64,000 bases of DNA from Candidatus Sumerlaeales bacterium (GCA_038243585.1 JBBSQY010000011.1:1-64000); one strand, 5' to 3'; positions 1 to 64,000 are shown, numbered from the stretch's first letter. Notes: generated from the sequence alone by a model not told the origin. Translations and numbers: made by a program.

Positions 1-51
1 ATAAATGAAAAGCGCATCTTACTGAAATTGATTAGCAGCAGTTTATTAATC

Positions 52-413
52 GGGCCTTCAGTCCTTGAATGTTGGGGCAAATAGACCCAGGGCTGGTAAG
101 AAGATCTTGCTGCTTCGCAGTATAAAATCGCACCTTCGGCGCTTGTAAATGGTGGACCCGGAGGGGCTCGGACTCGGGAAGAGTAGACACAGGGAGGTGC
201 TCTGGGCTGGTGAGCTATGCACCGGGCTTTCAGCCCTGAAATAATTTGCATTACTACCTGGGCCTCCGACCCAGGCTGGTATGCGGTCGAGCCTTCGGCC
301 CTTTATGGAAATACACTAGGAATTTTCAACCATGTTAGATTTGACCAATGACAAGGGCGGTGCCCTGGGCTGGTAAGAAGATCTTGCTGCTTTGCAGCAC
401 AAATCACACGTTC
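52..413. repeat. Cluster of REP-like imperfect palindromes plus a direct repeat
   Basis: The 26-mer gggctggtaagaagatcttgctgctt is identical at 90-115 and 367-392. Related short palindromes: gggccttcagtcct (52-65), gggctttcagccct (224-237), gagccttcggccct (289-302), cctgggcctccgacccagg (257-275). Confidence 0.7.
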
Positions 414-471
414 AACCCGCCTCGACGTTCCCCATTGACAGCCGCGCCCTTGCCCGCCACCTATTACGTCC

Positions 472-1347
<876 letters not shown>

Positions 1348-1372
1348 GACAGGTGGAGGGGGAACAGGCGAA

Positions 1373-1803
1373 ATGACCGGCAACGCTGAAATGATTCGCA
1401 CCCAAATCCAGACCCGTGGGATAACGAATATCCGCGTCATAGATGCTCTCACCCGTACCGACCGCCGCATGTTTGTGCCCGATGAACAGGCCAGCCATGC
1501 CTATGAAGATCACCCCATCCCTCTCATGCCCGGCTCTACCGTTTCCCAGCCCTACATCGTCGCCCTTATGACTGACCTCCTCGATGTCCAGCCCCACCAC
1601 CGGGTCCTCGAAATCGGCAGCGGCAGCGGGTATCAGGCCGCCGTTTTGTCACTGCTGGCCAAGGAAATCTGGGCGTTGGAGGTTCAGCCGGAGATGGTGG
1701 CCCCCGCCAGGAGCTGGAGATCATAACCAAGAGTGAAACCAATGAAATAACCAGAACCACCCATTCCAGTGTCCAGTTTGTGCCTTTAGTAAAGGGCGCG
1801 TGA
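1373..1803 (+). pseudogene. pcm: Protein-L-isoaspartate O-methyltransferase, internally deleted and frameshifted
   Basis: The N-terminal part (AYED.P, TVSQPYIVALM, VLEIGSGSGYQAAVL) stops at 1726. A PCM-type C-terminus GGPRQELEIITK...SVQFVPLVKGA* lies in another frame at 1696-1803. The middle of the protein is missing. Confidence 0.8.
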
Positions 1804-1903
1804 CTTTGTATCATGAGAATTTTGTAAGGCCCGGGGGCAGTTGCTTTGAATTTGTATCGTTCTTTAAATGAAGTTTTATAAGCACCCCATTCGATAAAGG
1901 CAT

Positions 1904-3076
1904 GTGATGACAAACGTTGCGACAGCATATACCGTAGCGCTGGACAGCGCGGATGCAGGGAACGATCTGGCCCGGCAGCTGATGGAAGAGCAATCCGGCA
2001 AGGCTCCCGACGCCGTGATTGTATTTGCGTCTCCCCGTTATGATTACCCGGAGCTGCTGCGGGCCCTGCAAGCCGCCGCGAAAACGGACATCATTGTTGG
2101 CTGTTCCTCCGCCGGAGAATTCGCCAATGGGAAAAGAGGCGAAGGGGCCGCTTCCGCCATGGCCATCTCGTCGGAGGATATGAAGTTTTCCGTAGGGGTC
2201 GGACGCGGGTTGCACAATGATATAAAAAGCGCGGCCCGACAGGTATCGTCATCGTTTAACGGTCTCGAAAACTCTGAGTTCCCTCATCGGAGCGCTCTAA
2301 TTCTTGTGGATGCGCTATCCGGTCGCACAGAAGAACTTATAGAAGAATTGACCTCCCTGACCGGCGGCACTTATAAATTTTTTGGCGGTGGAGCGGGAGA
2401 TGATGCGCGTTTCACCACCACGCACGCGTTTGCCGGTGTGGAGGCCATTTCTGACGCCGTCGTTGCATTAGAGATTCTCTCTAAAAAACCCATTGGTGTG
2501 GGTGTGGCTCATGGATGGCTGCCCGCCGGCTCGCCCATGCGAGTCACTGAGGCCGTCGGAAACCGTCTTATCGGAATCAACGCGATTTCCGCCGCTGAAG
2601 CATTTGCTGAGCATGCAGAAGACTCCGACCAGAAGTTTGATCGAAGCGATCCCGTTCCGTTTTTTCTGCACAATGTCATTGGAATTCAAACGGAGAATGG
2701 TTATAAACTTCGGGTGCCTTTAGCAGTTGAAGCCGACGGGACGATCGTTTGCGCGTCGGATATTCCTGAAGGATCTACTATCCGGATAATGAAATCCGGG
2801 GCCCATTCCGCTGCTGAAGCCGCTGCACAGGCGGTGTCTGCCGCCCTTGCACAAACCCACCCGTCGAAGCCGCGAGCAGCACTATTTTTCGATTGTGTGG
2901 CGACTCGTCTCCGGTTAGGCAACGCTTTTGAGGCGGAACTGGGCGCGGTGAAGGGTATGCTGGGACCGAACGTGGCTTATGTCGGCTGTAACACCTATGG
3001 TCAAATCGCCAGGGCAGAAGACCAATTCAGCGGGTTTCATAACTGTACAGCTGTTGTCTGCACGTTTCCGGAGTAG
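1904..3076 (+). CDS. FIST signal transduction protein (FIST_N + FIST_C)
   Basis: IVGCSSAGEF, FGGGAGDD, GVAHGW, FDCVATR and GCNTYGQI...FHNCT motifs typical of FIST. Confidence 0.9.
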   Translation: MMTNVATAYTVALDSADAGNDLARQLMEEQSGKAPDAVIVFASPRYDYPELLRALQAAAKTDIIVGCSSAGEFANGKRGEGAASAMAISSEDMKFSVGVGRGLHNDIKSAARQVSSSFNGLENSEFPHRSALILVDALSGRTEELIEELTSLTGGTYKFFGGGAGDDARFTTTHAFAGVEAISDAVVALEILSKKPIGVGVAHGWLPAGSPMRVTEAVGNRLIGINAISAAEAFAEHAEDSDQKFDRSDPVPFFLHNVIGIQTENGYKLRVPLAVEADGTIVCASDIPEGSTIRIMKSGAHSAAEAAAQAVSAALAQTHPSKPRAALFFDCVATRLRLGNAFEAELGAVKGMLGPNVAYVGCNTYGQIARAEDQFSGFHNCTAVVCTFPE

Positions 3077-3082
3077 TTCATT

Positions 3083-4417
3083 TTGTCGTCAAGAGTCTAC
3101 ACTGATCTCAGCCTACTACTAGTAGACCTACTTGCATCTGACGACAGACACAAAGCCGCGCGTAATCTGGCCGCTGTACTCGGCGCGGACGACCTGATCA
3201 TCTTTATACCGGATCCGGATCTGGAATTACTTTTGCCGGCGGTCGGGTTCCCACAAACTCTGCCAGGGGGACGCGTTTGGAAAACATTTCTGAGCACATG
3301 TACAAACATAAAGTCCGCCTCTGACCAGCTTCCGTCTCCGTACACCGGTGAAATGGTATCCGTAGTAACAGTCAGCGGAACCACGGGAGTTGTGTTAGCC
3401 CTGCTTGGGGGTCAGCCCATCGATAGCCTGATGCGGGATCTGGTAAATCCGCTTTCCCTGGCGGGGCAGGCACTGGAGAAAGAACGACAACTTCAGCTTA
3501 TTAACGCCCAGCTGCTTCAGATAAGCAGCGAGGTAAAAAGTGCGCGGGTGCTTACGACAGTGCTTGATCAACTTCGCCGCGAGCTGGAAACTGCGCTGGA
3601 ATCTGCGGGACGCGAAACGGCGATCGCCGAGGCGGCTAAAAAAGATGTATTAAAAGCCAATGAAGAGCTTGCCGTAGCACGGGATCAGGCCCTGGCGGCA
3701 AGTCATTCCAAAGGCGCATTTCTGGCCAATATGAGCCATGAGCTCCGTACCCCTTTGACTGCGATAATTGGATACTCAGAAATGTTGCAGGACGAAATCA
3801 CCGAAGCGCGCACCATTCAGGATCTCCAACACATCAACGATGCTGGCCAACATTTGCTGGCCTTGGTAAACGACATCCTGGATATGGCTAAAATCGAAGC
3901 TGGTCATGTGGAATTGCACGCTGAGGCTTTTGAGGCGGAAGTGGTGATTAATGAAGCAGTTCAAATTGTCGCACCGCAAATGGCGGCCGGGGGCAATTCG
4001 TGTGAAGTGATAATCGGACCCGATATCCCACCTCTTTTCACCGATCATAATAAGCTTCGGCAAATACTTCTCAATCTCCTGAGCAACGCGGCCAAGTTTA
4101 CAAAAAACGGTACGGTGACTTTTACGACGAGTTACGATAAGGCGACAGATCTTATCTGTTTTTCGATTGTGGACACGGGAATCGGAATGTCTGCCGAAGC
4201 AATGCCGCGTCTGTTCAAAGAGTTTAGCCAACTGGATGACTCGAGCACAAAAACGGCCCCCGGAACAGGCCTGGGGCTAGCTATTACCAAACGGCTGTGT
4301 GAGTTGTTTGGCGGACAAATAACCGTGGAAAGCAAGCTTGGCGAGGGTTCCACCTTCCGCGTGGAAATCCCGCCGCGGCTTCCGTCAGAACAAAAGCAGG
4401 GGCAGCATAAGAAATAG
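3083..4417 (+). CDS. Cytoplasmic sensor histidine kinase (HisKA + HATPase), no receiver
   Basis: FLANMSHELRTPL H-box, LLNLLSNAAKFT N-box, DTGIG and GTGLGLAI G-boxes; starts 6 bp after the FIST gene with a TTG. Confidence 0.9.
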   Translation: MSSRVYTDLSLLLVDLLASDDRHKAARNLAAVLGADDLIIFIPDPDLELLLPAVGFPQTLPGGRVWKTFLSTCTNIKSASDQLPSPYTGEMVSVVTVSGTTGVVLALLGGQPIDSLMRDLVNPLSLAGQALEKERQLQLINAQLLQISSEVKSARVLTTVLDQLRRELETALESAGRETAIAEAAKKDVLKANEELAVARDQALAASHSKGAFLANMSHELRTPLTAIIGYSEMLQDEITEARTIQDLQHINDAGQHLLALVNDILDMAKIEAGHVELHAEAFEAEVVINEAVQIVAPQMAAGGNSCEVIIGPDIPPLFTDHNKLRQILLNLLSNAAKFTKNGTVTFTTSYDKATDLICFSIVDTGIGMSAEAMPRLFKEFSQLDDSSTKTAPGTGLGLAITKRLCELFGGQITVESKLGEGSTFRVEIPPRLPSEQKQGQHKK

Positions 4418-4509
4418 CGGCAGCCGGCTAACTATCGGCCCACAACACCAAAAATAACGCAAAGCGATCGCGTCAGCACTCCCCCGCTGATGCCAGTTAA
4501 ACTTACGCC

Positions 4510-6201
4510 TTACGACCGGTGCGCTAGTGTAAGGCGTCTCCGCCACCATTGGCTCAGGCTGTCCAGGGCTACCACAACGCCAAGTATCATTAGCAGTCCT
4601 GCGGCCGCGCTGGGAAACTCGCGCCATTCAATGTAATACATAAGGTCCTGTCCGATCCCGCCGGCACCAACCACGCCAAGCACGCTGGCGGCGCGAATGT
4701 TGTATTCGAACACGAACAGACACGATCCAATCAGAGCCGGCCGAGCCGCGGGAAACGTGGCCCACACGAAAGTCTGTAGACGACCCGCCCCGAGGGAACG
4801 CAACGCCATGGCCGGGCGATGATCTGCGTCTTCGAGCGCCTCATAAAAAAACTTGGTCAGATAACCGCACGAGTAGCACGCCAGGGCGAAAACGCCGGCC
4901 ACGGGCCCCAGTCCGACAAACGACACAAACAGCAACGCCCAGAATATCGACGGGACAGTTCGAATGGCGTTCAGCAGAAGGCGGAACACGCCCTGCACCC
5001 CGCGCGAACTGATGTTGCGGCTCGCGGGGATAGACAAAGGAAAACTCAGTAAAATGCCCATGGCCGTGCCTAGCAGCGCCATCTGAACCGTCTGCACCAG
5101 ACTCGCGCCGAGCGTTGCCCAGGGTAACGCAACAAATTCTGCCCAGGACTCGGGTACGATTCCCCCCAAAAATCTTACAATTCCGCTGCCGGCGCCGGAA
5201 AATGCGGCGCCTTCCAGATCAAGTGAGGTCGCAGACCAGGCCAGCGCCCCTACTATCGCCGCCATTATCAGTCCCGACATCAACCTCCGCATAAGCGGAG
5301 AATGCTCCGTAACGGATCGATCCTGAACCGCAGCTGATTCCGGCCTGGCACTCGTTGTGGGGGTTTCAGTTCCCACTTCCACTGATGCAACGCGGCTCTC
5401 TGGAGGCAGAAATTCTGCCGCAAAGTGATCAACTGCTCCGGTATTTTCTTTAACGACGGTGTTTGTCCCCCAGGACTGCGAGCCAGACAGATAAGCGTCG
5501 TAGCTTTCCACATCCTCCACCGTCGCATCATGCACTGCCAGGACCCGCTGGAAAAAGCCCCGCGCAATCGCTGGGTCATGGATGGAAATAGCCAGCGCAA
5601 AACCATACTTTTCCTGAAGAGTCTCCAGCAGGTTGAGGGTCCGCCGCACATTGGCCCGGTCCAGGGCCGCGAATGGCTCATCCGCCAACAGCACCCTCGG
5701 ACGGGAAATGAGGGCGCGGGCGATGGCCGCGCGCTGCTTTTGACCGCCGGAAAGCTGGCCGACCGGACGGTCTGCCAGCCGTGAGAGGCCCAGATCTTCC
5801 ATCAGGTCTTCCGCCCGGAGGCGCACCTCTTTCGGAAAAGACCGCAATCCCTGATAAAAGGGGATTTCGCCGAAAAGCCCGCTGCACACATTGTCGCGGC
5901 AGCTCCGCTCCGACACCAGCCGCAAGTCCTGATAGACGAGCGCCACCGTGCCGTTGCGTATGATCTGCCCGCTGTCAACCGCCAGCGACCCCTCCAGCGC
6001 CCGCAGCAGCGTCGTTTTGCCGCCGCCGCTAGGGCCGACAATTCCCACCCGCTCCCCCGCATGAAGGGTAACGGAGGCGCGGTCCAGCGAACACTCTCGG
6101 CATCCGGCGTATTTAATGCAAATGCGCGAAGCGGATAAAACGACAGTGTCCCTGGATCCCGCGCGGGGGGAATCCAGGGACCGTTTAAGCGAAGTTTCCA
6201 T
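4510..6201 (-). CDS. phnCE: Fused phosphate/phosphite/phosphonate ABC ATPase (PhnC-like) and permease (PhnE-like)
   Basis: Walker A GPSGGGKTT, LSGGQ, Walker B VLLADEP and H-loop, then a linker and a PhnE-type TM domain (IRTVP, EYNIRAASVLGVVGAGGIG), all in one frame. Confidence 0.88.
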   Translation of the reverse strand: METSLKRSLDSPRAGSRDTVVLSASRICIKYAGCRECSLDRASVTLHAGERVGIVGPSGGGKTTLLRALEGSLAVDSGQIIRNGTVALVYQDLRLVSERSCRDNVCSGLFGEIPFYQGLRSFPKEVRLRAEDLMEDLGLSRLADRPVGQLSGGQKQRAAIARALISRPRVLLADEPFAALDRANVRRTLNLLETLQEKYGFALAISIHDPAIARGFFQRVLAVHDATVEDVESYDAYLSGSQSWGTNTVVKENTGAVDHFAAEFLPPESRVASVEVGTETPTTSARPESAAVQDRSVTEHSPLMRRLMSGLIMAAIVGALAWSATSLDLEGAAFSGAGSGIVRFLGGIVPESWAEFVALPWATLGASLVQTVQMALLGTAMGILLSFPLSIPASRNISSRGVQGVFRLLLNAIRTVPSIFWALLFVSFVGLGPVAGVFALACYSCGYLTKFFYEALEDADHRPAMALRSLGAGRLQTFVWATFPAARPALIGSCLFVFEYNIRAASVLGVVGAGGIGQDLMYYIEWREFPSAAAGLLMILGVVVALDSLSQWWRRRLTLAHRS

Positions 6202-6271
6202 CAAACAACGTTCTCAATCAAATCAGCTTTCTTGTCACAAATATCCATGTGCAGCAAAGGGCGGCGAAAAC

Positions 6272-7219
6272 TTATTTCGCCACGTCCTGAACCTTTAGCT
6301 TTGTGTCCTGAATGGCCTTTGCCGCGGCGGCCACGTGATCATCGTCCGCTTTAACAAGCTTGCTTGCCCCATACACATCGGCCAGCAACTCTGGGTGAGC
6401 ACCGCTTAGCTCCAGAAGGGCATTCGTCATTTTGTCCTGAAACGCCTGGGGCAGATCGGAACGAATCAATATGCCGTGGGTAGGCACGCCCGGCGTCTCA
6501 GCCAGCACGCGCAGTTTATCACGGTCTTCCTTTTTCAGATACACGTCCGCTTTGGCGCCTTCCATTGTGTAATCGCTTACTGCAGCCACGTCAGCCTGGC
6601 CATTGGCAACGGCCAGGAGAGCACGGTCGTAGCCGCCTCCGAAAGAAACGTTGCTGAAGAAATCTTTAGGATCTTGCCCGGGATTAAGCAGCCCCTCCTG
6701 GATCAGGCGGGCATAGGCAAAAATGTAGCCGGAAGTGCTGGTGGGCGATGTGAACACCATCCGCTTTCCTTTTAAGTCCGCCAGGGTTTTAATAGGAGAA
6801 TCTTTGGCCACGACGAAGATGCTGTCGTAATCAGTCCGTCCATCGCGCTCTTCCGCGACAATCAGGCGAACGGGGGCTTCTGCCTTGGCGAGCAAAAAAG
6901 GCAGCGCGCTGACGTAGGCGAGCTGGGCCTTGTTGCTGACGACCGCCTGCACACTGGCGCCATAACTGCTGGGCACCATTACCTCAACCTCAACCCCGGT
7001 TTTTTCCTGCAGAAAAGCGGCGACTTTATCCGCTGACGCTTTTACGTCCTGCGGATTCTTCTGCTTCTGAAATACGAAAACAATCTTATCCGGCATCACC
7101 GCCGTAGCGGCGGTGGATGTGGTAGCGGCGGTAGATGTTGTGTTCTGGGCGCTAACGGTTGTTGCGGAAACGGCGGCAATGATAAGGCCGCATATGAGTT
7201 TGTTAAGCAAAAGGCACAA
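6272..7219 (-). CDS. phnD: Phosphate/phosphite/phosphonate ABC substrate-binding protein (PhnD family)
   Basis: Signal peptide, Y.SIFVV.KDSPI.TL.DLKGK, PTSTSGY motif; upstream of phnCE. The real start may be the TTG at 7210, given the GAAGGA RBS. Confidence 0.88.
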   Translation of the reverse strand: MCLLLNKLICGLIIAAVSATTVSAQNTTSTAATTSTAATAVMPDKIVFVFQKQKNPQDVKASADKVAAFLQEKTGVEVEVMVPSSYGASVQAVVSNKAQLAYVSALPFLLAKAEAPVRLIVAEERDGRTDYDSIFVVAKDSPIKTLADLKGKRMVFTSPTSTSGYIFAYARLIQEGLLNPGQDPKDFFSNVSFGGGYDRALLAVANGQADVAAVSDYTMEGAKADVYLKKEDRDKLRVLAETPGVPTHGILIRSDLPQAFQDKMTNALLELSGAHPELLADVYGASKLVKADDDHVAAAAKAIQDTKLKVQDVAK

Positions 7220-7415
7220 TCCTTCGAGTCAGAGTTTAGTACGGAGGATACAAGTTAGCAATAAGTAATCCGCAGTGGGACAAAACATAGACACCTGGTA
7301 ACAAATGACTTAAAGTTAAAGTATTTATGCGGGCATTTAAAGATCGGCTGATATCAGCCAGTTGATGGCGTATTAGAACCACTCCGGCATCGTGATCGCG
7401 TACGCGGCGCAGGCG

Positions 7416-7452
7416 AAAAAAAAAGGCATGACCCGATAGGGGTCATGCCTTT
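7416..7452 (-). terminator. Intrinsic terminator
   Basis: Hairpin aaaggcatgaccc/gggtcatgccttt with an A-run at 7416-7424 (U-tract on the minus strand), just downstream of the CDS ending at 7500. Confidence 0.85.
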
Positions 7453-7499
7453 GAGTCTGTTATGTTATAACCGTTACAGCCCGGCGTTTTCGTTTGGTA

Positions 7500-9191
7500 T
7501 TAGTAGATTTCCCATCCGGAAATGCTTGCTACCCCGCCGACAAAGTCTGCTCCGCCGCTTAACGGCGCAGCGTTTGGTGGTTCAGCATTGTCTACGCCGG
7601 CCGTCGCGTAACCGTTATTTTGCACGTCAAGGAACGATGGGTTGGCCGGATAATTACCCCCGCCATTAATGTCTGTCACCAGAAAAACCGGATCGGAATT
7701 GGCGTAGGTGCCGGTTGCAGGATGAGTAGAGTTGACACCCCTCGAGAACGGATTCGAAGCCCGGAACGCATAGCGGCCCTCGGTCAATATCGCAGACCCT
7801 TCCTGGGTTACGATGTTGGTGCCGGCCAGGCGGATGGTGTTGCGGTCAACCGTAGTCGCGGTCGGAGCCGGCGGAACCGGAGTTCCTACGATGCTGCGGT
7901 CGAGTCGTCCGCCCAAAATAGAGTTGCGCAAATGAAGGTTGGTGATTGTCGAGGCTTCAAAGTTGAAGATGCTGCCTGCACCGTTGTGGTTACGCCCGCC
8001 AATTAACGTGGAGTTCGTCAGAAGAATGGTTCCGGTGGTGGCGTATTCCACCTGAAAGACCTGGTTGAGGCACATGAACATGATACAATTGTCCATGGTC
8101 CACCGAATCGAGCCAAAGCCGCGATCGAGTATGCCAACTTTGCTCATATCGGTAATGATCGTGTTTTTGAACTGCCGATAATTGTTGGCTGCGCCGTCAA
8201 ATCTGACCGAGTAATCATTAGAAGCGCGCAGGTGAACAGGGTTTTCTTCGGAGCCTTCAACATTCAGGTCTCCGCAGATGGAGAGCAGATTCGAGGCGAA
8301 GCTGACTCCCGACTTGCCTTCAATGCGCGTGATCCTTGCCTTGGATGGGTCCCCGGCGTCATGCATGACAATGTTCGTCGAAAACCTTTCCGGCTCATCG
8401 GCCGCCGGATGATAATGGCTCTTGAAGTGACTGATGACGGAATCATGAAGGAGAACCTCAACACCGTCACCCTCGGTGATTCCGGGCAGGTAAGTGCGGC
8501 CAAGAATCAGGCCGTGGGCTCCGAACTGAACGACGTATGGATTATATGGCTCGGGACGAGTCGGCGAATCCCCTGGAAAAACAGCGAAAATGCGGCTGCT
8601 AACGGGGTCTGTCACCAGCGGAGCGTGGTCCTCATTGGGGGCGATAACAACGCCGTTCAGTTCCAGGTACAGGTTGTTATTGCGATTTTCAATGGCGCTG
8701 CGCAGACGAGTTTGAAGGGTTGAACTGGTTCCCGGATTGATGTTCATGGAGGGAATAATGTTAAGGTTTTTGAGAATGACGCTCCCTGTGGTGCTGGCCG
8801 CAGGCAGGTCAATCACTATGCCGCCTTCACCGTGGCGAATGATGTCAGGGTCATATTGCGGATATTCCATGAACCCGTTTGGATTGGCCATTAATTCGAG
8901 AGTGGCTTTTGCTTCCGGCCCGTATATGGTCACCGGGGTTTGAATTGTGATGACCACGGCAAAAACACCAGAAACCGTGATCGGGATAACCGTGGTGGTC
9001 GGGTCGCTGTCGGGATCCACCGTAAAATGATTGAGGGCGTTGTCTATCCTGCTATAGGTGGCCCCTGGGTCTGTCTGGTTAACCGTGACGGTTTGCCCGG
9101 ATACCTGCAATGGCAGGGCAAGAGCCGCCAAAGCTGCTGAAAATTGGAATAAGTTCAAGGTGTTTCCTTTCAAAATGGGTTTTGCGTTCAA
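7500..9191 (-). CDS. Secreted protein, probable beta-helix/pectin-lyase-like fold, with C-terminal W-x-I-Y tail
   Basis: Signal peptide (AALAALALPLQVSG-Q), TVTVNQ...YSRIDNAL start, beta-helix-like N/T/I-rich rungs (MDNCIM, LTNSTL, LRNSIL), ends DFVGGVASISGWEIY; GGAGG RBS. Confidence 0.75.
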   Translation of the reverse strand: MNAKPILKGNTLNLFQFSAALAALALPLQVSGQTVTVNQTDPGATYSRIDNALNHFTVDPDSDPTTTVIPITVSGVFAVVITIQTPVTIYGPEAKATLELMANPNGFMEYPQYDPDIIRHGEGGIVIDLPAASTTGSVILKNLNIIPSMNINPGTSSTLQTRLRSAIENRNNNLYLELNGVVIAPNEDHAPLVTDPVSSRIFAVFPGDSPTRPEPYNPYVVQFGAHGLILGRTYLPGITEGDGVEVLLHDSVISHFKSHYHPAADEPERFSTNIVMHDAGDPSKARITRIEGKSGVSFASNLLSICGDLNVEGSEENPVHLRASNDYSVRFDGAANNYRQFKNTIITDMSKVGILDRGFGSIRWTMDNCIMFMCLNQVFQVEYATTGTILLTNSTLIGGRNHNGAGSIFNFEASTITNLHLRNSILGGRLDRSIVGTPVPPAPTATTVDRNTIRLAGTNIVTQEGSAILTEGRYAFRASNPFSRGVNSTHPATGTYANSDPVFLVTDINGGGNYPANPSFLDVQNNGYATAGVDNAEPPNAAPLSGGADFVGGVASISGWEIY

Positions 9192-9208
9192 TGTGTATGC
9201 TGCCTCCG

Positions 9209-9871
9209 TTATTGGAATGAGTGAAGAGATGGTGAACCTTTGATATACCAGATCCCGCCCACGCTCAGAGTGCCGTTGGTGGGATCATAAACGAGTATTT
9301 TTTTCTTTGAGTCGCGAAGCTTTTTTGACGGCCCGGTAGAATCAAAAGCGTACGCGATATTTTTGCCGACCCATTCCACAGGGTAGACGGAAGCGGCAAT
9401 TCTTTCCATTACGGACGTGCCGCGGTAAATGTAGCCTTCCCAAATATCTCCCTCATTATAAGCTTCGTAACGACCGAACGGGCAAACAGCCGGCAAAGAG
9501 GACAGGTAGCTGACCGGACTGGTAAGCTTAAACAACGCGTCATACTTCTTGTTGTACTTCTGTTTAATCGACTCATAATCGGCCAGATTTGTCGTTCCCC
9601 AGCTATCGCTACTATATTGCGGTTGAGAGACATCGGCGGGATTACTGTCGGTCATATATTTGCTGTAGTCTATATGATAAACTTCTGCCCCGGTCGCCAG
9701 CGTTCTCATATCGGCTTTGGCGCGACTGACTTTTGCGCGGGTTTGCGCTTCCAGGAAGTTAGGCACCGCGATAGCGGCGAGGATCGCGATGATGGCCACC
9801 ACGATCAGCAGTTCGATCAGGGTAAAGGCTCTAGCCAGAGAAAAGTCTCCCCTGATCAATATTTTAGTCAT
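9209..9871 (-). CDS. Prepilin-type N-terminal cleavage/methylation protein (type IV pilin/pseudopilin-like)
   Basis: Class III signal A|FTLIELLIVVAIIAILAAIAVPNF with F+1 and E+5; C-terminal YDPTNGT.S.G motif. Confidence 0.92.
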   Translation of the reverse strand: MTKILIRGDFSLARAFTLIELLIVVAIIAILAAIAVPNFLEAQTRAKVSRAKADMRTLATGAEVYHIDYSKYMTDSNPADVSQPQYSSDSWGTTNLADYESIKQKYNKKYDALFKLTSPVSYLSSLPAVCPFGRYEAYNEGDIWEGYIYRGTSVMERIAASVYPVEWVGKNIAYAFDSTGPSKKLRDSKKKILVYDPTNGTLSVGGIWYIKGSPSLHSFQ

Positions 9872-10031
9872 AGTTATGAATCTCTTAATTTAAATTTATA
9901 ATAATAACTAGTAATCGATTCATGGTCTGTCAAATTAAACCAGACCGGGTGATGTCGATATCTTATACAGTTGTGTTAATTCGGGATTTCACAGGCAGTA
10001 GCACCCGCGAAGTGAAGCGAAAAACAATCCT

Positions 10032-10667
10032 TCAGGAGTTATTAAACGTCTCCGGCGTCAGGTGCCTGCGGGCAGCTCTTTGGGCGGTCATATCCACGTG
10101 CAGCTCCAGCATCTCCAGTAATTTGTCTACGGGCAGGCCGACGACGTTGAAGTAATCACCGATGACCTGCTCGACCAGCCTTCCGCCGAGGCCCTGGATG
10201 CCGTAGCTGCCGGCTTTGTCGAGCGGCTCGCCGGTGGCGACATAGTCATTAATTTCCGCGGTGGTAAGGGTCTTAATCCGAACATCGGTTGCGACGGCGT
10301 CGAGCTGGGTTGACTTTCCAACTTCCCGGACCGCGATCCCTGTAATGACCTGATGAGTCCGGCCGGACAGTTCGCCAAGCATGCGAACCGCATCGGCGGG
10401 GTTATCCGGCTTGAAATAAATTTTGTCGCAAGAGACGACGATTGTGTCGGCCGCGACCACAATACTGCCTTCCGGAACCTGATCATCCAGGGCCCCGGCC
10501 TTTAAGAATGCAGCTTTTAAAGCAAACTCGCGAGGCGAGCTGGCGACGATGGCGCGTTCGTCTACGTCAGCGGCTTGAACCTGATGCGGAATCTCAAGGA
10601 GCTGAAAGAGACGACGACGACGTGGCGATGCCGAGGCCAAAACTATAACAGGAGTTACATCGCTCAC
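10032..10667 (-). CDS. maf: Maf family nucleoside triphosphate pyrophosphatase
   Basis: LASASPRR, ADTIV, LSGRTHQV, DKAGSYGIQG, NVVGLP. Start re-assigned to GTG 10667, which overlaps the upstream stop as GTGA. Confidence 0.93.
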   Translation of the reverse strand: MSDVTPVIVLASASPRRRRLFQLLEIPHQVQAADVDERAIVASSPREFALKAAFLKAGALDDQVPEGSIVVAADTIVVSCDKIYFKPDNPADAVRMLGELSGRTHQVITGIAVREVGKSTQLDAVATDVRIKTLTTAEINDYVATGEPLDKAGSYGIQGLGGRLVEQVIGDYFNVVGLPVDKLLEMLELHVDMTAQRAARRHLTPETFNNS

Positions 10668-10999
10668 GGGGCAGCGGATGTGGTAGTTGTGCCGCTCAAC
10701 ACGGCTTTGATGCGATCTTGTCGTCTTTTCAAACGCTCGTCCGCTGATAAATAACGTGCGATAGACGAATCCAATTGACTTGCCGCAGCTAGCTCCGCAG
10801 ACGATGATGTGGTCTGGGTGTCGGCTGTCGTGGCCTGCGTGGCGGTTGTAGTTCGCGCCGACGCACCCGCACCCGCCGACTTTTCCTCTTTTGAGGAACA
10901 TGATGAAAGAATTACAGCAATCAGTGTCAATGACGCTAATAGCGGCAAACGGCGCTGGCGCGTTGGTTTCCGATTTGAGAGGAATTTTAAGATCAGCAT
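10664..10999 (-). CDS. Small lipoprotein, hypothetical
   Basis: Basic N-terminus, hydrophobic stretch and lipobox LSSC; Thr/Ala-rich; translationally coupled to maf. Confidence 0.65.
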   Translation of the reverse strand: MLILKFLSNRKPTRQRRLPLLASLTLIAVILSSCSSKEEKSAGAGASARTTTATQATTADTQTTSSSAELAAASQLDSSIARYLSADERLKRRQDRIKAVLSGTTTTSAAP

Positions 11000-11122
11000 T
11001 ACGTGTAAGCCAAATAGGGTTTTCCCTGAAAAGCTATTGTTTTCTTCTTCTCTCGTGAAATTTTCCCATAAAGTGTTGCTTCCATGACTCCATATATTCG
11101 ACCAGGCACCGAGAGTGGTGTA

Positions 11123-12583
11123 ATGCGCATGGCGGCTCAACGGAACCCAACCAGAGTCGTGCGAGTGCGGCTGCTTGTAGCCGTGCCTGCGGTCATCGTA
11201 CTGCTTCTGGGATTGATGGCCGCTACCTTTTACTTAATGGCCCAGTCTTACCTGTCATCCGCAGTGCAGCAGGACGAGACGGTCCTACAGGAATTCAGCG
11301 GCATCTGGCTGTTGTTTCTTGTAATATTCGTCGTTGGCGGCGGGTTAATTGGTTACATTCTGGCGTGGTCGTTAACGCGCCCCATCAGGGATATCATTCG
11401 CTTAAGCGAGAGGGTGGCTGGCGGAGACTTAAAATCCAAGGTTTCTGTCACGCGCCAAGATGAAATGGGGCAACTGGGAAGCTCGTTTAATTACATGGTC
11501 GAATCCCTCAACGAGTTTATCGAAACCCGGAACCGGTTCATTTTGGAAAGCTTTTCGGGCGGTCTCATTGTTACGGATTTAAATGGAACCATAACGGCGG
11601 TAAACTCTGCGGCGGAAAAACTCCTGGGGTTGCGTAACCTGGACGCCAATGGCAAAAGTGTGAGGGAGGTGTTCTCCCGGCCGGGGTTGACGGAGCTGCT
11701 CCGCCTGCACGAGCGGGTGGTCTGGAAGCAGGAAACCATCGTGGATCAGCGGCTGAACCTGGCCGTCAATGGCGGTTTATCACCGGTCATAGTTGGCTTT
11801 ACACCCATGAGAGATTCCTCCGGTACGGCCTTTGGCGTTATTGTAAATGTCCGCGATCGGATTCAGATGGAAAAGTTTTATGAGCATATGCGCAATACCG
11901 ACCGGCTGGCAACCATGGGAGCGTTTGCCAGCGGCCTCGCACATGAGATTCGAAATCCATTGGGGGCCATTAAGGGAACGGCGCAACTGCTGATGGAAGA
12001 TCTTGCTCCGAACAGTCCGGCAGTGGAGTATCTGCATGTAATTACCAAAGAGGTAAATCGTCTTGATACCCTGGTGCGGGAGGTTCAGGCTTATGGACAA
12101 CCGGTGGCAGAGAAGGTGCCCGCCGATCTTAATCGAATGATTGGTGAAATCATTAGCCTTGCGCAATCGGATCCTCGCCATCAGTCGCGTAAAATCACCG
12201 TTGAAACTCAACTTGAGGAACTTCCGCGTATGGTGGCGTCAAAAAATCAACTCCGTCAGGCGCTGCTGAATATAGTAATGAACGCGTTTGACGCCTCCCC
12301 CGACCACGGGGTGGTAAAAATCAGTGTCAATTACAACCCGCTGGAACTTCTGCCTGTGCAGATCAAGATAGCAAACCACGGTCTGCCATTTAGTTCCGAC
12401 ATTCAGGATCGCCTCTTCGAGCCATTTTTTACAACGAAGTCCTCGGGCACTGGCCTTGGTTTAGCTATTGCATGGCAGGTGGCGGTTAACCACGGAGGCA
12501 AGCTGGCCGTTGAATGTGCGGACGGATGGATCGCTTTTACAATGTCTCTTCCGGGATCATCCACGCCGCAAAGTGCGATATAG
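11123..12583 (+). CDS. Membrane sensor histidine kinase (2 TM, HAMP, PAS, HisKA, HATPase; NtrB/AtoS-like)
   Basis: HAMP (LTRPI...DEMGQLGSSFNYM), PAS, LAHEIRNPL, FEPFFTTK..GTGLGL. Start uncertain (11084, 11123 or 11129). Confidence 0.92.
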   Translation: MRMAAQRNPTRVVRVRLLVAVPAVIVLLLGLMAATFYLMAQSYLSSAVQQDETVLQEFSGIWLLFLVIFVVGGGLIGYILAWSLTRPIRDIIRLSERVAGGDLKSKVSVTRQDEMGQLGSSFNYMVESLNEFIETRNRFILESFSGGLIVTDLNGTITAVNSAAEKLLGLRNLDANGKSVREVFSRPGLTELLRLHERVVWKQETIVDQRLNLAVNGGLSPVIVGFTPMRDSSGTAFGVIVNVRDRIQMEKFYEHMRNTDRLATMGAFASGLAHEIRNPLGAIKGTAQLLMEDLAPNSPAVEYLHVITKEVNRLDTLVREVQAYGQPVAEKVPADLNRMIGEIISLAQSDPRHQSRKITVETQLEELPRMVASKNQLRQALLNIVMNAFDASPDHGVVKISVNYNPLELLPVQIKIANHGLPFSSDIQDRLFEPFFTTKSSGTGLGLAIAWQVAVNHGGKLAVECADGWIAFTMSLPGSSTPQSAI

Positions 12584-12869
12584 ATTTCCATCCCGCAAAA
12601 ACTGGTGGCAATGCCGCTTCGCTCCTGACCACCGGCTACCACTATTTAGCGCACTAAGGGCAATCTGCAAAATGGGTGATGTCTGTATTTATTACTAGTT
12701 TCTGATAAACCACGCTAGATAGGCAAAAATAACTAAAAATGGGATGAGACTGGACAATGCGTTTTAAGGATCGATTGCTAGTTGATATCTATGTCGTCTT
12801 GGCAATAATTTGCCATTTCGAATCAATCAGGATGCCTGCTGAACACTGGAAAGCTTTAAAGAAAGCCTG

Positions 12870-14330
12870 ATGCCTATGGATGGGACTTTTGATACCCCGC
12901 GCATTCTAATCGCGGACGACGAAGAAAGTATGCGCTTTATGCTGCGAGAGGTCATGCGCAGAGAAGGCTATGATGTCGAGGAGGCAAGCAACGGTGAACG
13001 CGCCGTGCAACTCGTCCGGGAAAACAATTTTGACCTGGTAATAATGGATATCAGAATGCCCGGAATGGATGGCATCCAGGCGTTAAAAGAGATGCGGCGA
13101 ATTCGGCCGCATATTGTGGTGGTAATAATTACTGCTCATGGGACCACCACTGTGGCCGTTGACGCCATGCGTCAGGGAGCATACGATTACTTTAATAAAC
13201 CGTTTGAACTGGGCGAAATGCGTGTGGTGGTGCGGCGGGCCCTGGAAAAGCAAGGGCTGTTAAACCAGGTGGCCAGCCTGGAATCGCGCCTACGTCAGCG
13301 CGCGCGATTTGATCGTATCATTGGCCAGAGCAATGCGATGCGCGAGGTGTTTGCGCTTCTGGAGCGTGTGGTTACGAACGATATTACGGTTTTAATAACT
13401 GGTGAAAGCGGAACAGGCAAAGAACTTGTCGCCCAGGCAGTGCATTATCAGTCTCCCCGGAAAGACAAGAATTTTGTAAGCGTTAACTGCGCGGCGATAC
13501 CTGAAAATTTGCTTGAGAGTGAACTGTTTGGCCATGAAAAAGGGTCGTTTACGGGGGCTATTGGCACCCATATAGGTAAGTTTGAAGTAGCAAACGGTGG
13601 CAGTATCTTTCTGGATGAAATCGGCGATATGCCTCTTGCTCTCCAGGGGAAATTGCTGCGGGTGCTGCAGGAGCGAGAAGTCCAGCGGGTTGGCGGGCGT
13701 AAGCCTATCGCTGTTGATATACGTATAATCGCAGCCACTAACCGTGATCTGACACGGGATGTGGAAGAGAAAAAGTTTCGCGAAGATTTGTTTTACCGGT
13801 TGAACGTGCTTCCCATACATCTGCCACCGCTACGAAAGCGACGCTCCGATGTGCCAATTTTAGTCGAACATCTCCTCCATGCGCTTAATCCGCGCCTGGC
13901 AAGAAATATCCTTGGTGTTACGCCGGAAGCACTTGAGGCGCTGATGAACTATCAATGGCCCGGAAACGTGAGAGAACTTGAAAACGTTTTGCAGAGGGCA
14001 ATGGTGATGGCGGGCGGAACGTTGATCGAGCTGGGAGACCTGGCGGCAGGAGTTCGCGAAGCGCGCCCACTGCCCATTTTAGCTGGCGGTGGTTCCATGG
14101 AGGAATCTCTGCCATTGCCGCCAGATTTTTTCACGAACTTCGATGTGCCTCTCGCTGGGAAAATGGAGCAGCTTGCGGAAGTATTCGAAAAGAAGATCAT
14201 TCTGCACGGCTTGGAAAAGATGAGTGGCCATCGGCAAACGACCGCTGATTTACTTGGAATCAGCAGAAAAAGCCTTCACAATAAGATGGCAAAATATGAG
14301 ATGTTTGATAAGGATGATGGTGCAGAATAA
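12870..14330 (+). CDS. Sigma54-dependent response regulator (REC + AAA+ + Fis-type HTH; NtrC/AtoC family)
   Basis: REC (ADDE, MDIRMP, K), GESGTGKE, ESELFGHEKGSFTGA, FLDEIG, WPGNVRELEN, HTH TADLLGISRKSLHNK. Confidence 0.95.
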   Translation: MPMDGTFDTPRILIADDEESMRFMLREVMRREGYDVEEASNGERAVQLVRENNFDLVIMDIRMPGMDGIQALKEMRRIRPHIVVVIITAHGTTTVAVDAMRQGAYDYFNKPFELGEMRVVVRRALEKQGLLNQVASLESRLRQRARFDRIIGQSNAMREVFALLERVVTNDITVLITGESGTGKELVAQAVHYQSPRKDKNFVSVNCAAIPENLLESELFGHEKGSFTGAIGTHIGKFEVANGGSIFLDEIGDMPLALQGKLLRVLQEREVQRVGGRKPIAVDIRIIAATNRDLTRDVEEKKFREDLFYRLNVLPIHLPPLRKRRSDVPILVEHLLHALNPRLARNILGVTPEALEALMNYQWPGNVRELENVLQRAMVMAGGTLIELGDLAAGVREARPLPILAGGGSMEESLPLPPDFFTNFDVPLAGKMEQLAEVFEKKIILHGLEKMSGHRQTTADLLGISRKSLHNKMAKYEMFDKDDGAE

Positions 14331-14497
14331 GATTAATTTCCGGGAAAGAGGACGTTTGTAGCAAGCTGAATCCAAGCATTTAACAAAGCACTATAGGTAC
14401 TTTTCTTATAACATGCCGTTCAGTCAAAGTTGATAATTTTTGCACTTAAATGAGCCGGACAAGTTGCTCGATAGAAATACTGTGTCCTTCAATTGAA

Positions 14498-14533
14498 AAA
14501 GCGCAAACCCGTCTGTTGACGGATTTGCGCTTT
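14498..14533. terminator. Probably bidirectional intrinsic terminator
   Basis: Hairpin aaagcgcaaacccgtc-tgtt-gacggatttgcgcttt between convergent genes, flanked by A and T runs. Confidence 0.8.
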
Positions 14534-14568
14534 AAGAAAATTAGTCGTGGTGTTTAGACTAAATTTTA

Positions 14569-14730
14569 TTACATAACTTTTTTGCCGCTGACAAAATGCA
14601 CGATCAGCAGTATCAGGAAGATAACAAACAGAACAACTGCGATCTGATACGCTAGGCCTGAAACACCTGACACACCCAATATAGCAGCAATGATTGCAAT
14701 TACCAGAAAAATAATGGCCCATCTTAACAT
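14569..14730 (-). CDS. Small membrane protein, DUF1328/UPF0391-like (53 aa; absent from the ORF track)
   Basis: Manual translation MLRWAIIFLVIAIIAAILGVSGVSGLAYQIAVVLFVIFLILLIVHFVSGKKVM*; GGAG RBS; terminator downstream. Confidence 0.9.
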   Translation of the reverse strand: MLRWAIIFLVIAIIAAILGVSGVSGLAYQIAVVLFVIFLILLIVHFVSGKKVM

Positions 14731-14824
14731 AATAACATCTCCAAACCTAGTAGTTTTTTGCGACCTGTGCAGGTTAAGCTATTAGCATTATTACACAGAC
14801 CGCTCTTCGTATGGAGTACTTACG

Positions 14825-14840
14825 GCAAGTGGTATGCCAA
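14825..14840 (-). promoter_or_regulatory. Sigma54 (-24/-12) promoter for the DUF1328-like gene
   Basis: Minus strand TTGGCATACCACTTGC: GG-N10-GC with TGGCA and TTGC consensus, about 95 nt before the ATG; AT-rich tract upstream. Confidence 0.75.
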
Positions 14841-15139
14841 CTTGAAAAAATAAAAAAAATGGCAATTTTACATAGCCAAGCTTAGACGTCAGGGAGTTAG
14901 CGTTTTACATTTTGGCAAGAGGTCAGCAACAGGCGTCCCGACTCAGGGCGCAACTCAGTCCCGTGCATATCATAAGGAAATTTTCGGTTTTGATTGAGCG
15001 GGTGGTTAGTAATAAATACACTTGTTAGCGCGCTTGGCGTCGATACCGCAAAAAGCCATGCTGAAGCGCACTTTAATCTTTTAACAAATCTGCCACACTC
15101 TTTGGTTCGACCTATGAAGTCTTTACAAGACGCGCAGTG

Positions 15140-15970
15140 TCATGAAAACTCCATAATGTTAACAGGCTGCTCCACTACCGGGTTGCTTACCGGGTAAATC
15201 AATGGAGTGGCTTTGCTGGGCTTGAAGTTATTTCTGCCTTGCGCCGCGTTGCTCTGCGGTCCATCGCTGTTTGAATCCGAAGAACCGCCCTTACTAGCGG
15301 CTCCCTTGCGTACCGGCTGGGCCATGAGGGTCGTATCCAATATCGTGGAAGCTTCTTCTGTAGAAACTTCCTCCGGCTTGTCTACACTTTTGGGCACTGG
15401 TAGCGCTTCGGTATCAGATTTGGTCGCTGGACGAACGACCGCCACTTCAGCGTCTGATTCTTTAGACGCATTTTTAGACAGGCGGCTGATGGTGCTCATG
15501 CCCTCTGACGAGTCGCTTTTTGTTTTGGTTTTGGAGGTGCTTGATTTGACGGCCATCTTGCTGATGGTGCTGCTTTTTTTTGGTGCGGGATCAGAAACAG
15601 ATGCTACGCTGCGGCTGGATTTCGATTTGGTCGATTTGCTGGCGGTATCCAAATTATACATTTTGCCGCTGCCGGGACTGTCATCATCGGCGGGTGAGGC
15701 GGCCAGATTTAATTTTTCAGTGGAGGGGCTTCCCAAAGGGGCCAGGTTCATTCCAGGATCAGACGAGGCCGGAGGCATCGGCGGAGGCGGTTCTCCAAAC
15801 ATGGGGCCAGGACCCTGAACCGCTGGTGGGCCCAGGGGAGCCGGCGCAGCGGTCAGGCTTGCGGCGGAGCCAGGACTATTCATGCCGCCGGCGCGAGACT
15901 GCCAGTTGGCGCATCCCGTCAGGCTTATCCAGCACACGGATAATAACCAAAAGCCATAGCATGATTTCAT
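15140..15970 (-). CDS. Low-complexity (Pro/Ser/Lys-rich) lipoprotein, hypothetical
   Basis: AGGAG RBS before ATG 15970; lipobox LTGC; composition suggests disorder. Confidence 0.75.
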   Translation of the reverse strand: MKSCYGFWLLSVCWISLTGCANWQSRAGGMNSPGSAASLTAAPAPLGPPAVQGPGPMFGEPPPPMPPASSDPGMNLAPLGSPSTEKLNLAASPADDDSPGSGKMYNLDTASKSTKSKSSRSVASVSDPAPKKSSTISKMAVKSSTSKTKTKSDSSEGMSTISRLSKNASKESDAEVAVVRPATKSDTEALPVPKSVDKPEEVSTEEASTILDTTLMAQPVRKGAASKGGSSDSNSDGPQSNAAQGRNNFKPSKATPLIYPVSNPVVEQPVNIMEFS

Positions 15971-16143
15971 AAAGTTTCTCCTGTTTCTCATATACAAACG
16001 CAATTCCCAACGGTTTGCCCTGGCCGCGTCAACATAATTGAAACGGCTCAAGTCCGAATATTTTCTTTGCTTTGCAGAAAGGTATACGGCTTTAAATTTA
16101 ATTCCATCATGCAACAGATTAAACTGGAGGTAGGTGAGCAGGT

Positions 16144-17094
16144 ATGTTTAACCACTCATATACCGCCGTCTTCGTGTCGGCATGGCTTTTAACAACCGCA
16201 GCAGGTATCAGTCAAACTCAGGCAGTTCCAAATCAGAATCTTGCAGCATCGAACTTTTACATCACAACTCCCCAGACGGGTGAGCGACAGGCAGTTGGTG
16301 CCGCCAGCCCCTCCGTCACGGCGCCCGCAAGCCCAAATGTTGCCAATACTTATCTGACTCAAACGCCAAGGCAGACGGCTCAGAAACCCGCTAGCACTGC
16401 CCGGCAAGGCCGAAGGAATAGCGGTTCCGCAACAGCGACTGTTACACCGGCTTATTCAGTTCAGCAGGTTAGCAATTCTCCCGCGGCTTACCAGACCCAG
16501 CAAACTGCCGCCAACTATTATGTAAGCGCGCAACAGTCGCAGCAGGTTGTCTCAACCTCAGCCCAGGCTGCCAGTAATTCTCAGCCATCAACTCAGCAAA
16601 CCGTCAATCCGGCCTATGTTTCCAATGCGTCCAGCAACGATACGGGTTTTTTAAGCCGGTTGCTGCATAGTAAGCCATCTGGTGGGAAGCAGCAACAGCA
16701 GCAGCCCGGTGCCATCAGGCAGGTTAGCAATCAGGTGGGTAACCTTGCGGGAAAGGCAAGCAGAAGCGTTTCGTATGGGGCGAGCAAACTTGCAGGAACG
16801 ATGCAGCAAGGAATGGCTAGCTGGTACGGTCAAGATTGGCACGGCAAAAAAACGGCCAATGGCGAGCGTTATGATATGGATAGCATGACGGCGGCCCATA
16901 AGACGCTGCCGTTTGGCACGGTGGTGAAGGTGCAAAACGAACGCAACGGTCGCGAATGCCTTGTAAGAATTAATAATCGCGGTCCATTTTCGAAGGGTCG
17001 GGTTCTGGATCTTTCCAGGGCCGCGGCACGCCAGCTTGATATGGTCGGCTCAGGCGTTGCGAAAATTAAAATGCAGGTTGTCGGAAAAAGCTAA
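16144..17094 (+). CDS. rlpA: RlpA-family lytic transglycosylase (C-terminal DPBB domain)
   Basis: GMASWYG..WHGKKTANGERYD..TAAHKTLPFGT...VRINNRGPF...LDLSRAAA; signal peptide and long Q/S/T/A-rich linker. Confidence 0.9.
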   Translation: MFNHSYTAVFVSAWLLTTAAGISQTQAVPNQNLAASNFYITTPQTGERQAVGAASPSVTAPASPNVANTYLTQTPRQTAQKPASTARQGRRNSGSATATVTPAYSVQQVSNSPAAYQTQQTAANYYVSAQQSQQVVSTSAQAASNSQPSTQQTVNPAYVSNASSNDTGFLSRLLHSKPSGGKQQQQQPGAIRQVSNQVGNLAGKASRSVSYGASKLAGTMQQGMASWYGQDWHGKKTANGERYDMDSMTAAHKTLPFGTVVKVQNERNGRECLVRINNRGPFSKGRVLDLSRAAARQLDMVGSGVAKIKMQVVGKS

Positions 17095-17104
17095 ATTCAG
17101 GCTT

Positions 17105-17905
17105 TTACATTGCCGCTTTTAATTCCCGCATATAGCCTTCCACAGATGCATACAGTTCTTTCTCCGGCTCTGCTGCGTTTCTTCCGATAAGATCAATTAA
17201 CGCGCTTCCGACGATTACGCCGTCCGCCCATTGCCCCACCTGCGCAGCTTGTTCCGGCGTTGATATGCCAAAGCCTACCGCAACCGGGGTATCCGTACAT
17301 TGACGAATCTCCGCCAGGGCTTCGCTCAGCTCAAACTGTTGATTTTGACGAGCACCGGTGACACCCTGCAGGCTGATGTAGTAAAGGAAGCCACCGCCAT
17401 GGGTGCAGATAAGCTTTTTGCGGGCGAGGTTCGATGTTGGAGCAATCAGACATATCAAATCCAGGTTATGCTTTTTGAGCACAGGCGCAACTTCTTCGAC
17501 CTCCTCTGCCGGCAAATCCGCGATAAGCACCCCGTCGGCTCCAGCGGCTTTTGCGTCTGCGGCAAACTTTTCCATCCCGTAATGGAAATAAGGATTATAC
17601 GCCCCAAATAAAACAACGGGCGTTTCGCTGCCGGCGGCTCGGAACTGACGTACCATATCAATTACCATGACAAGGTTTACCCCGTGCCCCAGTGCTACGG
17701 AAGAAGATTTTTGAATGGTCGGACCATCTGTCAGCGGATCGCTGAAAGGTACTCCGAGTTCAATGATGTCCGCGCCGCCTTTCTCAAGGCTGCGCATCAA
17801 CTCAACCGTGTGCCGCGGCTCTGGGAATCCGGCGGTTAGATATGGAATAAGGGCGCGCTCCCCGCGGGAACGCAGCTGAATAAATGTTTCCGTTATACGA
17901 CTCAT
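17105..17905 (-). CDS. trpA: Tryptophan synthase alpha chain
   Basis: IELGVPFSDP.DGPTIQ, GVTGAR, VGFGIS, ADGVIVGSA. Confidence 0.97.
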   Translation of the reverse strand: MSRITETFIQLRSRGERALIPYLTAGFPEPRHTVELMRSLEKGGADIIELGVPFSDPLTDGPTIQKSSSVALGHGVNLVMVIDMVRQFRAAGSETPVVLFGAYNPYFHYGMEKFAADAKAAGADGVLIADLPAEEVEEVAPVLKKHNLDLICLIAPTSNLARKKLICTHGGGFLYYISLQGVTGARQNQQFELSEALAEIRQCTDTPVAVGFGISTPEQAAQVGQWADGVIVGSALIDLIGRNAAEPEKELYASVEGYMRELKAAM

Positions 17906-18008
17906 AGAAACAACTACCTAATGTTGTGATCTCACAAGGAAAGCAAAATCCATCGCGGAACAGTTTTAGTTGCGCACTACTTCGGGAAGACATCGGATTA
18001 AGGGACTC

Positions 18009-19019
18009 ATGACTACTAAAATTTATGACATCGCCATTATCGGCGCAGGCCCGGCTGGCCTGTTTGCCCTGTTTTACGCATCCATGCGAGACATGGACGC
18101 GCTTTTGCTGGATAGCCTTCCGCAGCCGGGAGGTCAGCTCGCAACCCTGTATCCGGAAAAGTTCATCTACGATATGCCGGGATTCCCAAAAGTTCCTGCC
18201 GCAGAGCTTGCCCAGTTGATGTATGAGCAGGCCACCATGCATCGCAAGCAGGATATGGAACTTGGCGCTCGCGTGGAGACTCTGACCTTTGACGCGACGA
18301 CGGACCTTTTCACGCTGCATGACTCGAAAGGAAAGCCATTTCAGGCTAGAACTGTTCTGATTACCACCGGGGCGGGAGCGTTTCGCCCGAACCGCCTCAA
18401 GATACCTCACGTCGAGCGACTGGAGGGCCAGAATGTTCATTATTTCGTTCAGGACAAATCAGTCTTTGCCGACAAACCAATTGTTATCGTGGGCGGCGGC
18501 GACAGTGCCCTTGACTGGGTCTTGAATCTTCATGACGTGGCGTCTAATATAAGCCTTGTTCACAGAAGGGATACCTTTAGAGCCCACGAAGAGTCGGTGC
18601 GTAAGGTTAATGCCCTCTCTCATGTGAATCAGTATCTCTATTACGAGGTGAAAGAGCTGGAGATCGGCGGGCTGGAAAATTTGGAACAGGTGGTCATTGA
18701 GAATAATAAGACGGGCGAAAGGCTCATGCTCCGGGCAGATCATCTGATTATAAACATGGGTTTCGTGGCTGATATGGGTCCGGTGAAAAATTGGGATCTG
18801 GAGTTGCAGGGCAATTACATCAAAGTGAACTCTCATATGGAGACTAACCGGAAAGGCGTATTCGCGGCGGGGGATGTGACTACGTACGACGGCAAGATCA
18901 AATTGATCGCAACGGCGACGTCCGAAGCGGCTATCGCTGTCAACGCCGCAAAACAACGGATAGACCCGACCCAGCGGCTACAGCCGGGACATTCCTCTGC
19001 TTTGTACGAGTCAAAATAA
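18009..19019 (+). CDS. Thioredoxin-reductase-like ferredoxin--NADP+ reductase (YumC type)
   Basis: IIGAGPAGL, GGQL..LYPEK.IYD, GGGDSALDW, VHRR, AAGD, KLIA, PGHSS; no CxxC. Start set at ATG 18009. Confidence 0.9.
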   Translation: MTTKIYDIAIIGAGPAGLFALFYASMRDMDALLLDSLPQPGGQLATLYPEKFIYDMPGFPKVPAAELAQLMYEQATMHRKQDMELGARVETLTFDATTDLFTLHDSKGKPFQARTVLITTGAGAFRPNRLKIPHVERLEGQNVHYFVQDKSVFADKPIVIVGGGDSALDWVLNLHDVASNISLVHRRDTFRAHEESVRKVNALSHVNQYLYYEVKELEIGGLENLEQVVIENNKTGERLMLRADHLIINMGFVADMGPVKNWDLELQGNYIKVNSHMETNRKGVFAAGDVTTYDGKIKLIATATSEAAIAVNAAKQRIDPTQRLQPGHSSALYESK

Positions 19020-19068
19020 TGACTCGTTATTTTATCCCGACGATGACAATTTTAAATAGGAAACAAAA

Positions 19069-19293
19069 ATGAGAGAACGCACCATTCGGGTCCTGATGGA
19101 CAAACGAAACAATCGATTCGCTATTCATGACGTGGTATCCGGCGATCTCTTGCATATATTTTATCCTACGCGAGACATCTCCGAGATGGCTCCTCAGCAG
19201 ATTGTGGACAATGAGAACGAGGCCATTCGTGATTTCATGGTAAACGGAAATCATGGGGACGAAGACGACAGCGAAAATGAGCTGGGCTGGTAG
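19069..19293 (+). CDS. Small acidic hypothetical protein (74 aa)
   Basis: AGGA RBS; fills the gap between two + strand genes; protein-like composition with an acidic tail. Confidence 0.6.
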   Translation: MRERTIRVLMDKRNNRFAIHDVVSGDLLHIFYPTRDISEMAPQQIVDNENEAIRDFMVNGNHGDEDDSENELGW

Positions 19294-19294
19294 C

Positions 19295-20428
19295 ATGATG
19301 GTAGCAGGCGCTTTCACGAGGTGCGGTCTGGCCGCGGCTGCGATGTATATTGTCTCCGGGGCCACGGCGCAGCAACCTCCTTTGCCGGCGGCCCGGCAAT
19401 CCGCTATCTCGACACCCGCCCCTGCGGCTCAACCGCCTGCGGCCGGACCGCCTGCAGCTGCGTCCGCCCAGGCCGGCATAAGCGATCGTCAATCGTCACT
19501 TACGGTGCAGCAGATCGTCGCTCGTCAGGAAGACAATTTCGCCAAAATTAAGAACGCCCAGGGTATCGTAGTCCATACGGAAACGCGATATAATGAGCAG
19601 GGCCAAGCCCAAACCCCCAGCACCCAATATATCTTTTTTGCGTACGAGGGTAATCGCAGCGTTACACTTACGATGCCGGAGCAGGCCGCCAGTATCTATA
19701 GAGGGTCGCAGGGACAGGTTCCCTGGAAGCAGATCACTGCGGCCTACCACGTAACCGGCGATACTGTCTACATTATACAAAAGCCGGAAGGAACTGCCTC
19801 GACCCCAACGGTCGTAGCGACATCTTTTAACCCTGCCGTGCATGAAAACAATCCGCTGGTGGCGTTTCATCCGAGGCAGGTGAGCGATGAAACCCTGCCC
19901 CTGCGCGATCTGGCGGGAGCCATTCCCAACATGGAACAGCGCCCGACAGTTTCGGATACCTTCCATGATGGAAAGCCAATGGTTCGCATTGATTTTATAA
20001 ATCCGAAAACGCCGACGGAGCGACTCTATTACATCATAGATCCGGCGCGGGGCTACCTGCCGGTGGAAATTGGCCGGGTCAGCGGGACCCAGGCCCTGAG
20101 TATGTCAAAGATTATCATTGGCAATACCCCCGACGGCACATGGATCCCAGCGCGACGCGAGCGTACCATGTATGATGGAAAAGGCAAGGGTGTAAGCCGG
20201 CAAACCTGGTATTATGAGTTTTTGGCAGTGAACGAGGGCCTGGCGGCGAAGGCCTTAAGCCTGATGTATTTTAACCTGCCGCTGACCACCAAAGTCTCGA
20301 TAGTAGGCGGTAAAACGCCGGGTGGACCTCAACAGCCCGCAGGACGACCAGTTCCGCCGCTCCCCGCGACTCCTACGCCATTGCCACAGCGGACGGCGCC
20401 CACGCCTATGAGCGTGCCTTTGAGATAG
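19295..20428 (+). CDS. Secreted hypothetical protein, beta-rich core (possibly LolA-like) with Pro-rich ends
   Basis: Signal peptide ending ATA-Q; YIIDPARGYLP and GTWIP motifs recall LolA-like/sorting folds. Start re-assigned to 19295. Confidence 0.65.
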   Translation: MMVAGAFTRCGLAAAAMYIVSGATAQQPPLPAARQSAISTPAPAAQPPAAGPPAAASAQAGISDRQSSLTVQQIVARQEDNFAKIKNAQGIVVHTETRYNEQGQAQTPSTQYIFFAYEGNRSVTLTMPEQAASIYRGSQGQVPWKQITAAYHVTGDTVYIIQKPEGTASTPTVVATSFNPAVHENNPLVAFHPRQVSDETLPLRDLAGAIPNMEQRPTVSDTFHDGKPMVRIDFINPKTPTERLYYIIDPARGYLPVEIGRVSGTQALSMSKIIIGNTPDGTWIPARRERTMYDGKGKGVSRQTWYYEFLAVNEGLAAKALSLMYFNLPLTTKVSIVGGKTPGGPQQPAGRPVPPLPATPTPLPQRTAPTPMSVPLR

Positions 20429-20477
20429 GAAATCGCCCCGGAAACACGCACCCCATGTGATTGCTATCGTCCGAAAG

Positions 20478-21500
20478 CTACTTAGCGTCCGCTTTTAGCG
20501 CCGCGGCCAGTTTTTGCGCGTTGTAACGCATTGTCAGCAAGTAGCTGCCGCGCTCCTTGTCCCCCTCAGTACCGTAGGGGTCAAGCATACTAGTGGAACC
20601 GCCTGCCGCCTTGGCGATCAGTTCCGCCACCCGCGGGTTCAATTGTGGTTCCGTAAAAATAGTGCGAATCTTGAGAGCTTTCAGCCGATCGGTAACCGTT
20701 CGAAGGTATTTCTCGCTCGGGGTTTTGCCTGCATATTCTTCTATTACTGCGGCAATTTTTAAATGATAACGCCGGGCGAGATAAGGCCAGGCATTGTGAA
20801 AAGAAACAAAAGCCTGCCCTGCGTAGGGCTCCAGCATAGCCGCCACCTCGGCGTCCATATCTTTCAGATCCTGCAGATACTTGTCTGCGTTGGCCGCGTA
20901 AACGGCTTCACCGTCCGGATCGATCTTAGTCAGCGCGTCTCTAATAATTACCACCGATTCTATTACGAGTTGCGGGTCCAGCCAGAAGTGTGGATTTACA
21001 TCTCCGTGGTTGTGACCTTTATGTTCATGCCCATTATGATTGCCAGGACCATGTGCCTCTTCTGCTCCCACGTTCTCCACAGACTCATCCAGGTGCGCCA
21101 CATCTGGAAGTTTCGCGGCCTCCAGAAGCATATTGCCGATGCTGATCACCTGCGGTCCGTTGGCTCCCGCAGATTTCACAAGACTTGCTCCCCAGTCGTC
21201 CATGTTCAGGCCTGTTTTCAAAAACAGTCGTGACCGGGCAATCAGGCGCATGTCTCGCGGAGCCGGATCAAATGTGTGTGGACTGGCTCCCGCAGGCAAT
21301 AATGTTTCCACATAAACGCGCTCTCCACCCACCTGCCTCGTCCAGTCGGCCAGCGGAAAGACCGTCGCCACAACCACGACTTTTCCTTCCGCTTCTGGTA
21401 ACGCGTCGCCGCGCTTTACGCAACCCGATGTCAGCGCTAAACAGCACAACAATATTGAAACGAGCACCGGATTAAAGCGGTTATTAAGATAAAGACGCAT
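20478..21500 (-). CDS. Zn/Mn ABC substrate-binding lipoprotein (ZnuA/TroA family)
   Basis: Lipobox TSGC, GASPHTF, His-rich loop, NPHFWLDP, FHNAW.Y, FTEPQ, LDP. Confidence 0.93.
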   Translation of the reverse strand: MRLYLNNRFNPVLVSILLCCLALTSGCVKRGDALPEAEGKVVVVATVFPLADWTRQVGGERVYVETLLPAGASPHTFDPAPRDMRLIARSRLFLKTGLNMDDWGASLVKSAGANGPQVISIGNMLLEAAKLPDVAHLDESVENVGAEEAHGPGNHNGHEHKGHNHGDVNPHFWLDPQLVIESVVIIRDALTKIDPDGEAVYAANADKYLQDLKDMDAEVAAMLEPYAGQAFVSFHNAWPYLARRYHLKIAAVIEEYAGKTPSEKYLRTVTDRLKALKIRTIFTEPQLNPRVAELIAKAAGGSTSMLDPYGTEGDKERGSYLLTMRYNAQKLAAALKADAK

Positions 21501-21592
21501 ATTTTTATTGATCTTCTTATTGGAAGGCGATAGACGCTTTGTTTACTGATTGCGGAAACTGATATTCGATTATCGATTGTTGAGGTTGGGAA

Positions 21593-21997
21593 ATGAAACA
21601 CGTTCGACTGCTGGCCCTGAGTGCTATGGTTTTTGCGATTTGCGCGAGCGGCTTTGCGCGCGGTCCATTTTATCCTGAAAATACCGGCGCAAAAAAATCC
21701 CGTAAGTTTGCTCGTGGATTTGTTAACACCTTGTTTTTCTGGGCTGAAGTTCCCAAGGAAGTCAATCGCGACTGGCAGAACGTGGATCCGCTGACCGGTG
21801 TGGTTACTGGAACTGGCAAAGGTATGTATAAAGGCGCGCAACGTTTCGGTGCGGGCGTATATGAAATGGTGACATTCCGTAAAGATCAACCGGCCAACTA
21901 TCAGCCGCTGATATACCCGGAAGTTGTTTTGGAAGACGGATATGACTGGGGCGCTGAAGAATATTATCATCAGCAGCGGTCGTCGAATCTATATTAA
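21593..21997 (+). CDS. TIGR04073-like (exosortase system-associated) secreted protein
   Basis: Signal peptide, K.ARG..N...W.EVPK, G..R.GAGVYE.VTF pattern. Confidence 0.75.
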   Translation: MKHVRLLALSAMVFAICASGFARGPFYPENTGAKKSRKFARGFVNTLFFWAEVPKEVNRDWQNVDPLTGVVTGTGKGMYKGAQRFGAGVYEMVTFRKDQPANYQPLIYPEVVLEDGYDWGAEEYYHQQRSSNLY

Positions 21998-22063
21998 TTT
22001 TTGCTGGACAAACGTAGAACGCTCAAAGTAGAGTTGAGGTTAAGGTTAAGGAGATTGTTGAAA

Positions 22064-22486
22064 ATGATGACGAGAAAATGCTTTGGCATCGCGACTGCTG
22101 TCGCCGCTGTATGTCTGCTGGGCAACGTGGCGAGCGCGCAGATGTATGGCGATGAATACCGTGATCAAAGCGCGTTTGGAAAAATGCAGAACAAACTGGG
22201 TCGCGGCCTTGCGAACATGGCTACGGGTTTTGTTGAAGTTCCTAAAAATATCAGCCGCGAATGGCGCAAGAGCGATCCGGCCACCGGTATTATTGTCGGC
22301 GGCGTAAAGGGCATCGGCTGGGGCTTTACGCGTTTTGCAACTGGCGCGTATGAAACGTTTACGTTTCCTGTTCCGTCACCGGCTAATTACGAGCCACTGA
22401 TGTACCCAGAGACTCCGCTTCCAGATGTCTGGGGCGAGCAGCTTCCTTATTTCGACCGCGACGGCGATCCTCGCCTGACGCTGTAG
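22064..22486 (+). CDS. TIGR04073-like (exosortase system-associated) secreted protein, paralog
   Basis: KLGRGLANMATGFVEVPKNI...RFATGAYETFTFPVP; AAGGAG RBS; start re-assigned. Confidence 0.8.
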   Translation: MMTRKCFGIATAVAAVCLLGNVASAQMYGDEYRDQSAFGKMQNKLGRGLANMATGFVEVPKNISREWRKSDPATGIIVGGVKGIGWGFTRFATGAYETFTFPVPSPANYEPLMYPETPLPDVWGEQLPYFDRDGDPRLTL

Positions 22487-22513
22487 TACTAGTTTAAGAA
22501 GGTTATTTTTTTT

Positions 22514-22555
22514 GGCGGTGATCAGATAGATTTTTATCTGTTCACCGTCTTTTCT
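22514..22555 (+). terminator. Intrinsic terminator
   Basis: Imperfect hairpin ggcggtga..cagata/tatctg..tcaccgtc followed by a T-run. Confidence 0.65.
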
Positions 22556-22628
22556 GTTTTCAGGAATGGCTCTGACATGTGGTTAAGATTGGATATAAAA
22601 TGTTAAAATTAGAGTTTAAAATAGCGTA

Positions 22629-23573
22629 ATGGAAAAACAGGCATCAGCGACTGATACAGTACACGGGCAGGCACCCGCACTGATCCGGAAGTTTACGTCA
22701 GCAAAATATTTAAAGCCGATTATTAGCCAGGCGTTGCAAGAGGATCTTGGAACTGGAGATTTGACTGAAGGCCTTTTCGCATCATCGCCGAAGACAGAAA
22801 ACGCGAAACTTGTGGCGAAGGCAGACGGCATTTTAAGTGGCAGCTACCTAGTGGACGCGGTTTACCGCCATCTGCACCCTCGTATAAAAGTAAAATGGAA
22901 TTTCAAGGACGGGGAGCCGATTAAAAAAGGTCAGGTGCTGGCAACTATTGCAGGTCCCATTGCAGCACTTCTGCAAGGTGAACGCGTGGCTTTAAATTTT
23001 TTGCAGCGTATGTCCGGTATCGCCACGTTGACAGGGCAATTTGTTGCTTTAATTGGCAAAGGCAAAAGTAAGCCGCGAATCTATGATACCCGCAAGACGA
23101 CTCCCCTGCTGCGGGCTTTTGAAAAAAAGGCCGTTGTGGATGGCGGGGGAAGCAGCCACAGGTTTGCACTTTACGATATGGCGATGCTGAAAGATAACCA
23201 CATTGACGCGGCAGGCGGGATCAGCGAGGCTGTGCAAAGCCTTGGGGAAAGTGGTTTCTTCGACAGACGACCGCGCCTTGGCCTGTGTATCGAAGTCCGC
23301 AGCCTCGACGAGGCTTTAGAAGCTATTGGATGTCGGGCGGACATCATTATGCTGGATAACATGTCGCCCGCAACGATTCGAACGACAGCAGACAAGCTGA
23401 AACGCAGGGCCAGGAGTCTCGGAATTAGGATGCCGGAACTGGAAATCAGTGGAGGGATAACTGTCAAAAATATTAAAAAGTACAGTGAGCTTCCAGTACA
23501 ACGTATCAGCGTGGGAGCGCTTACACACAGTGCTCCAGCCCTCGACATTTCTATGCTGTTTGCAAGACCGTGA
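22629..23573 (+). CDS. nadC: Nicotinate-nucleotide diphosphorylase (carboxylating)
   Basis: EDLG.GDLT, ERVALNFLQRMSGIAT, DTRKTTP, LKDNH, IMLDNM, ISVGALTHS. Confidence 0.96.
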   Translation: MEKQASATDTVHGQAPALIRKFTSAKYLKPIISQALQEDLGTGDLTEGLFASSPKTENAKLVAKADGILSGSYLVDAVYRHLHPRIKVKWNFKDGEPIKKGQVLATIAGPIAALLQGERVALNFLQRMSGIATLTGQFVALIGKGKSKPRIYDTRKTTPLLRAFEKKAVVDGGGSSHRFALYDMAMLKDNHIDAAGGISEAVQSLGESGFFDRRPRLGLCIEVRSLDEALEAIGCRADIIMLDNMSPATIRTTADKLKRRARSLGIRMPELEISGGITVKNIKKYSELPVQRISVGALTHSAPALDISMLFARP

Positions 23574-23629
23574 TTAATCCGTTTGTTAATTAGCTTGCCT
23601 GCGGTCCTGTCAGGCGCTCCAGTTGTCTT

Positions 23630-24475
23630 ATGAAAACCGCAATCCTTGGACTTGGAATAATTGGCAGCGCCTGGGCAAAGAATCTTATTGCTGACGGCTT
23701 AGACGTTTCGTGCTGGAATCGCACTGCGAAGGAATTCCCTGGCAGTGTTTCCACCCCTGCGGAAGCTGTCGATGGTGCTGACTCTATACTTGTTGTGGTG
23801 TCTGATCCGGAAGCTGTTCAATGCGTGGTTTCTGCAATCCTTCCTGTGCTGCGAAATGGTCAAACTGTGATTCAATCGTCTACCATTTCACCCAGCTGGT
23901 CGCGCGACTTTGCTCACCAGATTGAAACAACCGGAGCTAAGTTTTTAGAGGCTCCATTTACGGGCAGCAAGCCGGCGGCTGAGGATCGGAAAACCGTTTT
24001 TTACCTGGGCGGGACACCGGAAGTGGTGGCAGAGACAACTCCCCTACTGGCACGGCTTAGCAGTACAATCATGCACGTTGGACCTCTCGGCTCAGCGTCG
24101 TCTCTTAAGTTGGCGATGAACTTGAACCTGGCTGGGATTTCTCAGGCGCTAGCGGAAAGTCTGACACTTGCTCGCGCCGAAGGCATACCTGACGATGTGT
24201 TTTTTGATGCGCTAAGAGTCAACGCCGGACGTTCCGGCTTTTCCGATATGAAAGAGACGAAGTTGCGCGAGCGCGATTACTCTGCTCAGTTCAGTGTCAA
24301 ACACATGGGAAAAGATCTGCGCCTTGCTTTGGAAACGGCATCAAACGCCCAGGTGATTCTGCCACAGACTAAGCAGCTTTATGACGAAGTATACGCCCGC
24401 GGACTAGAAACCGGTTTGGGCGATCAGGATTTTACCGGGTTAATCCAGTTACTTGAAGATAAGCGTAGTGATTAA
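23630..24475 (+). CDS. NAD(P)-dependent oxidoreductase, 3-hydroxyisobutyrate dehydrogenase family
   Basis: GLGIIG, WNRT, SSTISP, EAPFTGS, KLAMN, KDLRLA. Confidence 0.9.
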   Translation: MKTAILGLGIIGSAWAKNLIADGLDVSCWNRTAKEFPGSVSTPAEAVDGADSILVVVSDPEAVQCVVSAILPVLRNGQTVIQSSTISPSWSRDFAHQIETTGAKFLEAPFTGSKPAAEDRKTVFYLGGTPEVVAETTPLLARLSSTIMHVGPLGSASSLKLAMNLNLAGISQALAESLTLARAEGIPDDVFFDALRVNAGRSGFSDMKETKLRERDYSAQFSVKHMGKDLRLALETASNAQVILPQTKQLYDEVYARGLETGLGDQDFTGLIQLLEDKRSD

Positions 24476-24540
24476 AATCCTGCTGGTGCATAGCAAAATC
24501 ATTCTTTTTCCCATCATGCAATAAAGAGAGGTCAGTGAAA

Positions 24541-25320
24541 ATGAATGCATCGAAATGCTTGCGAAAAACGTTTTTAAGCTTATCCATTTTTCTTTCGGTT
24601 GCTGGTTTCGCTGCGGCACAAACAGGAACTGATCCTGGTTTAACTAGTAGACCACTTGCGCAAAGTGCTGTTGAGACTCTAACCGCTGAATTCGGACCGC
24701 GTTTGCTCGCTTCCCGATATATGGAGAAGAATACCAAACCGGTTGAATGGCCGGGGTACGAGGGGCTCCCGACTCTGTTATGTGAGTATTCTGTAACAGA
24801 CAAAAAGACGAGCATTACCAAGAGCGCGCCTGTTGTACTGCTAAATCCGCCTCCGGAAATGCTGGCCGGCTGGATAGTCGACGCCTGCATCCAAGCATCT
24901 GGCACATTTGTACTGGACGATGCACGTAAATTTTTCAACCACGTAATCAGCCAGTCGGGGGGACAGTTTCCGGTGGCGGGCGTCGTGTATGAAGACATGG
25001 AAGGTGACGGGCTGATGAAGGCCTATTGCTTCCGTGATGGAGTCACTGTACGCGTCGACGGTATGGTTCACCGAACAACTGCGCCACTGACCATCGCCGA
25101 GCGTGAAGCGTCCCTTCGTGGGCCCGTTAACCGAGTTTATACCTATGCCAGAATCGCCAGTACCAGTCCTAATGATTATAAAGCCGCAGGCGGAACCGTG
25201 GATGTCGGCGATAACCAGGAGCGGAAACTGGCTTGGTTAGAAGTGGTGCGCGATGCCTACACTAAAGCGTGGAAAACCGGCCGCAATGATCTTTTTGTGC
25301 AGTGGTTGAAAAATCACTAG
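24541..25320 (+). CDS. Secreted hypothetical protein
   Basis: Signal peptide (AGFAAA-Q); GAGAGG RBS; globular composition; no family recognised. Confidence 0.75.
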   Translation: MNASKCLRKTFLSLSIFLSVAGFAAAQTGTDPGLTSRPLAQSAVETLTAEFGPRLLASRYMEKNTKPVEWPGYEGLPTLLCEYSVTDKKTSITKSAPVVLLNPPPEMLAGWIVDACIQASGTFVLDDARKFFNHVISQSGGQFPVAGVVYEDMEGDGLMKAYCFRDGVTVRVDGMVHRTTAPLTIAEREASLRGPVNRVYTYARIASTSPNDYKAAGGTVDVGDNQERKLAWLEVVRDAYTKAWKTGRNDLFVQWLKNH

Positions 25321-25464
25321 TACTTTTGGACGAGGAATCAACTCTGTTCCGTTGCCGAGACTAACGCTGAAGCGGTAACAAGGCCACGCTGAAGCGCACT
25401 ATAATCTTTTACCAATCCCAACACCCCTCATAAATGAGGGTGCAAAGAGGGATCCGGCTAAAGG

Positions 25465-25534
25465 CGGAAACTCGTAGTCATAATCACCGGAAAATCGTGG
25501 TCATAACCCATCGGAACCTTGTAGTCATAGTCAT
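25465..25534. repeat. Three imperfect 23-24 bp tandem repeats
   Basis: cggaaactcgtagtcataatcac / cggaaaatcgtggtcataacccat / cggaaccttgtagtcatagtcat. Confidence 0.8.
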
Positions 25535-25611
25535 TCATGCATTCTGCTGAGTCGCGTGCTTCATTTTGCTGAAGTGCGCCGTTTAGGCGGCGGTGTTCCT
25601 ATTATTTAAAC

Positions 25612-25647
25612 AAAAAAAACGCCCCGAGGCAATAAGCTCGGGGCGTT
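25612..25647 (-). terminator. glnA intrinsic terminator
   Basis: Hairpin aacgccccgag/ctcggggcgtt preceded by an A8 run on the + strand. Confidence 0.85.
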
Positions 25648-25718
25648 AAATTATGTTGGCATATCAGATATCAATTGCTTGCAGGTGATCTGAAAGCCTG
25701 TCACGGTGTTCCGTTTAA

Positions 25719-27161
25719 TCAGACTTCGAAATACATCTGGAACTCGTGTGGGTGAGGACGAAGTTTTAGCGGAGCGACTTCATTTTCCCGTTTGTAGCTT
25801 ATGTACGAATCAATGAGTTCCTTGCTAAACACGTCACCCTTCAGCAAGAAATCCTGATCGGCCACAAGGGCGTCAAGAGCTGCTTCTAGGCTTGCCGGCA
25901 CCTGAGGAACGCTCCGGGCTTCCTCTGGTGGCAGGTCGTAGATATTTTTATCCAGAGAATTGCCCGGATGGATTTTGTTCTGGATGCCGTCCAGGCCGGC
26001 CATAACTATGGCCGAGAATGCGAGGTATGGATTGGCAGACGGATCTGGCGGACGAAACTCGACGCGCTTGGCGGCTTCGTTACCGTGGTACATGGGTATG
26101 CGGATTGCAGCGGAGCGGTTGCGCATGGAATAGGCAAGGTTTACCGGAGCTTCATAGCCAGGAACGAGGCGACGATAGCTGTTAGTGGTGGGGCTGGTGA
26201 AGGCAAGCACTGCCGCAGCGTGCTTCAAAACGCCGCCAATGAAGTAAAGGGCAGTGTCGCTCAGACCAGCGTAACCGGTTCCGGAGAACAAATTTTTGCC
26301 GCCGTTCCAAAGCGAGCAGTGAACGTGCATCCCGCTGCCGTTGTCGCCAAACATTGGCTTAGGCATAAATGTCGCGGTTTTGCCCCATTGGTTGGCCGTG
26401 TTCTTAATCACGTATTTATATTTGATGGCCTGGTCGGCAATCTTTAACAGCGTGTTGAAACGGATGGCCAGTTCGCACTGACCGCCGGAAGCCACTTCGT
26501 GATGGGCAGCTTCAACTGTAATGCCGGTCTTCATTAGATTAAGAGCCATTTCGCTGCGGAGATCCGTCAGCGTATCTGTCGGGGCAACGGGAATATATCC
26601 GCCTTTGAAACCAGGGCGGTTGCCCAGGTTCGGGTTTCCGTCTTCATGGGGGCGGCCGGTGTTCCAGGCGCCTTCGTCGCTGAGGATTTCGTAGAAGCTG
26701 CCCTGAGGCTTGCTCTCAAAACGGATTCCGTCGAACACAAAAAATTCCAGTTCGGGACCGACGTAAATGGTGTCGGCAATGCCGAGGGATTTTGCGTAAT
26801 TTTCGCAATTAATCGCGACGCCGCGGGGATCGCGATTATAGCGTTCCTTGGTAATAGGGTCAAGAATACTGCATGTGAGTGACATAGTCGGGTGCATGGT
26901 GAAGGGGTCAATAAATGCTGTTTCAGGATCAGGCATGAAGAGCATGTCTGACTCATTGATGGCGCGCCAACCACGAATGGATGATCCATCGAAACCGAGA
27001 CCGTTTTCGAAAATATCCTCGTCAAGCCGCTGACGGGGAATTGTAAGGTGGTGCCAAGTGCCGAGCATGTCGATAAATTTAAAATCGACAAATTCTATCT
27101 TCTGGGCATCCGCCAGCTTTAAAACGTCTTTGGGAGACTTGGGACCGTCTTCCTGATTCAT
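25719..27161 (-). CDS. glnA: Glutamine synthetase type I (GSI-beta)
   Basis: FDGSSI.G, HHEVA, ATFMPKP.FGDNGSGMH, RLVPGYEAP, NRSAAIRIP, adenylylation-site motif NIYDLP. Confidence 0.98.
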   Translation of the reverse strand: MNQEDGPKSPKDVLKLADAQKIEFVDFKFIDMLGTWHHLTIPRQRLDEDIFENGLGFDGSSIRGWRAINESDMLFMPDPETAFIDPFTMHPTMSLTCSILDPITKERYNRDPRGVAINCENYAKSLGIADTIYVGPELEFFVFDGIRFESKPQGSFYEILSDEGAWNTGRPHEDGNPNLGNRPGFKGGYIPVAPTDTLTDLRSEMALNLMKTGITVEAAHHEVASGGQCELAIRFNTLLKIADQAIKYKYVIKNTANQWGKTATFMPKPMFGDNGSGMHVHCSLWNGGKNLFSGTGYAGLSDTALYFIGGVLKHAAAVLAFTSPTTNSYRRLVPGYEAPVNLAYSMRNRSAAIRIPMYHGNEAAKRVEFRPPDPSANPYLAFSAIVMAGLDGIQNKIHPGNSLDKNIYDLPPEEARSVPQVPASLEAALDALVADQDFLLKGDVFSKELIDSYISYKRENEVAPLKLRPHPHEFQMYFEV

Positions 27162-27362
27162 GAAAATTGCTCCTTGCCAGTTATCAGTCGCTTCCGAAGA
27201 ACTATTTGATTTTGATCAACAGTTGGTTCTGAGCGCGTATGATTAGTGAAAACATACCCCTTAAAGAATTTATTTCTCAAAACCAATAGAAATATTTGTG
27301 GTTCTTTTTAACCACATTGAATCTATCAACTAGTACAAGTAGTGGTGCGCTGAATGAAATGA

Positions 27363-28145
27363 ATGGAGCCGAATGTTGTTACGCCGTTTATGCCCACCAT
27401 ACCTAACTGTATTCTTGTGCCGGGACGCGACAACCTTGATCAGTTTGAGAAAACTTATCTGAAGAAGTCGACGTCGTGGGTTGGTCCTGACGTGGTGTTG
27501 TTGACGGCGCCTGATGGAGTGAAATTCGTCATGAAGGACTGGGGGGCTCGTTCTCTCCTGTTTCGGGGCACATGGTGCCGTGTGGCCGCGTCTCGCGAAA
27601 TAAAGGTTTACCAAAAACTGCGCGGAATGAAGGGTGTGCCGCAGCTGATCTCCACGTTGGGCAGCCATGGCTTCGTTATGGAGTGGCTGGACGCACGGAC
27701 GTTGCCGGTTACCAAACTGCGGGATTTACTGGGTCTGGAGTTTTTTCAAGACCTGACGGAAACCGTTGCTGAAATGCACAGCCGCGGGGTGGCTCATGGG
27801 GATTTGCGCCGGCGCAATATATTGCGAGGGCTGGACGGAACGCCAAAACTTATCGACTTCGAAACCGCCGTACATGCGGAAAAAAGCCCTGGAGGCGGAT
27901 GGCTTTTTCGGGCCGTTTCAACCATTGATAATATTACGATTCTTAAAATTCGGGCGCGTTATTTCCCCGACAGCGTAACTTCGGAGGAGCGTCAGCTTCT
28001 GGACGAGGTGCCCTGGCATCTGGCCGCTGGTCGATTTTTAAGAAAGAAAATTTACGCGCCGTTGACAAAAAAAGGCTACAGAAAGCGCGTAAGACAACGG
28101 CGAAACCGACAAAAAAGCAAGAGCACCAACGACACGCAGAATTAA
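27363..28145 (+). CDS. RIO/Kdo-kinase-like protein kinase-fold enzyme
   Basis: VMKDW, RE, VP.L, VMEW, HGDL..RNIL, LIDF; basic C-terminal tail. Confidence 0.8.
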   Translation: MEPNVVTPFMPTIPNCILVPGRDNLDQFEKTYLKKSTSWVGPDVVLLTAPDGVKFVMKDWGARSLLFRGTWCRVAASREIKVYQKLRGMKGVPQLISTLGSHGFVMEWLDARTLPVTKLRDLLGLEFFQDLTETVAEMHSRGVAHGDLRRRNILRGLDGTPKLIDFETAVHAEKSPGGGWLFRAVSTIDNITILKIRARYFPDSVTSEERQLLDEVPWHLAAGRFLRKKIYAPLTKKGYRKRVRQRRNRQKSKSTNDTQN

Positions 28146-28243
28146 GGCAGCCGGGACTAAATTGTCCAGCCTTCTCCCGTTGCGGTAGCTTGTCGTGTCA
28201 GGGCCCTGCCCGCGTTTATTAAGAAACTAGCCTTAGCCTATTA

Positions 28244-28258
28244 CGGCACGGAGTTGGC
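28244..28258 (+). promoter_or_regulatory. Candidate sigma54 promoter
   Basis: CGGCACGGAGTTGGC (GG-N10-GC, GGCACG -24 box), 43 nt before the CDF start. Confidence 0.5.
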
Positions 28259-28301
28259 GTAGCCATGCATATCCATATAATAGGAAAAGAGAATACCACC
28301 G

Positions 28302-29264
28302 ATGGCATCAGCCAACAAACCGATTGCCGTATATGGCGCTATTGCGGCGAATGCTCTTATAGCTGTCATCAAATTCACAGCTGCGTTTTTTACCGGAAGC
28401 TCCGCCATGGTGTCGGAAGGAATCCATTCTGTGGTAGACACTGGCAACCAGTTGCTTTTGCTGCTGGGGATTCGTAAAAGCAAGAAGCCGGCGGATGAGT
28501 CGCACCCCTTTGGCCATGGCAAGGATTTGTATTTCTGGGGCTTGGTGGTTGCGATGCTGCTGTTTAGCATCGGCGGCGGCATGTCGATTTATGAAGGCAT
28601 ATCTCATTTGCGCCATCCAAAGGAGCTGTCGGATCCAACCTGGAACTATGTGGTCCTTGCACTGGCGTTTCTCATTGAAGGCATCGTCTTTATAATCGCT
28701 ATACGGGAACTTCAGCGCAGAAAACAAAAGGGTATGAATTTGTGGCAGGCCATGAAGGCGAGCAAGGATCCGGCGATCTATGTTGTGGTGGCCGAGGACG
28801 CGGCGGCGCTGGCCGGCGTTACGGTGGCCGCTGTTGGAATCTTTTTAAGCCATTGGCTGAACGACCCGGTCTGGGATGGCGTTGCGTCGATCGTAATTGG
28901 CGGAATCCTGGCTCTCGTGGCGGTGTTTCTTGCCTATGAAAGTAAGGCTTTGCTGCTGGGAGAGAGCGCCGATCAGACGATTGTCCAAGGTGTAAGAGAA
29001 CTAGCAGAGCAAGATGCAACGGTCCATGCGGTCAAGTCGCCATTGACGATGCACTTTGGCCCTGATGACGTTTTGCTGGCCATGTCGATAGAGTTTAAGT
29101 CTCACCTGTCGGGAGTTGAATTGGCAGGCGTAATTGATAATCTCCAGAGCCAGATTCAGAAAAAATTTCCGTCGGTGAAAAAGATCTTTATTGAAGCGGA
29201 TTCGATTACGGAAAGCGTGAAGGAACGGGGCGACGGGGATAGTAGCGCGGTGGACGCAATATAG
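28302..29264 (+). CDS. Cation diffusion facilitator family transporter
   Basis: TGSSAM.SE..HS..D, HPFGHGK, EDAAA, six TM segments, C-terminal dimerisation domain. Confidence 0.93.
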   Translation: MASANKPIAVYGAIAANALIAVIKFTAAFFTGSSAMVSEGIHSVVDTGNQLLLLLGIRKSKKPADESHPFGHGKDLYFWGLVVAMLLFSIGGGMSIYEGISHLRHPKELSDPTWNYVVLALAFLIEGIVFIIAIRELQRRKQKGMNLWQAMKASKDPAIYVVVAEDAAALAGVTVAAVGIFLSHWLNDPVWDGVASIVIGGILALVAVFLAYESKALLLGESADQTIVQGVRELAEQDATVHAVKSPLTMHFGPDDVLLAMSIEFKSHLSGVELAGVIDNLQSQIQKKFPSVKKIFIEADSITESVKERGDGDSSAVDAI

Positions 29265-29345
29265 CAATTAAGATACTTTCAGTTTTCCCACATCGCTCTA
29301 CTGCCGCTGAACAGGCGGATGAGTCCAGCGGTATGATTTGCCATA

Positions 29346-30512
29346 ATGACTGATACACTCCAGACGCCAACGCGGGCAGATAATGGTTTTGGCCGCGCGT
29401 CTACTATTGTGGTGAAGCTCGGGTCTGCCGTGTTAACCCAGGCAGGCAGCGCCGCGCTGGACATGGATGCGCTGGAAGAAATTTGCAGTCAGGTTGCCGC
29501 TATGGTCAAGGGCGGGCGACAGATTATTATTGTGACCAGCGGGGCCGTGGCGGCAGGGCGCGGGGTTTTGAACGTATGGGATCCGAAGCCGACCATTGCA
29601 GTGAAGCAGGCGCTGGCGGCGGTAGGGCAGTCGCGACTGATGCAGATATATGCCGACATTTTTGCGCGGCATGACGTAGTGGTTGGGCAGATGCTTTTAA
29701 GCCTGAGCGATATGGAAAACCGGAAGCGTTACGTGAACGCCCGATACACGCTGGAAGAGCTGATGCGGCGGGGTTGCGTTCCCATTATTAATGAAAACGA
29801 CACCGTGACGGTGGATGAGCTGAAGTTTGGCGACAACGACGGGCTGGCTGCCATTGTCGCGGTGAAAATGCAGGCGGACGCCTTGCTGCTTCTTTCGGAC
29901 GTGGATGGTTTGTATGATTCTAATCCCAAATCGAACCCAAACGCGCGCCTGATTCCGGTGGTTGATCGGATCTCGGCGGATGTGATGCGTACGGTGACAG
30001 GCGCCGCCGGTGGCGGTGGCCTTATCCAGATGGGCACGGGCGGCATGGAAACAAAATTGCAGGCGGCCCGGCTGGCGACGGCGGCGGGGGTGGGAACGGT
30101 CATCGCGCAGGGAAAGCAAGCAGGGATCATTACCGAGGCGCTTTCGGGCAAAGATGTCGGCACATGGTTTCCTCCAGCGGACTGTCACCGAAGCCGCAGG
30201 GAAAAGTGGATATTGTCCGGGAAAATCCACGGGCGGCGGGTGGTGGTGGATTCGGGCGCGTGCGACGCTTTGTGCCTGAAAAACAAGTCTTTGCTGGCGG
30301 CAGGATTGCGGGCGGTGGAGGGCGCGTTTCAGGCCATGGACCTGGTGGAGATCGCAGATCAGGATGGCCGGGTGCTTGGCCGCGGCGTGGTGAATTATAA
30401 TTCTGAACAGCTCCGCCGGATCATGGGTCGGAAGTCTGCCGAGATTGAAAAAATCCTCGGGGCAAAGACTTATGATGAAGTGATTCACCGGGATAACCTG
30501 GTGATGTTTTAA
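29346..30512 (+). CDS. proB: Glutamate 5-kinase with PUA domain
   Basis: VVKLGS, VTSGAVAAG, AAVGQ, PIINEND, FGDND, GTGGMETK, C-terminal PUA (IHRDNL). Confidence 0.97.
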   Translation: MTDTLQTPTRADNGFGRASTIVVKLGSAVLTQAGSAALDMDALEEICSQVAAMVKGGRQIIIVTSGAVAAGRGVLNVWDPKPTIAVKQALAAVGQSRLMQIYADIFARHDVVVGQMLLSLSDMENRKRYVNARYTLEELMRRGCVPIINENDTVTVDELKFGDNDGLAAIVAVKMQADALLLLSDVDGLYDSNPKSNPNARLIPVVDRISADVMRTVTGAAGGGGLIQMGTGGMETKLQAARLATAAGVGTVIAQGKQAGIITEALSGKDVGTWFPPADCHRSRREKWILSGKIHGRRVVVDSGACDALCLKNKSLLAAGLRAVEGAFQAMDLVEIADQDGRVLGRGVVNYNSEQLRRIMGRKSAEIEKILGAKTYDEVIHRDNLVMF

Positions 30513-30639
30513 TAGCAGGTCTGAATCGGGTTTATGTTCTCACGCCTGTAGGACCAGCTTGCCGGAAGGAAACTTTCTACATTATCCTATTTCATTTTTT
30601 GTGACCTATTAGCTTGAGCAGTGAGGTTGTTTTTCTCTT

Positions 30640-31416
30640 ATGGATTCTTTAAGTTTCACTTATCTACCCGGGCAGTGGGGGCTGCTTTTGTTTGCGGCTT
30701 TTTTTGTAGGTTTGTCGAAGACGGGGATTCCGGGGGTGGGGATTTTCGCGGTGGGATTGTTTGCGACTGTCATTCCCGCGCGGGCCTCGGCCGGGGTTAT
30801 CCTTCCTTTGCTGATTGTCGCTGATATGGTGGCGGTAGTTAGTTACTGGAAGGACGCGCGTTGGGCGCAGCTGATTCGGCTTTTTCCCTGGGCGATTATC
30901 GGGATCGTGGTCGGCTGGCTGGCGATGGATCATATTGACGACAGGCAGACGGCCCGCCTTATCGGATTAATCCTGGTGGTGATGGTGGCGCTGCAGGTGG
31001 GCCGTGGATGGCGGCGGCGGAAAGGCGCTTTGCAAGCAGAACCGCAGGCCGAGACGCCGCATGGCCATACCTATACTGCCGCCATGGGCGGGCTGGCAGG
31101 GTTTACAACAATGGTCGCAAACGCCGCCGGGCCGATTATGAACCTCTATTTAGTGGCGATGCGGATGCCGAAGATGGCGTTTATGGGGACGGCAGCCTGG
31201 TACTTCTTTCTTCTTAATTCTTTTAAGGTCCCCTTCAGCATAAATCTTGGGCTGATTACGGTGCCCAGTTTTGTCCTGAACTTAAAGCTGATACCAGCCG
31301 TTCTGGCGGGGGCCATCCTGGGCCGGCTGCTGTTGCCTTACATTAATCAGAAAGTGTTTGAGTTCATAGCGCTGGGGTTTGCTTTTGTGGCAGGGTTGCG
31401 CTTGCTGTTTATTTAA
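30640..31416 (+). CDS. Sulfite exporter TauE/SafE (TSUP) family protein
   Basis: Multi-TM; GLSKTG..G, LPLLI.AD, ANAAGP, N.FKVPF. Confidence 0.88.
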   Translation: MDSLSFTYLPGQWGLLLFAAFFVGLSKTGIPGVGIFAVGLFATVIPARASAGVILPLLIVADMVAVVSYWKDARWAQLIRLFPWAIIGIVVGWLAMDHIDDRQTARLIGLILVVMVALQVGRGWRRRKGALQAEPQAETPHGHTYTAAMGGLAGFTTMVANAAGPIMNLYLVAMRMPKMAFMGTAAWYFFLLNSFKVPFSINLGLITVPSFVLNLKLIPAVLAGAILGRLLLPYINQKVFEFIALGFAFVAGLRLLFI

Positions 31417-31479
31417 ATACCCGCGCTAGCGGTTTGGTCCAATAAACCCCTCCCCCTTGCGGTAAGCCAGCCCGACCAA

Positions 31480-32559
31480 ATGGCCAATTCAGACGACATA
31501 CTTCATCGATTTCATGATGTGGAGCAGCGGTTTCAATCCATTGAAGCGCAGCTTTCTGCGCCAGATCTCGCAAACCGGCCAGACGAATTACGGAAGCTTT
31601 CTAAAGCGCATTCTGACATGGCGGATGTGGTGGCGAAGATTGGCGAATTTAAGGGCGTCGATTCGCGGCTGACTGACGCCAGGGCGCTGGCTGGGGACGC
31701 TGATCCGGAGATGGCGGAGATGGCCCGGATGGAAATCCCGGAGCTTGAGGAAATGAGCGAAGGGCTGCTGGCGGAAATACAGGTGCTTTTGCTACCAAAG
31801 GATCCGCTGGATGATAAGAATATCATCGTTGAAATTCGCGCTGGCACCGGCGGCGATGAGGCGGCATTATTTGCCTATGACCTCTTCCGGATGTATAACA
31901 AATATTTTGAGGACAAAGGCTGGCGGACGGAGCTCCTGAGCACCAACGAGACCGGTCTTAACGGTTTCAAGGAAGTCATATTTTCCGTTACGGGCGACAG
32001 CGTGTACAGCCGGATGAAGTTTGAAGCGGGTACGCACCGGGTGCAGCGGGTGCCGACGACGGAGACGCAGGGGCGCATTCATACATCGGCGGCGACGGTG
32101 GCCATTTTGCCGGAGGCTGAAGAGGTGGATATCAACATCCGCGGCGAGGACCTTCGTGTGGATGTGTTTCGCAGCGGCGGTCCTGGGGGGCAGAGCGTGA
32201 ATACGACGGATTCTGCGGTGCGACTTACGCATATTCCTACAGGACTAGTGGTGCAGTGTCAGGACGAGAAGAGCCAGCTTAAGAACAAGAACAAGGCCAT
32301 GAAGGTGTTGCGGAGCAGGCTGCTGGATAGGGAAATGAGCAAACAGGCGGAGGCGCAGGCAGCATCACGCAAAGGCATGGTGGGCTCTGGCGATCGAAGC
32401 GGGCGGGTTCGTACGTATAATTTCCCACAAAACCGGCTGACGGATCACAGGATCGGGTTGACGCTGTATTGCCTGGACCGGGTGATTGAGGGCGACCTTG
32501 ACCAGGTTATTAATCCGCTGATCATGCAGGAGCAGACTGACCGACTTCGCGGGGAGTAA
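31480..32559 (+). CDS. prfA: Peptide chain release factor 1
   Basis: EIRAGTGGDEA, HRVQRVPTTE (PxT tripeptide), GGQ, RTYNFPQ. Confidence 0.97.
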   Translation: MANSDDILHRFHDVEQRFQSIEAQLSAPDLANRPDELRKLSKAHSDMADVVAKIGEFKGVDSRLTDARALAGDADPEMAEMARMEIPELEEMSEGLLAEIQVLLLPKDPLDDKNIIVEIRAGTGGDEAALFAYDLFRMYNKYFEDKGWRTELLSTNETGLNGFKEVIFSVTGDSVYSRMKFEAGTHRVQRVPTTETQGRIHTSAATVAILPEAEEVDINIRGEDLRVDVFRSGGPGGQSVNTTDSAVRLTHIPTGLVVQCQDEKSQLKNKNKAMKVLRSRLLDREMSKQAEAQAASRKGMVGSGDRSGRVRTYNFPQNRLTDHRIGLTLYCLDRVIEGDLDQVINPLIMQEQTDRLRGE

Positions 32560-32788
32560 GTCGGTGTCGTGATTGAGCTTAAACTTGGTTTCTTATTCCA
32601 CGTTTTGCTCAGCAACAATCGCAGCGCTGGCTGACAGGGCGCATGTATTTTGACTTAAGGGTTTGCGTTCGGGTGGGTTGCCTGTTTCCATGGGATTTTG
32701 AACAACATGATGACATGACTGTTACGGATAGAAGCTAACCCGCTCATGTTATTAGTCCCGTTGTTTTACCAGGTTAGTCAAATTGCAT

Positions 32789-35700
32789 ATGCTGGAAAAC
32801 CTTAGCTCACGACATAGTAGGCTGTTGGGTGTATTGCTGGCGGTTCTCGCGGTAGGTCTTCTTCTGACCTTTAGCGATTCTGTTAGTGGCTACGATGCGC
32901 CCAAAGCTTTGACCAGAATCACTGGGACTCATGCCCGTACGCCGGGCGTCATACCTTCAACTTACAATGGACGAAGCTCACGCAAGTCTGATGCCAAAGA
33001 CAGCGGCACGTCTGGTGCGGCCACGCTGTCAGGCCCTGACTACAGCACATCCATAACGCTACATGGAAGAACCCTGGATGAGCAGGATAAGCCTCTTAGT
33101 GGTGTAAAGGTGTCTGTTCGGCGATCGGGATATTCTGAAACTGTTAAAACACAGGATTCGGGCAAGGATGGCAGCTTCTCTTTAGATGGTCTTCCTGCGG
33201 ATACTTATGATATTCTGGCAACTCATGAGAAGTTTGTCTCCCTGATCAGGCCCAGTTACACTTTTAAGCCGGTGGAAACGATGGTCCATATGGACTTTCA
33301 TTTGCCGCTGGGAGCAAATATAAACGGTCTGGTTGTCAACGAAGAGGGTCAGCCGCTGGAAAATGTGCGTGTAGCGGCTCGCAGAAAACAAGCGACAGAA
33401 AGCAAAAAGAACGGCGCCGTTCTTTTGGATGACAGCACTTATCATACGCAGATAACTGACAAGCCAGGCACCTTTACGCTGTCGGGCATTTCTCTCGGCG
33501 ATAATGTGTTTGAGTTTTTTGTTCCGGGTTACGCGATGGAGCGTATGGCGCTGGATATCTCTCCAGAGAAAGCCGCGGAGCAGATGAAGGTGACGCTGAA
33601 GCGAACCGGGATTATCGCGGGAATGGTTCTGGATGAAAACAACCAACCTGTTTCTACGGCAACGGTTTCGTTGACCCGTTATAAGCCATTGCAGAGTGAA
33701 GCCCAGAATATTGATAAGGGTAAGCTGACCGCCGTGACAAACGCGAAGGGTGAGTTCAAGTTCGAGAAGCTCTACAATGAGGGCTACTACGACCTGCTCG
33801 TGGAAGAGGCGCAGTATGCGCCGGGTATATACCCGCTGGTTCCGGCCAATTCGGATCGCGTGGTATGTCAGGTAGGGTTAGGGGGCGAAATCTCTGGATT
33901 GTCTCAGCTTATTGATAGGCCCACGACTGCCGTTTCTGTGTTAATCAAGGCAACGGCTTTAATTAAAGGGACCACATTTACAAAAGAATCAACCAGCGAT
34001 GGGGCAGGCCGCTTTCGATTCCAGAAGCTACCCTACGGCGCGTATAGTCTGACTGTAGACGACGGTAAGTTTTTGAGTGAACCTAAAGACGGAGTCGCCT
34101 GTGCGCGGGAAAAACCTACGCAGGATGTCGCGGTAGAGTTGTTTGAAACCGCCAGGTTGAAGGGGCGGGTGAGCGACAGTGAGAATGACGCGTCCGTTCC
34201 GGGAGCAAAGGTCACGCTAAAAGCCACCTATGGATTCGATAAGGCCCGGCAAAAAACCTTTACGCTGACTGCAGATGCCCACGGGGTTTTTGATTTTGGA
34301 AAACTACCATCGGGGATTCATATAGCGCAGGCGGAAGCGCGAGGCTTTCTAAAAGGACAAACTGTTAAATCCCAGCAGAATTTTGTGCTGACACCGGGCG
34401 AGCGCAAGAGCGATCTCATCCTGTATCTGGATCACGGGGGCAGCGTGGAAGGCTTCGTGCTTGATCCAGCGGGGCGCAGCGTGGCGGATGTAGACATCCA
34501 ACTGTTCGCGGCAACGCAGTTTGATGGAGCGGTGGATCCGGCCAAATTAAAGGGACGGACGGACGGCACTGGGTATTTTAAAGTTTGGGGCATCGAGGTG
34601 GGCGAACGGGTGCAGCTTTATGCCAGCGCGTCTAAAGCGGGCTATACCAAAACCCGGAGCGACATGGTTGAGCTATCTCCCAAGGCCATGAGTCAGGCAG
34701 TGCAGATCAGCATTTCTGATGGCGGAGAAGTAACCGGAATTGTGACTGATAAAAACAAGATGCCTATTCCAGGGGCAGAGGTTCGCATGGACAGCCAGGC
34801 TTTCCCGGGAGATCCGTCGCCGTCTCATATTGTTGTCCATTCGCAGCCTAACGGAACCTATCGGGTGGACAGCGTTCCGCCGGGAGGTGCGACCCTCACG
34901 GTGAGCCGGGCGGGCTTCGTGAAGCAGGGGCGCGGGGTCACGGTTCGCGATTCGCAACACAACGACAATGTTAATTTCGAGCTGGAAAGTGGCACTACGA
35001 TAGCCGGTGTGGTAGAGGATTTAGATGGTAATCCCATAGCCGGCGCAAAGGTTAAAGCTACCGGGATTAAGGGGTCGGCCGGTTCCGAAGAGGATACAAC
35101 GGATAAAAAAGGGAACTTCGAACTGAACAATCTGGGCAAGGGGGACTTTCGTCTGGACACGACCTTTAATATTACGACGCCAGAGGGAGTCCAAGCGTAT
35201 AGCTTTACGAATCCAAGCGTGCGCTCAGGTACGGCGCAGGCGTCGATTGAATGCGATCTTGGAAACACTACCCTTGGAAAAGTGAAGGGCGAAAAAGGTA
35301 AGGACGTCGACAACTTCACTGTAACTTTAAATAGCAAAACGGATACAAAAACATCGCAGGATTTTGTGTTTAACCTTGCCAGAGGCCTGAAGGATTCGGG
35401 CGGCTTTTTTCGCCTGAGCAAACTGCCGAGGGGCATTTACAAAGTCACGGTGACTGCGGACGGCTTTGAGCCTTACGTGGAAGACGAAGTTGCCATTGGC
35501 CCGCACAAGCGTACCGTACTGTCGGAGATTAGGCTAAATCCTGCAGGGGGTGTGGTTGGCCGGGTGTATTCGACGACTTCAGACCGTCCTGTTAATAACG
35601 CGTCGGTTAAGCTGGAGAGCGTGGATAGCCTGGCGGGCGAAGCACCTACAGTTGTTTCTGGCAGCACCAATATGCGCGGGGATTTCCGCGTGGCGACTGT

Positions 35701-36637
35701 ACCGCAGGGGATGTATCGGGTAAGCATTGATCACCCAAGCTATATAGGTACAAAGCTGGAAATGATCCACGTGACGGAAAAGAAAGAACGGGATTTGGGC
35801 AAGTTGTTTCTGGAGCCGGGCGGGGCTGTTCGTGGGGTTGTGGAAAATCACCTGGGCGACCCTGTCCCGAATATGAAGGTTACGGTGAAGGGGGTAACCC
35901 CTACGAAGCAAACGACTACCGATGCTGCGGGAAATTATATGATTCAGGGCGTTCAGTTTGGCCGCTGGTCTGTGGTAGTCGAGGGTACTATGTCGAGCAA
36001 ACCCATTTACGCCTTTCAAACTTCAGATTTTGAACGGGACGAATCTGAACAATTGGATTTTATGTTGGAGACTACGGCAGACCTTTCCGGTCGCCTGATG
36101 GCGTCTGGAGAATCTGACCTACGCTCCGGCTCGGTAGCCATCCACGCTTATGACGAAAACAATGTTGTGTTGGAAAACGTGCATTATGACGCTAAGGCAA
36201 GTTCTAACAATTTTGATATTAATGAAGTTCCGCCCGGACAGTACTTTTTATGGGTTGCAGGGCAGGGAGCAACTTCCTCTTTAAGTGCATGGAAAGATAT
36301 CTTCCTGGAACGCGGAAAGAACCACACGAACGTGGAAATTGGATCGAGCAAAATTCAGGGCAAGGTCATGACCGGAGCGGGAGAGCCAATTTCTAACGTT
36401 GCGGTGCAGGTGCTCCCGATTTTTAATATGCCGCGGCTATCGCAGAATTTGTATAATAAGCTGATCCGTCCTACAGTATCCAGTGCGGACGGGTTGTTTA
36501 GTTTTGAGAATTTGCAGGCGGGATCTTACCAGGTGATTACGGAAACAGCTGTGGGTGGCGGATGGTATGCACAGCCGATTTTTCGGCTTAATAGTGCGCA
36601 GACATTCCAGGGGTTAAATGTGTTATTGAATGACTGA
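32789..36637 (+). CDS. Large membrane-anchored protein with tandem carboxypeptidase-regulatory-like (Ig-like) domains
   Basis: N-terminal TM; many repeats of the pattern G.V.D..G.P...A.V.....TD..G.F....L..G.Y. Confidence 0.88.
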   Translation: MLENLSSRHSRLLGVLLAVLAVGLLLTFSDSVSGYDAPKALTRITGTHARTPGVIPSTYNGRSSRKSDAKDSGTSGAATLSGPDYSTSITLHGRTLDEQDKPLSGVKVSVRRSGYSETVKTQDSGKDGSFSLDGLPADTYDILATHEKFVSLIRPSYTFKPVETMVHMDFHLPLGANINGLVVNEEGQPLENVRVAARRKQATESKKNGAVLLDDSTYHTQITDKPGTFTLSGISLGDNVFEFFVPGYAMERMALDISPEKAAEQMKVTLKRTGIIAGMVLDENNQPVSTATVSLTRYKPLQSEAQNIDKGKLTAVTNAKGEFKFEKLYNEGYYDLLVEEAQYAPGIYPLVPANSDRVVCQVGLGGEISGLSQLIDRPTTAVSVLIKATALIKGTTFTKESTSDGAGRFRFQKLPYGAYSLTVDDGKFLSEPKDGVACAREKPTQDVAVELFETARLKGRVSDSENDASVPGAKVTLKATYGFDKARQKTFTLTADAHGVFDFGKLPSGIHIAQAEARGFLKGQTVKSQQNFVLTPGERKSDLILYLDHGGSVEGFVLDPAGRSVADVDIQLFAATQFDGAVDPAKLKGRTDGTGYFKVWGIEVGERVQLYASASKAGYTKTRSDMVELSPKAMSQAVQISISDGGEVTGIVTDKNKMPIPGAEVRMDSQAFPGDPSPSHIVVHSQPNGTYRVDSVPPGGATLTVSRAGFVKQGRGVTVRDSQHNDNVNFELESGTTIAGVVEDLDGNPIAGAKVKATGIKGSAGSEEDTTDKKGNFELNNLGKGDFRLDTTFNITTPEGVQAYSFTNPSVRSGTAQASIECDLGNTTLGKVKGEKGKDVDNFTVTLNSKTDTKTSQDFVFNLARGLKDSGGFFRLSKLPRGIYKVTVTADGFEPYVEDEVAIGPHKRTVLSEIRLNPAGGVVGRVYSTTSDRPVNNASVKLESVDSLAGEAPTVVSGSTNMRGDFRVATVPQGMYRVSIDHPSYIGTKLEMIHVTEKKERDLGKLFLEPGGAVRGVVENHLGDPVPNMKVTVKGVTPTKQTTTDAAGNYMIQGVQFGRWSVVVEGTMSSKPIYAFQTSDFERDESEQLDFMLETTADLSGRLMASGESDLRSGSVAIHAYDENNVVLENVHYDAKASSNNFDINEVPPGQYFLWVAGQGATSSLSAWKDIFLERGKNHTNVEIGSSKIQGKVMTGAGEPISNVAVQVLPIFNMPRLSQNLYNKLIRPTVSSADGLFSFENLQAGSYQVITETAVGGGWYAQPIFRLNSAQTFQGLNVLLND

Positions 36638-37181
36638 TCGGGACGCGGGGCATAAGGACGCAGCCGTTATTATTGTTATGGGCGTTACCGGGTCTGGCAA
36701 GACGACTGTCGGCAATTTACTTGCCACGCGGATAGGTCTGCCTTTTTATGATGCAGATGATTTTCATTCTGACGCGAACCAGCAAAAGCTTGCAGATGAC
36801 ATACCTTTAAATGACGCTGATCGTGAGCCGTGGCTTGCGTACCTGGTTTCGCAGATTAAAACGTGGTCTGAAAACGGCGGGGCGGTTCTGGCGTGTTCAG
36901 CGTTAAAGCACGGATATCGGTCGCGATTTCGCAAGGCTGCAGATAATGTGCATTTTGTCTTTCTTCATGGTGATCCGGCGATTATAGCGGAACGGCTTCG
37001 GGGTCGCGCTGCCAGAGGCGAGCATGTTATTTCCGATTTTGAGGCAATATTGCTGGGGCAGTACCGCGATCTGGAAGTGCCTTCGGATGCCTTTCGAGTG
37101 GACATTAATCAGACTCCGGAAAACATCCTGGATGCGATAGTCAGTGGTCTTTCGGCTTCGTTCGATTGTAATGTAAAATGA
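36630..37181 (+). CDS. gntK: Gluconokinase (GntK/IdnK type)
   Basis: MGVTGSGKTT, DADDFH, PLND.DR.PWL, LACSALK. Confidence 0.9.
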   Translation: MTDRDAGHKDAAVIIVMGVTGSGKTTVGNLLATRIGLPFYDADDFHSDANQQKLADDIPLNDADREPWLAYLVSQIKTWSENGGAVLACSALKHGYRSRFRKAADNVHFVFLHGDPAIIAERLRGRAARGEHVISDFEAILLGQYRDLEVPSDAFRVDINQTPENILDAIVSGLSASFDCNVK

Positions 37182-37999
37182 CAGAAGACTCGCGTGTCGG
37201 GATGTCGCAAGTCCCTTTAATAGACGTAGATAACATCCGGGTTGAACGAGACAATACGCTGATTCTGGATTCATGTTCGTGGCGGGTAAACGCGGGAGAA
37301 AACTGGGTCGTCTTTGGCCCAAATGGGGCGGGTAAGACGTCGCTTCTTAATGTAATCCAAGGTTATCTATGGCCTTCCAGCGGTGTGACGCGCGTGTTTG
37401 GCGGCACCCTTGGCAATGGGGTGGACGTGCGGGAAATGCGCAAGACAATGCCGGTGGTGAGCGAATCTGTAAGGCGGATGATTCATGATCACCTGACCGG
37501 ACTTGAAGTTCTGGTGACCGGGGCACGGGCGCATCTTAATATTTTTGATGTGCCAACGGCAGAGGAACTGGAGAAGGCGCGCGGAGTGGCCGACGTGACT
37601 GGCGTTACTCCCCTGCTGGATAAGGCATTTTCCGTAATGAGTACGGGCGAGCGGCAACGGGTGTTGATTGCGCGGGCGCTGATGGCGGACCCTCGAGTGG
37701 TGATTCTGGATGAACCATGCACCGGTCTGGATCTGGCAGGGCGGGAGTGGGTATTGCATAGCATTGAGAGCATTTATAAGTCTGCCTCACATGCGTCGCT
37801 GCTGTTTACAACCCACCATGTGGAGGAGATAGCTGAGGGTTTTACTCATGCGCTACTTATTGGCGGCGGGCGGGTGTTTGCGGCGGGTCCGATTGAGACG
37901 GTTTTTACAAGCGAAAACCTGAGTGAGTTGTTTCAGATTCCTCTGACTATCGGCCGTAAGGACGGACGTTGGAGCGCACGAGCTAGCGTGGCAGATTAA
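37178..37999 (+). CDS. ABC transporter ATP-binding protein (YlmA/ModF-like)
   Basis: GPNGAGKT, MSTGE, ILDEP, THHVEEI; ATGA overlap with gntK. Confidence 0.9.
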   Translation: MTEDSRVGMSQVPLIDVDNIRVERDNTLILDSCSWRVNAGENWVVFGPNGAGKTSLLNVIQGYLWPSSGVTRVFGGTLGNGVDVREMRKTMPVVSESVRRMIHDHLTGLEVLVTGARAHLNIFDVPTAEELEKARGVADVTGVTPLLDKAFSVMSTGERQRVLIARALMADPRVVILDEPCTGLDLAGREWVLHSIESIYKSASHASLLFTTHHVEEIAEGFTHALLIGGGRVFAAGPIETVFTSENLSELFQIPLTIGRKDGRWSARASVAD

Positions 38000-38007
38000 A
38001 CATTTGG

Positions 38008-38046
38008 AAATAAAATACCGGGACGCCTGAAGGGAGGCGCCCCGGT
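38008..38046. terminator. Terminator-like hairpin between convergent genes
   Basis: accgggacgcct-gaaggg-aggcgccccggt with an A-rich flank on the left. Confidence 0.65.
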
Positions 38047-38256
38047 GGTTAAAATGCCAGCCGCATTGCGGCGGTTGGTATAATGGCGGCGAGCTCGTTT
38101 GCCGAGGACTTGCACTCCGCCGAAAGTGTTAAGATAAGGATAAGACAGAGTCGTTTCGGAAAGGTTCCGGAGCGACATTGAAAATTTACTATTTGGGGCT
38201 ATACCCCGCCGTGCCGGATTTTCCTTTTTCCCGTTAGCTTATTTAATTAGTCTTTC

Positions 38257-39495
38257 TCACTGATTGGCGTCTTCTATGAGATGAACCGCCATTGCATCGC
38301 GCAGCTTTGGCTCGAACCAAGTTGACTTTGGAGGCATCAGACCGTCGGCGTCGGCAATTTCCATCAGGTCTTCGACAGACGTGGGATACAGGCAAAAGGC
38401 CACCGCGTGTTCACCGGACGTAACGAGTCGTTCGAGTTCTTTCGTACCGCGAATTCCGCCGATGAAAGCTACTCGTTTATCAGTTCTGGGGTCACCGATT
38501 GCCAGCATAGGCGCCAATACATTATCCTGCAATATAGACACATCAAGCTGCGCCACGGCGTCGCCGCGGGTCGCGATGGCGGGCATCCAGCGCAGGAGAT
38601 ACCATTTGTCTTTCAGGAACATCGTGACCTCGCCCTTTTCCCGAGGCATATTATCGGGAGGAGAAGGAAGCACTTCGGCTATTTCCATTATTTGGGAGAG
38701 GAAGTCGTCGATCTCGTGGCCGTTGAGGTCTCGAATGGCGCGGTTATATCCGAGGATCTGAACCTGGTCATGAGGAAAGTTTACGGTAAGAAAAAGACCT
38801 GCTGGATTATCCGGGCCGGCAGCGCGTTCTTTGGCAACGCGTAGGGCAGCGGCGCTACGGTGATGGCCATCTGCCACGTATAGCGCGGGAACTTTTACGA
38901 ACGCCGCTTCCAGAGAAGCTATGACTGATTCATCGTAGATCATCCACGCGGTATGCTGAATGCCATCTTCGCTGGTGAAGTCGATGTCGGCGTCGCGTTG
39001 CGTTTCGCTGTCGACTATATTGTTGATCTCGGGCTCGGCGGGATACGTAAGAAACACAGCGCCGGTTTGTGCCTGGAGAAGATTGATGTGGCGCGTGCGG
39101 TCGTCCTCTTTGTCCGGACGGGTCAACTCGTGTTTTTTAATTATGCCGTTGTCGTACTCTTTGCAGCTGGCGGCACCGACGATTCCGAATTGGGCGTGTT
39201 CGCCCATTACCTGGCGATAAATCATATAGACGGGCTTGTCTTCGCGGATGAGAACACCGGTCTTGATCAGGCGCTGGAGATTTTCTGCGCCGTGCCGATA
39301 GACGTCATCACTATAGGGGTTTGCATCGGACGGGAATTCTATTTCGCTGCGAGTAACGCGAAGGAAACTATTGGGATGTCCCTCGGCCATGGCCCGCGCT
39401 TCATCCGTGTTCATTACGTCGTATGGAAGCGTGCAAACTTCTGGGGCTTTGTCAAATGCGGGTCTGAGTATGCGAAAAGGTTTAAGCGTGGCCAA
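38257..39495 (-). CDS. DUF1015 family protein
   Basis: PYDV, IKKHELTR..KE.DR, YVADGHHR.A, MPPKSTWFEPKL; TTG start with AAGGA RBS. Confidence 0.9.
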   Translation of the reverse strand: MATLKPFRILRPAFDKAPEVCTLPYDVMNTDEARAMAEGHPNSFLRVTRSEIEFPSDANPYSDDVYRHGAENLQRLIKTGVLIREDKPVYMIYRQVMGEHAQFGIVGAASCKEYDNGIIKKHELTRPDKEDDRTRHINLLQAQTGAVFLTYPAEPEINNIVDSETQRDADIDFTSEDGIQHTAWMIYDESVIASLEAAFVKVPALYVADGHHRSAAALRVAKERAAGPDNPAGLFLTVNFPHDQVQILGYNRAIRDLNGHEIDDFLSQIMEIAEVLPSPPDNMPREKGEVTMFLKDKWYLLRWMPAIATRGDAVAQLDVSILQDNVLAPMLAIGDPRTDKRVAFIGGIRGTKELERLVTSGEHAVAFCLYPTSVEDLMEIADADGLMPPKSTWFEPKLRDAMAVHLIEDANQ

Positions 39496-39664
39496 TGGAT
39501 GATCCTTTGTTGGTCTGAGTTATGGAACAGGCTGGAAAATGTGCCTGGTAGTTTGACATTACAATTCGGCGGCTGGGTATTCCGATGTCGTGGTTGGGAA
39601 GTCTTTCATAAGAGCCTGCGAATACTAGTATTGTGAGTACATCAGGCTTTGAATTTTTTCACAT

Positions 39665-41350
39665 TTACCCAATTGACAGGTTCCCGATATCATCTGTTTT
39701 TAGCATGAGAATGACTCCTTCGCCGGGGCCAAGCTGTATTGCTCTTGAGACTGTGTCAGTGGATTTCCTTTCGGTAGAGGTCGAGAAAATGACCGGTATC
39801 GTTTTATCAGGCAGCGGATACTCGATGTTCTCGTTAGCAAAATTGATGATGATATAAAGTGCTTCCAGCTCATAATGGCGGCAATAGGCGGCAATGGGTT
39901 CTTTGGCGGGGACAGGCTGATGGGATCCGACGCTAAGTGCCTTGTGTTGGCGTCGCAGTTGGATGAGTTCACGTATCATGTTGAGCAAAGAATTCTCGTC
40001 GTTTTTCTGGACTTCAACATTGCAGGCTAGATTGTCACCCATAGGCAGCCAAGTGGCGTCGCCATCTGTAAAGTCGCCCATATGGGTCGAGTCCCATGGC
40101 ATAGGAGCCCTTTGTGGGTCACGTCCATTCCCGATACCCGGTTCTCGTATCTCAAAGGGATCGCGAACCTGGTGCGGAGCGATGGGCACATCAAGCATTC
40201 CGATTTCGTCACCATAGTACATGGTTGGGGTGCCGCGCAGCGTAAGCAACAACAGCTGCGCACCGCGTACCTGGTGAGGCTGGAGCCGGGAAGCCGTCCG
40301 CGTCTGATCATGATTGCCCAAAACCCAATTAGGCCAGGCACCTTCGGGGAGATGGGATTCGTAAGTGTCCACCGCTTCCATGATTGGTTTGCTGCGCCAC
40401 GGAAGATGAGCCAGCTGAAAGTTGTAAGGCATATTTGTGCCGTTGGCAGAGGGGCCATAATAGGCCATCAGGCGTTCGACGGGGAGGTAGATTTCTCCTA
40501 TGAAAAGCTTATCGTGACCGTAACTATCGATGATGCTTCGAATCTGTTGAACAAGCGCATGGACCTCAGGGCGATCCGTGGAATAGATGGGATCGAGCTG
40601 GTCATAGGACGGCTGGCTGTCTTTTTTAAACCCAAGATTAATGGGATTATCGCGCCATTGATCGTCCTTAATGATATGCCATAATACATCGACTCTGAAT
40701 CCGTCAACTCCTCGATCAAGCCAGTAGCGTAGTACGGCCTCCATGGCGTCAATCACTTCAGGGTTTCGCCAGTTCAGGTCGGGTTGCTGTTTCAGGAATC
40801 CATGGTAATAGTATTGTCCGGTGTGCTCATCAAGTTCCCAAGCCGATCCACCGAATACGCTGAGCCAGTTGTTTGGAGGGGAACCGTCGGGGTTTGGATC
40901 TTTCCAAATGTACCAATCTCGCTTCGGGCTGTCCCTGGATGACCGGGATTCCTGAAACCACGCGTGCTGATCGGAAGTATGATTTGGCACAAAATCCAAT
41001 ATGATTCTCAGGTTAAGGGCATGGGCTTTTTTGATCAGTAGATCAAAGTCTTCGATTGTGCCGAAGATAGGATCCACGGCACAATAATCGGCGATATCGT
41101 ATCCGAAATCCGCCATGGGTGATTTAAAAATCGGCGAGAGCCAAATGGCGTCGACGCCAAGCCAACTGAGATACTCCAGGCGCTGGATGATGCCTTGCAG
41201 ATCACCTACGCCGTCACCGTTACTATCCTGAAAAGACCGTGGATATATTTGGTAAATTATCCCTTTTTCCCACCAAAGGTATTCGGCTTTGGGGTTCGTA
41301 GCGGTAGCGTTGACCGGGATTTTTTCATGAGATTCGTGAGTCTGAGACAT
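39665..41350 (-). CDS. GH13 alpha-glucosidase/oligo-1,6-glucosidase
   Basis: YQIYPRSF.D, DFVPNHTS, QPDLN, GFRVDV, IGEI, LGNHD. Start re-assigned to ATG 41350 with AAGGA RBS. Confidence 0.95.
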   Translation of the reverse strand: MSQTHESHEKIPVNATATNPKAEYLWWEKGIIYQIYPRSFQDSNGDGVGDLQGIIQRLEYLSWLGVDAIWLSPIFKSPMADFGYDIADYCAVDPIFGTIEDFDLLIKKAHALNLRIILDFVPNHTSDQHAWFQESRSSRDSPKRDWYIWKDPNPDGSPPNNWLSVFGGSAWELDEHTGQYYYHGFLKQQPDLNWRNPEVIDAMEAVLRYWLDRGVDGFRVDVLWHIIKDDQWRDNPINLGFKKDSQPSYDQLDPIYSTDRPEVHALVQQIRSIIDSYGHDKLFIGEIYLPVERLMAYYGPSANGTNMPYNFQLAHLPWRSKPIMEAVDTYESHLPEGAWPNWVLGNHDQTRTASRLQPHQVRGAQLLLLTLRGTPTMYYGDEIGMLDVPIAPHQVRDPFEIREPGIGNGRDPQRAPMPWDSTHMGDFTDGDATWLPMGDNLACNVEVQKNDENSLLNMIRELIQLRRQHKALSVGSHQPVPAKEPIAAYCRHYELEALYIIINFANENIEYPLPDKTIPVIFSTSTERKSTDTVSRAIQLGPGEGVILMLKTDDIGNLSIG

Positions 41351-41381
41351 GGTTTGCGTAGGTCCTTTTTTAAAGCATGAA

Positions 41382-41396
41382 GCAAAATCTGAACCG
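41382..41396 (-). promoter_or_regulatory. Candidate sigma54 promoter
   Basis: Minus strand CGGTTCAGATTTTGC (GG-N10-GC, TTGC -12 box), 31 nt before the GH13 start; weak -24 box. Confidence 0.4.
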
Positions 41397-41517
41397 GAAC
41401 AAGACGGGGGATTCAGTGCGTCCTTCGGGGACTGGAACACCATGCTCTGCACGGGAAAGCCATGTTGGATGTAGACCTTTAAAAGTTTCATAGTCTAGTC
41501 CGGAAAGGACGCTTGTT

Positions 41518-42297
41518 ATGACTCTGCATCAAATTCTTATTATTGGGTTTTTCCTCATCTCCAGCATGGTTGAAGCTAGCGAGTCGCTGACGCTGCGCGT
41601 GATGAGTTTTAACATTCATCATGGGGCCGACAAATTGGAGCGGGACAGGCTGGATGAGATGGCCTATGTAATTAAAGAATCGGGCGTGGATCTGGTTGGT
41701 TTGCAGGAGGTGGATATTGGCTGCAACCGGTCTGGAAAAGTTGACCAGATAAAGCGGCTGGCAGAGCTGACGGGGATGCATACCGCTTTTGCAGAGCACT
41801 TTGCGTATGACGGCGGACTTTATGGGCAGGGGCTTCTTTCACGGTATCCGCTCACGAATATCAAAAACGATCGAATTACGCTGATAAAAAAAGACGGGAC
41901 CACGGACACCCGCGCGCTCGTTTCGGCGGTGGCTACTTTGCCGGACGGCAAAAAAGTGACGATGGCGAGTGTGCATATGGCATTGGATCAGCCGTCGCGC
42001 ATGATTCAGGCACGAGAAATTATTAACTTTTTATCCGAGGCTGAGATGCCTGTTGTTTTAGCAGGTGATATGAACGCGGAGCCGCGCACGGAGGAACTCC
42101 GCCTGCTGGAGACTAAGTTTACCGATCTCGACGCAGAGAACAGACTGACTTTCCCGGTCGATATACCGGTCAAGAAAATCGATTATATCTACGTAGGAAC
42201 AAATCGTCTGGAGAAAATCCTCAGTTACCAGGTTCTGACTGAACAGAAACAATCTGATCACCTGCCGATTGTCGGAGAGTTTAATATCTCGTTTTAA
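41518..42297 (+). CDS. Secreted endonuclease/exonuclease/phosphatase family protein
   Basis: Signal peptide, MSFNI, LQEVD, GDMN, IDYI, SDHLP. Confidence 0.92.
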   Translation: MTLHQILIIGFFLISSMVEASESLTLRVMSFNIHHGADKLERDRLDEMAYVIKESGVDLVGLQEVDIGCNRSGKVDQIKRLAELTGMHTAFAEHFAYDGGLYGQGLLSRYPLTNIKNDRITLIKKDGTTDTRALVSAVATLPDGKKVTMASVHMALDQPSRMIQAREIINFLSEAEMPVVLAGDMNAEPRTEELRLLETKFTDLDAENRLTFPVDIPVKKIDYIYVGTNRLEKILSYQVLTEQKQSDHLPIVGEFNISF

Positions 42298-42386
42298 GGA
42301 TTTGGTTATCTGACATCGGCTATACGAGCGGTGAAGTGTTACCCGACTTTAAGTTAAAATTCCTTGATATCCAGGCAAAGGTATTC

Positions 42387-42800
42387 TCAGGGGGCCATTC
42401 CAAAGATTTCAGACGATAGTCCGAGCTTGCTTTGGAATATGAGTGCGATGTTTCTTGCGCGCTGTTTTGCGATTTCGGCCATTTCTCCCGAGTACAAAGT
42501 ATCTATGGCGTGGTCAAATAGCTGTACCCAGCGTGTAAAATGCGCAGCAGTCAGATGCGACTGGAGCTCTGCGTGCACAGGAAAAGGCTGGCCTTTGTAG
42601 GTGCGGGCGCCTAGTAGCATGCTGGACCAGAAGGAGTACATTATCGGAAGATGTTCGTCCCAATTCACCTCGGCGACATCCACAAAGATCGGCCGCAGAA
42701 GATCATCCTGCAAAATGTCGGCGTAGAAAAAATCGACAAACGCTTTTACGTCTTCTGGAGTGGTGATATCGGGTAACGGAAGAGGTTTGGCTTTGGACAT
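42387..42800 (-). CDS. Group III truncated hemoglobin (trHbP/Ctb-like)
   Basis: FY....D..L.PIF, W.EH, FW, Y.G.P..H, HF.RW..LF. Start re-assigned to ATG 42800. Confidence 0.9.
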   Translation of the reverse strand: MSKAKPLPLPDITTPEDVKAFVDFFYADILQDDLLRPIFVDVAEVNWDEHLPIMYSFWSSMLLGARTYKGQPFPVHAELQSHLTAAHFTRWVQLFDHAIDTLYSGEMAEIAKQRARNIALIFQSKLGLSSEIFGMAP

Positions 42801-43082
42801 TAGAAAGTACCTTTTGAGACGCTGCTTTCGAATTAAGCTACCTGAGCAATCGCATTGTATTGGCATGCGGCAAAATCGGATCAGCAGGGTTCGTTTTACG
42901 CGCGGAGTTTCTCTGTATCTCATTACCCTTTGAAACGATTTAAACTTTTTCCCGGGATGCGTCGCTGTCGCAATTTACCCGGGACTATCTTCTACAGGCA
43001 AGTCGCGGCAGTTTAATATAGTCAGCTCTAACAAATTACCGCCTACTACTGACTGAGTTTGTTTATGGTGTGAAGGCTGGTG

Positions 43083-44567
43083 CTAGAACCGGTATCGGGT
43101 CTGGAAATAAAAGAAGTTTGCCGGGTCACTTCGGCCTGAGGCTGCAGGGAACGTGCTGGGAAAGAAGCGGGCAACTCCGGATTCGTAGGTCAGGCATTTG
43201 CTGGATTGGTATTCCGCCGTGAGACTTAATTCCTGGCCGATTGCGCTGCCGCTTCGTCCGGTTATGTCTCGAATTGCGTTTTCACCCGGGCCGTTTGACC
43301 ACTCGTCTTTCTTACTGTCCATCCAGTAGGAATGGGCTTCGGCCTGAAAGGATAATTTTTTGGTGGGCTGGATTTTCCCGATGAGGGCCAGCTCGCGCAG
43401 GTTGCGCGGGCGAACGAAATCTATAATTCCGTAGGGGCTATGGTTGGTTCCAAAAAGATTGTTGAACCCTCCGGCTACACCGTCGTTGGGATCATCGTCT
43501 CCACTGGCAAGGGTTCCGACGAGACCGAGGCTGGGCTTCCATGGTTGCTCCCATTCGTATGTTAGATCACCACGTAGAAAATGCGCACGGATCTGATCTT
43601 TTGAGTAGCGGCCAAACTGAAAGGCGCCCTCGGCCGTGTAGCTGAGAGTGCCGGCGTCAGTTTCGCGCAGCGGACCGTAAAGTACGGATCCAACTGTATA
43701 GCGGTTTGCGCTGCCGTAGGTTCCGTCTTCGCTCTTTCGGTCTGGCGCGTAGGTCCGGTGTGAATCTTTGTCCGTATGGCCGAGAAAATAGCTTTCCAGG
43801 GTGTGAGGTTTGAAGTGTCGGGACGTTGTGTATGCACCGTAGAGAAACTCATCCTGTCGAGGTCTTCCCCGGCCGGTAATGATGTCGTCGCCGCGGCGCC
43901 GCTCGTAGTAATTGGGGTGAAGGACGAACAGGTCGGCGTCCAAATCTTCGGTGCGGTACATCGCTGTTACGCCGTCGAATCGGCGGCGAAGATTACTCCA
44001 GTTGCTGGCGTCCACCAGGCGTTTGTCGCGGCCCAGACTCAACTCCTGGCGACCAACGCGCAAAGCCCATGGCCCATTGCCAGGCTGTTTAAAGTCCAGA
44101 AAAGCCTGGTGTAGATCACCATGATCTTCCTGGTTTTGCTCCTGTTTTGCGTCGATTACCCGGGCATCCACAAATTCCACAAAAGCCCGGACAACCGTCC
44201 CGTAAGTCAAATCGAAATTAATCCGGGTCCGCAGGAATCCAAGACCATCGTTGCTGGAGTTGTTTGAATCGTTAAGATCGAAATTGTCCCGGTACTCTGC
44301 CCGGGCCCTAACTTCGCCGCCTACCTGAAGGTTATACTCCTGCTCGGCTCCCCACACCATGGGCTTGAACAGATGGTATTCGTCTTCTTTTTCTTTGGAC
44401 TCGGTGGAACCGGCGTCGGTAGAGATGGTGGATGTGGTTTCGGGAGAGGCTGGAGGTTGGGCGGACGCGGATGTCAACCAGATGGCCAGGATGAGAAAAC
44501 ATGGGGCGAATTTGACATTGGCAGGGCGAAATGGAATTGTGAACCTATAAAAATCGATAGTTTTCAT
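43083..44567 (-). CDS. Alginate export (AlgE-like) outer-membrane beta-barrel
   Basis: Signal peptide, GEVRAR.E, LHQAF, RVGRQEL, FDG, ASGD, GQE, terminal Y.F beta-signal. Confidence 0.85.
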   Translation of the reverse strand: MKTIDFYRFTIPFRPANVKFAPCFLILAIWLTSASAQPPASPETTSTISTDAGSTESKEKEDEYHLFKPMVWGAEQEYNLQVGGEVRARAEYRDNFDLNDSNNSSNDGLGFLRTRINFDLTYGTVVRAFVEFVDARVIDAKQEQNQEDHGDLHQAFLDFKQPGNGPWALRVGRQELSLGRDKRLVDASNWSNLRRRFDGVTAMYRTEDLDADLFVLHPNYYERRRGDDIITGRGRPRQDEFLYGAYTTSRHFKPHTLESYFLGHTDKDSHRTYAPDRKSEDGTYGSANRYTVGSVLYGPLRETDAGTLSYTAEGAFQFGRYSKDQIRAHFLRGDLTYEWEQPWKPSLGLVGTLASGDDDPNDGVAGGFNNLFGTNHSPYGIIDFVRPRNLRELALIGKIQPTKKLSFQAEAHSYWMDSKKDEWSNGPGENAIRDITGRSGSAIGQELSLTAEYQSSKCLTYESGVARFFPSTFPAASGRSDPANFFYFQTRYRF

Positions 44568-44669
44568 GGTCTGAGGTTGGCTCTGCTAAATTGAAATTTT
44601 TGTTAAAGTGTTATTTTACAGCAAGGTTTTGCGCAGGCGGGACGCCTATGGTACTTCTTGGATTTTTAC

Positions 44670-47615
44670 CTATTCCGACGCGCGAATGAAACCTTTTCCT
44701 TCTGATGTGACTTCTGCGTTTCCTATTACAGAGTCGCCGGACCACACTTCGTATTGTCCCGGTGCGGCATCGGCTTCAAGGCCTTCGGCGGTCCACCGAG
44801 CACTTGTGGTCTGGCGTGACTGGCGGTTCATCATTATTATTGGCGAGTCGCTCTGTAAATTTAAAGCAGGGTCGATCGTGAAAATGACCGGCTGAGGGGG
44901 CGTCAGGTCCAGCCTTATTGTCGCGGGCTCTTCTCCGGCCTTGATAGCCACAGAAGCGGCGGCCTTAATTGTATCATTTTCGCTATTGAATTCTGTAGAT
45001 ATGGAATAGGAGTCGGGGGTGAGCCCTTCAAATAAAAAGCCTCCATTTGGGCCGGTGGTTTCGTTTCTTTGTTCATAGCTGGAATCAGTCTCCGACAATA
45101 ATTGAACGGCCGCTCCGGGGACGGGCTCGCCCGCTATCTCGACTATTCCTGACAAGCTGGCCATGGGCACTGCCGCCAGGTCAACGGTGACGCTCTGCCC
45201 CGGAGCGAGTTCAACGTTCAGCGCATAACTGGAAGTGGCCTCGCCGGCTCCCATTACGAGGTAATTGCCTGCAGGGAGGCCGGTCATGCTGTATTTCCCG
45301 TTGGAGCTGGTTGCCTGGAACTCCGCCTTGTCTCTACCTGCGGATTCCGGGACTGCCGTGTTTACTAACGTCACCACTACCGGCTGATTCTCAGCACCTG
45401 TGGCCCCGGAGATTGAGCCTGTCGCAGTGGATGAAAGAGAAATGGTTTTTCCCGTCGCCCGCTCCCCCGCCCAGTCGAAGGACTCGCTTACTATAATCGC
45501 GCCGTTTGTGGCGTTTACAGCCACAACGCGGAATTTCCCCTCCTCGCCGATTCCCGTCTCCAGGGATTCTCCGCCCGTGACTTCTCGCGTAAAGATGGAG
45601 TGGCCCATCAGCTGATCTGCGTAGGCACCGATGCCCCATGGCGACATGCGCACGACATGCACATTCCAGGCTGTCGACGGAGACGCCTCTACCAATATGA
45701 CAAGTTTGCCCAATGGCTGCATGGTCAGGATCTTTTCATCGGCGGGTAGCTGCACGTTCTGCTCTCTATAATTGGCAAAGGAGGCAGCCTCGGCCACTAT
45801 TCCAGGCAGCACGTTGGCGGTCAGGTCTTCTGCTTGAAATTTCCCAGTCTCATCCGTCTCCAGCTGCAGGGGCCCACCGTCTGACTGAAACAACGTGACC
45901 CGGGCAAAGGGTATGGGTGCTCCCTGAGGGTTTAATACCTTTCCGGATATTCGGTTTCCTGCTTCCCACTGGATATCCGGCAAGGTATTAGACCCGGCAG
46001 AAAGAGATACCGGATGGGTGGTGGTTCTTGTTCTTGAGCCGTTGGTAACTGACAATATGAAGTCTCCGGTGGGCATGGCCGGGAAGGTATAAGTTCCATC
46101 CGGGCGTGGGCTTACGCCAGAAAAGAGAGAAGCTGCAGTTCCTGATGGGTCCATACCCAAAGTGAAACCACGAACTCTGGTGGTCTCATCGGTATTGACT
46201 AACGTCACTCGTCCTGACGCACTGGCGGCCTGCTCTAACTTGAGGGCTACCGGAATGCTTGTCTGATCTGTTACCGATACTTTTTCAACACCGGTCGCCA
46301 AACCTCCGGATATGCCGTATACGCCGTAAGACCCAGCGCGGTAAACCGGGATTGTTAAGGTGGCGGACGTCGCCAAACGACGTATTGCTTCTTCACTATC
46401 TGAGAGAACCGTCATTGATACCGGTTGGGTGGTTGCCCCGAAATTATCCAATTGGATCTCAAGCAATCGCTGCCTGCGCACGCGGAGTATCACTCCATTG
46501 ACGTCGGTGAAGCCATCGGTCGCGTTGTACTCGTTTGCAGCTACGAGCTCGTCCAAACGCCAGCCATCTGATTCAGGAACAGCGAGCGCGAGTTGCCGCG
46601 CCTGGTAAAAAGGGCCCAGGACGAAGGATCCGTCTGTGGATGAAGTAGTCCAGCGATCATCCAGGCCAATAGAAACTTGATTTGCCGGAGCGCTGGTTTC
46701 CACATCTATGGCTGAACCGCGAATGTAGTAACCGGCGCTGACTTCCAGGGAAATTGAGGTTTTGTTGTCGTCGGGCATTTCGACAACTTCGACCTCGGCG
46801 GAGCGTTCACCGTCCATTATCAGAGGTTCAACGGAAAAGGTCCCTCCTGGCAGTCCGTCAAACTGGAATTGTCCCGCAGGCCCGGCGCGGCGTACGACGT
46901 CGAACCCGTTGCCATTGGCGCGGACAATTGTGCCGGCAAATGCGGCAGGTCTCGAGCCTTTAGAATACACCTCACCGCCAACAGAAAAGCCGCCCTTGTC
47001 CATGGGAACGTTTGCTGTGGCCTGGCCTTCGGAAAGTTCGACGTTACCAATAACATACCCTTCGACCTGCACAATAAAGCGGTGCGCGATATCCGGCGCG
47101 ACTCCTTCAAAGGAGAACGAGCCGTTTTGGTCGGAAGTCGTCCACTGAGGAACGACCCTCAGGGCACGCTGGGTCTGGGTATCTATTCCCGCAACCAAGG
47201 GTCCGATGTTTGCCCCAGCTATCGGCGCGTTTGTCGCGCGGTCCGTAATTTTTCCTTTCACTGCGATGCCCGGCTCCAGTGCCAGGCCGATTTTAACGCT
47301 TTTGGCAGTTGCGGGATTGATGGCATATTTTGTCATCCGATGCGCGGCGCCCCATGCTACCAAGGCGACCGGGCTGGTAGAAGACACGTCAATGCTAAAT
47401 TCGCCTTTGCTGTTGGTCTGCGTTTTCTCTGCCGGTTCCATTTCAGAAGGTGTCCAGTAACGACTCTGATCCGGCACGACAATCACATGGGCACCTGCCA
47501 CCGGCACCTTTTTCGAATCTGTTACCAATCCAGTTAGCGTAGCCTGTTGCGCTAAGGCTCCATTTAAACCTAAAGCTAAAAGCAATGCGCTCAATGCGAT
47601 ATACCGAATTATCAT
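44670..47615 (-). CDS. Large secreted protein with carboxypeptidase-regulatory-like domains
   Basis: Signal peptide (ALA-Q), repeated G.V.D....P..GA.V...T...G.F pattern; GAGGAG RBS before ATG 47615. Confidence 0.85.
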   Translation of the reverse strand: MIIRYIALSALLLALGLNGALAQQATLTGLVTDSKKVPVAGAHVIVVPDQSRYWTPSEMEPAEKTQTNSKGEFSIDVSSTSPVALVAWGAAHRMTKYAINPATAKSVKIGLALEPGIAVKGKITDRATNAPIAGANIGPLVAGIDTQTQRALRVVPQWTTSDQNGSFSFEGVAPDIAHRFIVQVEGYVIGNVELSEGQATANVPMDKGGFSVGGEVYSKGSRPAAFAGTIVRANGNGFDVVRRAGPAGQFQFDGLPGGTFSVEPLIMDGERSAEVEVVEMPDDNKTSISLEVSAGYYIRGSAIDVETSAPANQVSIGLDDRWTTSSTDGSFVLGPFYQARQLALAVPESDGWRLDELVAANEYNATDGFTDVNGVILRVRRQRLLEIQLDNFGATTQPVSMTVLSDSEEAIRRLATSATLTIPVYRAGSYGVYGISGGLATGVEKVSVTDQTSIPVALKLEQAASASGRVTLVNTDETTRVRGFTLGMDPSGTAASLFSGVSPRPDGTYTFPAMPTGDFILSVTNGSRTRTTTHPVSLSAGSNTLPDIQWEAGNRISGKVLNPQGAPIPFARVTLFQSDGGPLQLETDETGKFQAEDLTANVLPGIVAEAASFANYREQNVQLPADEKILTMQPLGKLVILVEASPSTAWNVHVVRMSPWGIGAYADQLMGHSIFTREVTGGESLETGIGEEGKFRVVAVNATNGAIIVSESFDWAGERATGKTISLSSTATGSISGATGAENQPVVVTLVNTAVPESAGRDKAEFQATSSNGKYSMTGLPAGNYLVMGAGEATSSYALNVELAPGQSVTVDLAAVPMASLSGIVEIAGEPVPGAAVQLLSETDSSYEQRNETTGPNGGFLFEGLTPDSYSISTEFNSENDTIKAAASVAIKAGEEPATIRLDLTPPQPVIFTIDPALNLQSDSPIIMMNRQSRQTTSARWTAEGLEADAAPGQYEVWSGDSVIGNAEVTSEGKGFIRASE

Positions 47616-48106
47616 AGTTAAGCTCCTCAATTATCTACCGAACTAGGTCTGCGAGTTTTTCAAATGCAAGGGGGGAACTTTACACAGAAGCTGCCATTGC
47701 TTAAAAAAAATCACACCTGTCAATTATCCTGTTGCTTTTCGATTTAAGGCCGTGCACGAAGAGCATTTATATACACGGTGCATTAGGACTGTGCTACCAG
47801 TCATAAGTGAGTTAAAATAACAGGCATAATTTTCGCACAAGCTTCAAATTAATCAGTACGTTTCACCTGGTAGCTCTCCGCGCGTACGCCGGAATTTAGT
47901 TTTAGTCGCAATCCGAGGTTCGTACCGCCCGTCCCACCATTATTTCTTTAACGCTTAGCCATTCTGTAACGATAGAAAGGATGTGTAGCTCTCTTCCTTG
48001 GATCCAGCAATGCTGGTGGAAGAGCTAGACCTGCCATCACTGGATGCAGGAAACCGTTCGGCTTTTCGGCCGTATGCTACGTTAGATTGAAATGGAGTTT
48101 TTTATA

Positions 48107-49129
48107 ATGGTTCGGCATTTTCGTATTACTCTCATGGCCGCTTTGGCTATTACCTGTTCCGCAGGATGGAGCGCCAAAGTTTGCATCGATCCCGGTCACG
48201 GCGGATCCGACCCTGGCGCAGTAGGCAGCACGCAGCAGGAAAAAACCAACGCTTTGAATACTGGTCTGAAATTTCGTGACTGGTTGAACGCTGATACCAC
48301 GGACGGCGGCGGCGGCGGATCCTGGCAGGTGCTAATGACGCGCACTTCTGACGTATTCGTATCGTTGACTGCTCGGTCTGACTATGCGAACAACAACGGC
48401 GTGGCGCGCTTTATGTCCATCCACAATAACGCCTGCGGATGCGGTGCAAGTGGCACGGAAACTTATAGCCATACCAGCAACGGCGCTTTAAGCAACGACC
48501 TCCGGAATAACATTCAGTCACGTTCGATTCAGGCTTGGGGACTGCCAAACCGGGGCAATAAACAGGATAACTTTTCTGTGCTACGCGAGACAAATATGCC
48601 TGCGACTCTGGCAGAACTTGGTTTTATCGATAATGCCGGTGACCGCGGTTTTCTGGGCAGTTCTACGCAACAGAACACCATGGGTAAGTACCATATGTTT
48701 GCGTTGCAAAATCACTATGGCATTACCGCTTATACCCCTGGAGCAACTCTGCCAACATATGTGGACGACACTCCGGCAGTAAGCAGTGGCTGGTCTACCG
48801 GAACATCAGCAGGCGACAAGTATGGCTCTGATTATAAGTACAAATCAACTGCCGCTGTTAGTGATCCTGCCACGTGGAGCATCAACGTAGGCACGGCCGG
48901 ATCTTATAAAATCCAGGCATGGTGGCCTGCAGGCACCAACCGGTCACTTGGCTCGCCTTTTGTTCTACCTAATGGAGCAACTGTTAACGCGAACCAGCAG
49001 ATAAATGGTGGCAAGTGGAACACGCTGGGCACTGTTAGCCTGGGCACCGGCACCAGAGACACGCAGCTTTCGTGTTGGGCTGCATCCGGCTATATCGTGG
49101 TGGCCGACGCCATTCGTTACACGCCTTAA
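48107..49129 (+). CDS. Secreted N-acetylmuramoyl-L-alanine amidase (Amidase_3) with golvesin/Xly-CBD-like C-terminal domain
   Basis: IDPGHGG.DPGA, E, SIHNNA, VLRE..MPA.LAELGF; C-terminal YK.QAWWP...NQQ.NGGKW..LG...ADA.R. Confidence 0.93.
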   Translation: MVRHFRITLMAALAITCSAGWSAKVCIDPGHGGSDPGAVGSTQQEKTNALNTGLKFRDWLNADTTDGGGGGSWQVLMTRTSDVFVSLTARSDYANNNGVARFMSIHNNACGCGASGTETYSHTSNGALSNDLRNNIQSRSIQAWGLPNRGNKQDNFSVLRETNMPATLAELGFIDNAGDRGFLGSSTQQNTMGKYHMFALQNHYGITAYTPGATLPTYVDDTPAVSSGWSTGTSAGDKYGSDYKYKSTAAVSDPATWSINVGTAGSYKIQAWWPAGTNRSLGSPFVLPNGATVNANQQINGGKWNTLGTVSLGTGTRDTQLSCWAASGYIVVADAIRYTP

Positions 49130-49163
49130 ATCATATATCATAAGCGAAGAACCTGTAATTTTC

Positions 49164-49200
49164 ACACCCCGGATTATACAATCCGGGGTGTTTCTTTTTT
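49164..49200 (+). terminator. Intrinsic terminator
   Basis: acaccccggatt-atac-aatccggggtgt followed by a T-tract. Confidence 0.88.
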
Positions 49201-49491
49201 GCCAATGGTTGGTCCTCCGGGTAAAGGAGTGAAGGCTTGTAACACTGTCCCAGTGCAATTAAAAAGGTTGCGTTGTGGATTCGGTCCCTGCGTTTCATTT
49301 ATTGTTCGCTCGTCAATTAAAAATTATGGCGGCGGAGTGCAGGTCCTCCCTGGCGGGTGAGCGGCTTGAAATGCAATTATGCGCTTATGTGACTATGCCA
49401 TAAAAAGATGGTTGACATTGGAAGACCCCACGGGTGGATTTGCGTGAGGTTTATTGCTGGTAAGGTTCAAATTTTTTGGAGTGTCTGTTTC

Positions 49492-50493
49492 ATGAAACCC
49501 AAACAGTTGGCACTCATTGCCATCGCGGCCGTGGCGGTAGTCGGAATAATCGTTACGCAGCGAAACTCGTCTTCGACAAAAGTCGTTGCTTCTGCAAAAC
49601 CTAACCAAAGTAATCAGAGTAAAGCCACAACCGCAGGAGCGGAGAAAAAACCAGTGCAGGCGGAATTAAAGCCTGAAGTTTTCTTTCTGGACGAAGCGGG
49701 TACAGATGCTGCGGCGAAGCGCCCTCGCGCTAATATGCTTCCCAAGGTGAACGGCACTCGATCTATCGCTAATGTGCGCGCGATTACCAGCCGGGAAGAG
49801 GGAGACTTTATGTCGCCGGTCTGGTCTCCGGATGGTCTTGAGCTGATGTTCAGCAAACCCGGATTCGCGGGCCTTTACACTAAGGGAATTCTGGGCGGCG
49901 GAATTACGCAGATTACGGCAAAGGAAAACGTAGGATTTAACGCGAAATGGACGAAAGACGGAAAAATTGCTACCAAGACCAATGATGGCGACGTCCAGGA
50001 GTTCAATCCGGACGGCACTCCGGCTGGAAGTGCTTCTCCAATAAGCGACAGTTCGGTCACGGGCCCGTTTTCCAGCAATGATACCGTCTTTTATCGAGCA
50101 AACCCGGGAGAGGCGCCAACTCCTATAAGCGCGGGAGAGGATCGTTACTATGGTGGCGTAGTGTCCCCCGATGGAAAGCACATCGCGTATAACGGTTTGG
50201 AAACAGGCATTTATGTACGGCCTTTGGATGGATCCGCCGCACCAGTAAATATCGGTTTTGGAACAAATCCTTCTTTCCTGCCGGACAGTAGCGGAATCGT
50301 TTACAGCGTCACACAGGACGACGGCCATAACCTTGTCGCCGGCGATCTCTATTTATCCACTCTGGATGGAGGTCAGGTTTCAGACCTAACCAACGCTTCG
50401 CCTGCCATCGAAACAAAACCTATGGTCAGTCCCGATGGAGGCAGTATTGCTTTTGAATCCGACGGCGTTATTTTCGTCGGCGATTTCAAGTAA
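49492..50493 (+). CDS. Membrane-anchored TolB-like (PD40) beta-propeller protein
   Basis: N-terminal TM; SPVWSPDG, VSPDGK.IAY, PSFLPDS, P.VSPDG..IAF repeats. Start re-assigned using the GGAG RBS. Confidence 0.85.
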   Translation: MKPKQLALIAIAAVAVVGIIVTQRNSSSTKVVASAKPNQSNQSKATTAGAEKKPVQAELKPEVFFLDEAGTDAAAKRPRANMLPKVNGTRSIANVRAITSREEGDFMSPVWSPDGLELMFSKPGFAGLYTKGILGGGITQITAKENVGFNAKWTKDGKIATKTNDGDVQEFNPDGTPAGSASPISDSSVTGPFSSNDTVFYRANPGEAPTPISAGEDRYYGGVVSPDGKHIAYNGLETGIYVRPLDGSAAPVNIGFGTNPSFLPDSSGIVYSVTQDDGHNLVAGDLYLSTLDGGQVSDLTNASPAIETKPMVSPDGGSIAFESDGVIFVGDFK

Positions 50494-50623
50494 ATGGGTT
50501 CATTAATTATGGATAGGAGGCGCCTACAGTAATCTTTCAAGAATCCTAATTTCGCGAAAGAGAACACCCGTTATCATTGGATGCGGGAACCAATTCGGAA
50601 AGACCGGAATGGAGCTCTTAAAT

Positions 50624-51652
50624 ATGTTTCAAAATCACACTCGGATTGCCCTGGCGGCAACCCTTGCAATTGCTTGCACTACAGGTTATAGTGCAAAAGT
50701 TTGTATTGATCCCGGTCACGGTGGGTCAGACCCAGGTGCAGTCGGCGGCGGACAATACGAAAAAACCAATGCGCTGAACACAGGATTGAAATTCAGGAAC
50801 TGGCTGAACGCCGACAGCAGCGACGGCGGCGGCGGCGGATCCTGGCAGGTGCTGATGACGCGCACATCAGATGTATACGTGTCATTGACGGCTCGGTCCA
50901 GCTATGCCAACAACAACGGCGTGGCGCGCTTTATGTCCATCCACAATAACGCATGCGGATGCGGCGCAAGCGGTACGGAAACTTTTAGCCATACCAGCAA
51001 TGGATCTTTAAGCAACGACCTCAGAAACAATATCCAGTCACGTTCGATTCAGGCTTGGGGGCTCCCAAACCGGGGCAACAAGCAGGCCAACTTCTCTGTG
51101 TTGCGCGAGACGAATATGCCTGCAACCCTGGCAGAACTTGGTTTTATCGATAATGCTGGTGACCGCGGTTTTCTGGGCAGTTCTACGCAGCAGGATAAAA
51201 TGGCAAAGTATCATATGTACGCGCTTCAAAATCACTACGGCATAACTGCTTATACTCCTGGATCAACAAGCCTTCCAACGTATGTCGATGGAAGCCCTAC
51301 GGTGAGCGCAAACTGGGCAACAGGCACATCGGCATCCGACAAGTATGGAACCGATTATAAATGGCGCTCCACTGACGCGGTCAGCGACGCAGCTTCGTTC
51401 ACCATGAATGTTGGAGTAGCGGGATCTTACAAGGTCCAGGCCTGGTGGCCTGCTGGCAGCAATAGGTCTCCAAGTGCACCGTTTATCCTTCCTAATGGCA
51501 GCTCTGTCAGCGCCAATCAACAGGCGAATGGCGGGAAATGGAATACTCTTGGCACGGTCAGCCTTGGAACCGGGAACAGAACAACAATGCTATCGTGCTG
51601 GACCGGCGCCGGCTATCTGGTTGTGGCAGACGCGGTTCGCTACACACCTTAG
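50624..51652 (+). CDS. Secreted N-acetylmuramoyl-L-alanine amidase paralog with golvesin-like domain
   Basis: Same motifs as 48107-49129 and full-length similarity to it. Confidence 0.93.
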   Translation: MFQNHTRIALAATLAIACTTGYSAKVCIDPGHGGSDPGAVGGGQYEKTNALNTGLKFRNWLNADSSDGGGGGSWQVLMTRTSDVYVSLTARSSYANNNGVARFMSIHNNACGCGASGTETFSHTSNGSLSNDLRNNIQSRSIQAWGLPNRGNKQANFSVLRETNMPATLAELGFIDNAGDRGFLGSSTQQDKMAKYHMYALQNHYGITAYTPGSTSLPTYVDGSPTVSANWATGTSASDKYGTDYKWRSTDAVSDAASFTMNVGVAGSYKVQAWWPAGSNRSPSAPFILPNGSSVSANQQANGGKWNTLGTVSLGTGNRTTMLSCWTGAGYLVVADAVRYTP

Positions 51653-51684
51653 TATTAATGTAATATTTACGTGCTCTCTTATGC

Positions 51685-51720
51685 ACCCCCGGGCTCTTTT
51701 GCTCCGGGGGTTTTTTGTTT
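51685..51720 (+). terminator. Intrinsic terminator
   Basis: acccccgg...ccgggggt followed by a T-tract. Confidence 0.8.
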
Positions 51721-51944
51721 AAATATGGGTGCGAACCATATGAAGAGGTGGCGGCGGTTGACATGACAGCTTCGAATTCAATCCGCAATAGCACAATCGT
51801 GTTCCGCACACAGCGAAAGCGTTGAGGATAGCACCCACATATCGTAATGGTCTGGGTAAACGCCGGTGAACTGCTCAGGAGCAACACATGTCAGCTTTTG
51901 TTTCGTCTTCCTTTTTGCGCGTCTTAGGAATGAGGCCTCGTCAT

Positions 51945-51981
51945 AAAAAAATTGTCCGTCACCAGATCAGGTGACGGACAA
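51945..51981 (-). terminator. Intrinsic terminator
   Basis: ttgtccgtcacc-agatca-ggtgacggacaa preceded by an A7 run; downstream of the TPR gene. Confidence 0.82.
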
Positions 51982-52127
51982 AATTAAAGAAGGCAGATCC
52001 GAATTTCACTAAGGCGTCCGTCCACTAACCTGTCTTAGAGAAGTGATGGCTTTTGGACTTTGTGCTCCGCACTGCAAAAAGACATCATAACTTGAAGATT
52101 AAGGAATCCGTTGGGAACCCAATTTGG

Positions 52128-54833
52128 CTAGTGAGCGTGGTTGTCGCCTTCTATGTTCAGTTTTTTACCGGTGTCGAGGGGGTTTCCGTCCTTACCAAAA
52201 TCCAGGTGTATAGCGGGTTTGTTTTCGTGATCATCATGGTCGTCATGATCGTCTTGACCAGTGGCTGCAGCCGGTTGTTTTTTGTCGCTTTCAACTTTCG
52301 CCAGTCCTGCCGCGCCGAGATCGTGGCCGGGACCGTGATCATGATCCACGTGTGCTGGTCCGTATTCCAGCATGGCGCTTTCCACCAGCATACTGGTCGG
52401 AACTTCCATGCGATCAAGACGCATCACTTCGTCTCTTGCGAGCTGTTCGCCTATTACGTCTCCTGTCGCGAGTTGTATAAAATCGTTATAAAACTTCCTC
52501 GCCTGCTCGATGCGACCTGTTTGAGCGAGAGCGCGTGCCGCATTTAATAGCGCCCTGGTAGCTGTTCTTTCGAGAGGAAGATCCGCCGCCAGTTTCTGCC
52601 ATTGATCCACAGCAGGATCGATCTGACCTTCCAAACGGTAGGTCAGCGCCAGGTTATTTCGGAGAAAGGCCAGGCTTGCCGGCTCTGTCGTTCTACTTAT
52701 TTCTTCACTCAGAACCCGCCGTGCCTCGTCGAAATCCTTTATTGCAGCGTATGTGCTTACGATAATATCCGTGGCAGAAACGGCCTCTTCCGGAAACTCC
52801 TCCTTCAGTTTATAGAAGAAATGAAGTGCTTCCTGATAAAGTCCGGCCGAAGCCAGCACACGCCCTTCTTCCAGCAGGAAGACTTCTCGCTCAGGAACGT
52901 TTTTATTGTTCAGCATTGTCATCAGAAAGTCCAGATGCTCTTTTCCATTTCCGTGTTTACGCGCCAGGGCGAGGGCGCTGGAGTGGACTTCGTGAATGTG
53001 ATACTGGTGGCCGTTCACGCCGTGCTCAATAATTTCACGGTAGAACTTCATGGCGTCTTCATAGCGCCCGACACGCCCCAGGGCGGCTGCGTAATTCAAA
53101 CGATACCTCGTGTCGTCCTGCATGGTCAGCGCGCGCTCATACAGCGGAATTGAGAGTTCCGGATAACCCTGGGTAGCGTATACGTATGCCGCCAGGTGAA
53201 CTTCCTCTGGCATGGCGTTAGGCCGTTCCGAAAGATATTTCGGGACCTCTACCGCTTTTTCGGGCTGGTTGAAGAGCCGGTATAGGGCCATAAGTTTCTC
53301 ATAGGGTTCCGGCGAGTACGGCTTAAGGCGAATGGAGTTCCACAAAGCTTTTGAAGCAGAGTTGGCGGCTTTTTCCAACTGCTCAAGGGGCGGACTTGTT
53401 TCCACATTATCAGAGACCAGGTGCCATGCCTCTGAGGCCAGGCCATTTGCGAGTTCCCGGGCGGCGTCGGAGTCATTGGGACGAGCTTCTGTGTATCTTG
53501 TCAGCGCTTCATACATCCCTCCATGGTTTCCTGTCTGGTTTTCCAGGCCCATAAGCAACACGTAAGCATTGGCGGCGGTTTCGGTAGAGCTGGAAACTTG
53601 CGCTTCCACGGCGGTACGCAGACCTTCCAGATTGTCAGGACTAAAATGGATAAACGGCGCAGCGGCAATATCGCGCACTTTTTCGTAAGGAAGTTTTTCA
53701 GATAGTCTCAGCAGTTCCGTCACCAGGTCAGCCATTGGTCCAATCGCCCCGAGACTTGACAGGTAAAGATTCATTGCTGTCTGCTGTTCACCGTCTTGTA
53801 ATTCGTTAAAATCCAGAGGCTTCAATATCTCCACGACTTTCGGGAAAGTTTTCGCACGGAAGTGGTGCTGGGCCAGGTGGAGCCTGATTCGGGTTGCGTC
53901 GTTGCTTATCGGCAATAGTTCTTCGTAAAGCGAGATAACCCGCGACGTATCCAGCGCCACCAGGGTGGCCAGCTCTTCAAGCCATATTGATTTTTGGTTA
54001 TTGGTCATTGTGGATGAAGTCACAGCTTCCAGAGTTGCCAGCGCGGTTTCGGAATCTCCCTTTTTCAGGGAGGAGAGAGCAAATAGCCAGGCCTGGACGG
54101 GGGAAGTACTGATGTTCTGCTTGAGCGAGACATGAAAATCTTCGTAGGTGGATCCCATGCTCAGGGCGGTGAGTCCCGCCAGCGCCAGCTCTCGAATTTC
54201 CGGGTATGTGTAGGTGGATGAGGTTACTACGGTCTCAACAACTTTAGGGATAACAGCGGAAAGGCGCTCGGAACCGCCCACAAGCAGAAGCCGTTTAAAA
54301 AGATCACGCAGATCGGGTCCACTGAGTTCCGCAGAACCGAGGGCTTTTTCCAGTTCCAATGCAGCGACCTCCGCCTGGCCGAGTTGCTCCAGCTGGTTGG
54401 ACAAAAGAAGCGTTCTCTGGTAGACGCTCTGCCCTTGATCAATCGGGGTGCGCAAGAGCTCCACTGCTTCTGTAGATCTTCCAGCGCTAACATAGGTCCG
54501 CGCGCGAACCAAAGGGGGCAGGGCGGCCAATGCTGGATCGTTACTTAATAGCTCCTCCACCGCAGTCGTTTGAGCCGTTTTGCTAAGGAACCGCGCGTAT
54601 GCAGGAAAACCAGTATCAGGACAACATTGGATCAACTGACGATATATGGCGTCCGCGCCGGCTTTATCGCCGGACGCCGTGAGGGTGTATGCCTGGGCCA
54701 GAAGCGGTTCCGCTTCTCCCCCACCGACAGATTGGGACACAGCTGCGGCGGCAGGGTATACCCCTGAGCCGATTGTCAAAACCAGTCCGCCTTGCACAAT
54801 CCATTTTGTGTAATTCAGCGTAATTTTAAACAT
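52128..54833 (-). CDS. Secreted tetratricopeptide-repeat protein with His/Asp-rich tail
   Basis: Signal peptide, all-helical TPR-like repeats (YAAALGRVGRYEDAMKFY), tail HVDHDHGPGHD...DDHDDHDDH. Confidence 0.85.
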   Translation of the reverse strand: MFKITLNYTKWIVQGGLVLTIGSGVYPAAAAVSQSVGGGEAEPLLAQAYTLTASGDKAGADAIYRQLIQCCPDTGFPAYARFLSKTAQTTAVEELLSNDPALAALPPLVRARTYVSAGRSTEAVELLRTPIDQGQSVYQRTLLLSNQLEQLGQAEVAALELEKALGSAELSGPDLRDLFKRLLLVGGSERLSAVIPKVVETVVTSSTYTYPEIRELALAGLTALSMGSTYEDFHVSLKQNISTSPVQAWLFALSSLKKGDSETALATLEAVTSSTMTNNQKSIWLEELATLVALDTSRVISLYEELLPISNDATRIRLHLAQHHFRAKTFPKVVEILKPLDFNELQDGEQQTAMNLYLSSLGAIGPMADLVTELLRLSEKLPYEKVRDIAAAPFIHFSPDNLEGLRTAVEAQVSSSTETAANAYVLLMGLENQTGNHGGMYEALTRYTEARPNDSDAARELANGLASEAWHLVSDNVETSPPLEQLEKAANSASKALWNSIRLKPYSPEPYEKLMALYRLFNQPEKAVEVPKYLSERPNAMPEEVHLAAYVYATQGYPELSIPLYERALTMQDDTRYRLNYAAALGRVGRYEDAMKFYREIIEHGVNGHQYHIHEVHSSALALARKHGNGKEHLDFLMTMLNNKNVPEREVFLLEEGRVLASAGLYQEALHFFYKLKEEFPEEAVSATDIIVSTYAAIKDFDEARRVLSEEISRTTEPASLAFLRNNLALTYRLEGQIDPAVDQWQKLAADLPLERTATRALLNAARALAQTGRIEQARKFYNDFIQLATGDVIGEQLARDEVMRLDRMEVPTSMLVESAMLEYGPAHVDHDHGPGHDLGAAGLAKVESDKKQPAAATGQDDHDDHDDHENKPAIHLDFGKDGNPLDTGKKLNIEGDNHAH

Positions 54834-55131
54834 CTTTTCCCCTACTATTTAAGAACTCTGTCGCCGGGAACACCATGGGCTGGCGTATCACCGGTTGCAC
54901 AGGTAACCAGCGATATCATAACGTCTAAAAGAAGCGGCAATTGTTCCCGGGCAAATGCAAGCACTTTGCTGCGTCTTTTGGGTTTGTGGAGATCGAACGG
55001 GAAATCTCTGTTGCTTTACAGCATTAAATCAGCCCTCGTCAAATCGTCAGAATCGTTGACATCATCATAAGTCTCAGACCCTGACTGACGTTGTAATCCT
55101 CATTCCATTAATAAAAAGCGGACGGTCCCTC

Positions 55132-56691
55132 ATGCGTAATATTTTGTTGGCAGCTTTTCAGGTTTTTGCGATCCTGCTGATCGGGGGCTCGGCCCGGGCG
55201 GAGTCTCTCCGGGTTGGAGACATTCTTATCAGAAATGGCCGAGTGATTGACGGGACAGGCGCCGCGGCGGTGGAAGCGGACGTGCTGGTACGCGGCGACA
55301 AGATTATCGCGGTTGAAAAATCGCTTCGCATTGATTCAGCGGATACAACCGGCGGCGTGACGATTATTGACGCCGCTGGACGGGTCGTAACTCCGGGGTT
55401 TATTGATACGCACTCTCACGGCGATCCGGCGACTCATCCGGATATGCACAACTTTCTTGCCATGGGCGTTACAACACTATGCCTCGGTCAGGATGGGAGC
55501 AGCAACCCCGTGACTACAATGAGTCAATGGTTGGACGACATGGCAACTACGGGGCTGGGGCCGAATGTTCTGACGTTTGTGGGTCACGGAACGGTGCGAA
55601 CGGAATCGGGCGTGGGACTCTCGACGCAAATAACGCCGGCGCAGCTTGATAAGATGGCAGCCCTGGTGGAGCAGGGATTGGAAGCGGGAGCTTTCGGACT
55701 GACGACCGGGCTGGAATATCAGCCGGGCTCGTTTTCCCGTGCGGAGGAACTGGCGGCAGTCGCGCGACCGGTAGGTAAGCGGGGCCTGGTCGTGATGAGC
55801 CATATGCGAAACGAAGACGATGACCAGGTTACCTCTTCTATACTGGAGCTTATCAACCAATGCCGGACCGCAGGCGCGAATGCTCATATTTCACACATCA
55901 AATCCGTATATGGCAAAGGCAGCGGACGCGCAGAGGAGATTCTGACGCTATTGGACAAGGCGCGGGCGGAGGGAACGGCCATCACTGCAGATATCTATCC
56001 CTACACCGCCAGCCATACAGGCCTGAGTATTTTGTTTCCGCCCTATGCGCTGCCGCCAAACAGTTACACGGAGACCCTCGCGACGCGTCGCGATGAACTG
56101 GTTCAGTATCTGAATGATAGGGTTACAAAACGAAACGGCCCGGAAGCGACGCTGCTTGGGACTGGGGAAAACGCGGGCAAGACGCTGGCGGATCTGGCGG
56201 CAGAGCGCGGCAAACCGTTTGCGGAAGTGCTTGCGGATCTGGGACCTCGGGGAGGAAGCGCGGCGTATTTCGTAATGAACGAGGACCTGCAAAGCCGACT
56301 GCTGGTAGCGGATGGCGTCAACATCTGCACCGACGGAAGCCCCACCATGCGACACCCGCGTAGTTATGGCGCATTTGCACGGGTGATTCGAAAATTTGTA
56401 AATGATGAAAAACTTCTTACGCTGGAGGAGGCGATCCACAAGATGAGCGGCCTTCCTGCGCAAACGATAGGCCTGGACAAGCAGGCGCGCGGCACCATTA
56501 AGCCCGGCAACTTCGCCGACATTCTCATTTTCGATCCGGCTAAAGTTCAAGACACCGCAACCTTTGAGGAGCCGCACCAGCTGGCGGAAGGGTTTGAAAC
56601 GGTGCTGGTGAACGGCGTCATCATTCGCGACGAGAGCAAATTTAACGGTAAACGCGGTGGTCAGGTGATTCGCCATCAGGGAAAGAAGTAG
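55132..56691 (+). CDS. Secreted N-acyl-D-amino-acid deacylase (D-aminoacylase family amidohydrolase)
   Basis: Signal peptide, PGFIDTHSH, GQDG, GHG, SHMRNE, D.YPY.A, HPR.YG.F. Confidence 0.92.
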   Translation: MRNILLAAFQVFAILLIGGSARAESLRVGDILIRNGRVIDGTGAAAVEADVLVRGDKIIAVEKSLRIDSADTTGGVTIIDAAGRVVTPGFIDTHSHGDPATHPDMHNFLAMGVTTLCLGQDGSSNPVTTMSQWLDDMATTGLGPNVLTFVGHGTVRTESGVGLSTQITPAQLDKMAALVEQGLEAGAFGLTTGLEYQPGSFSRAEELAAVARPVGKRGLVVMSHMRNEDDDQVTSSILELINQCRTAGANAHISHIKSVYGKGSGRAEEILTLLDKARAEGTAITADIYPYTASHTGLSILFPPYALPPNSYTETLATRRDELVQYLNDRVTKRNGPEATLLGTGENAGKTLADLAAERGKPFAEVLADLGPRGGSAAYFVMNEDLQSRLLVADGVNICTDGSPTMRHPRSYGAFARVIRKFVNDEKLLTLEEAIHKMSGLPAQTIGLDKQARGTIKPGNFADILIFDPAKVQDTATFEEPHQLAEGFETVLVNGVIIRDESKFNGKRGGQVIRHQGKK

Positions 56692-56833
56692 ATGTATCCA
56701 ACGCCAGCCCGCCGATTCTTATACCCATATTATGACTTTTGGGAACCACCAATAAACGTAGGATATTAATGTTTTTAAAAATCAAACTGATGGTGTCTGC
56801 AAAAGTCTGAACGCAGGTTGGGGGAGCTCTTCA

Positions 56834-58657
56834 TTGTTTTTATCCAGATACAAGCTGCACCGTCTCATAGTAGTTACGACACTGGCAGTATTATCGGTTG
56901 CGCCTATTTCGGCTCAACTCCTCGATGAGGCGGTTTGGTTTCAGCGGCCTGTGGGGCAGGGAGTTTATTGGAAATACTATCATTTCAAAAACCTGTTTGG
57001 CTCCAGACAAAGCGTTTCCTACATTGAAGTCGACCTTTCCACCCCTAACGTGAATCTTGCAATAAATTACAGAGACAGCTATGTCGGCCCCAGCCCTGGC
57101 ACAGGAAGCCCTTTATATCCCCGGGCGCCGACAAGCACTTTGGCACAGGGCATTCCTGGTTCAAAAGCGGCGATCAATGGGACCTATTTCAATACAGCAT
57201 CATATGATTCGACCAACCCGACGGTCCCATGGGGCGGTGGAACAACTTATCTGAAAGTAGATGGTTCAACTATACACAATTTTGATGGTACCAGCGTAAA
57301 CCGGTATCTCATGGGAATCCTGTTTAACAGTAAAGACGATGTTACTGTATTCAAGAGGTCTGGTGCCTGGGCCAATCGTAGTGGTTCGTGGAATAACATG
57401 ATGATTAGTGGACCCATCCTGGTTAACAACGGCTCCATAGAAACTTATGCCGGGGACAACACTCATGCCAATGCTCGACATCCGCGTTCTGCAGTGGGCA
57501 AAACCGCCGTCGGCAACAAACTGATAATGCTTACGGTGGACGGCCGAACGGCTGAGTCGGCTGGGATGTCATGCACGGAGCTGGCGCAGGTGATGAAGGC
57601 ATTGGGCTGCAATTACGCGGTGAATCTGGATGGCGGCGGATCAACGACATTGTGGGCGACGGGCGAGCCTTTTAGCGGTGTAGTAAACTATCCTTCCGAC
57701 AACGGCGAGTTCGATCACCTCGGACAACGGTTCTGCGCGAATGCACTCGTGGTTACATCGACAGCTCCGGTCAAGCCGGCGTATGATGCGCGTTTGACAG
57801 GGCTGACCTACGATTCACTGACGCGCAGTCAGGATGTTGTTACCGTGACGGCCAGCTACACGAACATTGGCAGCGCCACATGGACTTCGTCTAACGTGGA
57901 CGTGGTGCCAAGCCGGAATTTTGGACGTAGCAGCGCGTTCATTCCCGCCGGCAGCGAAAACAATTTTGATGTAATGACGCCTTCAAGCGTGGCGCCGGGC
58001 CAGACGGCAACCTTTAAGTTGAATCTGAAAGCCCCGGTGGTGGCGGCCAACCGCAGCTATGAGGAAAACTTCGCCTTGTGGAACTCATCCACCGGTTATT
58101 TCGGACCTGCGGATGGAGAACTGAAAGTGCAGACGACGGTGCGTCCGGCGATTACTGGCGCGCCACCGTTGCTGGTGGTGCAGGGAACCAGTGACGGACC
58201 AAATAATCAATGGTATCTGGAAGGTCTGGGAAACTGGGGAAACTCGAGTGTGGGCTTCAGTGCGCCGGGAGTTGCGAACTCCGGCACGCAGCGCTATGTG
58301 TCGGCTACGGTAACAGGACAGCACGCTGACTTCAGGCCGATTTTCGAAGTTCGGGGTGTGTATCGAGTAGACGTGGCCTTCCCTGCCAGCAGCAGCAATA
58401 TTAATCCTGTTCACTACACGGTGAATCATCTGAACGGCTCTCAAACAGCCACTGTAAATCAGAACAACAGCGACCTTGCCAATAAGTGGCAACTGCTTGG
58501 AGAGTTTCCTTTTGGAACGGATTCTATCGCCAACCTTGGGGTCCACTCGGTTCGAGTAAGTAACAACACATCCACAGGCAATCGCTTCTACTCAGGGGCC
58601 ATACGGCTTGACTATGTTGGCCCCCTGGCAGACGTTACCGACTGGGCTCTATATTAA
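56834..58657 (+). CDS. Secreted phosphodiester glycosidase (NAGPA) family protein with Ig-like and golvesin-like domains and a C-terminal W-x-L-Y tail
   Basis: AINGTYF, GP.LV, HPRSAVG, VDGR..S.G, NLDGGGST; N.G..TW / VAPGQ.ATF Ig-like segment; ends DYVGPLADVTDWALY. Confidence 0.9.
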   Translation: MFLSRYKLHRLIVVTTLAVLSVAPISAQLLDEAVWFQRPVGQGVYWKYYHFKNLFGSRQSVSYIEVDLSTPNVNLAINYRDSYVGPSPGTGSPLYPRAPTSTLAQGIPGSKAAINGTYFNTASYDSTNPTVPWGGGTTYLKVDGSTIHNFDGTSVNRYLMGILFNSKDDVTVFKRSGAWANRSGSWNNMMISGPILVNNGSIETYAGDNTHANARHPRSAVGKTAVGNKLIMLTVDGRTAESAGMSCTELAQVMKALGCNYAVNLDGGGSTTLWATGEPFSGVVNYPSDNGEFDHLGQRFCANALVVTSTAPVKPAYDARLTGLTYDSLTRSQDVVTVTASYTNIGSATWTSSNVDVVPSRNFGRSSAFIPAGSENNFDVMTPSSVAPGQTATFKLNLKAPVVAANRSYEENFALWNSSTGYFGPADGELKVQTTVRPAITGAPPLLVVQGTSDGPNNQWYLEGLGNWGNSSVGFSAPGVANSGTQRYVSATVTGQHADFRPIFEVRGVYRVDVAFPASSSNINPVHYTVNHLNGSQTATVNQNNSDLANKWQLLGEFPFGTDSIANLGVHSVRVSNNTSTGNRFYSGAIRLDYVGPLADVTDWALY

Positions 58658-58729
58658 GTTTCCACGGCAAACCTGAATGATGTAAATTGAAATAAGCGCG
58701 TTAAACCATGTCTGATAATACATAAAGTG

Positions 58730-58768
58730 AAGCCCGGAATGATCAGTTCATTCCGGGCTTTTTCTTTT
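58730..58768 (+). terminator. Intrinsic terminator
   Basis: aagcccggaatga-tcagt-tcattccgggctt followed by a T-tract. Confidence 0.88.
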
Positions 58769-58840
58769 GCTCTATTTGCACAAGCGAGACGCCTACGCTG
58801 CATCAATCCACGATAAGCTCTTGAACTGAGTAACGCCCGC

Positions 58841-60880
58841 TTACTTTGTGATGATCATCAGATGTCCGCCGGCGGGCCGGAGCTTTGCGATGATGGTATC
58901 GGAAGCAGTCGCGGGGGCTTTACTGATTTCAAGCTGCTCCATTTTGGCGTTTGGCACCATGTCATCCGCATAACTTTTCACAGTGAAGTTGCCAGGGCCA
59001 AGGAATTCAAGAGGTATGGCCAAGTCCCTGGCTTCGCCGTCGGTCATCGTAGCGACATACCAGGTGTCGCCGCTACGCCGGGCGATAGTTATGTGATCGC
59101 CCACGGCCCCATTCACCACTCGCGTTTCATCCCATGTGGTCGGAGTGTTAACCATAGCCTCCAGGCCCGGCTGTCCACGATAGGCGGCAGGATAATCCGA
59201 CGTCATAGGCAGATACCCCTCGTAGACGACGTAGCGGGCGAGTTCCCTCGCGCGGGTGCCCATCACCAGCGGAGCGACGTACCGCGGCTTATAATCCTCC
59301 GGCTTAACGTATCGGAACCCGCCGGAATGAAAATCCAGCGGACCGGCCAGCATCCGTGTGAAAGGGACAATCAGCTCATGTTCCGGCGAGCTACCCTTTT
59401 TGTCCCACTTGTTGAACTCCAGATTCAGCACCGCCTCGTAAGTCATGAGGTTGGGATAGGTCCGGTTGAGGCCGGTCGGCTTATAAGTATTGTGCAGGGT
59501 GATCGTCAGATGGTGTTTCGCCGCAAGGGCTACCGCTTCGTGGATGAAGTTGACAACGTCTTGATCATCTCTATCAAAGAAGTCCAGCATCACGCCTTCA
59601 ATCCCCCACTTTTCGTAAAGAGGAAAGGCCTTGTGCATATGCATTCGAGCCGCCTCCCAAGCCATCCACAGTCTCAGGCGCACACCTTTTTCTTTTGCAT
59701 AACTGAGCACCTGTGGCAGATCCAGCGCCGCCAGCGTTGTGGTGGTGATGTCAGCTCCTTTGTATGGGCGCAGCGGGCCGCCATACCAGGCAGAACCTTT
59801 CACCCCGTCAAGAGAGTGGTATTCGATGCCAGCTTCGGCACAAAAGTCGATGTAGTGCTTTGCGGTATCTGTGTTCAGACCGCCCTTAAAGCCGACGGCG
59901 TCGTCCAATTTGAATCCATTCCACCAGGGAAAGGTGGTTTTGCCGGGCTTGATCCAAGAGGTGTCGGCGATGACCGATGGCGGATTCAGGTTATTGACCA
60001 GGTTTGACTCGATGAGCCGCCCGGGTTGATCGCCAATCATAAATACACGCCAGGGGGTGTCGTGCGGAAGGGTAGATTCGACTTTGATTCCCTCGTGGCC
60101 AGGCAGTTCGGAAAGGATGCTGGAGAGCAGACCAGCGGTGCCTGTAGTTGGGGCAAGATACATTCCGGCGTAATCCTGAAGATGCGCCTCGGTGATAGCC
60201 ATGACTGTCTCGTCCGGATATTGAACGAGCAACGGTAGATAAAGCAGTTGCTCTGCGGACACAGCGTCAAGCGGACCGGGCTTGTAATACGACTCATAAG
60301 GGGATTTAAAATCAGGGGCCGGCAACGGATAAGCCACGGGATTATTTTCGATTTTAAATTCCGACTGTTCTTCCGCTACTATGAATCGGTCCAGGGCAGG
60401 CTGTTCCGGCACCCGATACCGGAAAGCGGCTCCGTCGTCGTAGGCTCGAAAGATTATATCGAGCTTTCGTTTAGCTCCGGCTGACTCTTCCAGCGAAATG
60501 ACCGCCTCGTTATAATGATCGCGGGCCGAGCTGGTTTTACCGGGAAAAACCTTATAGGTAGTATCGCTGGTGCGGTCTTCGATTCCGGTTATGTGCAAGG
60601 GGCCCAGCGGACCCGCCGGAGCCAGATCAAGCCCAAGGGCAGATTGGCCTACGAGGGTTTTGTCACGAAAGGATATGGTGTAGCAGGGCACAGAAGTCTG
60701 GTCGCCACGCGACGCCAGATCAAAGCGGATCTTAATCCGCTTATCGGGAGATTCAATGACTGCCGCGGCGTTAACGGCCGGAAGTTGTTGTGTTTCGCTC
60801 GCTGCAGTGTCCGCGTATGCAGCGCAAATCACAATGGATAGCATTGGAGCTAGTATCGCACAAACGCTTAGTTTTTGCAT
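58841..60880 (-). CDS. Glycoside hydrolase family 97, probably retaining subgroup
   Basis: RAYDDG.AFRY, TPWR, WIKPGK, YIDF, LDFFDRDDQ (Asp at the nucleophile position), PFTRMLAGP.D, PTTWDET. Confidence 0.93.
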   Translation of the reverse strand: MQKLSVCAILAPMLSIVICAAYADTAASETQQLPAVNAAAVIESPDKRIKIRFDLASRGDQTSVPCYTISFRDKTLVGQSALGLDLAPAGPLGPLHITGIEDRTSDTTYKVFPGKTSSARDHYNEAVISLEESAGAKRKLDIIFRAYDDGAAFRYRVPEQPALDRFIVAEEQSEFKIENNPVAYPLPAPDFKSPYESYYKPGPLDAVSAEQLLYLPLLVQYPDETVMAITEAHLQDYAGMYLAPTTGTAGLLSSILSELPGHEGIKVESTLPHDTPWRVFMIGDQPGRLIESNLVNNLNPPSVIADTSWIKPGKTTFPWWNGFKLDDAVGFKGGLNTDTAKHYIDFCAEAGIEYHSLDGVKGSAWYGGPLRPYKGADITTTTLAALDLPQVLSYAKEKGVRLRLWMAWEAARMHMHKAFPLYEKWGIEGVMLDFFDRDDQDVVNFIHEAVALAAKHHLTITLHNTYKPTGLNRTYPNLMTYEAVLNLEFNKWDKKGSSPEHELIVPFTRMLAGPLDFHSGGFRYVKPEDYKPRYVAPLVMGTRARELARYVVYEGYLPMTSDYPAAYRGQPGLEAMVNTPTTWDETRVVNGAVGDHITIARRSGDTWYVATMTDGEARDLAIPLEFLGPGNFTVKSYADDMVPNAKMEQLEISKAPATASDTIIAKLRPAGGHLMIITK

Positions 60881-61275
60881 AAGTTTTTTCCAGCATTATT
60901 TAGATTAAATACAATGGATGATATGCAAACCGGACCGTAGGTAAAGTCAAACTTATAAGCCAGCGGGCCAGCGGGCGGCAGCTGCGGAAACGGTTTAAAG
61001 CGAAGGGGCACTTAGTCGAAAGATGCCATTACACCTCTGAGGCGCCTATTCGAGAGTGGACATTTGACACCATTATGAAAAAATGAAAACGTCATAGCAG
61101 TGAAAATTTATTTTCGGCTGCAACCCCTTGCGTAAGGATGCGAGGGACACTGCTCACCGGATGTATTTTGTCGTTCAATAGAACAGCCGGAGCTTTATCG
61201 GTGTTACCTTCATCAGGCTGATGGATTGCTTCATCTATCGCACTTTTCGTGGCCGAATGTGGATTGTTCTTCTCG

Positions 61276-62268
61276 ATGACTGATTTTAAACTGGTAGATT
61301 CCTATGGTCGCCAGATGACCTACCTGCGACTCTCCGTCACAGATCAGTGCCAGTTTCGTTGCGTTTACTGCATGCCTCCGGAAGGAATTGCCATGCTTCC
61401 GCGTGCCGATTATATGACTGCCGGTGAAATGGAATTGTTCGTTCGAGCGGTCGCGGCTATGGGGGTATGGCGGCTGCGGCTTACAGGCGGTGAACCGCTG
61501 ATTCGGAAAGACATCGTCTCGCTTGTGGAACGGTTTTCGAAGATACCGGGCGTTGAAGACCTTTCGCTGACGACGAACGGCGAACGGTTGCCGGAACTGG
61601 TGGGTGATCTTAAACGGGCTGGCCTTCGCCGCCTGAACATCAGTCTGGACAGCATGAATCCGGAGCGCTTCAAGGAGCTGACGTTGTCCGGTTCTTTTGA
61701 CAAGGTTTGGAATGGAATCCATCAGAGCTTGGAAGCTGGACTTAAAGTAAAGATTAACGTCGTCGTGATGAACGGCATCACTGCGGAGGAAATTGACGAC
61801 TTCGCGCGGCTCGCTTTTGAGCAGCCTGTCGAGGTGCGGTTTATTGAGTTTATGCCGCTGTGCGGCACCGGCTGGCGTCCGGATTTGACCTTGCCTATTG
61901 ATGTGGTACGTTCCCAAATCGCCACGAACTACAACCTGGAGCCTCTCCCCCGCGGCAGCGAAGTGGCAGAAAGTTATCGCATGGTCGGCGGTAAAGGTGG
62001 CGTGGGATATATCGCGTCAATGACAGAGCCTTTTTGTTCAACCTGCTCCCGCATCCGCATCAGCGCCACCGGCCGAATACAGCTTTGTTTGTTTTCTAAT
62101 ATTACATATAACCTGCTGCCAGCGCTTCGCAAGGAAGCCTCTATTGAGGAGATACAGGCGGAGGTGCGCAAGGCGGTAATGAGCAAGCCGGAAAGCCACC
62201 CGTGGGTAGACGGCAAGAGCCAGGTAAAACCGGAAGAGACTGCCATGATAAGGACGATAGGTGGATAA
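61276..62268 (+). CDS. moaA: GTP 3',8-cyclase
   Basis: YLRLSVTD.CxxxCxxC, LTGGEP, FIEFMP, CxxC.R.R...C, C-terminal IGG. Confidence 0.97.
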   Translation: MTDFKLVDSYGRQMTYLRLSVTDQCQFRCVYCMPPEGIAMLPRADYMTAGEMELFVRAVAAMGVWRLRLTGGEPLIRKDIVSLVERFSKIPGVEDLSLTTNGERLPELVGDLKRAGLRRLNISLDSMNPERFKELTLSGSFDKVWNGIHQSLEAGLKVKINVVVMNGITAEEIDDFARLAFEQPVEVRFIEFMPLCGTGWRPDLTLPIDVVRSQIATNYNLEPLPRGSEVAESYRMVGGKGGVGYIASMTEPFCSTCSRIRISATGRIQLCLFSNITYNLLPALRKEASIEEIQAEVRKAVMSKPESHPWVDGKSQVKPEETAMIRTIGG

Positions 62269-62275
62269 GGGCGGC

Positions 62276-63181
62276 ATGCGCAATATTGCGCACAAAAACG
62301 ACACGCTGCGAATCGCCACCGCGCAAGCGGTTGTGCATATGCATGAATCAACCATTCAGCTTTTAAAAGATGGAAAGGCGCCGAAGGGTGATCCGCTTCC
62401 CCATGCGCGCATAGCAGCCATTATCGCTGCGAAGAAGACATCGGATCTGATCCCCTATTGTCATCCCCTGCTGATCGACTGTGTAACGGCTGACTTCGAG
62501 CTTGGCCATGATTCGGTCACTATAACTGTTACCGTGACAGCGGTGGCCAAGACAGGCGTGGAAATGGAAGCGCTGACCGGGGCATCGCTGGCGGCGTTGA
62601 CAATTTATGATATGTTGAAGCCAGTGGATAAAGACATGGAGATTCTGGGCTGCAAGCTGATCGACAAAAAAGGCGGCAAGTCAAGCTTTCCAGCGGGCGC
62701 GCCGGTGGGATTGAAAGTCGCGATTGTGGTGGTGTCTGATTCTACGGCGGCGGGAATTCGCATTGATAAGTCCGGCGCGCTGATTCGTGAGCGCCTCGCA
62801 TCCTATGGCGTTGAGGATCCGATAATGCAGACGCTGCCCGATGAACAAGGACAGATTTCCCAGGCTCTCATTGATCTCGAGGAGAATGGCTGCGATCTTG
62901 TGTTAACCACTGGTGGTACAGGGTTGGGACCGCGCGATGTTACCGCCGCAGCCACCAGGGATGTTATTGATAGAGAGGCGCCGGGCATTGCGGAGGCTAT
63001 GCGATCCTACGGCCAGCGCCGCATGCCGTTTGCGATGTTGTCGCAGGGCGTGGCGGGGCTGCGCGGAACAACGCTGATTATCAACCTGCCCGGGTCAACC
63101 GCAGGGGTGGACGAATCCATGACGGCGATCTTTCCAGCGGTTTTTCACGCCTTTCCGATAATGGAAGGAGGAGGGCATTAA
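62276..63181 (+). CDS. moaCB: Bifunctional MoaC/MoaB(MogA) molybdenum cofactor biosynthesis protein
   Basis: LIPYCHPL, TGVEMEALT, IYDM.K (MoaC), then VSD, TTGGTG.GPRDVT, NLPGS (MoaB/MogA). Confidence 0.95.
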   Translation: MRNIAHKNDTLRIATAQAVVHMHESTIQLLKDGKAPKGDPLPHARIAAIIAAKKTSDLIPYCHPLLIDCVTADFELGHDSVTITVTVTAVAKTGVEMEALTGASLAALTIYDMLKPVDKDMEILGCKLIDKKGGKSSFPAGAPVGLKVAIVVVSDSTAAGIRIDKSGALIRERLASYGVEDPIMQTLPDEQGQISQALIDLEENGCDLVLTTGGTGLGPRDVTAAATRDVIDREAPGIAEAMRSYGQRRMPFAMLSQGVAGLRGTTLIINLPGSTAGVDESMTAIFPAVFHAFPIMEGGGH

Positions 63182-63922
63182 ATGCTCGCGTTAATACCCC
63201 TGTTTTTTCTTACGGCCCTGGCGTATTCCATGGCGGGATTTGGTGGCGGATCCACCTACCTGGCGCTCCTTGTTCTTTTTGATCTGCCTCACGATTCAGT
63301 TAGAACAATCGCGTTAATGTGTAATGTAGCTGTGGTGACCTTCGGCACCTGGCATTTTGCCAGGGGCGGACATCTGAGACTGCAAAAGGTTCTGCCGTTC
63401 GTGGTAACGTCAATTCCCATGGCTTATTTGGGCGGCACGATCCAGATTAGTAAGACTCTATTTACATTCTTGCTTGGGATATCGCTGGCGGTGGCGGCGG
63501 CGCGAATGTTATGGGTGGGTAAAGCCATTGAGCCGACTACAACAGTGAAACCGCAAACTATATGGTTGGTCGGAGCCCCTTTGGGTGCGATGCTGGGATT
63601 TCTTGCGGGCATTGTGGGAATCGGCGGAGGGATTTACCTGGCTCCCGTGCTCCTTTTTCTGGGTTGGGCTAACGCCAAAGAAATGGCGGCCGCAGCAAGT
63701 TTTTTCATCCTTGTCAATTCACTGGCGGGCCTGGCCGGACAGGCAACACGAGGCATTAATTTTGAGATGAACCTTCTGCTTCCGCTCCTTGTCGCCGTGT
63801 TGATGGGAGGACAGATCGGAAGCAGGCTGGGCACTTATAAACTGCCGAAGCTTGCGATTCAGAAACTTTCGGGGGCTTTAATTCTGCTGGTGTCGGGCCG
63901 CCTGCTCTGGGCGCTGATATGA
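63182..63922 (+). CDS. Sulfite exporter TauE/SafE (TSUP) family protein
   Basis: G.GGGS.Y, GIVGIGGGI.L.P, FILVNS; multi-TM. Confidence 0.9.
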   Translation: MLALIPLFFLTALAYSMAGFGGGSTYLALLVLFDLPHDSVRTIALMCNVAVVTFGTWHFARGGHLRLQKVLPFVVTSIPMAYLGGTIQISKTLFTFLLGISLAVAAARMLWVGKAIEPTTTVKPQTIWLVGAPLGAMLGFLAGIVGIGGGIYLAPVLLFLGWANAKEMAAAASFFILVNSLAGLAGQATRGINFEMNLLLPLLVAVLMGGQIGSRLGTYKLPKLAIQKLSGALILLVSGRLLWALI

Positions 63923-64000
63923 TTGATGTGAAAGAAGCTCAACAGATCATCCTTTCAACCGTTCGCGTTCAGCCGGCTGAGGAATGCGGGCTGTCGGAAG
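63919..64000 (+). CDS. moeA: Probable molybdopterin molybdotransferase, 5' fragment running off the window
   Basis: ATGA overlap; MIDVKEAQQIILSTV...E.C.L resembles the MoeA N-terminus; moco operon context. Confidence 0.65.
   Translation, partial: MIDVKEAQQIILSTVRVQPAEECGLSE

Follow-up and report, generated by a model that had tools for sequence, protein, structure and literature searches.

The window, by which we mean the entire stretch of 64,000 nucleotides analysed from a Sumerlaeota genome, contains two genes for secreted proteins that share a short C-terminal tail, a pilin gene beside one of them, and two amidase genes:

7422..7452, minus strand: intrinsic-terminator-like hairpin of 13 pairs with a T run, after the pilin and tail-gene pair (consensus match only)
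7500..9191, minus strand: secreted beta-helix/DUF1565-like protein, tail carrier (563 aa if the first start codon is used; 552 aa in the protein collection)
7503..7529, minus strand: tail copy 1, A-S-I-S-G-W-E-I-Y, encoded by the final nine codons of the gene for the beta-helix-like protein (stop codon 7500-7502; 17.0 bits in leave-one-out PSSM scoring)
9209..9871, minus strand: GspG-like pilin of an expanded paralogous family (N_methyl, PF07963), on the strand of the tail gene and 17 bp upstream of it
48092-49129 and 50609-51652: two amidases with Golvesin_C (Pfam) and no tail, ending at the last strand of that domain
56834..58657, plus strand: secreted NAGPA (phosphodiester glycosidase), Ig-like and Golvesin_C protein of 607 aa, tail carrier (Pfam PF09992; PF16158, below cut-off; PF25275)
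58628..58654, plus strand: tail copy 2, A-D-V-T-D-W-A-L-Y, encoded by the final nine codons of the gene for the NAGPA protein (stop codon 58655-58657; 20.4 bits in leave-one-out scoring)

The pilin and the tail gene that follows it are likely co-transcribed. The beta-helix-like protein has no Pfam match, its Atlas neighbours are DUF1565/right-handed beta-helix proteins at 0.92-0.93, and the tail terminates all three of its three close homologues. A first-pass annotation of this DNA had proposed that the final 15 residues of the two carriers form a shared sorting or docking signal. The C-termini of ORF 7500-9191 (-), DFVGGVASISGWEIY, and ORF 56834-58657 (+), DYVGPLADVTDWALY, lie where it placed them, and its six identities and five positive-scoring pairs were reproduced in an ungapped comparison with a BLOSUM62 score of 44, a value reached by 5 of 200,000 pairs drawn at random from C-termini that lack the tail. 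With the tails cut off, no BLASTP link joins the two proteins, in agreement with the claim that they are otherwise unrelated, and both N-termini look Sec-like by eye and by a crude script, as had been stated there. The sharing therefore stands, but the length does not: the common signal is the last nine residues only.

This core, [STA]-x-[VAI]-x-D-W-x-L-[YF], is preceded by positions that vary, upstream of W-5, across the carriers identified in this genome. The D, V and G of the six identities fall outside the motif because D-Y-V-G sits in the last golvesin-domain strand of the NAGPA protein, modelled by AlphaFold at residues 589-596. Residues 597-607 are modelled as coil, with a pLDDT of 51 for residues 601-607 versus a mean of 88.9, and in this one modelled carrier the nine-residue tail is predicted to lie outside the fold. 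Both window amidases possess the same golvesin-like domain without the tail, as had been pointed out initially, and they stop at the last strand of that domain; altogether, 13 of 17 golvesin-domain proteins lack the tail.

Confinement to the two window proteins, which the first-pass annotation had named as evidence against a signal, was not observed: 84 ORFs of this genome carry the tail, 82 of them at least 100 aa long versus 2,628 crude genes of that length, or about 3% of the proteome. These carriers fall into 45 unrelated single-linkage clusters. Tryptophan is present in 82 of the 84 and the +3 position is Y in 75 and F in 9, although W and the +3 aromatic were themselves among the selection criteria. 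One explanation for such a motif is chance, or the final strand of a domain that the carriers share, and the second of these does describe the upstream D-[FY]-V-G half of the original 15-mer. For the nine-residue core this reading is already contradicted, and we regard it as almost certainly wrong: the 84 carriers contain 57 distinct pre-tail segments, the modelled tail sits apart from its domain, and the controls were nearly empty. Only 3 of 5,851 shadow ORFs passed, two of which are short genes counted as carriers; 7 of 986,049 internal windows reached at least 12 bits, the top two being near-terminal copies; and a DNA pattern gave 25 matches in this genome versus 0-3 per genome for reversed-pattern controls.

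The expected enrichment on signal-peptide proteins was borne out, with 71 of 84 carriers versus 622 of 1,988 (p 7e-23) passing a permissive crude script, distinct from SignalP, that also demands the absence of a later membrane helix. At least one carrier, a PIG-L protein (C65:12821-13591), has no signal peptide; a seed from C97 that ends in W-P-I-F, likewise without one, was kept in the 46-sequence PSSM training set and is not among the 84. Pfam analysis of 48 carriers revealed glycoside hydrolases, a subtilase, trypsin-like, M1 and M12 proteases, a sulfatase and nucleases, as well as lamin-tail, fn3 and ice-binding domains. The cargo is mostly polymer-degrading and adhesin-like, with some amidase-domain proteins and many carriers that have no Pfam domain. 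Proteins of the kinds revealed by Pfam are the usual extracellular cargo of type II secretion systems (T2SS).

The termini themselves bear on how the tail may be recognized. While 49 carriers end at the Tyr/Phe, 31 continue one residue beyond and 4 continue two to six beyond, such that 35 of 84 tails possess 1-6 extra residues, and one orthologue has 26, with the register fixed on W. Docking as a strand fits these extensions better than binding to a free-carboxylate pocket. PDZ ligands end in a hydrophobic or aromatic residue, as the tail does, and some carriers, such as the amidase-domain proteins, could work in the periplasm; the tail might act only there, marking proteins for a chaperone or a PDZ protease or affecting their stability, and play no part in export from the cell. 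We consider this highly improbable, since a carboxylate-binding pocket would not tolerate the 35 extended copies, the cargo is largely of extracellular type, and most golvesin-domain proteins, including both window amidases, do without the tail.

Two DNA patterns located the tail in 64 of the 75 Sumerlaeota genomes scanned. A looser rescan of 5 of the 11 pattern-negative genomes gave matches in excess of controls, and W-x-[LIM]-Y-R-stop forms appeared at putative gene ends in G002, G005 and G006. Among the 85 closest homologues of the NAGPA protein, 50 pass the tail PSSM and 74 have W within the last eight residues, versus a tail in 0 of 34 distant homologues; likewise, the tail occurs in 23 of 28 close and 0 of 91 distant sugar-dehydrogenase homologues. 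A profile of the tail searched against 1.84 billion representatives returned three matches, all internal repeats in unrelated-looking proteins, which is uninformative because the motif is too short, and the same profile found no match in the PDB. Overall, the modular, lineage-restricted tag envisaged by the first-pass annotation is supported, shortened from 15 residues to nine.

No Pfam or NCBIfam sorting model matches the tail, consistent with its description as uncharacterised, and it is a putative one-to-many C-terminal tag outside the catalogued sorting models. The tripartite signals LPXTG, PEP-CTERM, GlyGly-CTERM and MYXO-CTERM and their relatives (10.1101/2023.06.07.544157) similarly occur in many C-terminal copies with near-invariant residues on unrelated signal-peptide proteins. 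Unlike them, the tail has neither transmembrane helix (0 of 84 carriers have a membrane helix after residue 90) nor basic cluster (by column counts), as noted initially, and exosortase TIGR04178 is absent from the genome, with the control positive in 3 of 14 genomes. The C-terminal domain of the type IX secretion system (T9SS; TIGR04183, 72 positions) also directs many different Sec-exported hydrolases and adhesins from their C-terminus, but it is a folded domain of ~70 residues, whereas the tail has nine that are predicted to be unstructured. TIGR04183 matched none of 29 carriers and nothing in the genome, where its control was silent, and SprA had no match in this 90% complete genome or in any control genome. 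NCBIfam NF053834 (ultrashort_CTERM) and NF050076 (sort_motif_YLP), catalogued putative sorting motifs of 10-11 positions, establish very short signals as a recognised kind; neither matched any of 46 tails or reached its cut-off in the genome, HMMER filters being weak on such short models.

The genome encodes three secretins, a GspD-M-L-K-J-I-H-F-E cluster on contig C45 (F and E assigned by sequence and position), a GspG on C5, and a second ATPase/platform/pilin cluster. The GspG-like family to which the window pilin belongs has 26 copies here and is present in 75 of 75 genomes at 13-48 or more copies each; the best PDB matches of its profile are GspG structures, at weak E values of 0.002-0.09. 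An AlphaFold model of the pilin domain from 23 sequences was of low confidence (pLDDT 55, pTM 0.32), and a PDB fold search with it was empty. A J-like pilin occurs in 73 of 75 genomes and a TPR-bearing secretin in 69 of 75. Both the tail and the pilin family occur almost throughout the phylum, which precluded a presence/absence profile; the profiling suggested for co-occurring machinery is uninformative within the phylum, and it is gene neighbourhood that points to pilins and the T2SS, named in the first-pass annotation simply as one item to check.

A family pilin is the immediate neighbour of 10 of 84 tail genes versus 11 of 598 secreted-looking non-tail genes (p 5e-5), and a same-strand neighbour of 8 of 84 versus 8 of 598 (p 2e-4). 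At 80 pilin-centred loci in other genomes, the tail is found in 13 of 132 adjacent genes versus 5 of 312 farther away, with a p of 1.8e-4 that overstates significance because these genomes are related and several loci share one genome. We rejected the idea that the window pair is a cognate pilin-cargo pair, since its arrangement is not conserved: at L250, L251 and L254, which hold homologues of the beta-helix gene in G061 and G062, a pilin is missing beside the gene (L252 starts where its contig ends), and no tail gene adjoins L075, the nearest relative of the window pilin.

Adjacency could reflect co-regulated nutrient-capture loci, and the reader of the tail might instead lie outside the pilus systems, for example in an outer-membrane barrel, a T9SS-like translocon or an enzyme that processes the tail. 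The distribution leaves room for this, as no family pilin adjoins 74 of 84 tail genes, no tail gene adjoins 16 of 26 pilins, and the pairs are not conserved. Haft's general criteria 1, 2, 3, 6 and 7 for one-to-many sorting signals (10.1101/2023.06.07.544157) also describe the tail, which lies at or near the C-terminus in many copies, on unrelated signal-peptide carriers, and is missing from distant homologues. Against it stand the lack of an exosortase, where the control was positive, the failure to detect SprA or a T9SS C-terminal domain, for which controls were silent in an incomplete genome, and the persistence of adjacency relative to other secreted-looking genes. We judge a non-pilus reader unlikely.

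We lean slightly towards the view that the nine-residue tail is a linear export tag read by type IV filament or T2SS-like machinery. A carrier would cross the inner membrane by predicted Sec transport and fold in the periplasm. Through its free Trp/Tyr peptide it would then dock on some part of the type IV filament (T2SS-like) machines, which would expel it via a secretin. The reader would presumably be a pilin, from either the expanded GspG-like family or the single-copy H-I-J-K set, with the TPR arm of the giant secretin as another candidate. The tail may join a sheet of its reader as an extra beta-strand, W pointing to one face and the +3 aromatic to the other, an arrangement known from the PilC/PilY1 tail.

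Two published systems offer partial precedents. The last ~10 residues of PilC/PilY1 add a beta-strand to PilK (PMC13533445) and contain a conserved Trp that is followed at +3 by a hydrophobic residue (PMC13711793). This C-beta, described with that of MshQ for PilK/PilX at filament tips, resembles the tail in this spacing and in its size, about ten residues, at the C-terminus of a Sec-exported protein with no membrane anchor, in a genome with type IV filament genes. In contrast, it serves one or two beta-propeller adhesins per cell rather than 84 unrelated proteins, and its published form is W-R-E-hydrophobic, not D-W-x-L-Y. Five PilK/GspK-like proteins found here appear from sequence to keep their own last strand, which would leave the exact PilY1 mechanism without its acceptor. 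The PilY1 domain PF05567 was found on none of 50 carriers and nowhere in the genome (control silent), and PF14341 is absent from this incomplete assembly, with its control search positive in 2. In the second system, TcpF of V. cholerae and CofJ of ETEC, PMC10120004 and PMC9565799 describe a short, disordered aromatic peptide outside the fold of a periplasmic protein, which for TcpF is a transferable export signal; it is read by a minor pilin (TcpB or CofB) and used for pilus-dependent export, which we only propose for the Sumerlaeota tail. Those signals are N-terminal, with one cargo per type IVb system encoded in the pilus operon, whereas the tail is C-terminal on 84 scattered carriers and the pilins are GspG/type IVa-like.

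The PilY1 strand itself retains its protein at the pilus tip (PMC13533445), and pilin adjacency fits retention as well as export. The exported enzymes might therefore clip onto a surface scaffold or a fibre of pilin paralogues, forming a cellulosome-like array. Carriers do lack other anchors, as they have no membrane helix and lipoboxes on only 2 of 84 versus 41 of 598 secreted-looking non-tail genes. Furthermore, among 12 NAGPA homologues scanned, one distant member ends in a MYXO-CTERM-like anchor (17 bits, cut-off 20), while two more show weak similarity to the terminal part of a myxosortase-dependent family. These signs of anchor swapping fall below cut-off in 3 of 12 homologues, precomputed Pfam annotation of the 91 more distant sugar-dehydrogenase homologues contains no PEP-CTERM or T9SS tail, and an unsystematic look recognised no scaffold with repeated receptor domains. 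Retention and display is thus a rather unlikely account.

Returning to export, a point against a linear tag is that T2SS recognition is thought to rest on folded features and not on linear motifs (PMC13721041). We tentatively suggest that Sumerlaeota may have generalised a pilus-docking peptide of the single-cargo type into a transferable nine-residue secretion signal, carried by ~3% of the proteome and read by pilins from a GspG-like family that has 13 to 48 or more members in each genome. How the T2SS picks folded periplasmic cargo is an open question, and a nine-residue tag on dozens of unrelated cargoes makes recognition testable with one peptide. The peptide might be put to use as a portable label for export or display, and it gives a handle on the role of the large pilin family. 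Whatever its reader, the motif is a convenient marker for secreted proteins of an uncultured phylum, many of which have no Pfam domain.

Two specific candidates were set aside. The small K-like pilin at C45:9059 is too patchy for a universal reader, being found with this query in only 7 of 75 genomes. Mimicry of the GspG C-terminal segment, in which 12 of 30 Sumerlaeota GspGs have a W, is at best a weak lead: 25 such segments score far below real tails (upstream about -2 versus 8.6 bits), as do the last strands of two GspK-like proteins.

The two window proteins listed here carry the C-termini described in the first-pass annotation.

7500-9191 (-), beta-helix/DUF1565-like protein without a Pfam match
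56834-58657 (+), NAGPA protein, with NAGPA, Ig-like and Golvesin_C Pfam domains

Aligned over 15 residues, the two ends share six identities and score 44; random pairing of C-termini without the tail reached that value in 5 of 200,000 cases. BLASTP finds no link between the proteins outside the tails. The shared tail is real, but it comprises nine residues, [STA]-x-[VAI]-x-D-W-x-L-[YF], rather than the 15 first proposed. In an AlphaFold model (mean pLDDT 88.9), D-Y-V-G of the NAGPA protein belongs to the last strand (589-596), so the original 15-mer ran from a domain strand into the actual tag. The final seven residues are modelled as coil (pLDDT 51), and the tail is accordingly predicted to be free of the fold. 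An orthologue of the beta-helix protein in a same-genus genome (L250:1420-3048) continues for 26 residues beyond an intact tail.

A position-specific scoring matrix (PSSM) trained on 46 seed ORFs scored the beta-helix-like copy at 17.0 bits and the NAGPA copy at 20.4 bits in leave-one-out tests. The 49 best-scoring ORFs are followed by a drop to ≤4.3, and a score of ≥12 bits occurs in only 7 of 986,049 internal windows. With up to six trailing residues permitted, the window's own genome (G000) encodes 84 carriers, in which the aromatic residue is final (49), one residue earlier (31) or further in (4). The 82 carriers of ≥100 aa amount to ~3% of the 2,628 genes of this size in a crude gene call; among shadow ORFs 3 of 5,851 passed, two of them short genes already included in the 84. 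Column counts among carriers are 82 for S/A/T, 82 for V/A/I, 51 for D, 82 for W, 56 for L and 84 for Y/F, the W and final-aromatic counts not being independent because both belonged to the seed rule. Upstream of this core, positions vary and are Pro-, Thr- and Gly-rich. That the nine residues constitute a functional tag appears nearly certain.

The motif extends across the phylum. A strict back-translated DNA pattern, with 25 matches in G000 versus 1 for its reversed control, matched 49 of 75 phylum genomes, a pattern with one extra residue matched 57, and either matched 64, single matches being near control level and both patterns allowing a Trp codon where the stop should be. Five of the 11 pattern-negative genomes were rescanned loosely; all five exceeded their own controls, three with putative W-x-[LIM]-Y-R-stop forms. 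Named homologues of the NAGPA protein are mostly from Candidatus Sumerlaeota, and the tail PSSM is passed by 50 of its 85 closest homologues versus 0 of 34 more distant ones. Similarly, 23 of the 28 closest sugar dehydrogenase homologues pass versus 0 of 91 more distant ones, two of which have degenerate Trp tails below the cut-off.

Carriers are diverse and mostly predicted to be exported. A permissive signal-peptide script was passed by 71 of 84 carriers versus 911 of 1,988 background genes; requiring no later membrane helix left 71 carriers versus 622 background genes (p = 7e-23), consistent with the suggested enrichment among signal-peptide-like proteins. Several of the 13 failures resemble contig-end or start-codon errors and one is Tat-like, while in at least one (C65:12821) no signal peptide was seen. 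The 84 carriers form 45 clusters, and the segments preceding the tail form 57. Pfam scanning of 48 carriers identified enzymes (GH43, GHL10, subtilase, trypsin-like, M1 and M12 proteases, sulfatase, nucleases, amidase) and other domains (lamin-tail, fn3, BNR, ice-binding), with no domain in 18. Among 17 proteins with the amidase's golvesin domain, four bear the tail and 13 do not, so the tail is selectively appended, as had been surmised. The tail-less 13 are window genes 48092-49129 and 50609-51652 plus 11 others in G000, and most stop exactly at the domain's last strand. Two large secreted window proteins with tandem CarboxypepD_reg-like repeats (32783-36637 and 44670-47630, with 11 and 5 matched stretches) also lack the tail. 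The products of L038:6969-7256 and L212:2381-2662 (95 and 93 aa) consist of a signal peptide, one small unannotated domain and the tail, and would be convenient minimal substrates.

A pilin-like gene, read in the same direction, precedes the beta-helix-like tail gene by 17 bp, and a terminator-like hairpin follows the pair.

9209-9871 (-), GspG-like family pilin, whose best PDB matches are GspG structures, albeit weak ones

This pilin belongs to an expanded family with 26 copies in G000 and at least 13-48 in each of 75/75 Sumerlaeota genomes, no more than 44 candidates being scored. Nearly all of the 80 matching records listed come from Sumerlaeota, which, together with the named NAGPA homologues, places the window in that phylum. 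Members share a near-identical N-terminal helix and a conserved Y-D-x-T-N-G-T-x-S-x-G end around a hypervariable middle (G000; L075-L154). In G000, a family pilin is the immediate neighbour of 10 of 84 tail genes; the corresponding counts are 40 of 2,520 for other genes and 11 of 598 (p = 5e-5) for secreted-looking ones. At 80 pilin-centred loci in other genomes, which are not independent of each other, the tail is present on 13 of 132 adjacent genes versus 5 of 312 further off. A family pilin also adjoins a tail gene on a short contig with a record named Spirochaeta (L078), possibly mis-binned, whose genome has no strict-pattern match.

A simple pilin model fares less well. No family pilin stands beside 74 of 84 tail genes, 16 of 26 family pilins have no tail-gene neighbour, and the window pilin's closest relative has no adjoining tail gene. 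A conserved cognate pair in the window was rejected, the pairing being absent from the two same-genus genomes. Mimicry of GspG/GspK ends is a weak lead, the resemblance having scored low.

On balance, gene neighbourhood and analogy moderately favour an export signal acting through type IV filament machinery: the peptide, in extended-strand form, would bind to a component of the filament and so select the folded cargo that passes through a secretin. Two precedents support this proposal. In PilC/PilY1, the final ten residues add a strand to PilK (PMC13533445), and W and the hydrophobic residue at +3 are the key positions (PMC13711793). For pilus export of TcpF via a minor pilin, a disordered aromatic peptide is both required and sufficient (PMC10120004; PMC9565799). 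A preprint assigning T2SS secretion specificity to a variable loop of the major pilin (PMC13081927) would fit a family with hypervariable middles. The tail resembles a pilus-read terminal peptide in its working, yet it falls outside the PilY1, TcpF, tripartite and T9SS families, each of which has a defining trait that testing showed to be missing here; unlike those signals, it is short, C-terminal and common to dozens of unrelated cargoes. Judged by sequence, the five K-like pilins found each appear to retain a terminal strand of their own, so the acceptor required by the PilY1 mechanism was not found. Docking of carriers at the surface by the same tail is a rather unlikely alternative.

Catalogued signals were also considered. 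No NCBIfam sorting-domain model matched 29 full-length carriers, none in NCBIfam or Pfam matched 46 tails, and the short models NF053834 and NF050076 stayed below cut-off throughout G000. No exosortase was found there; SprA, the T9SS domain and PilY1 gave no matches, but controls were likewise silent. No description of the motif turned up in the largely open-access main-text literature searched, and the main text of the two Sumerlaeota genome papers (PMC8092238, PMC10866078) lacks the term 'C-terminal'. Reading of the tail by another machine seems improbable.

The type IV filament machinery of G000 comprises three secretins, a T2SS cluster and GspG, along with additional sets of minor pilins, including the following.

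C32:28553-33631 (L062:9554-14632), 1,692-aa secretin that combines TPR repeats with a long, charged helical stalk
C15:49439-51850 (L059:7440-9851), 803-aa GspK-like pilin carrying an inserted lamin-tail domain
C45:4030-10425 (L055:4030-6875 and L056:60-1426), second filament cluster
C5:15179-15616 (L207:2180-2617), GspG

The TPR-bearing secretin is a candidate peptide reader; its TPR-to-N-domain region occurs in 69 of 75 genomes, and a J-like pilin in 73. The GspK-like gene lies apart from its H-I-J genes in the window's family, and its apparent counterpart sits directly 3' of J in other families. The second cluster encodes an ATPase with two platform proteins, one expanded-family pilin and small pilins of I-, J- and K-like type, of which the K-like one was detected in just 7 of 75 genomes. 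GspG of the window's genus has no aromatic residue after the calcium-loop D-I-x-N, a position occupied by W in 12 of 30 Sumerlaeota GspGs and by F or Y in many others.
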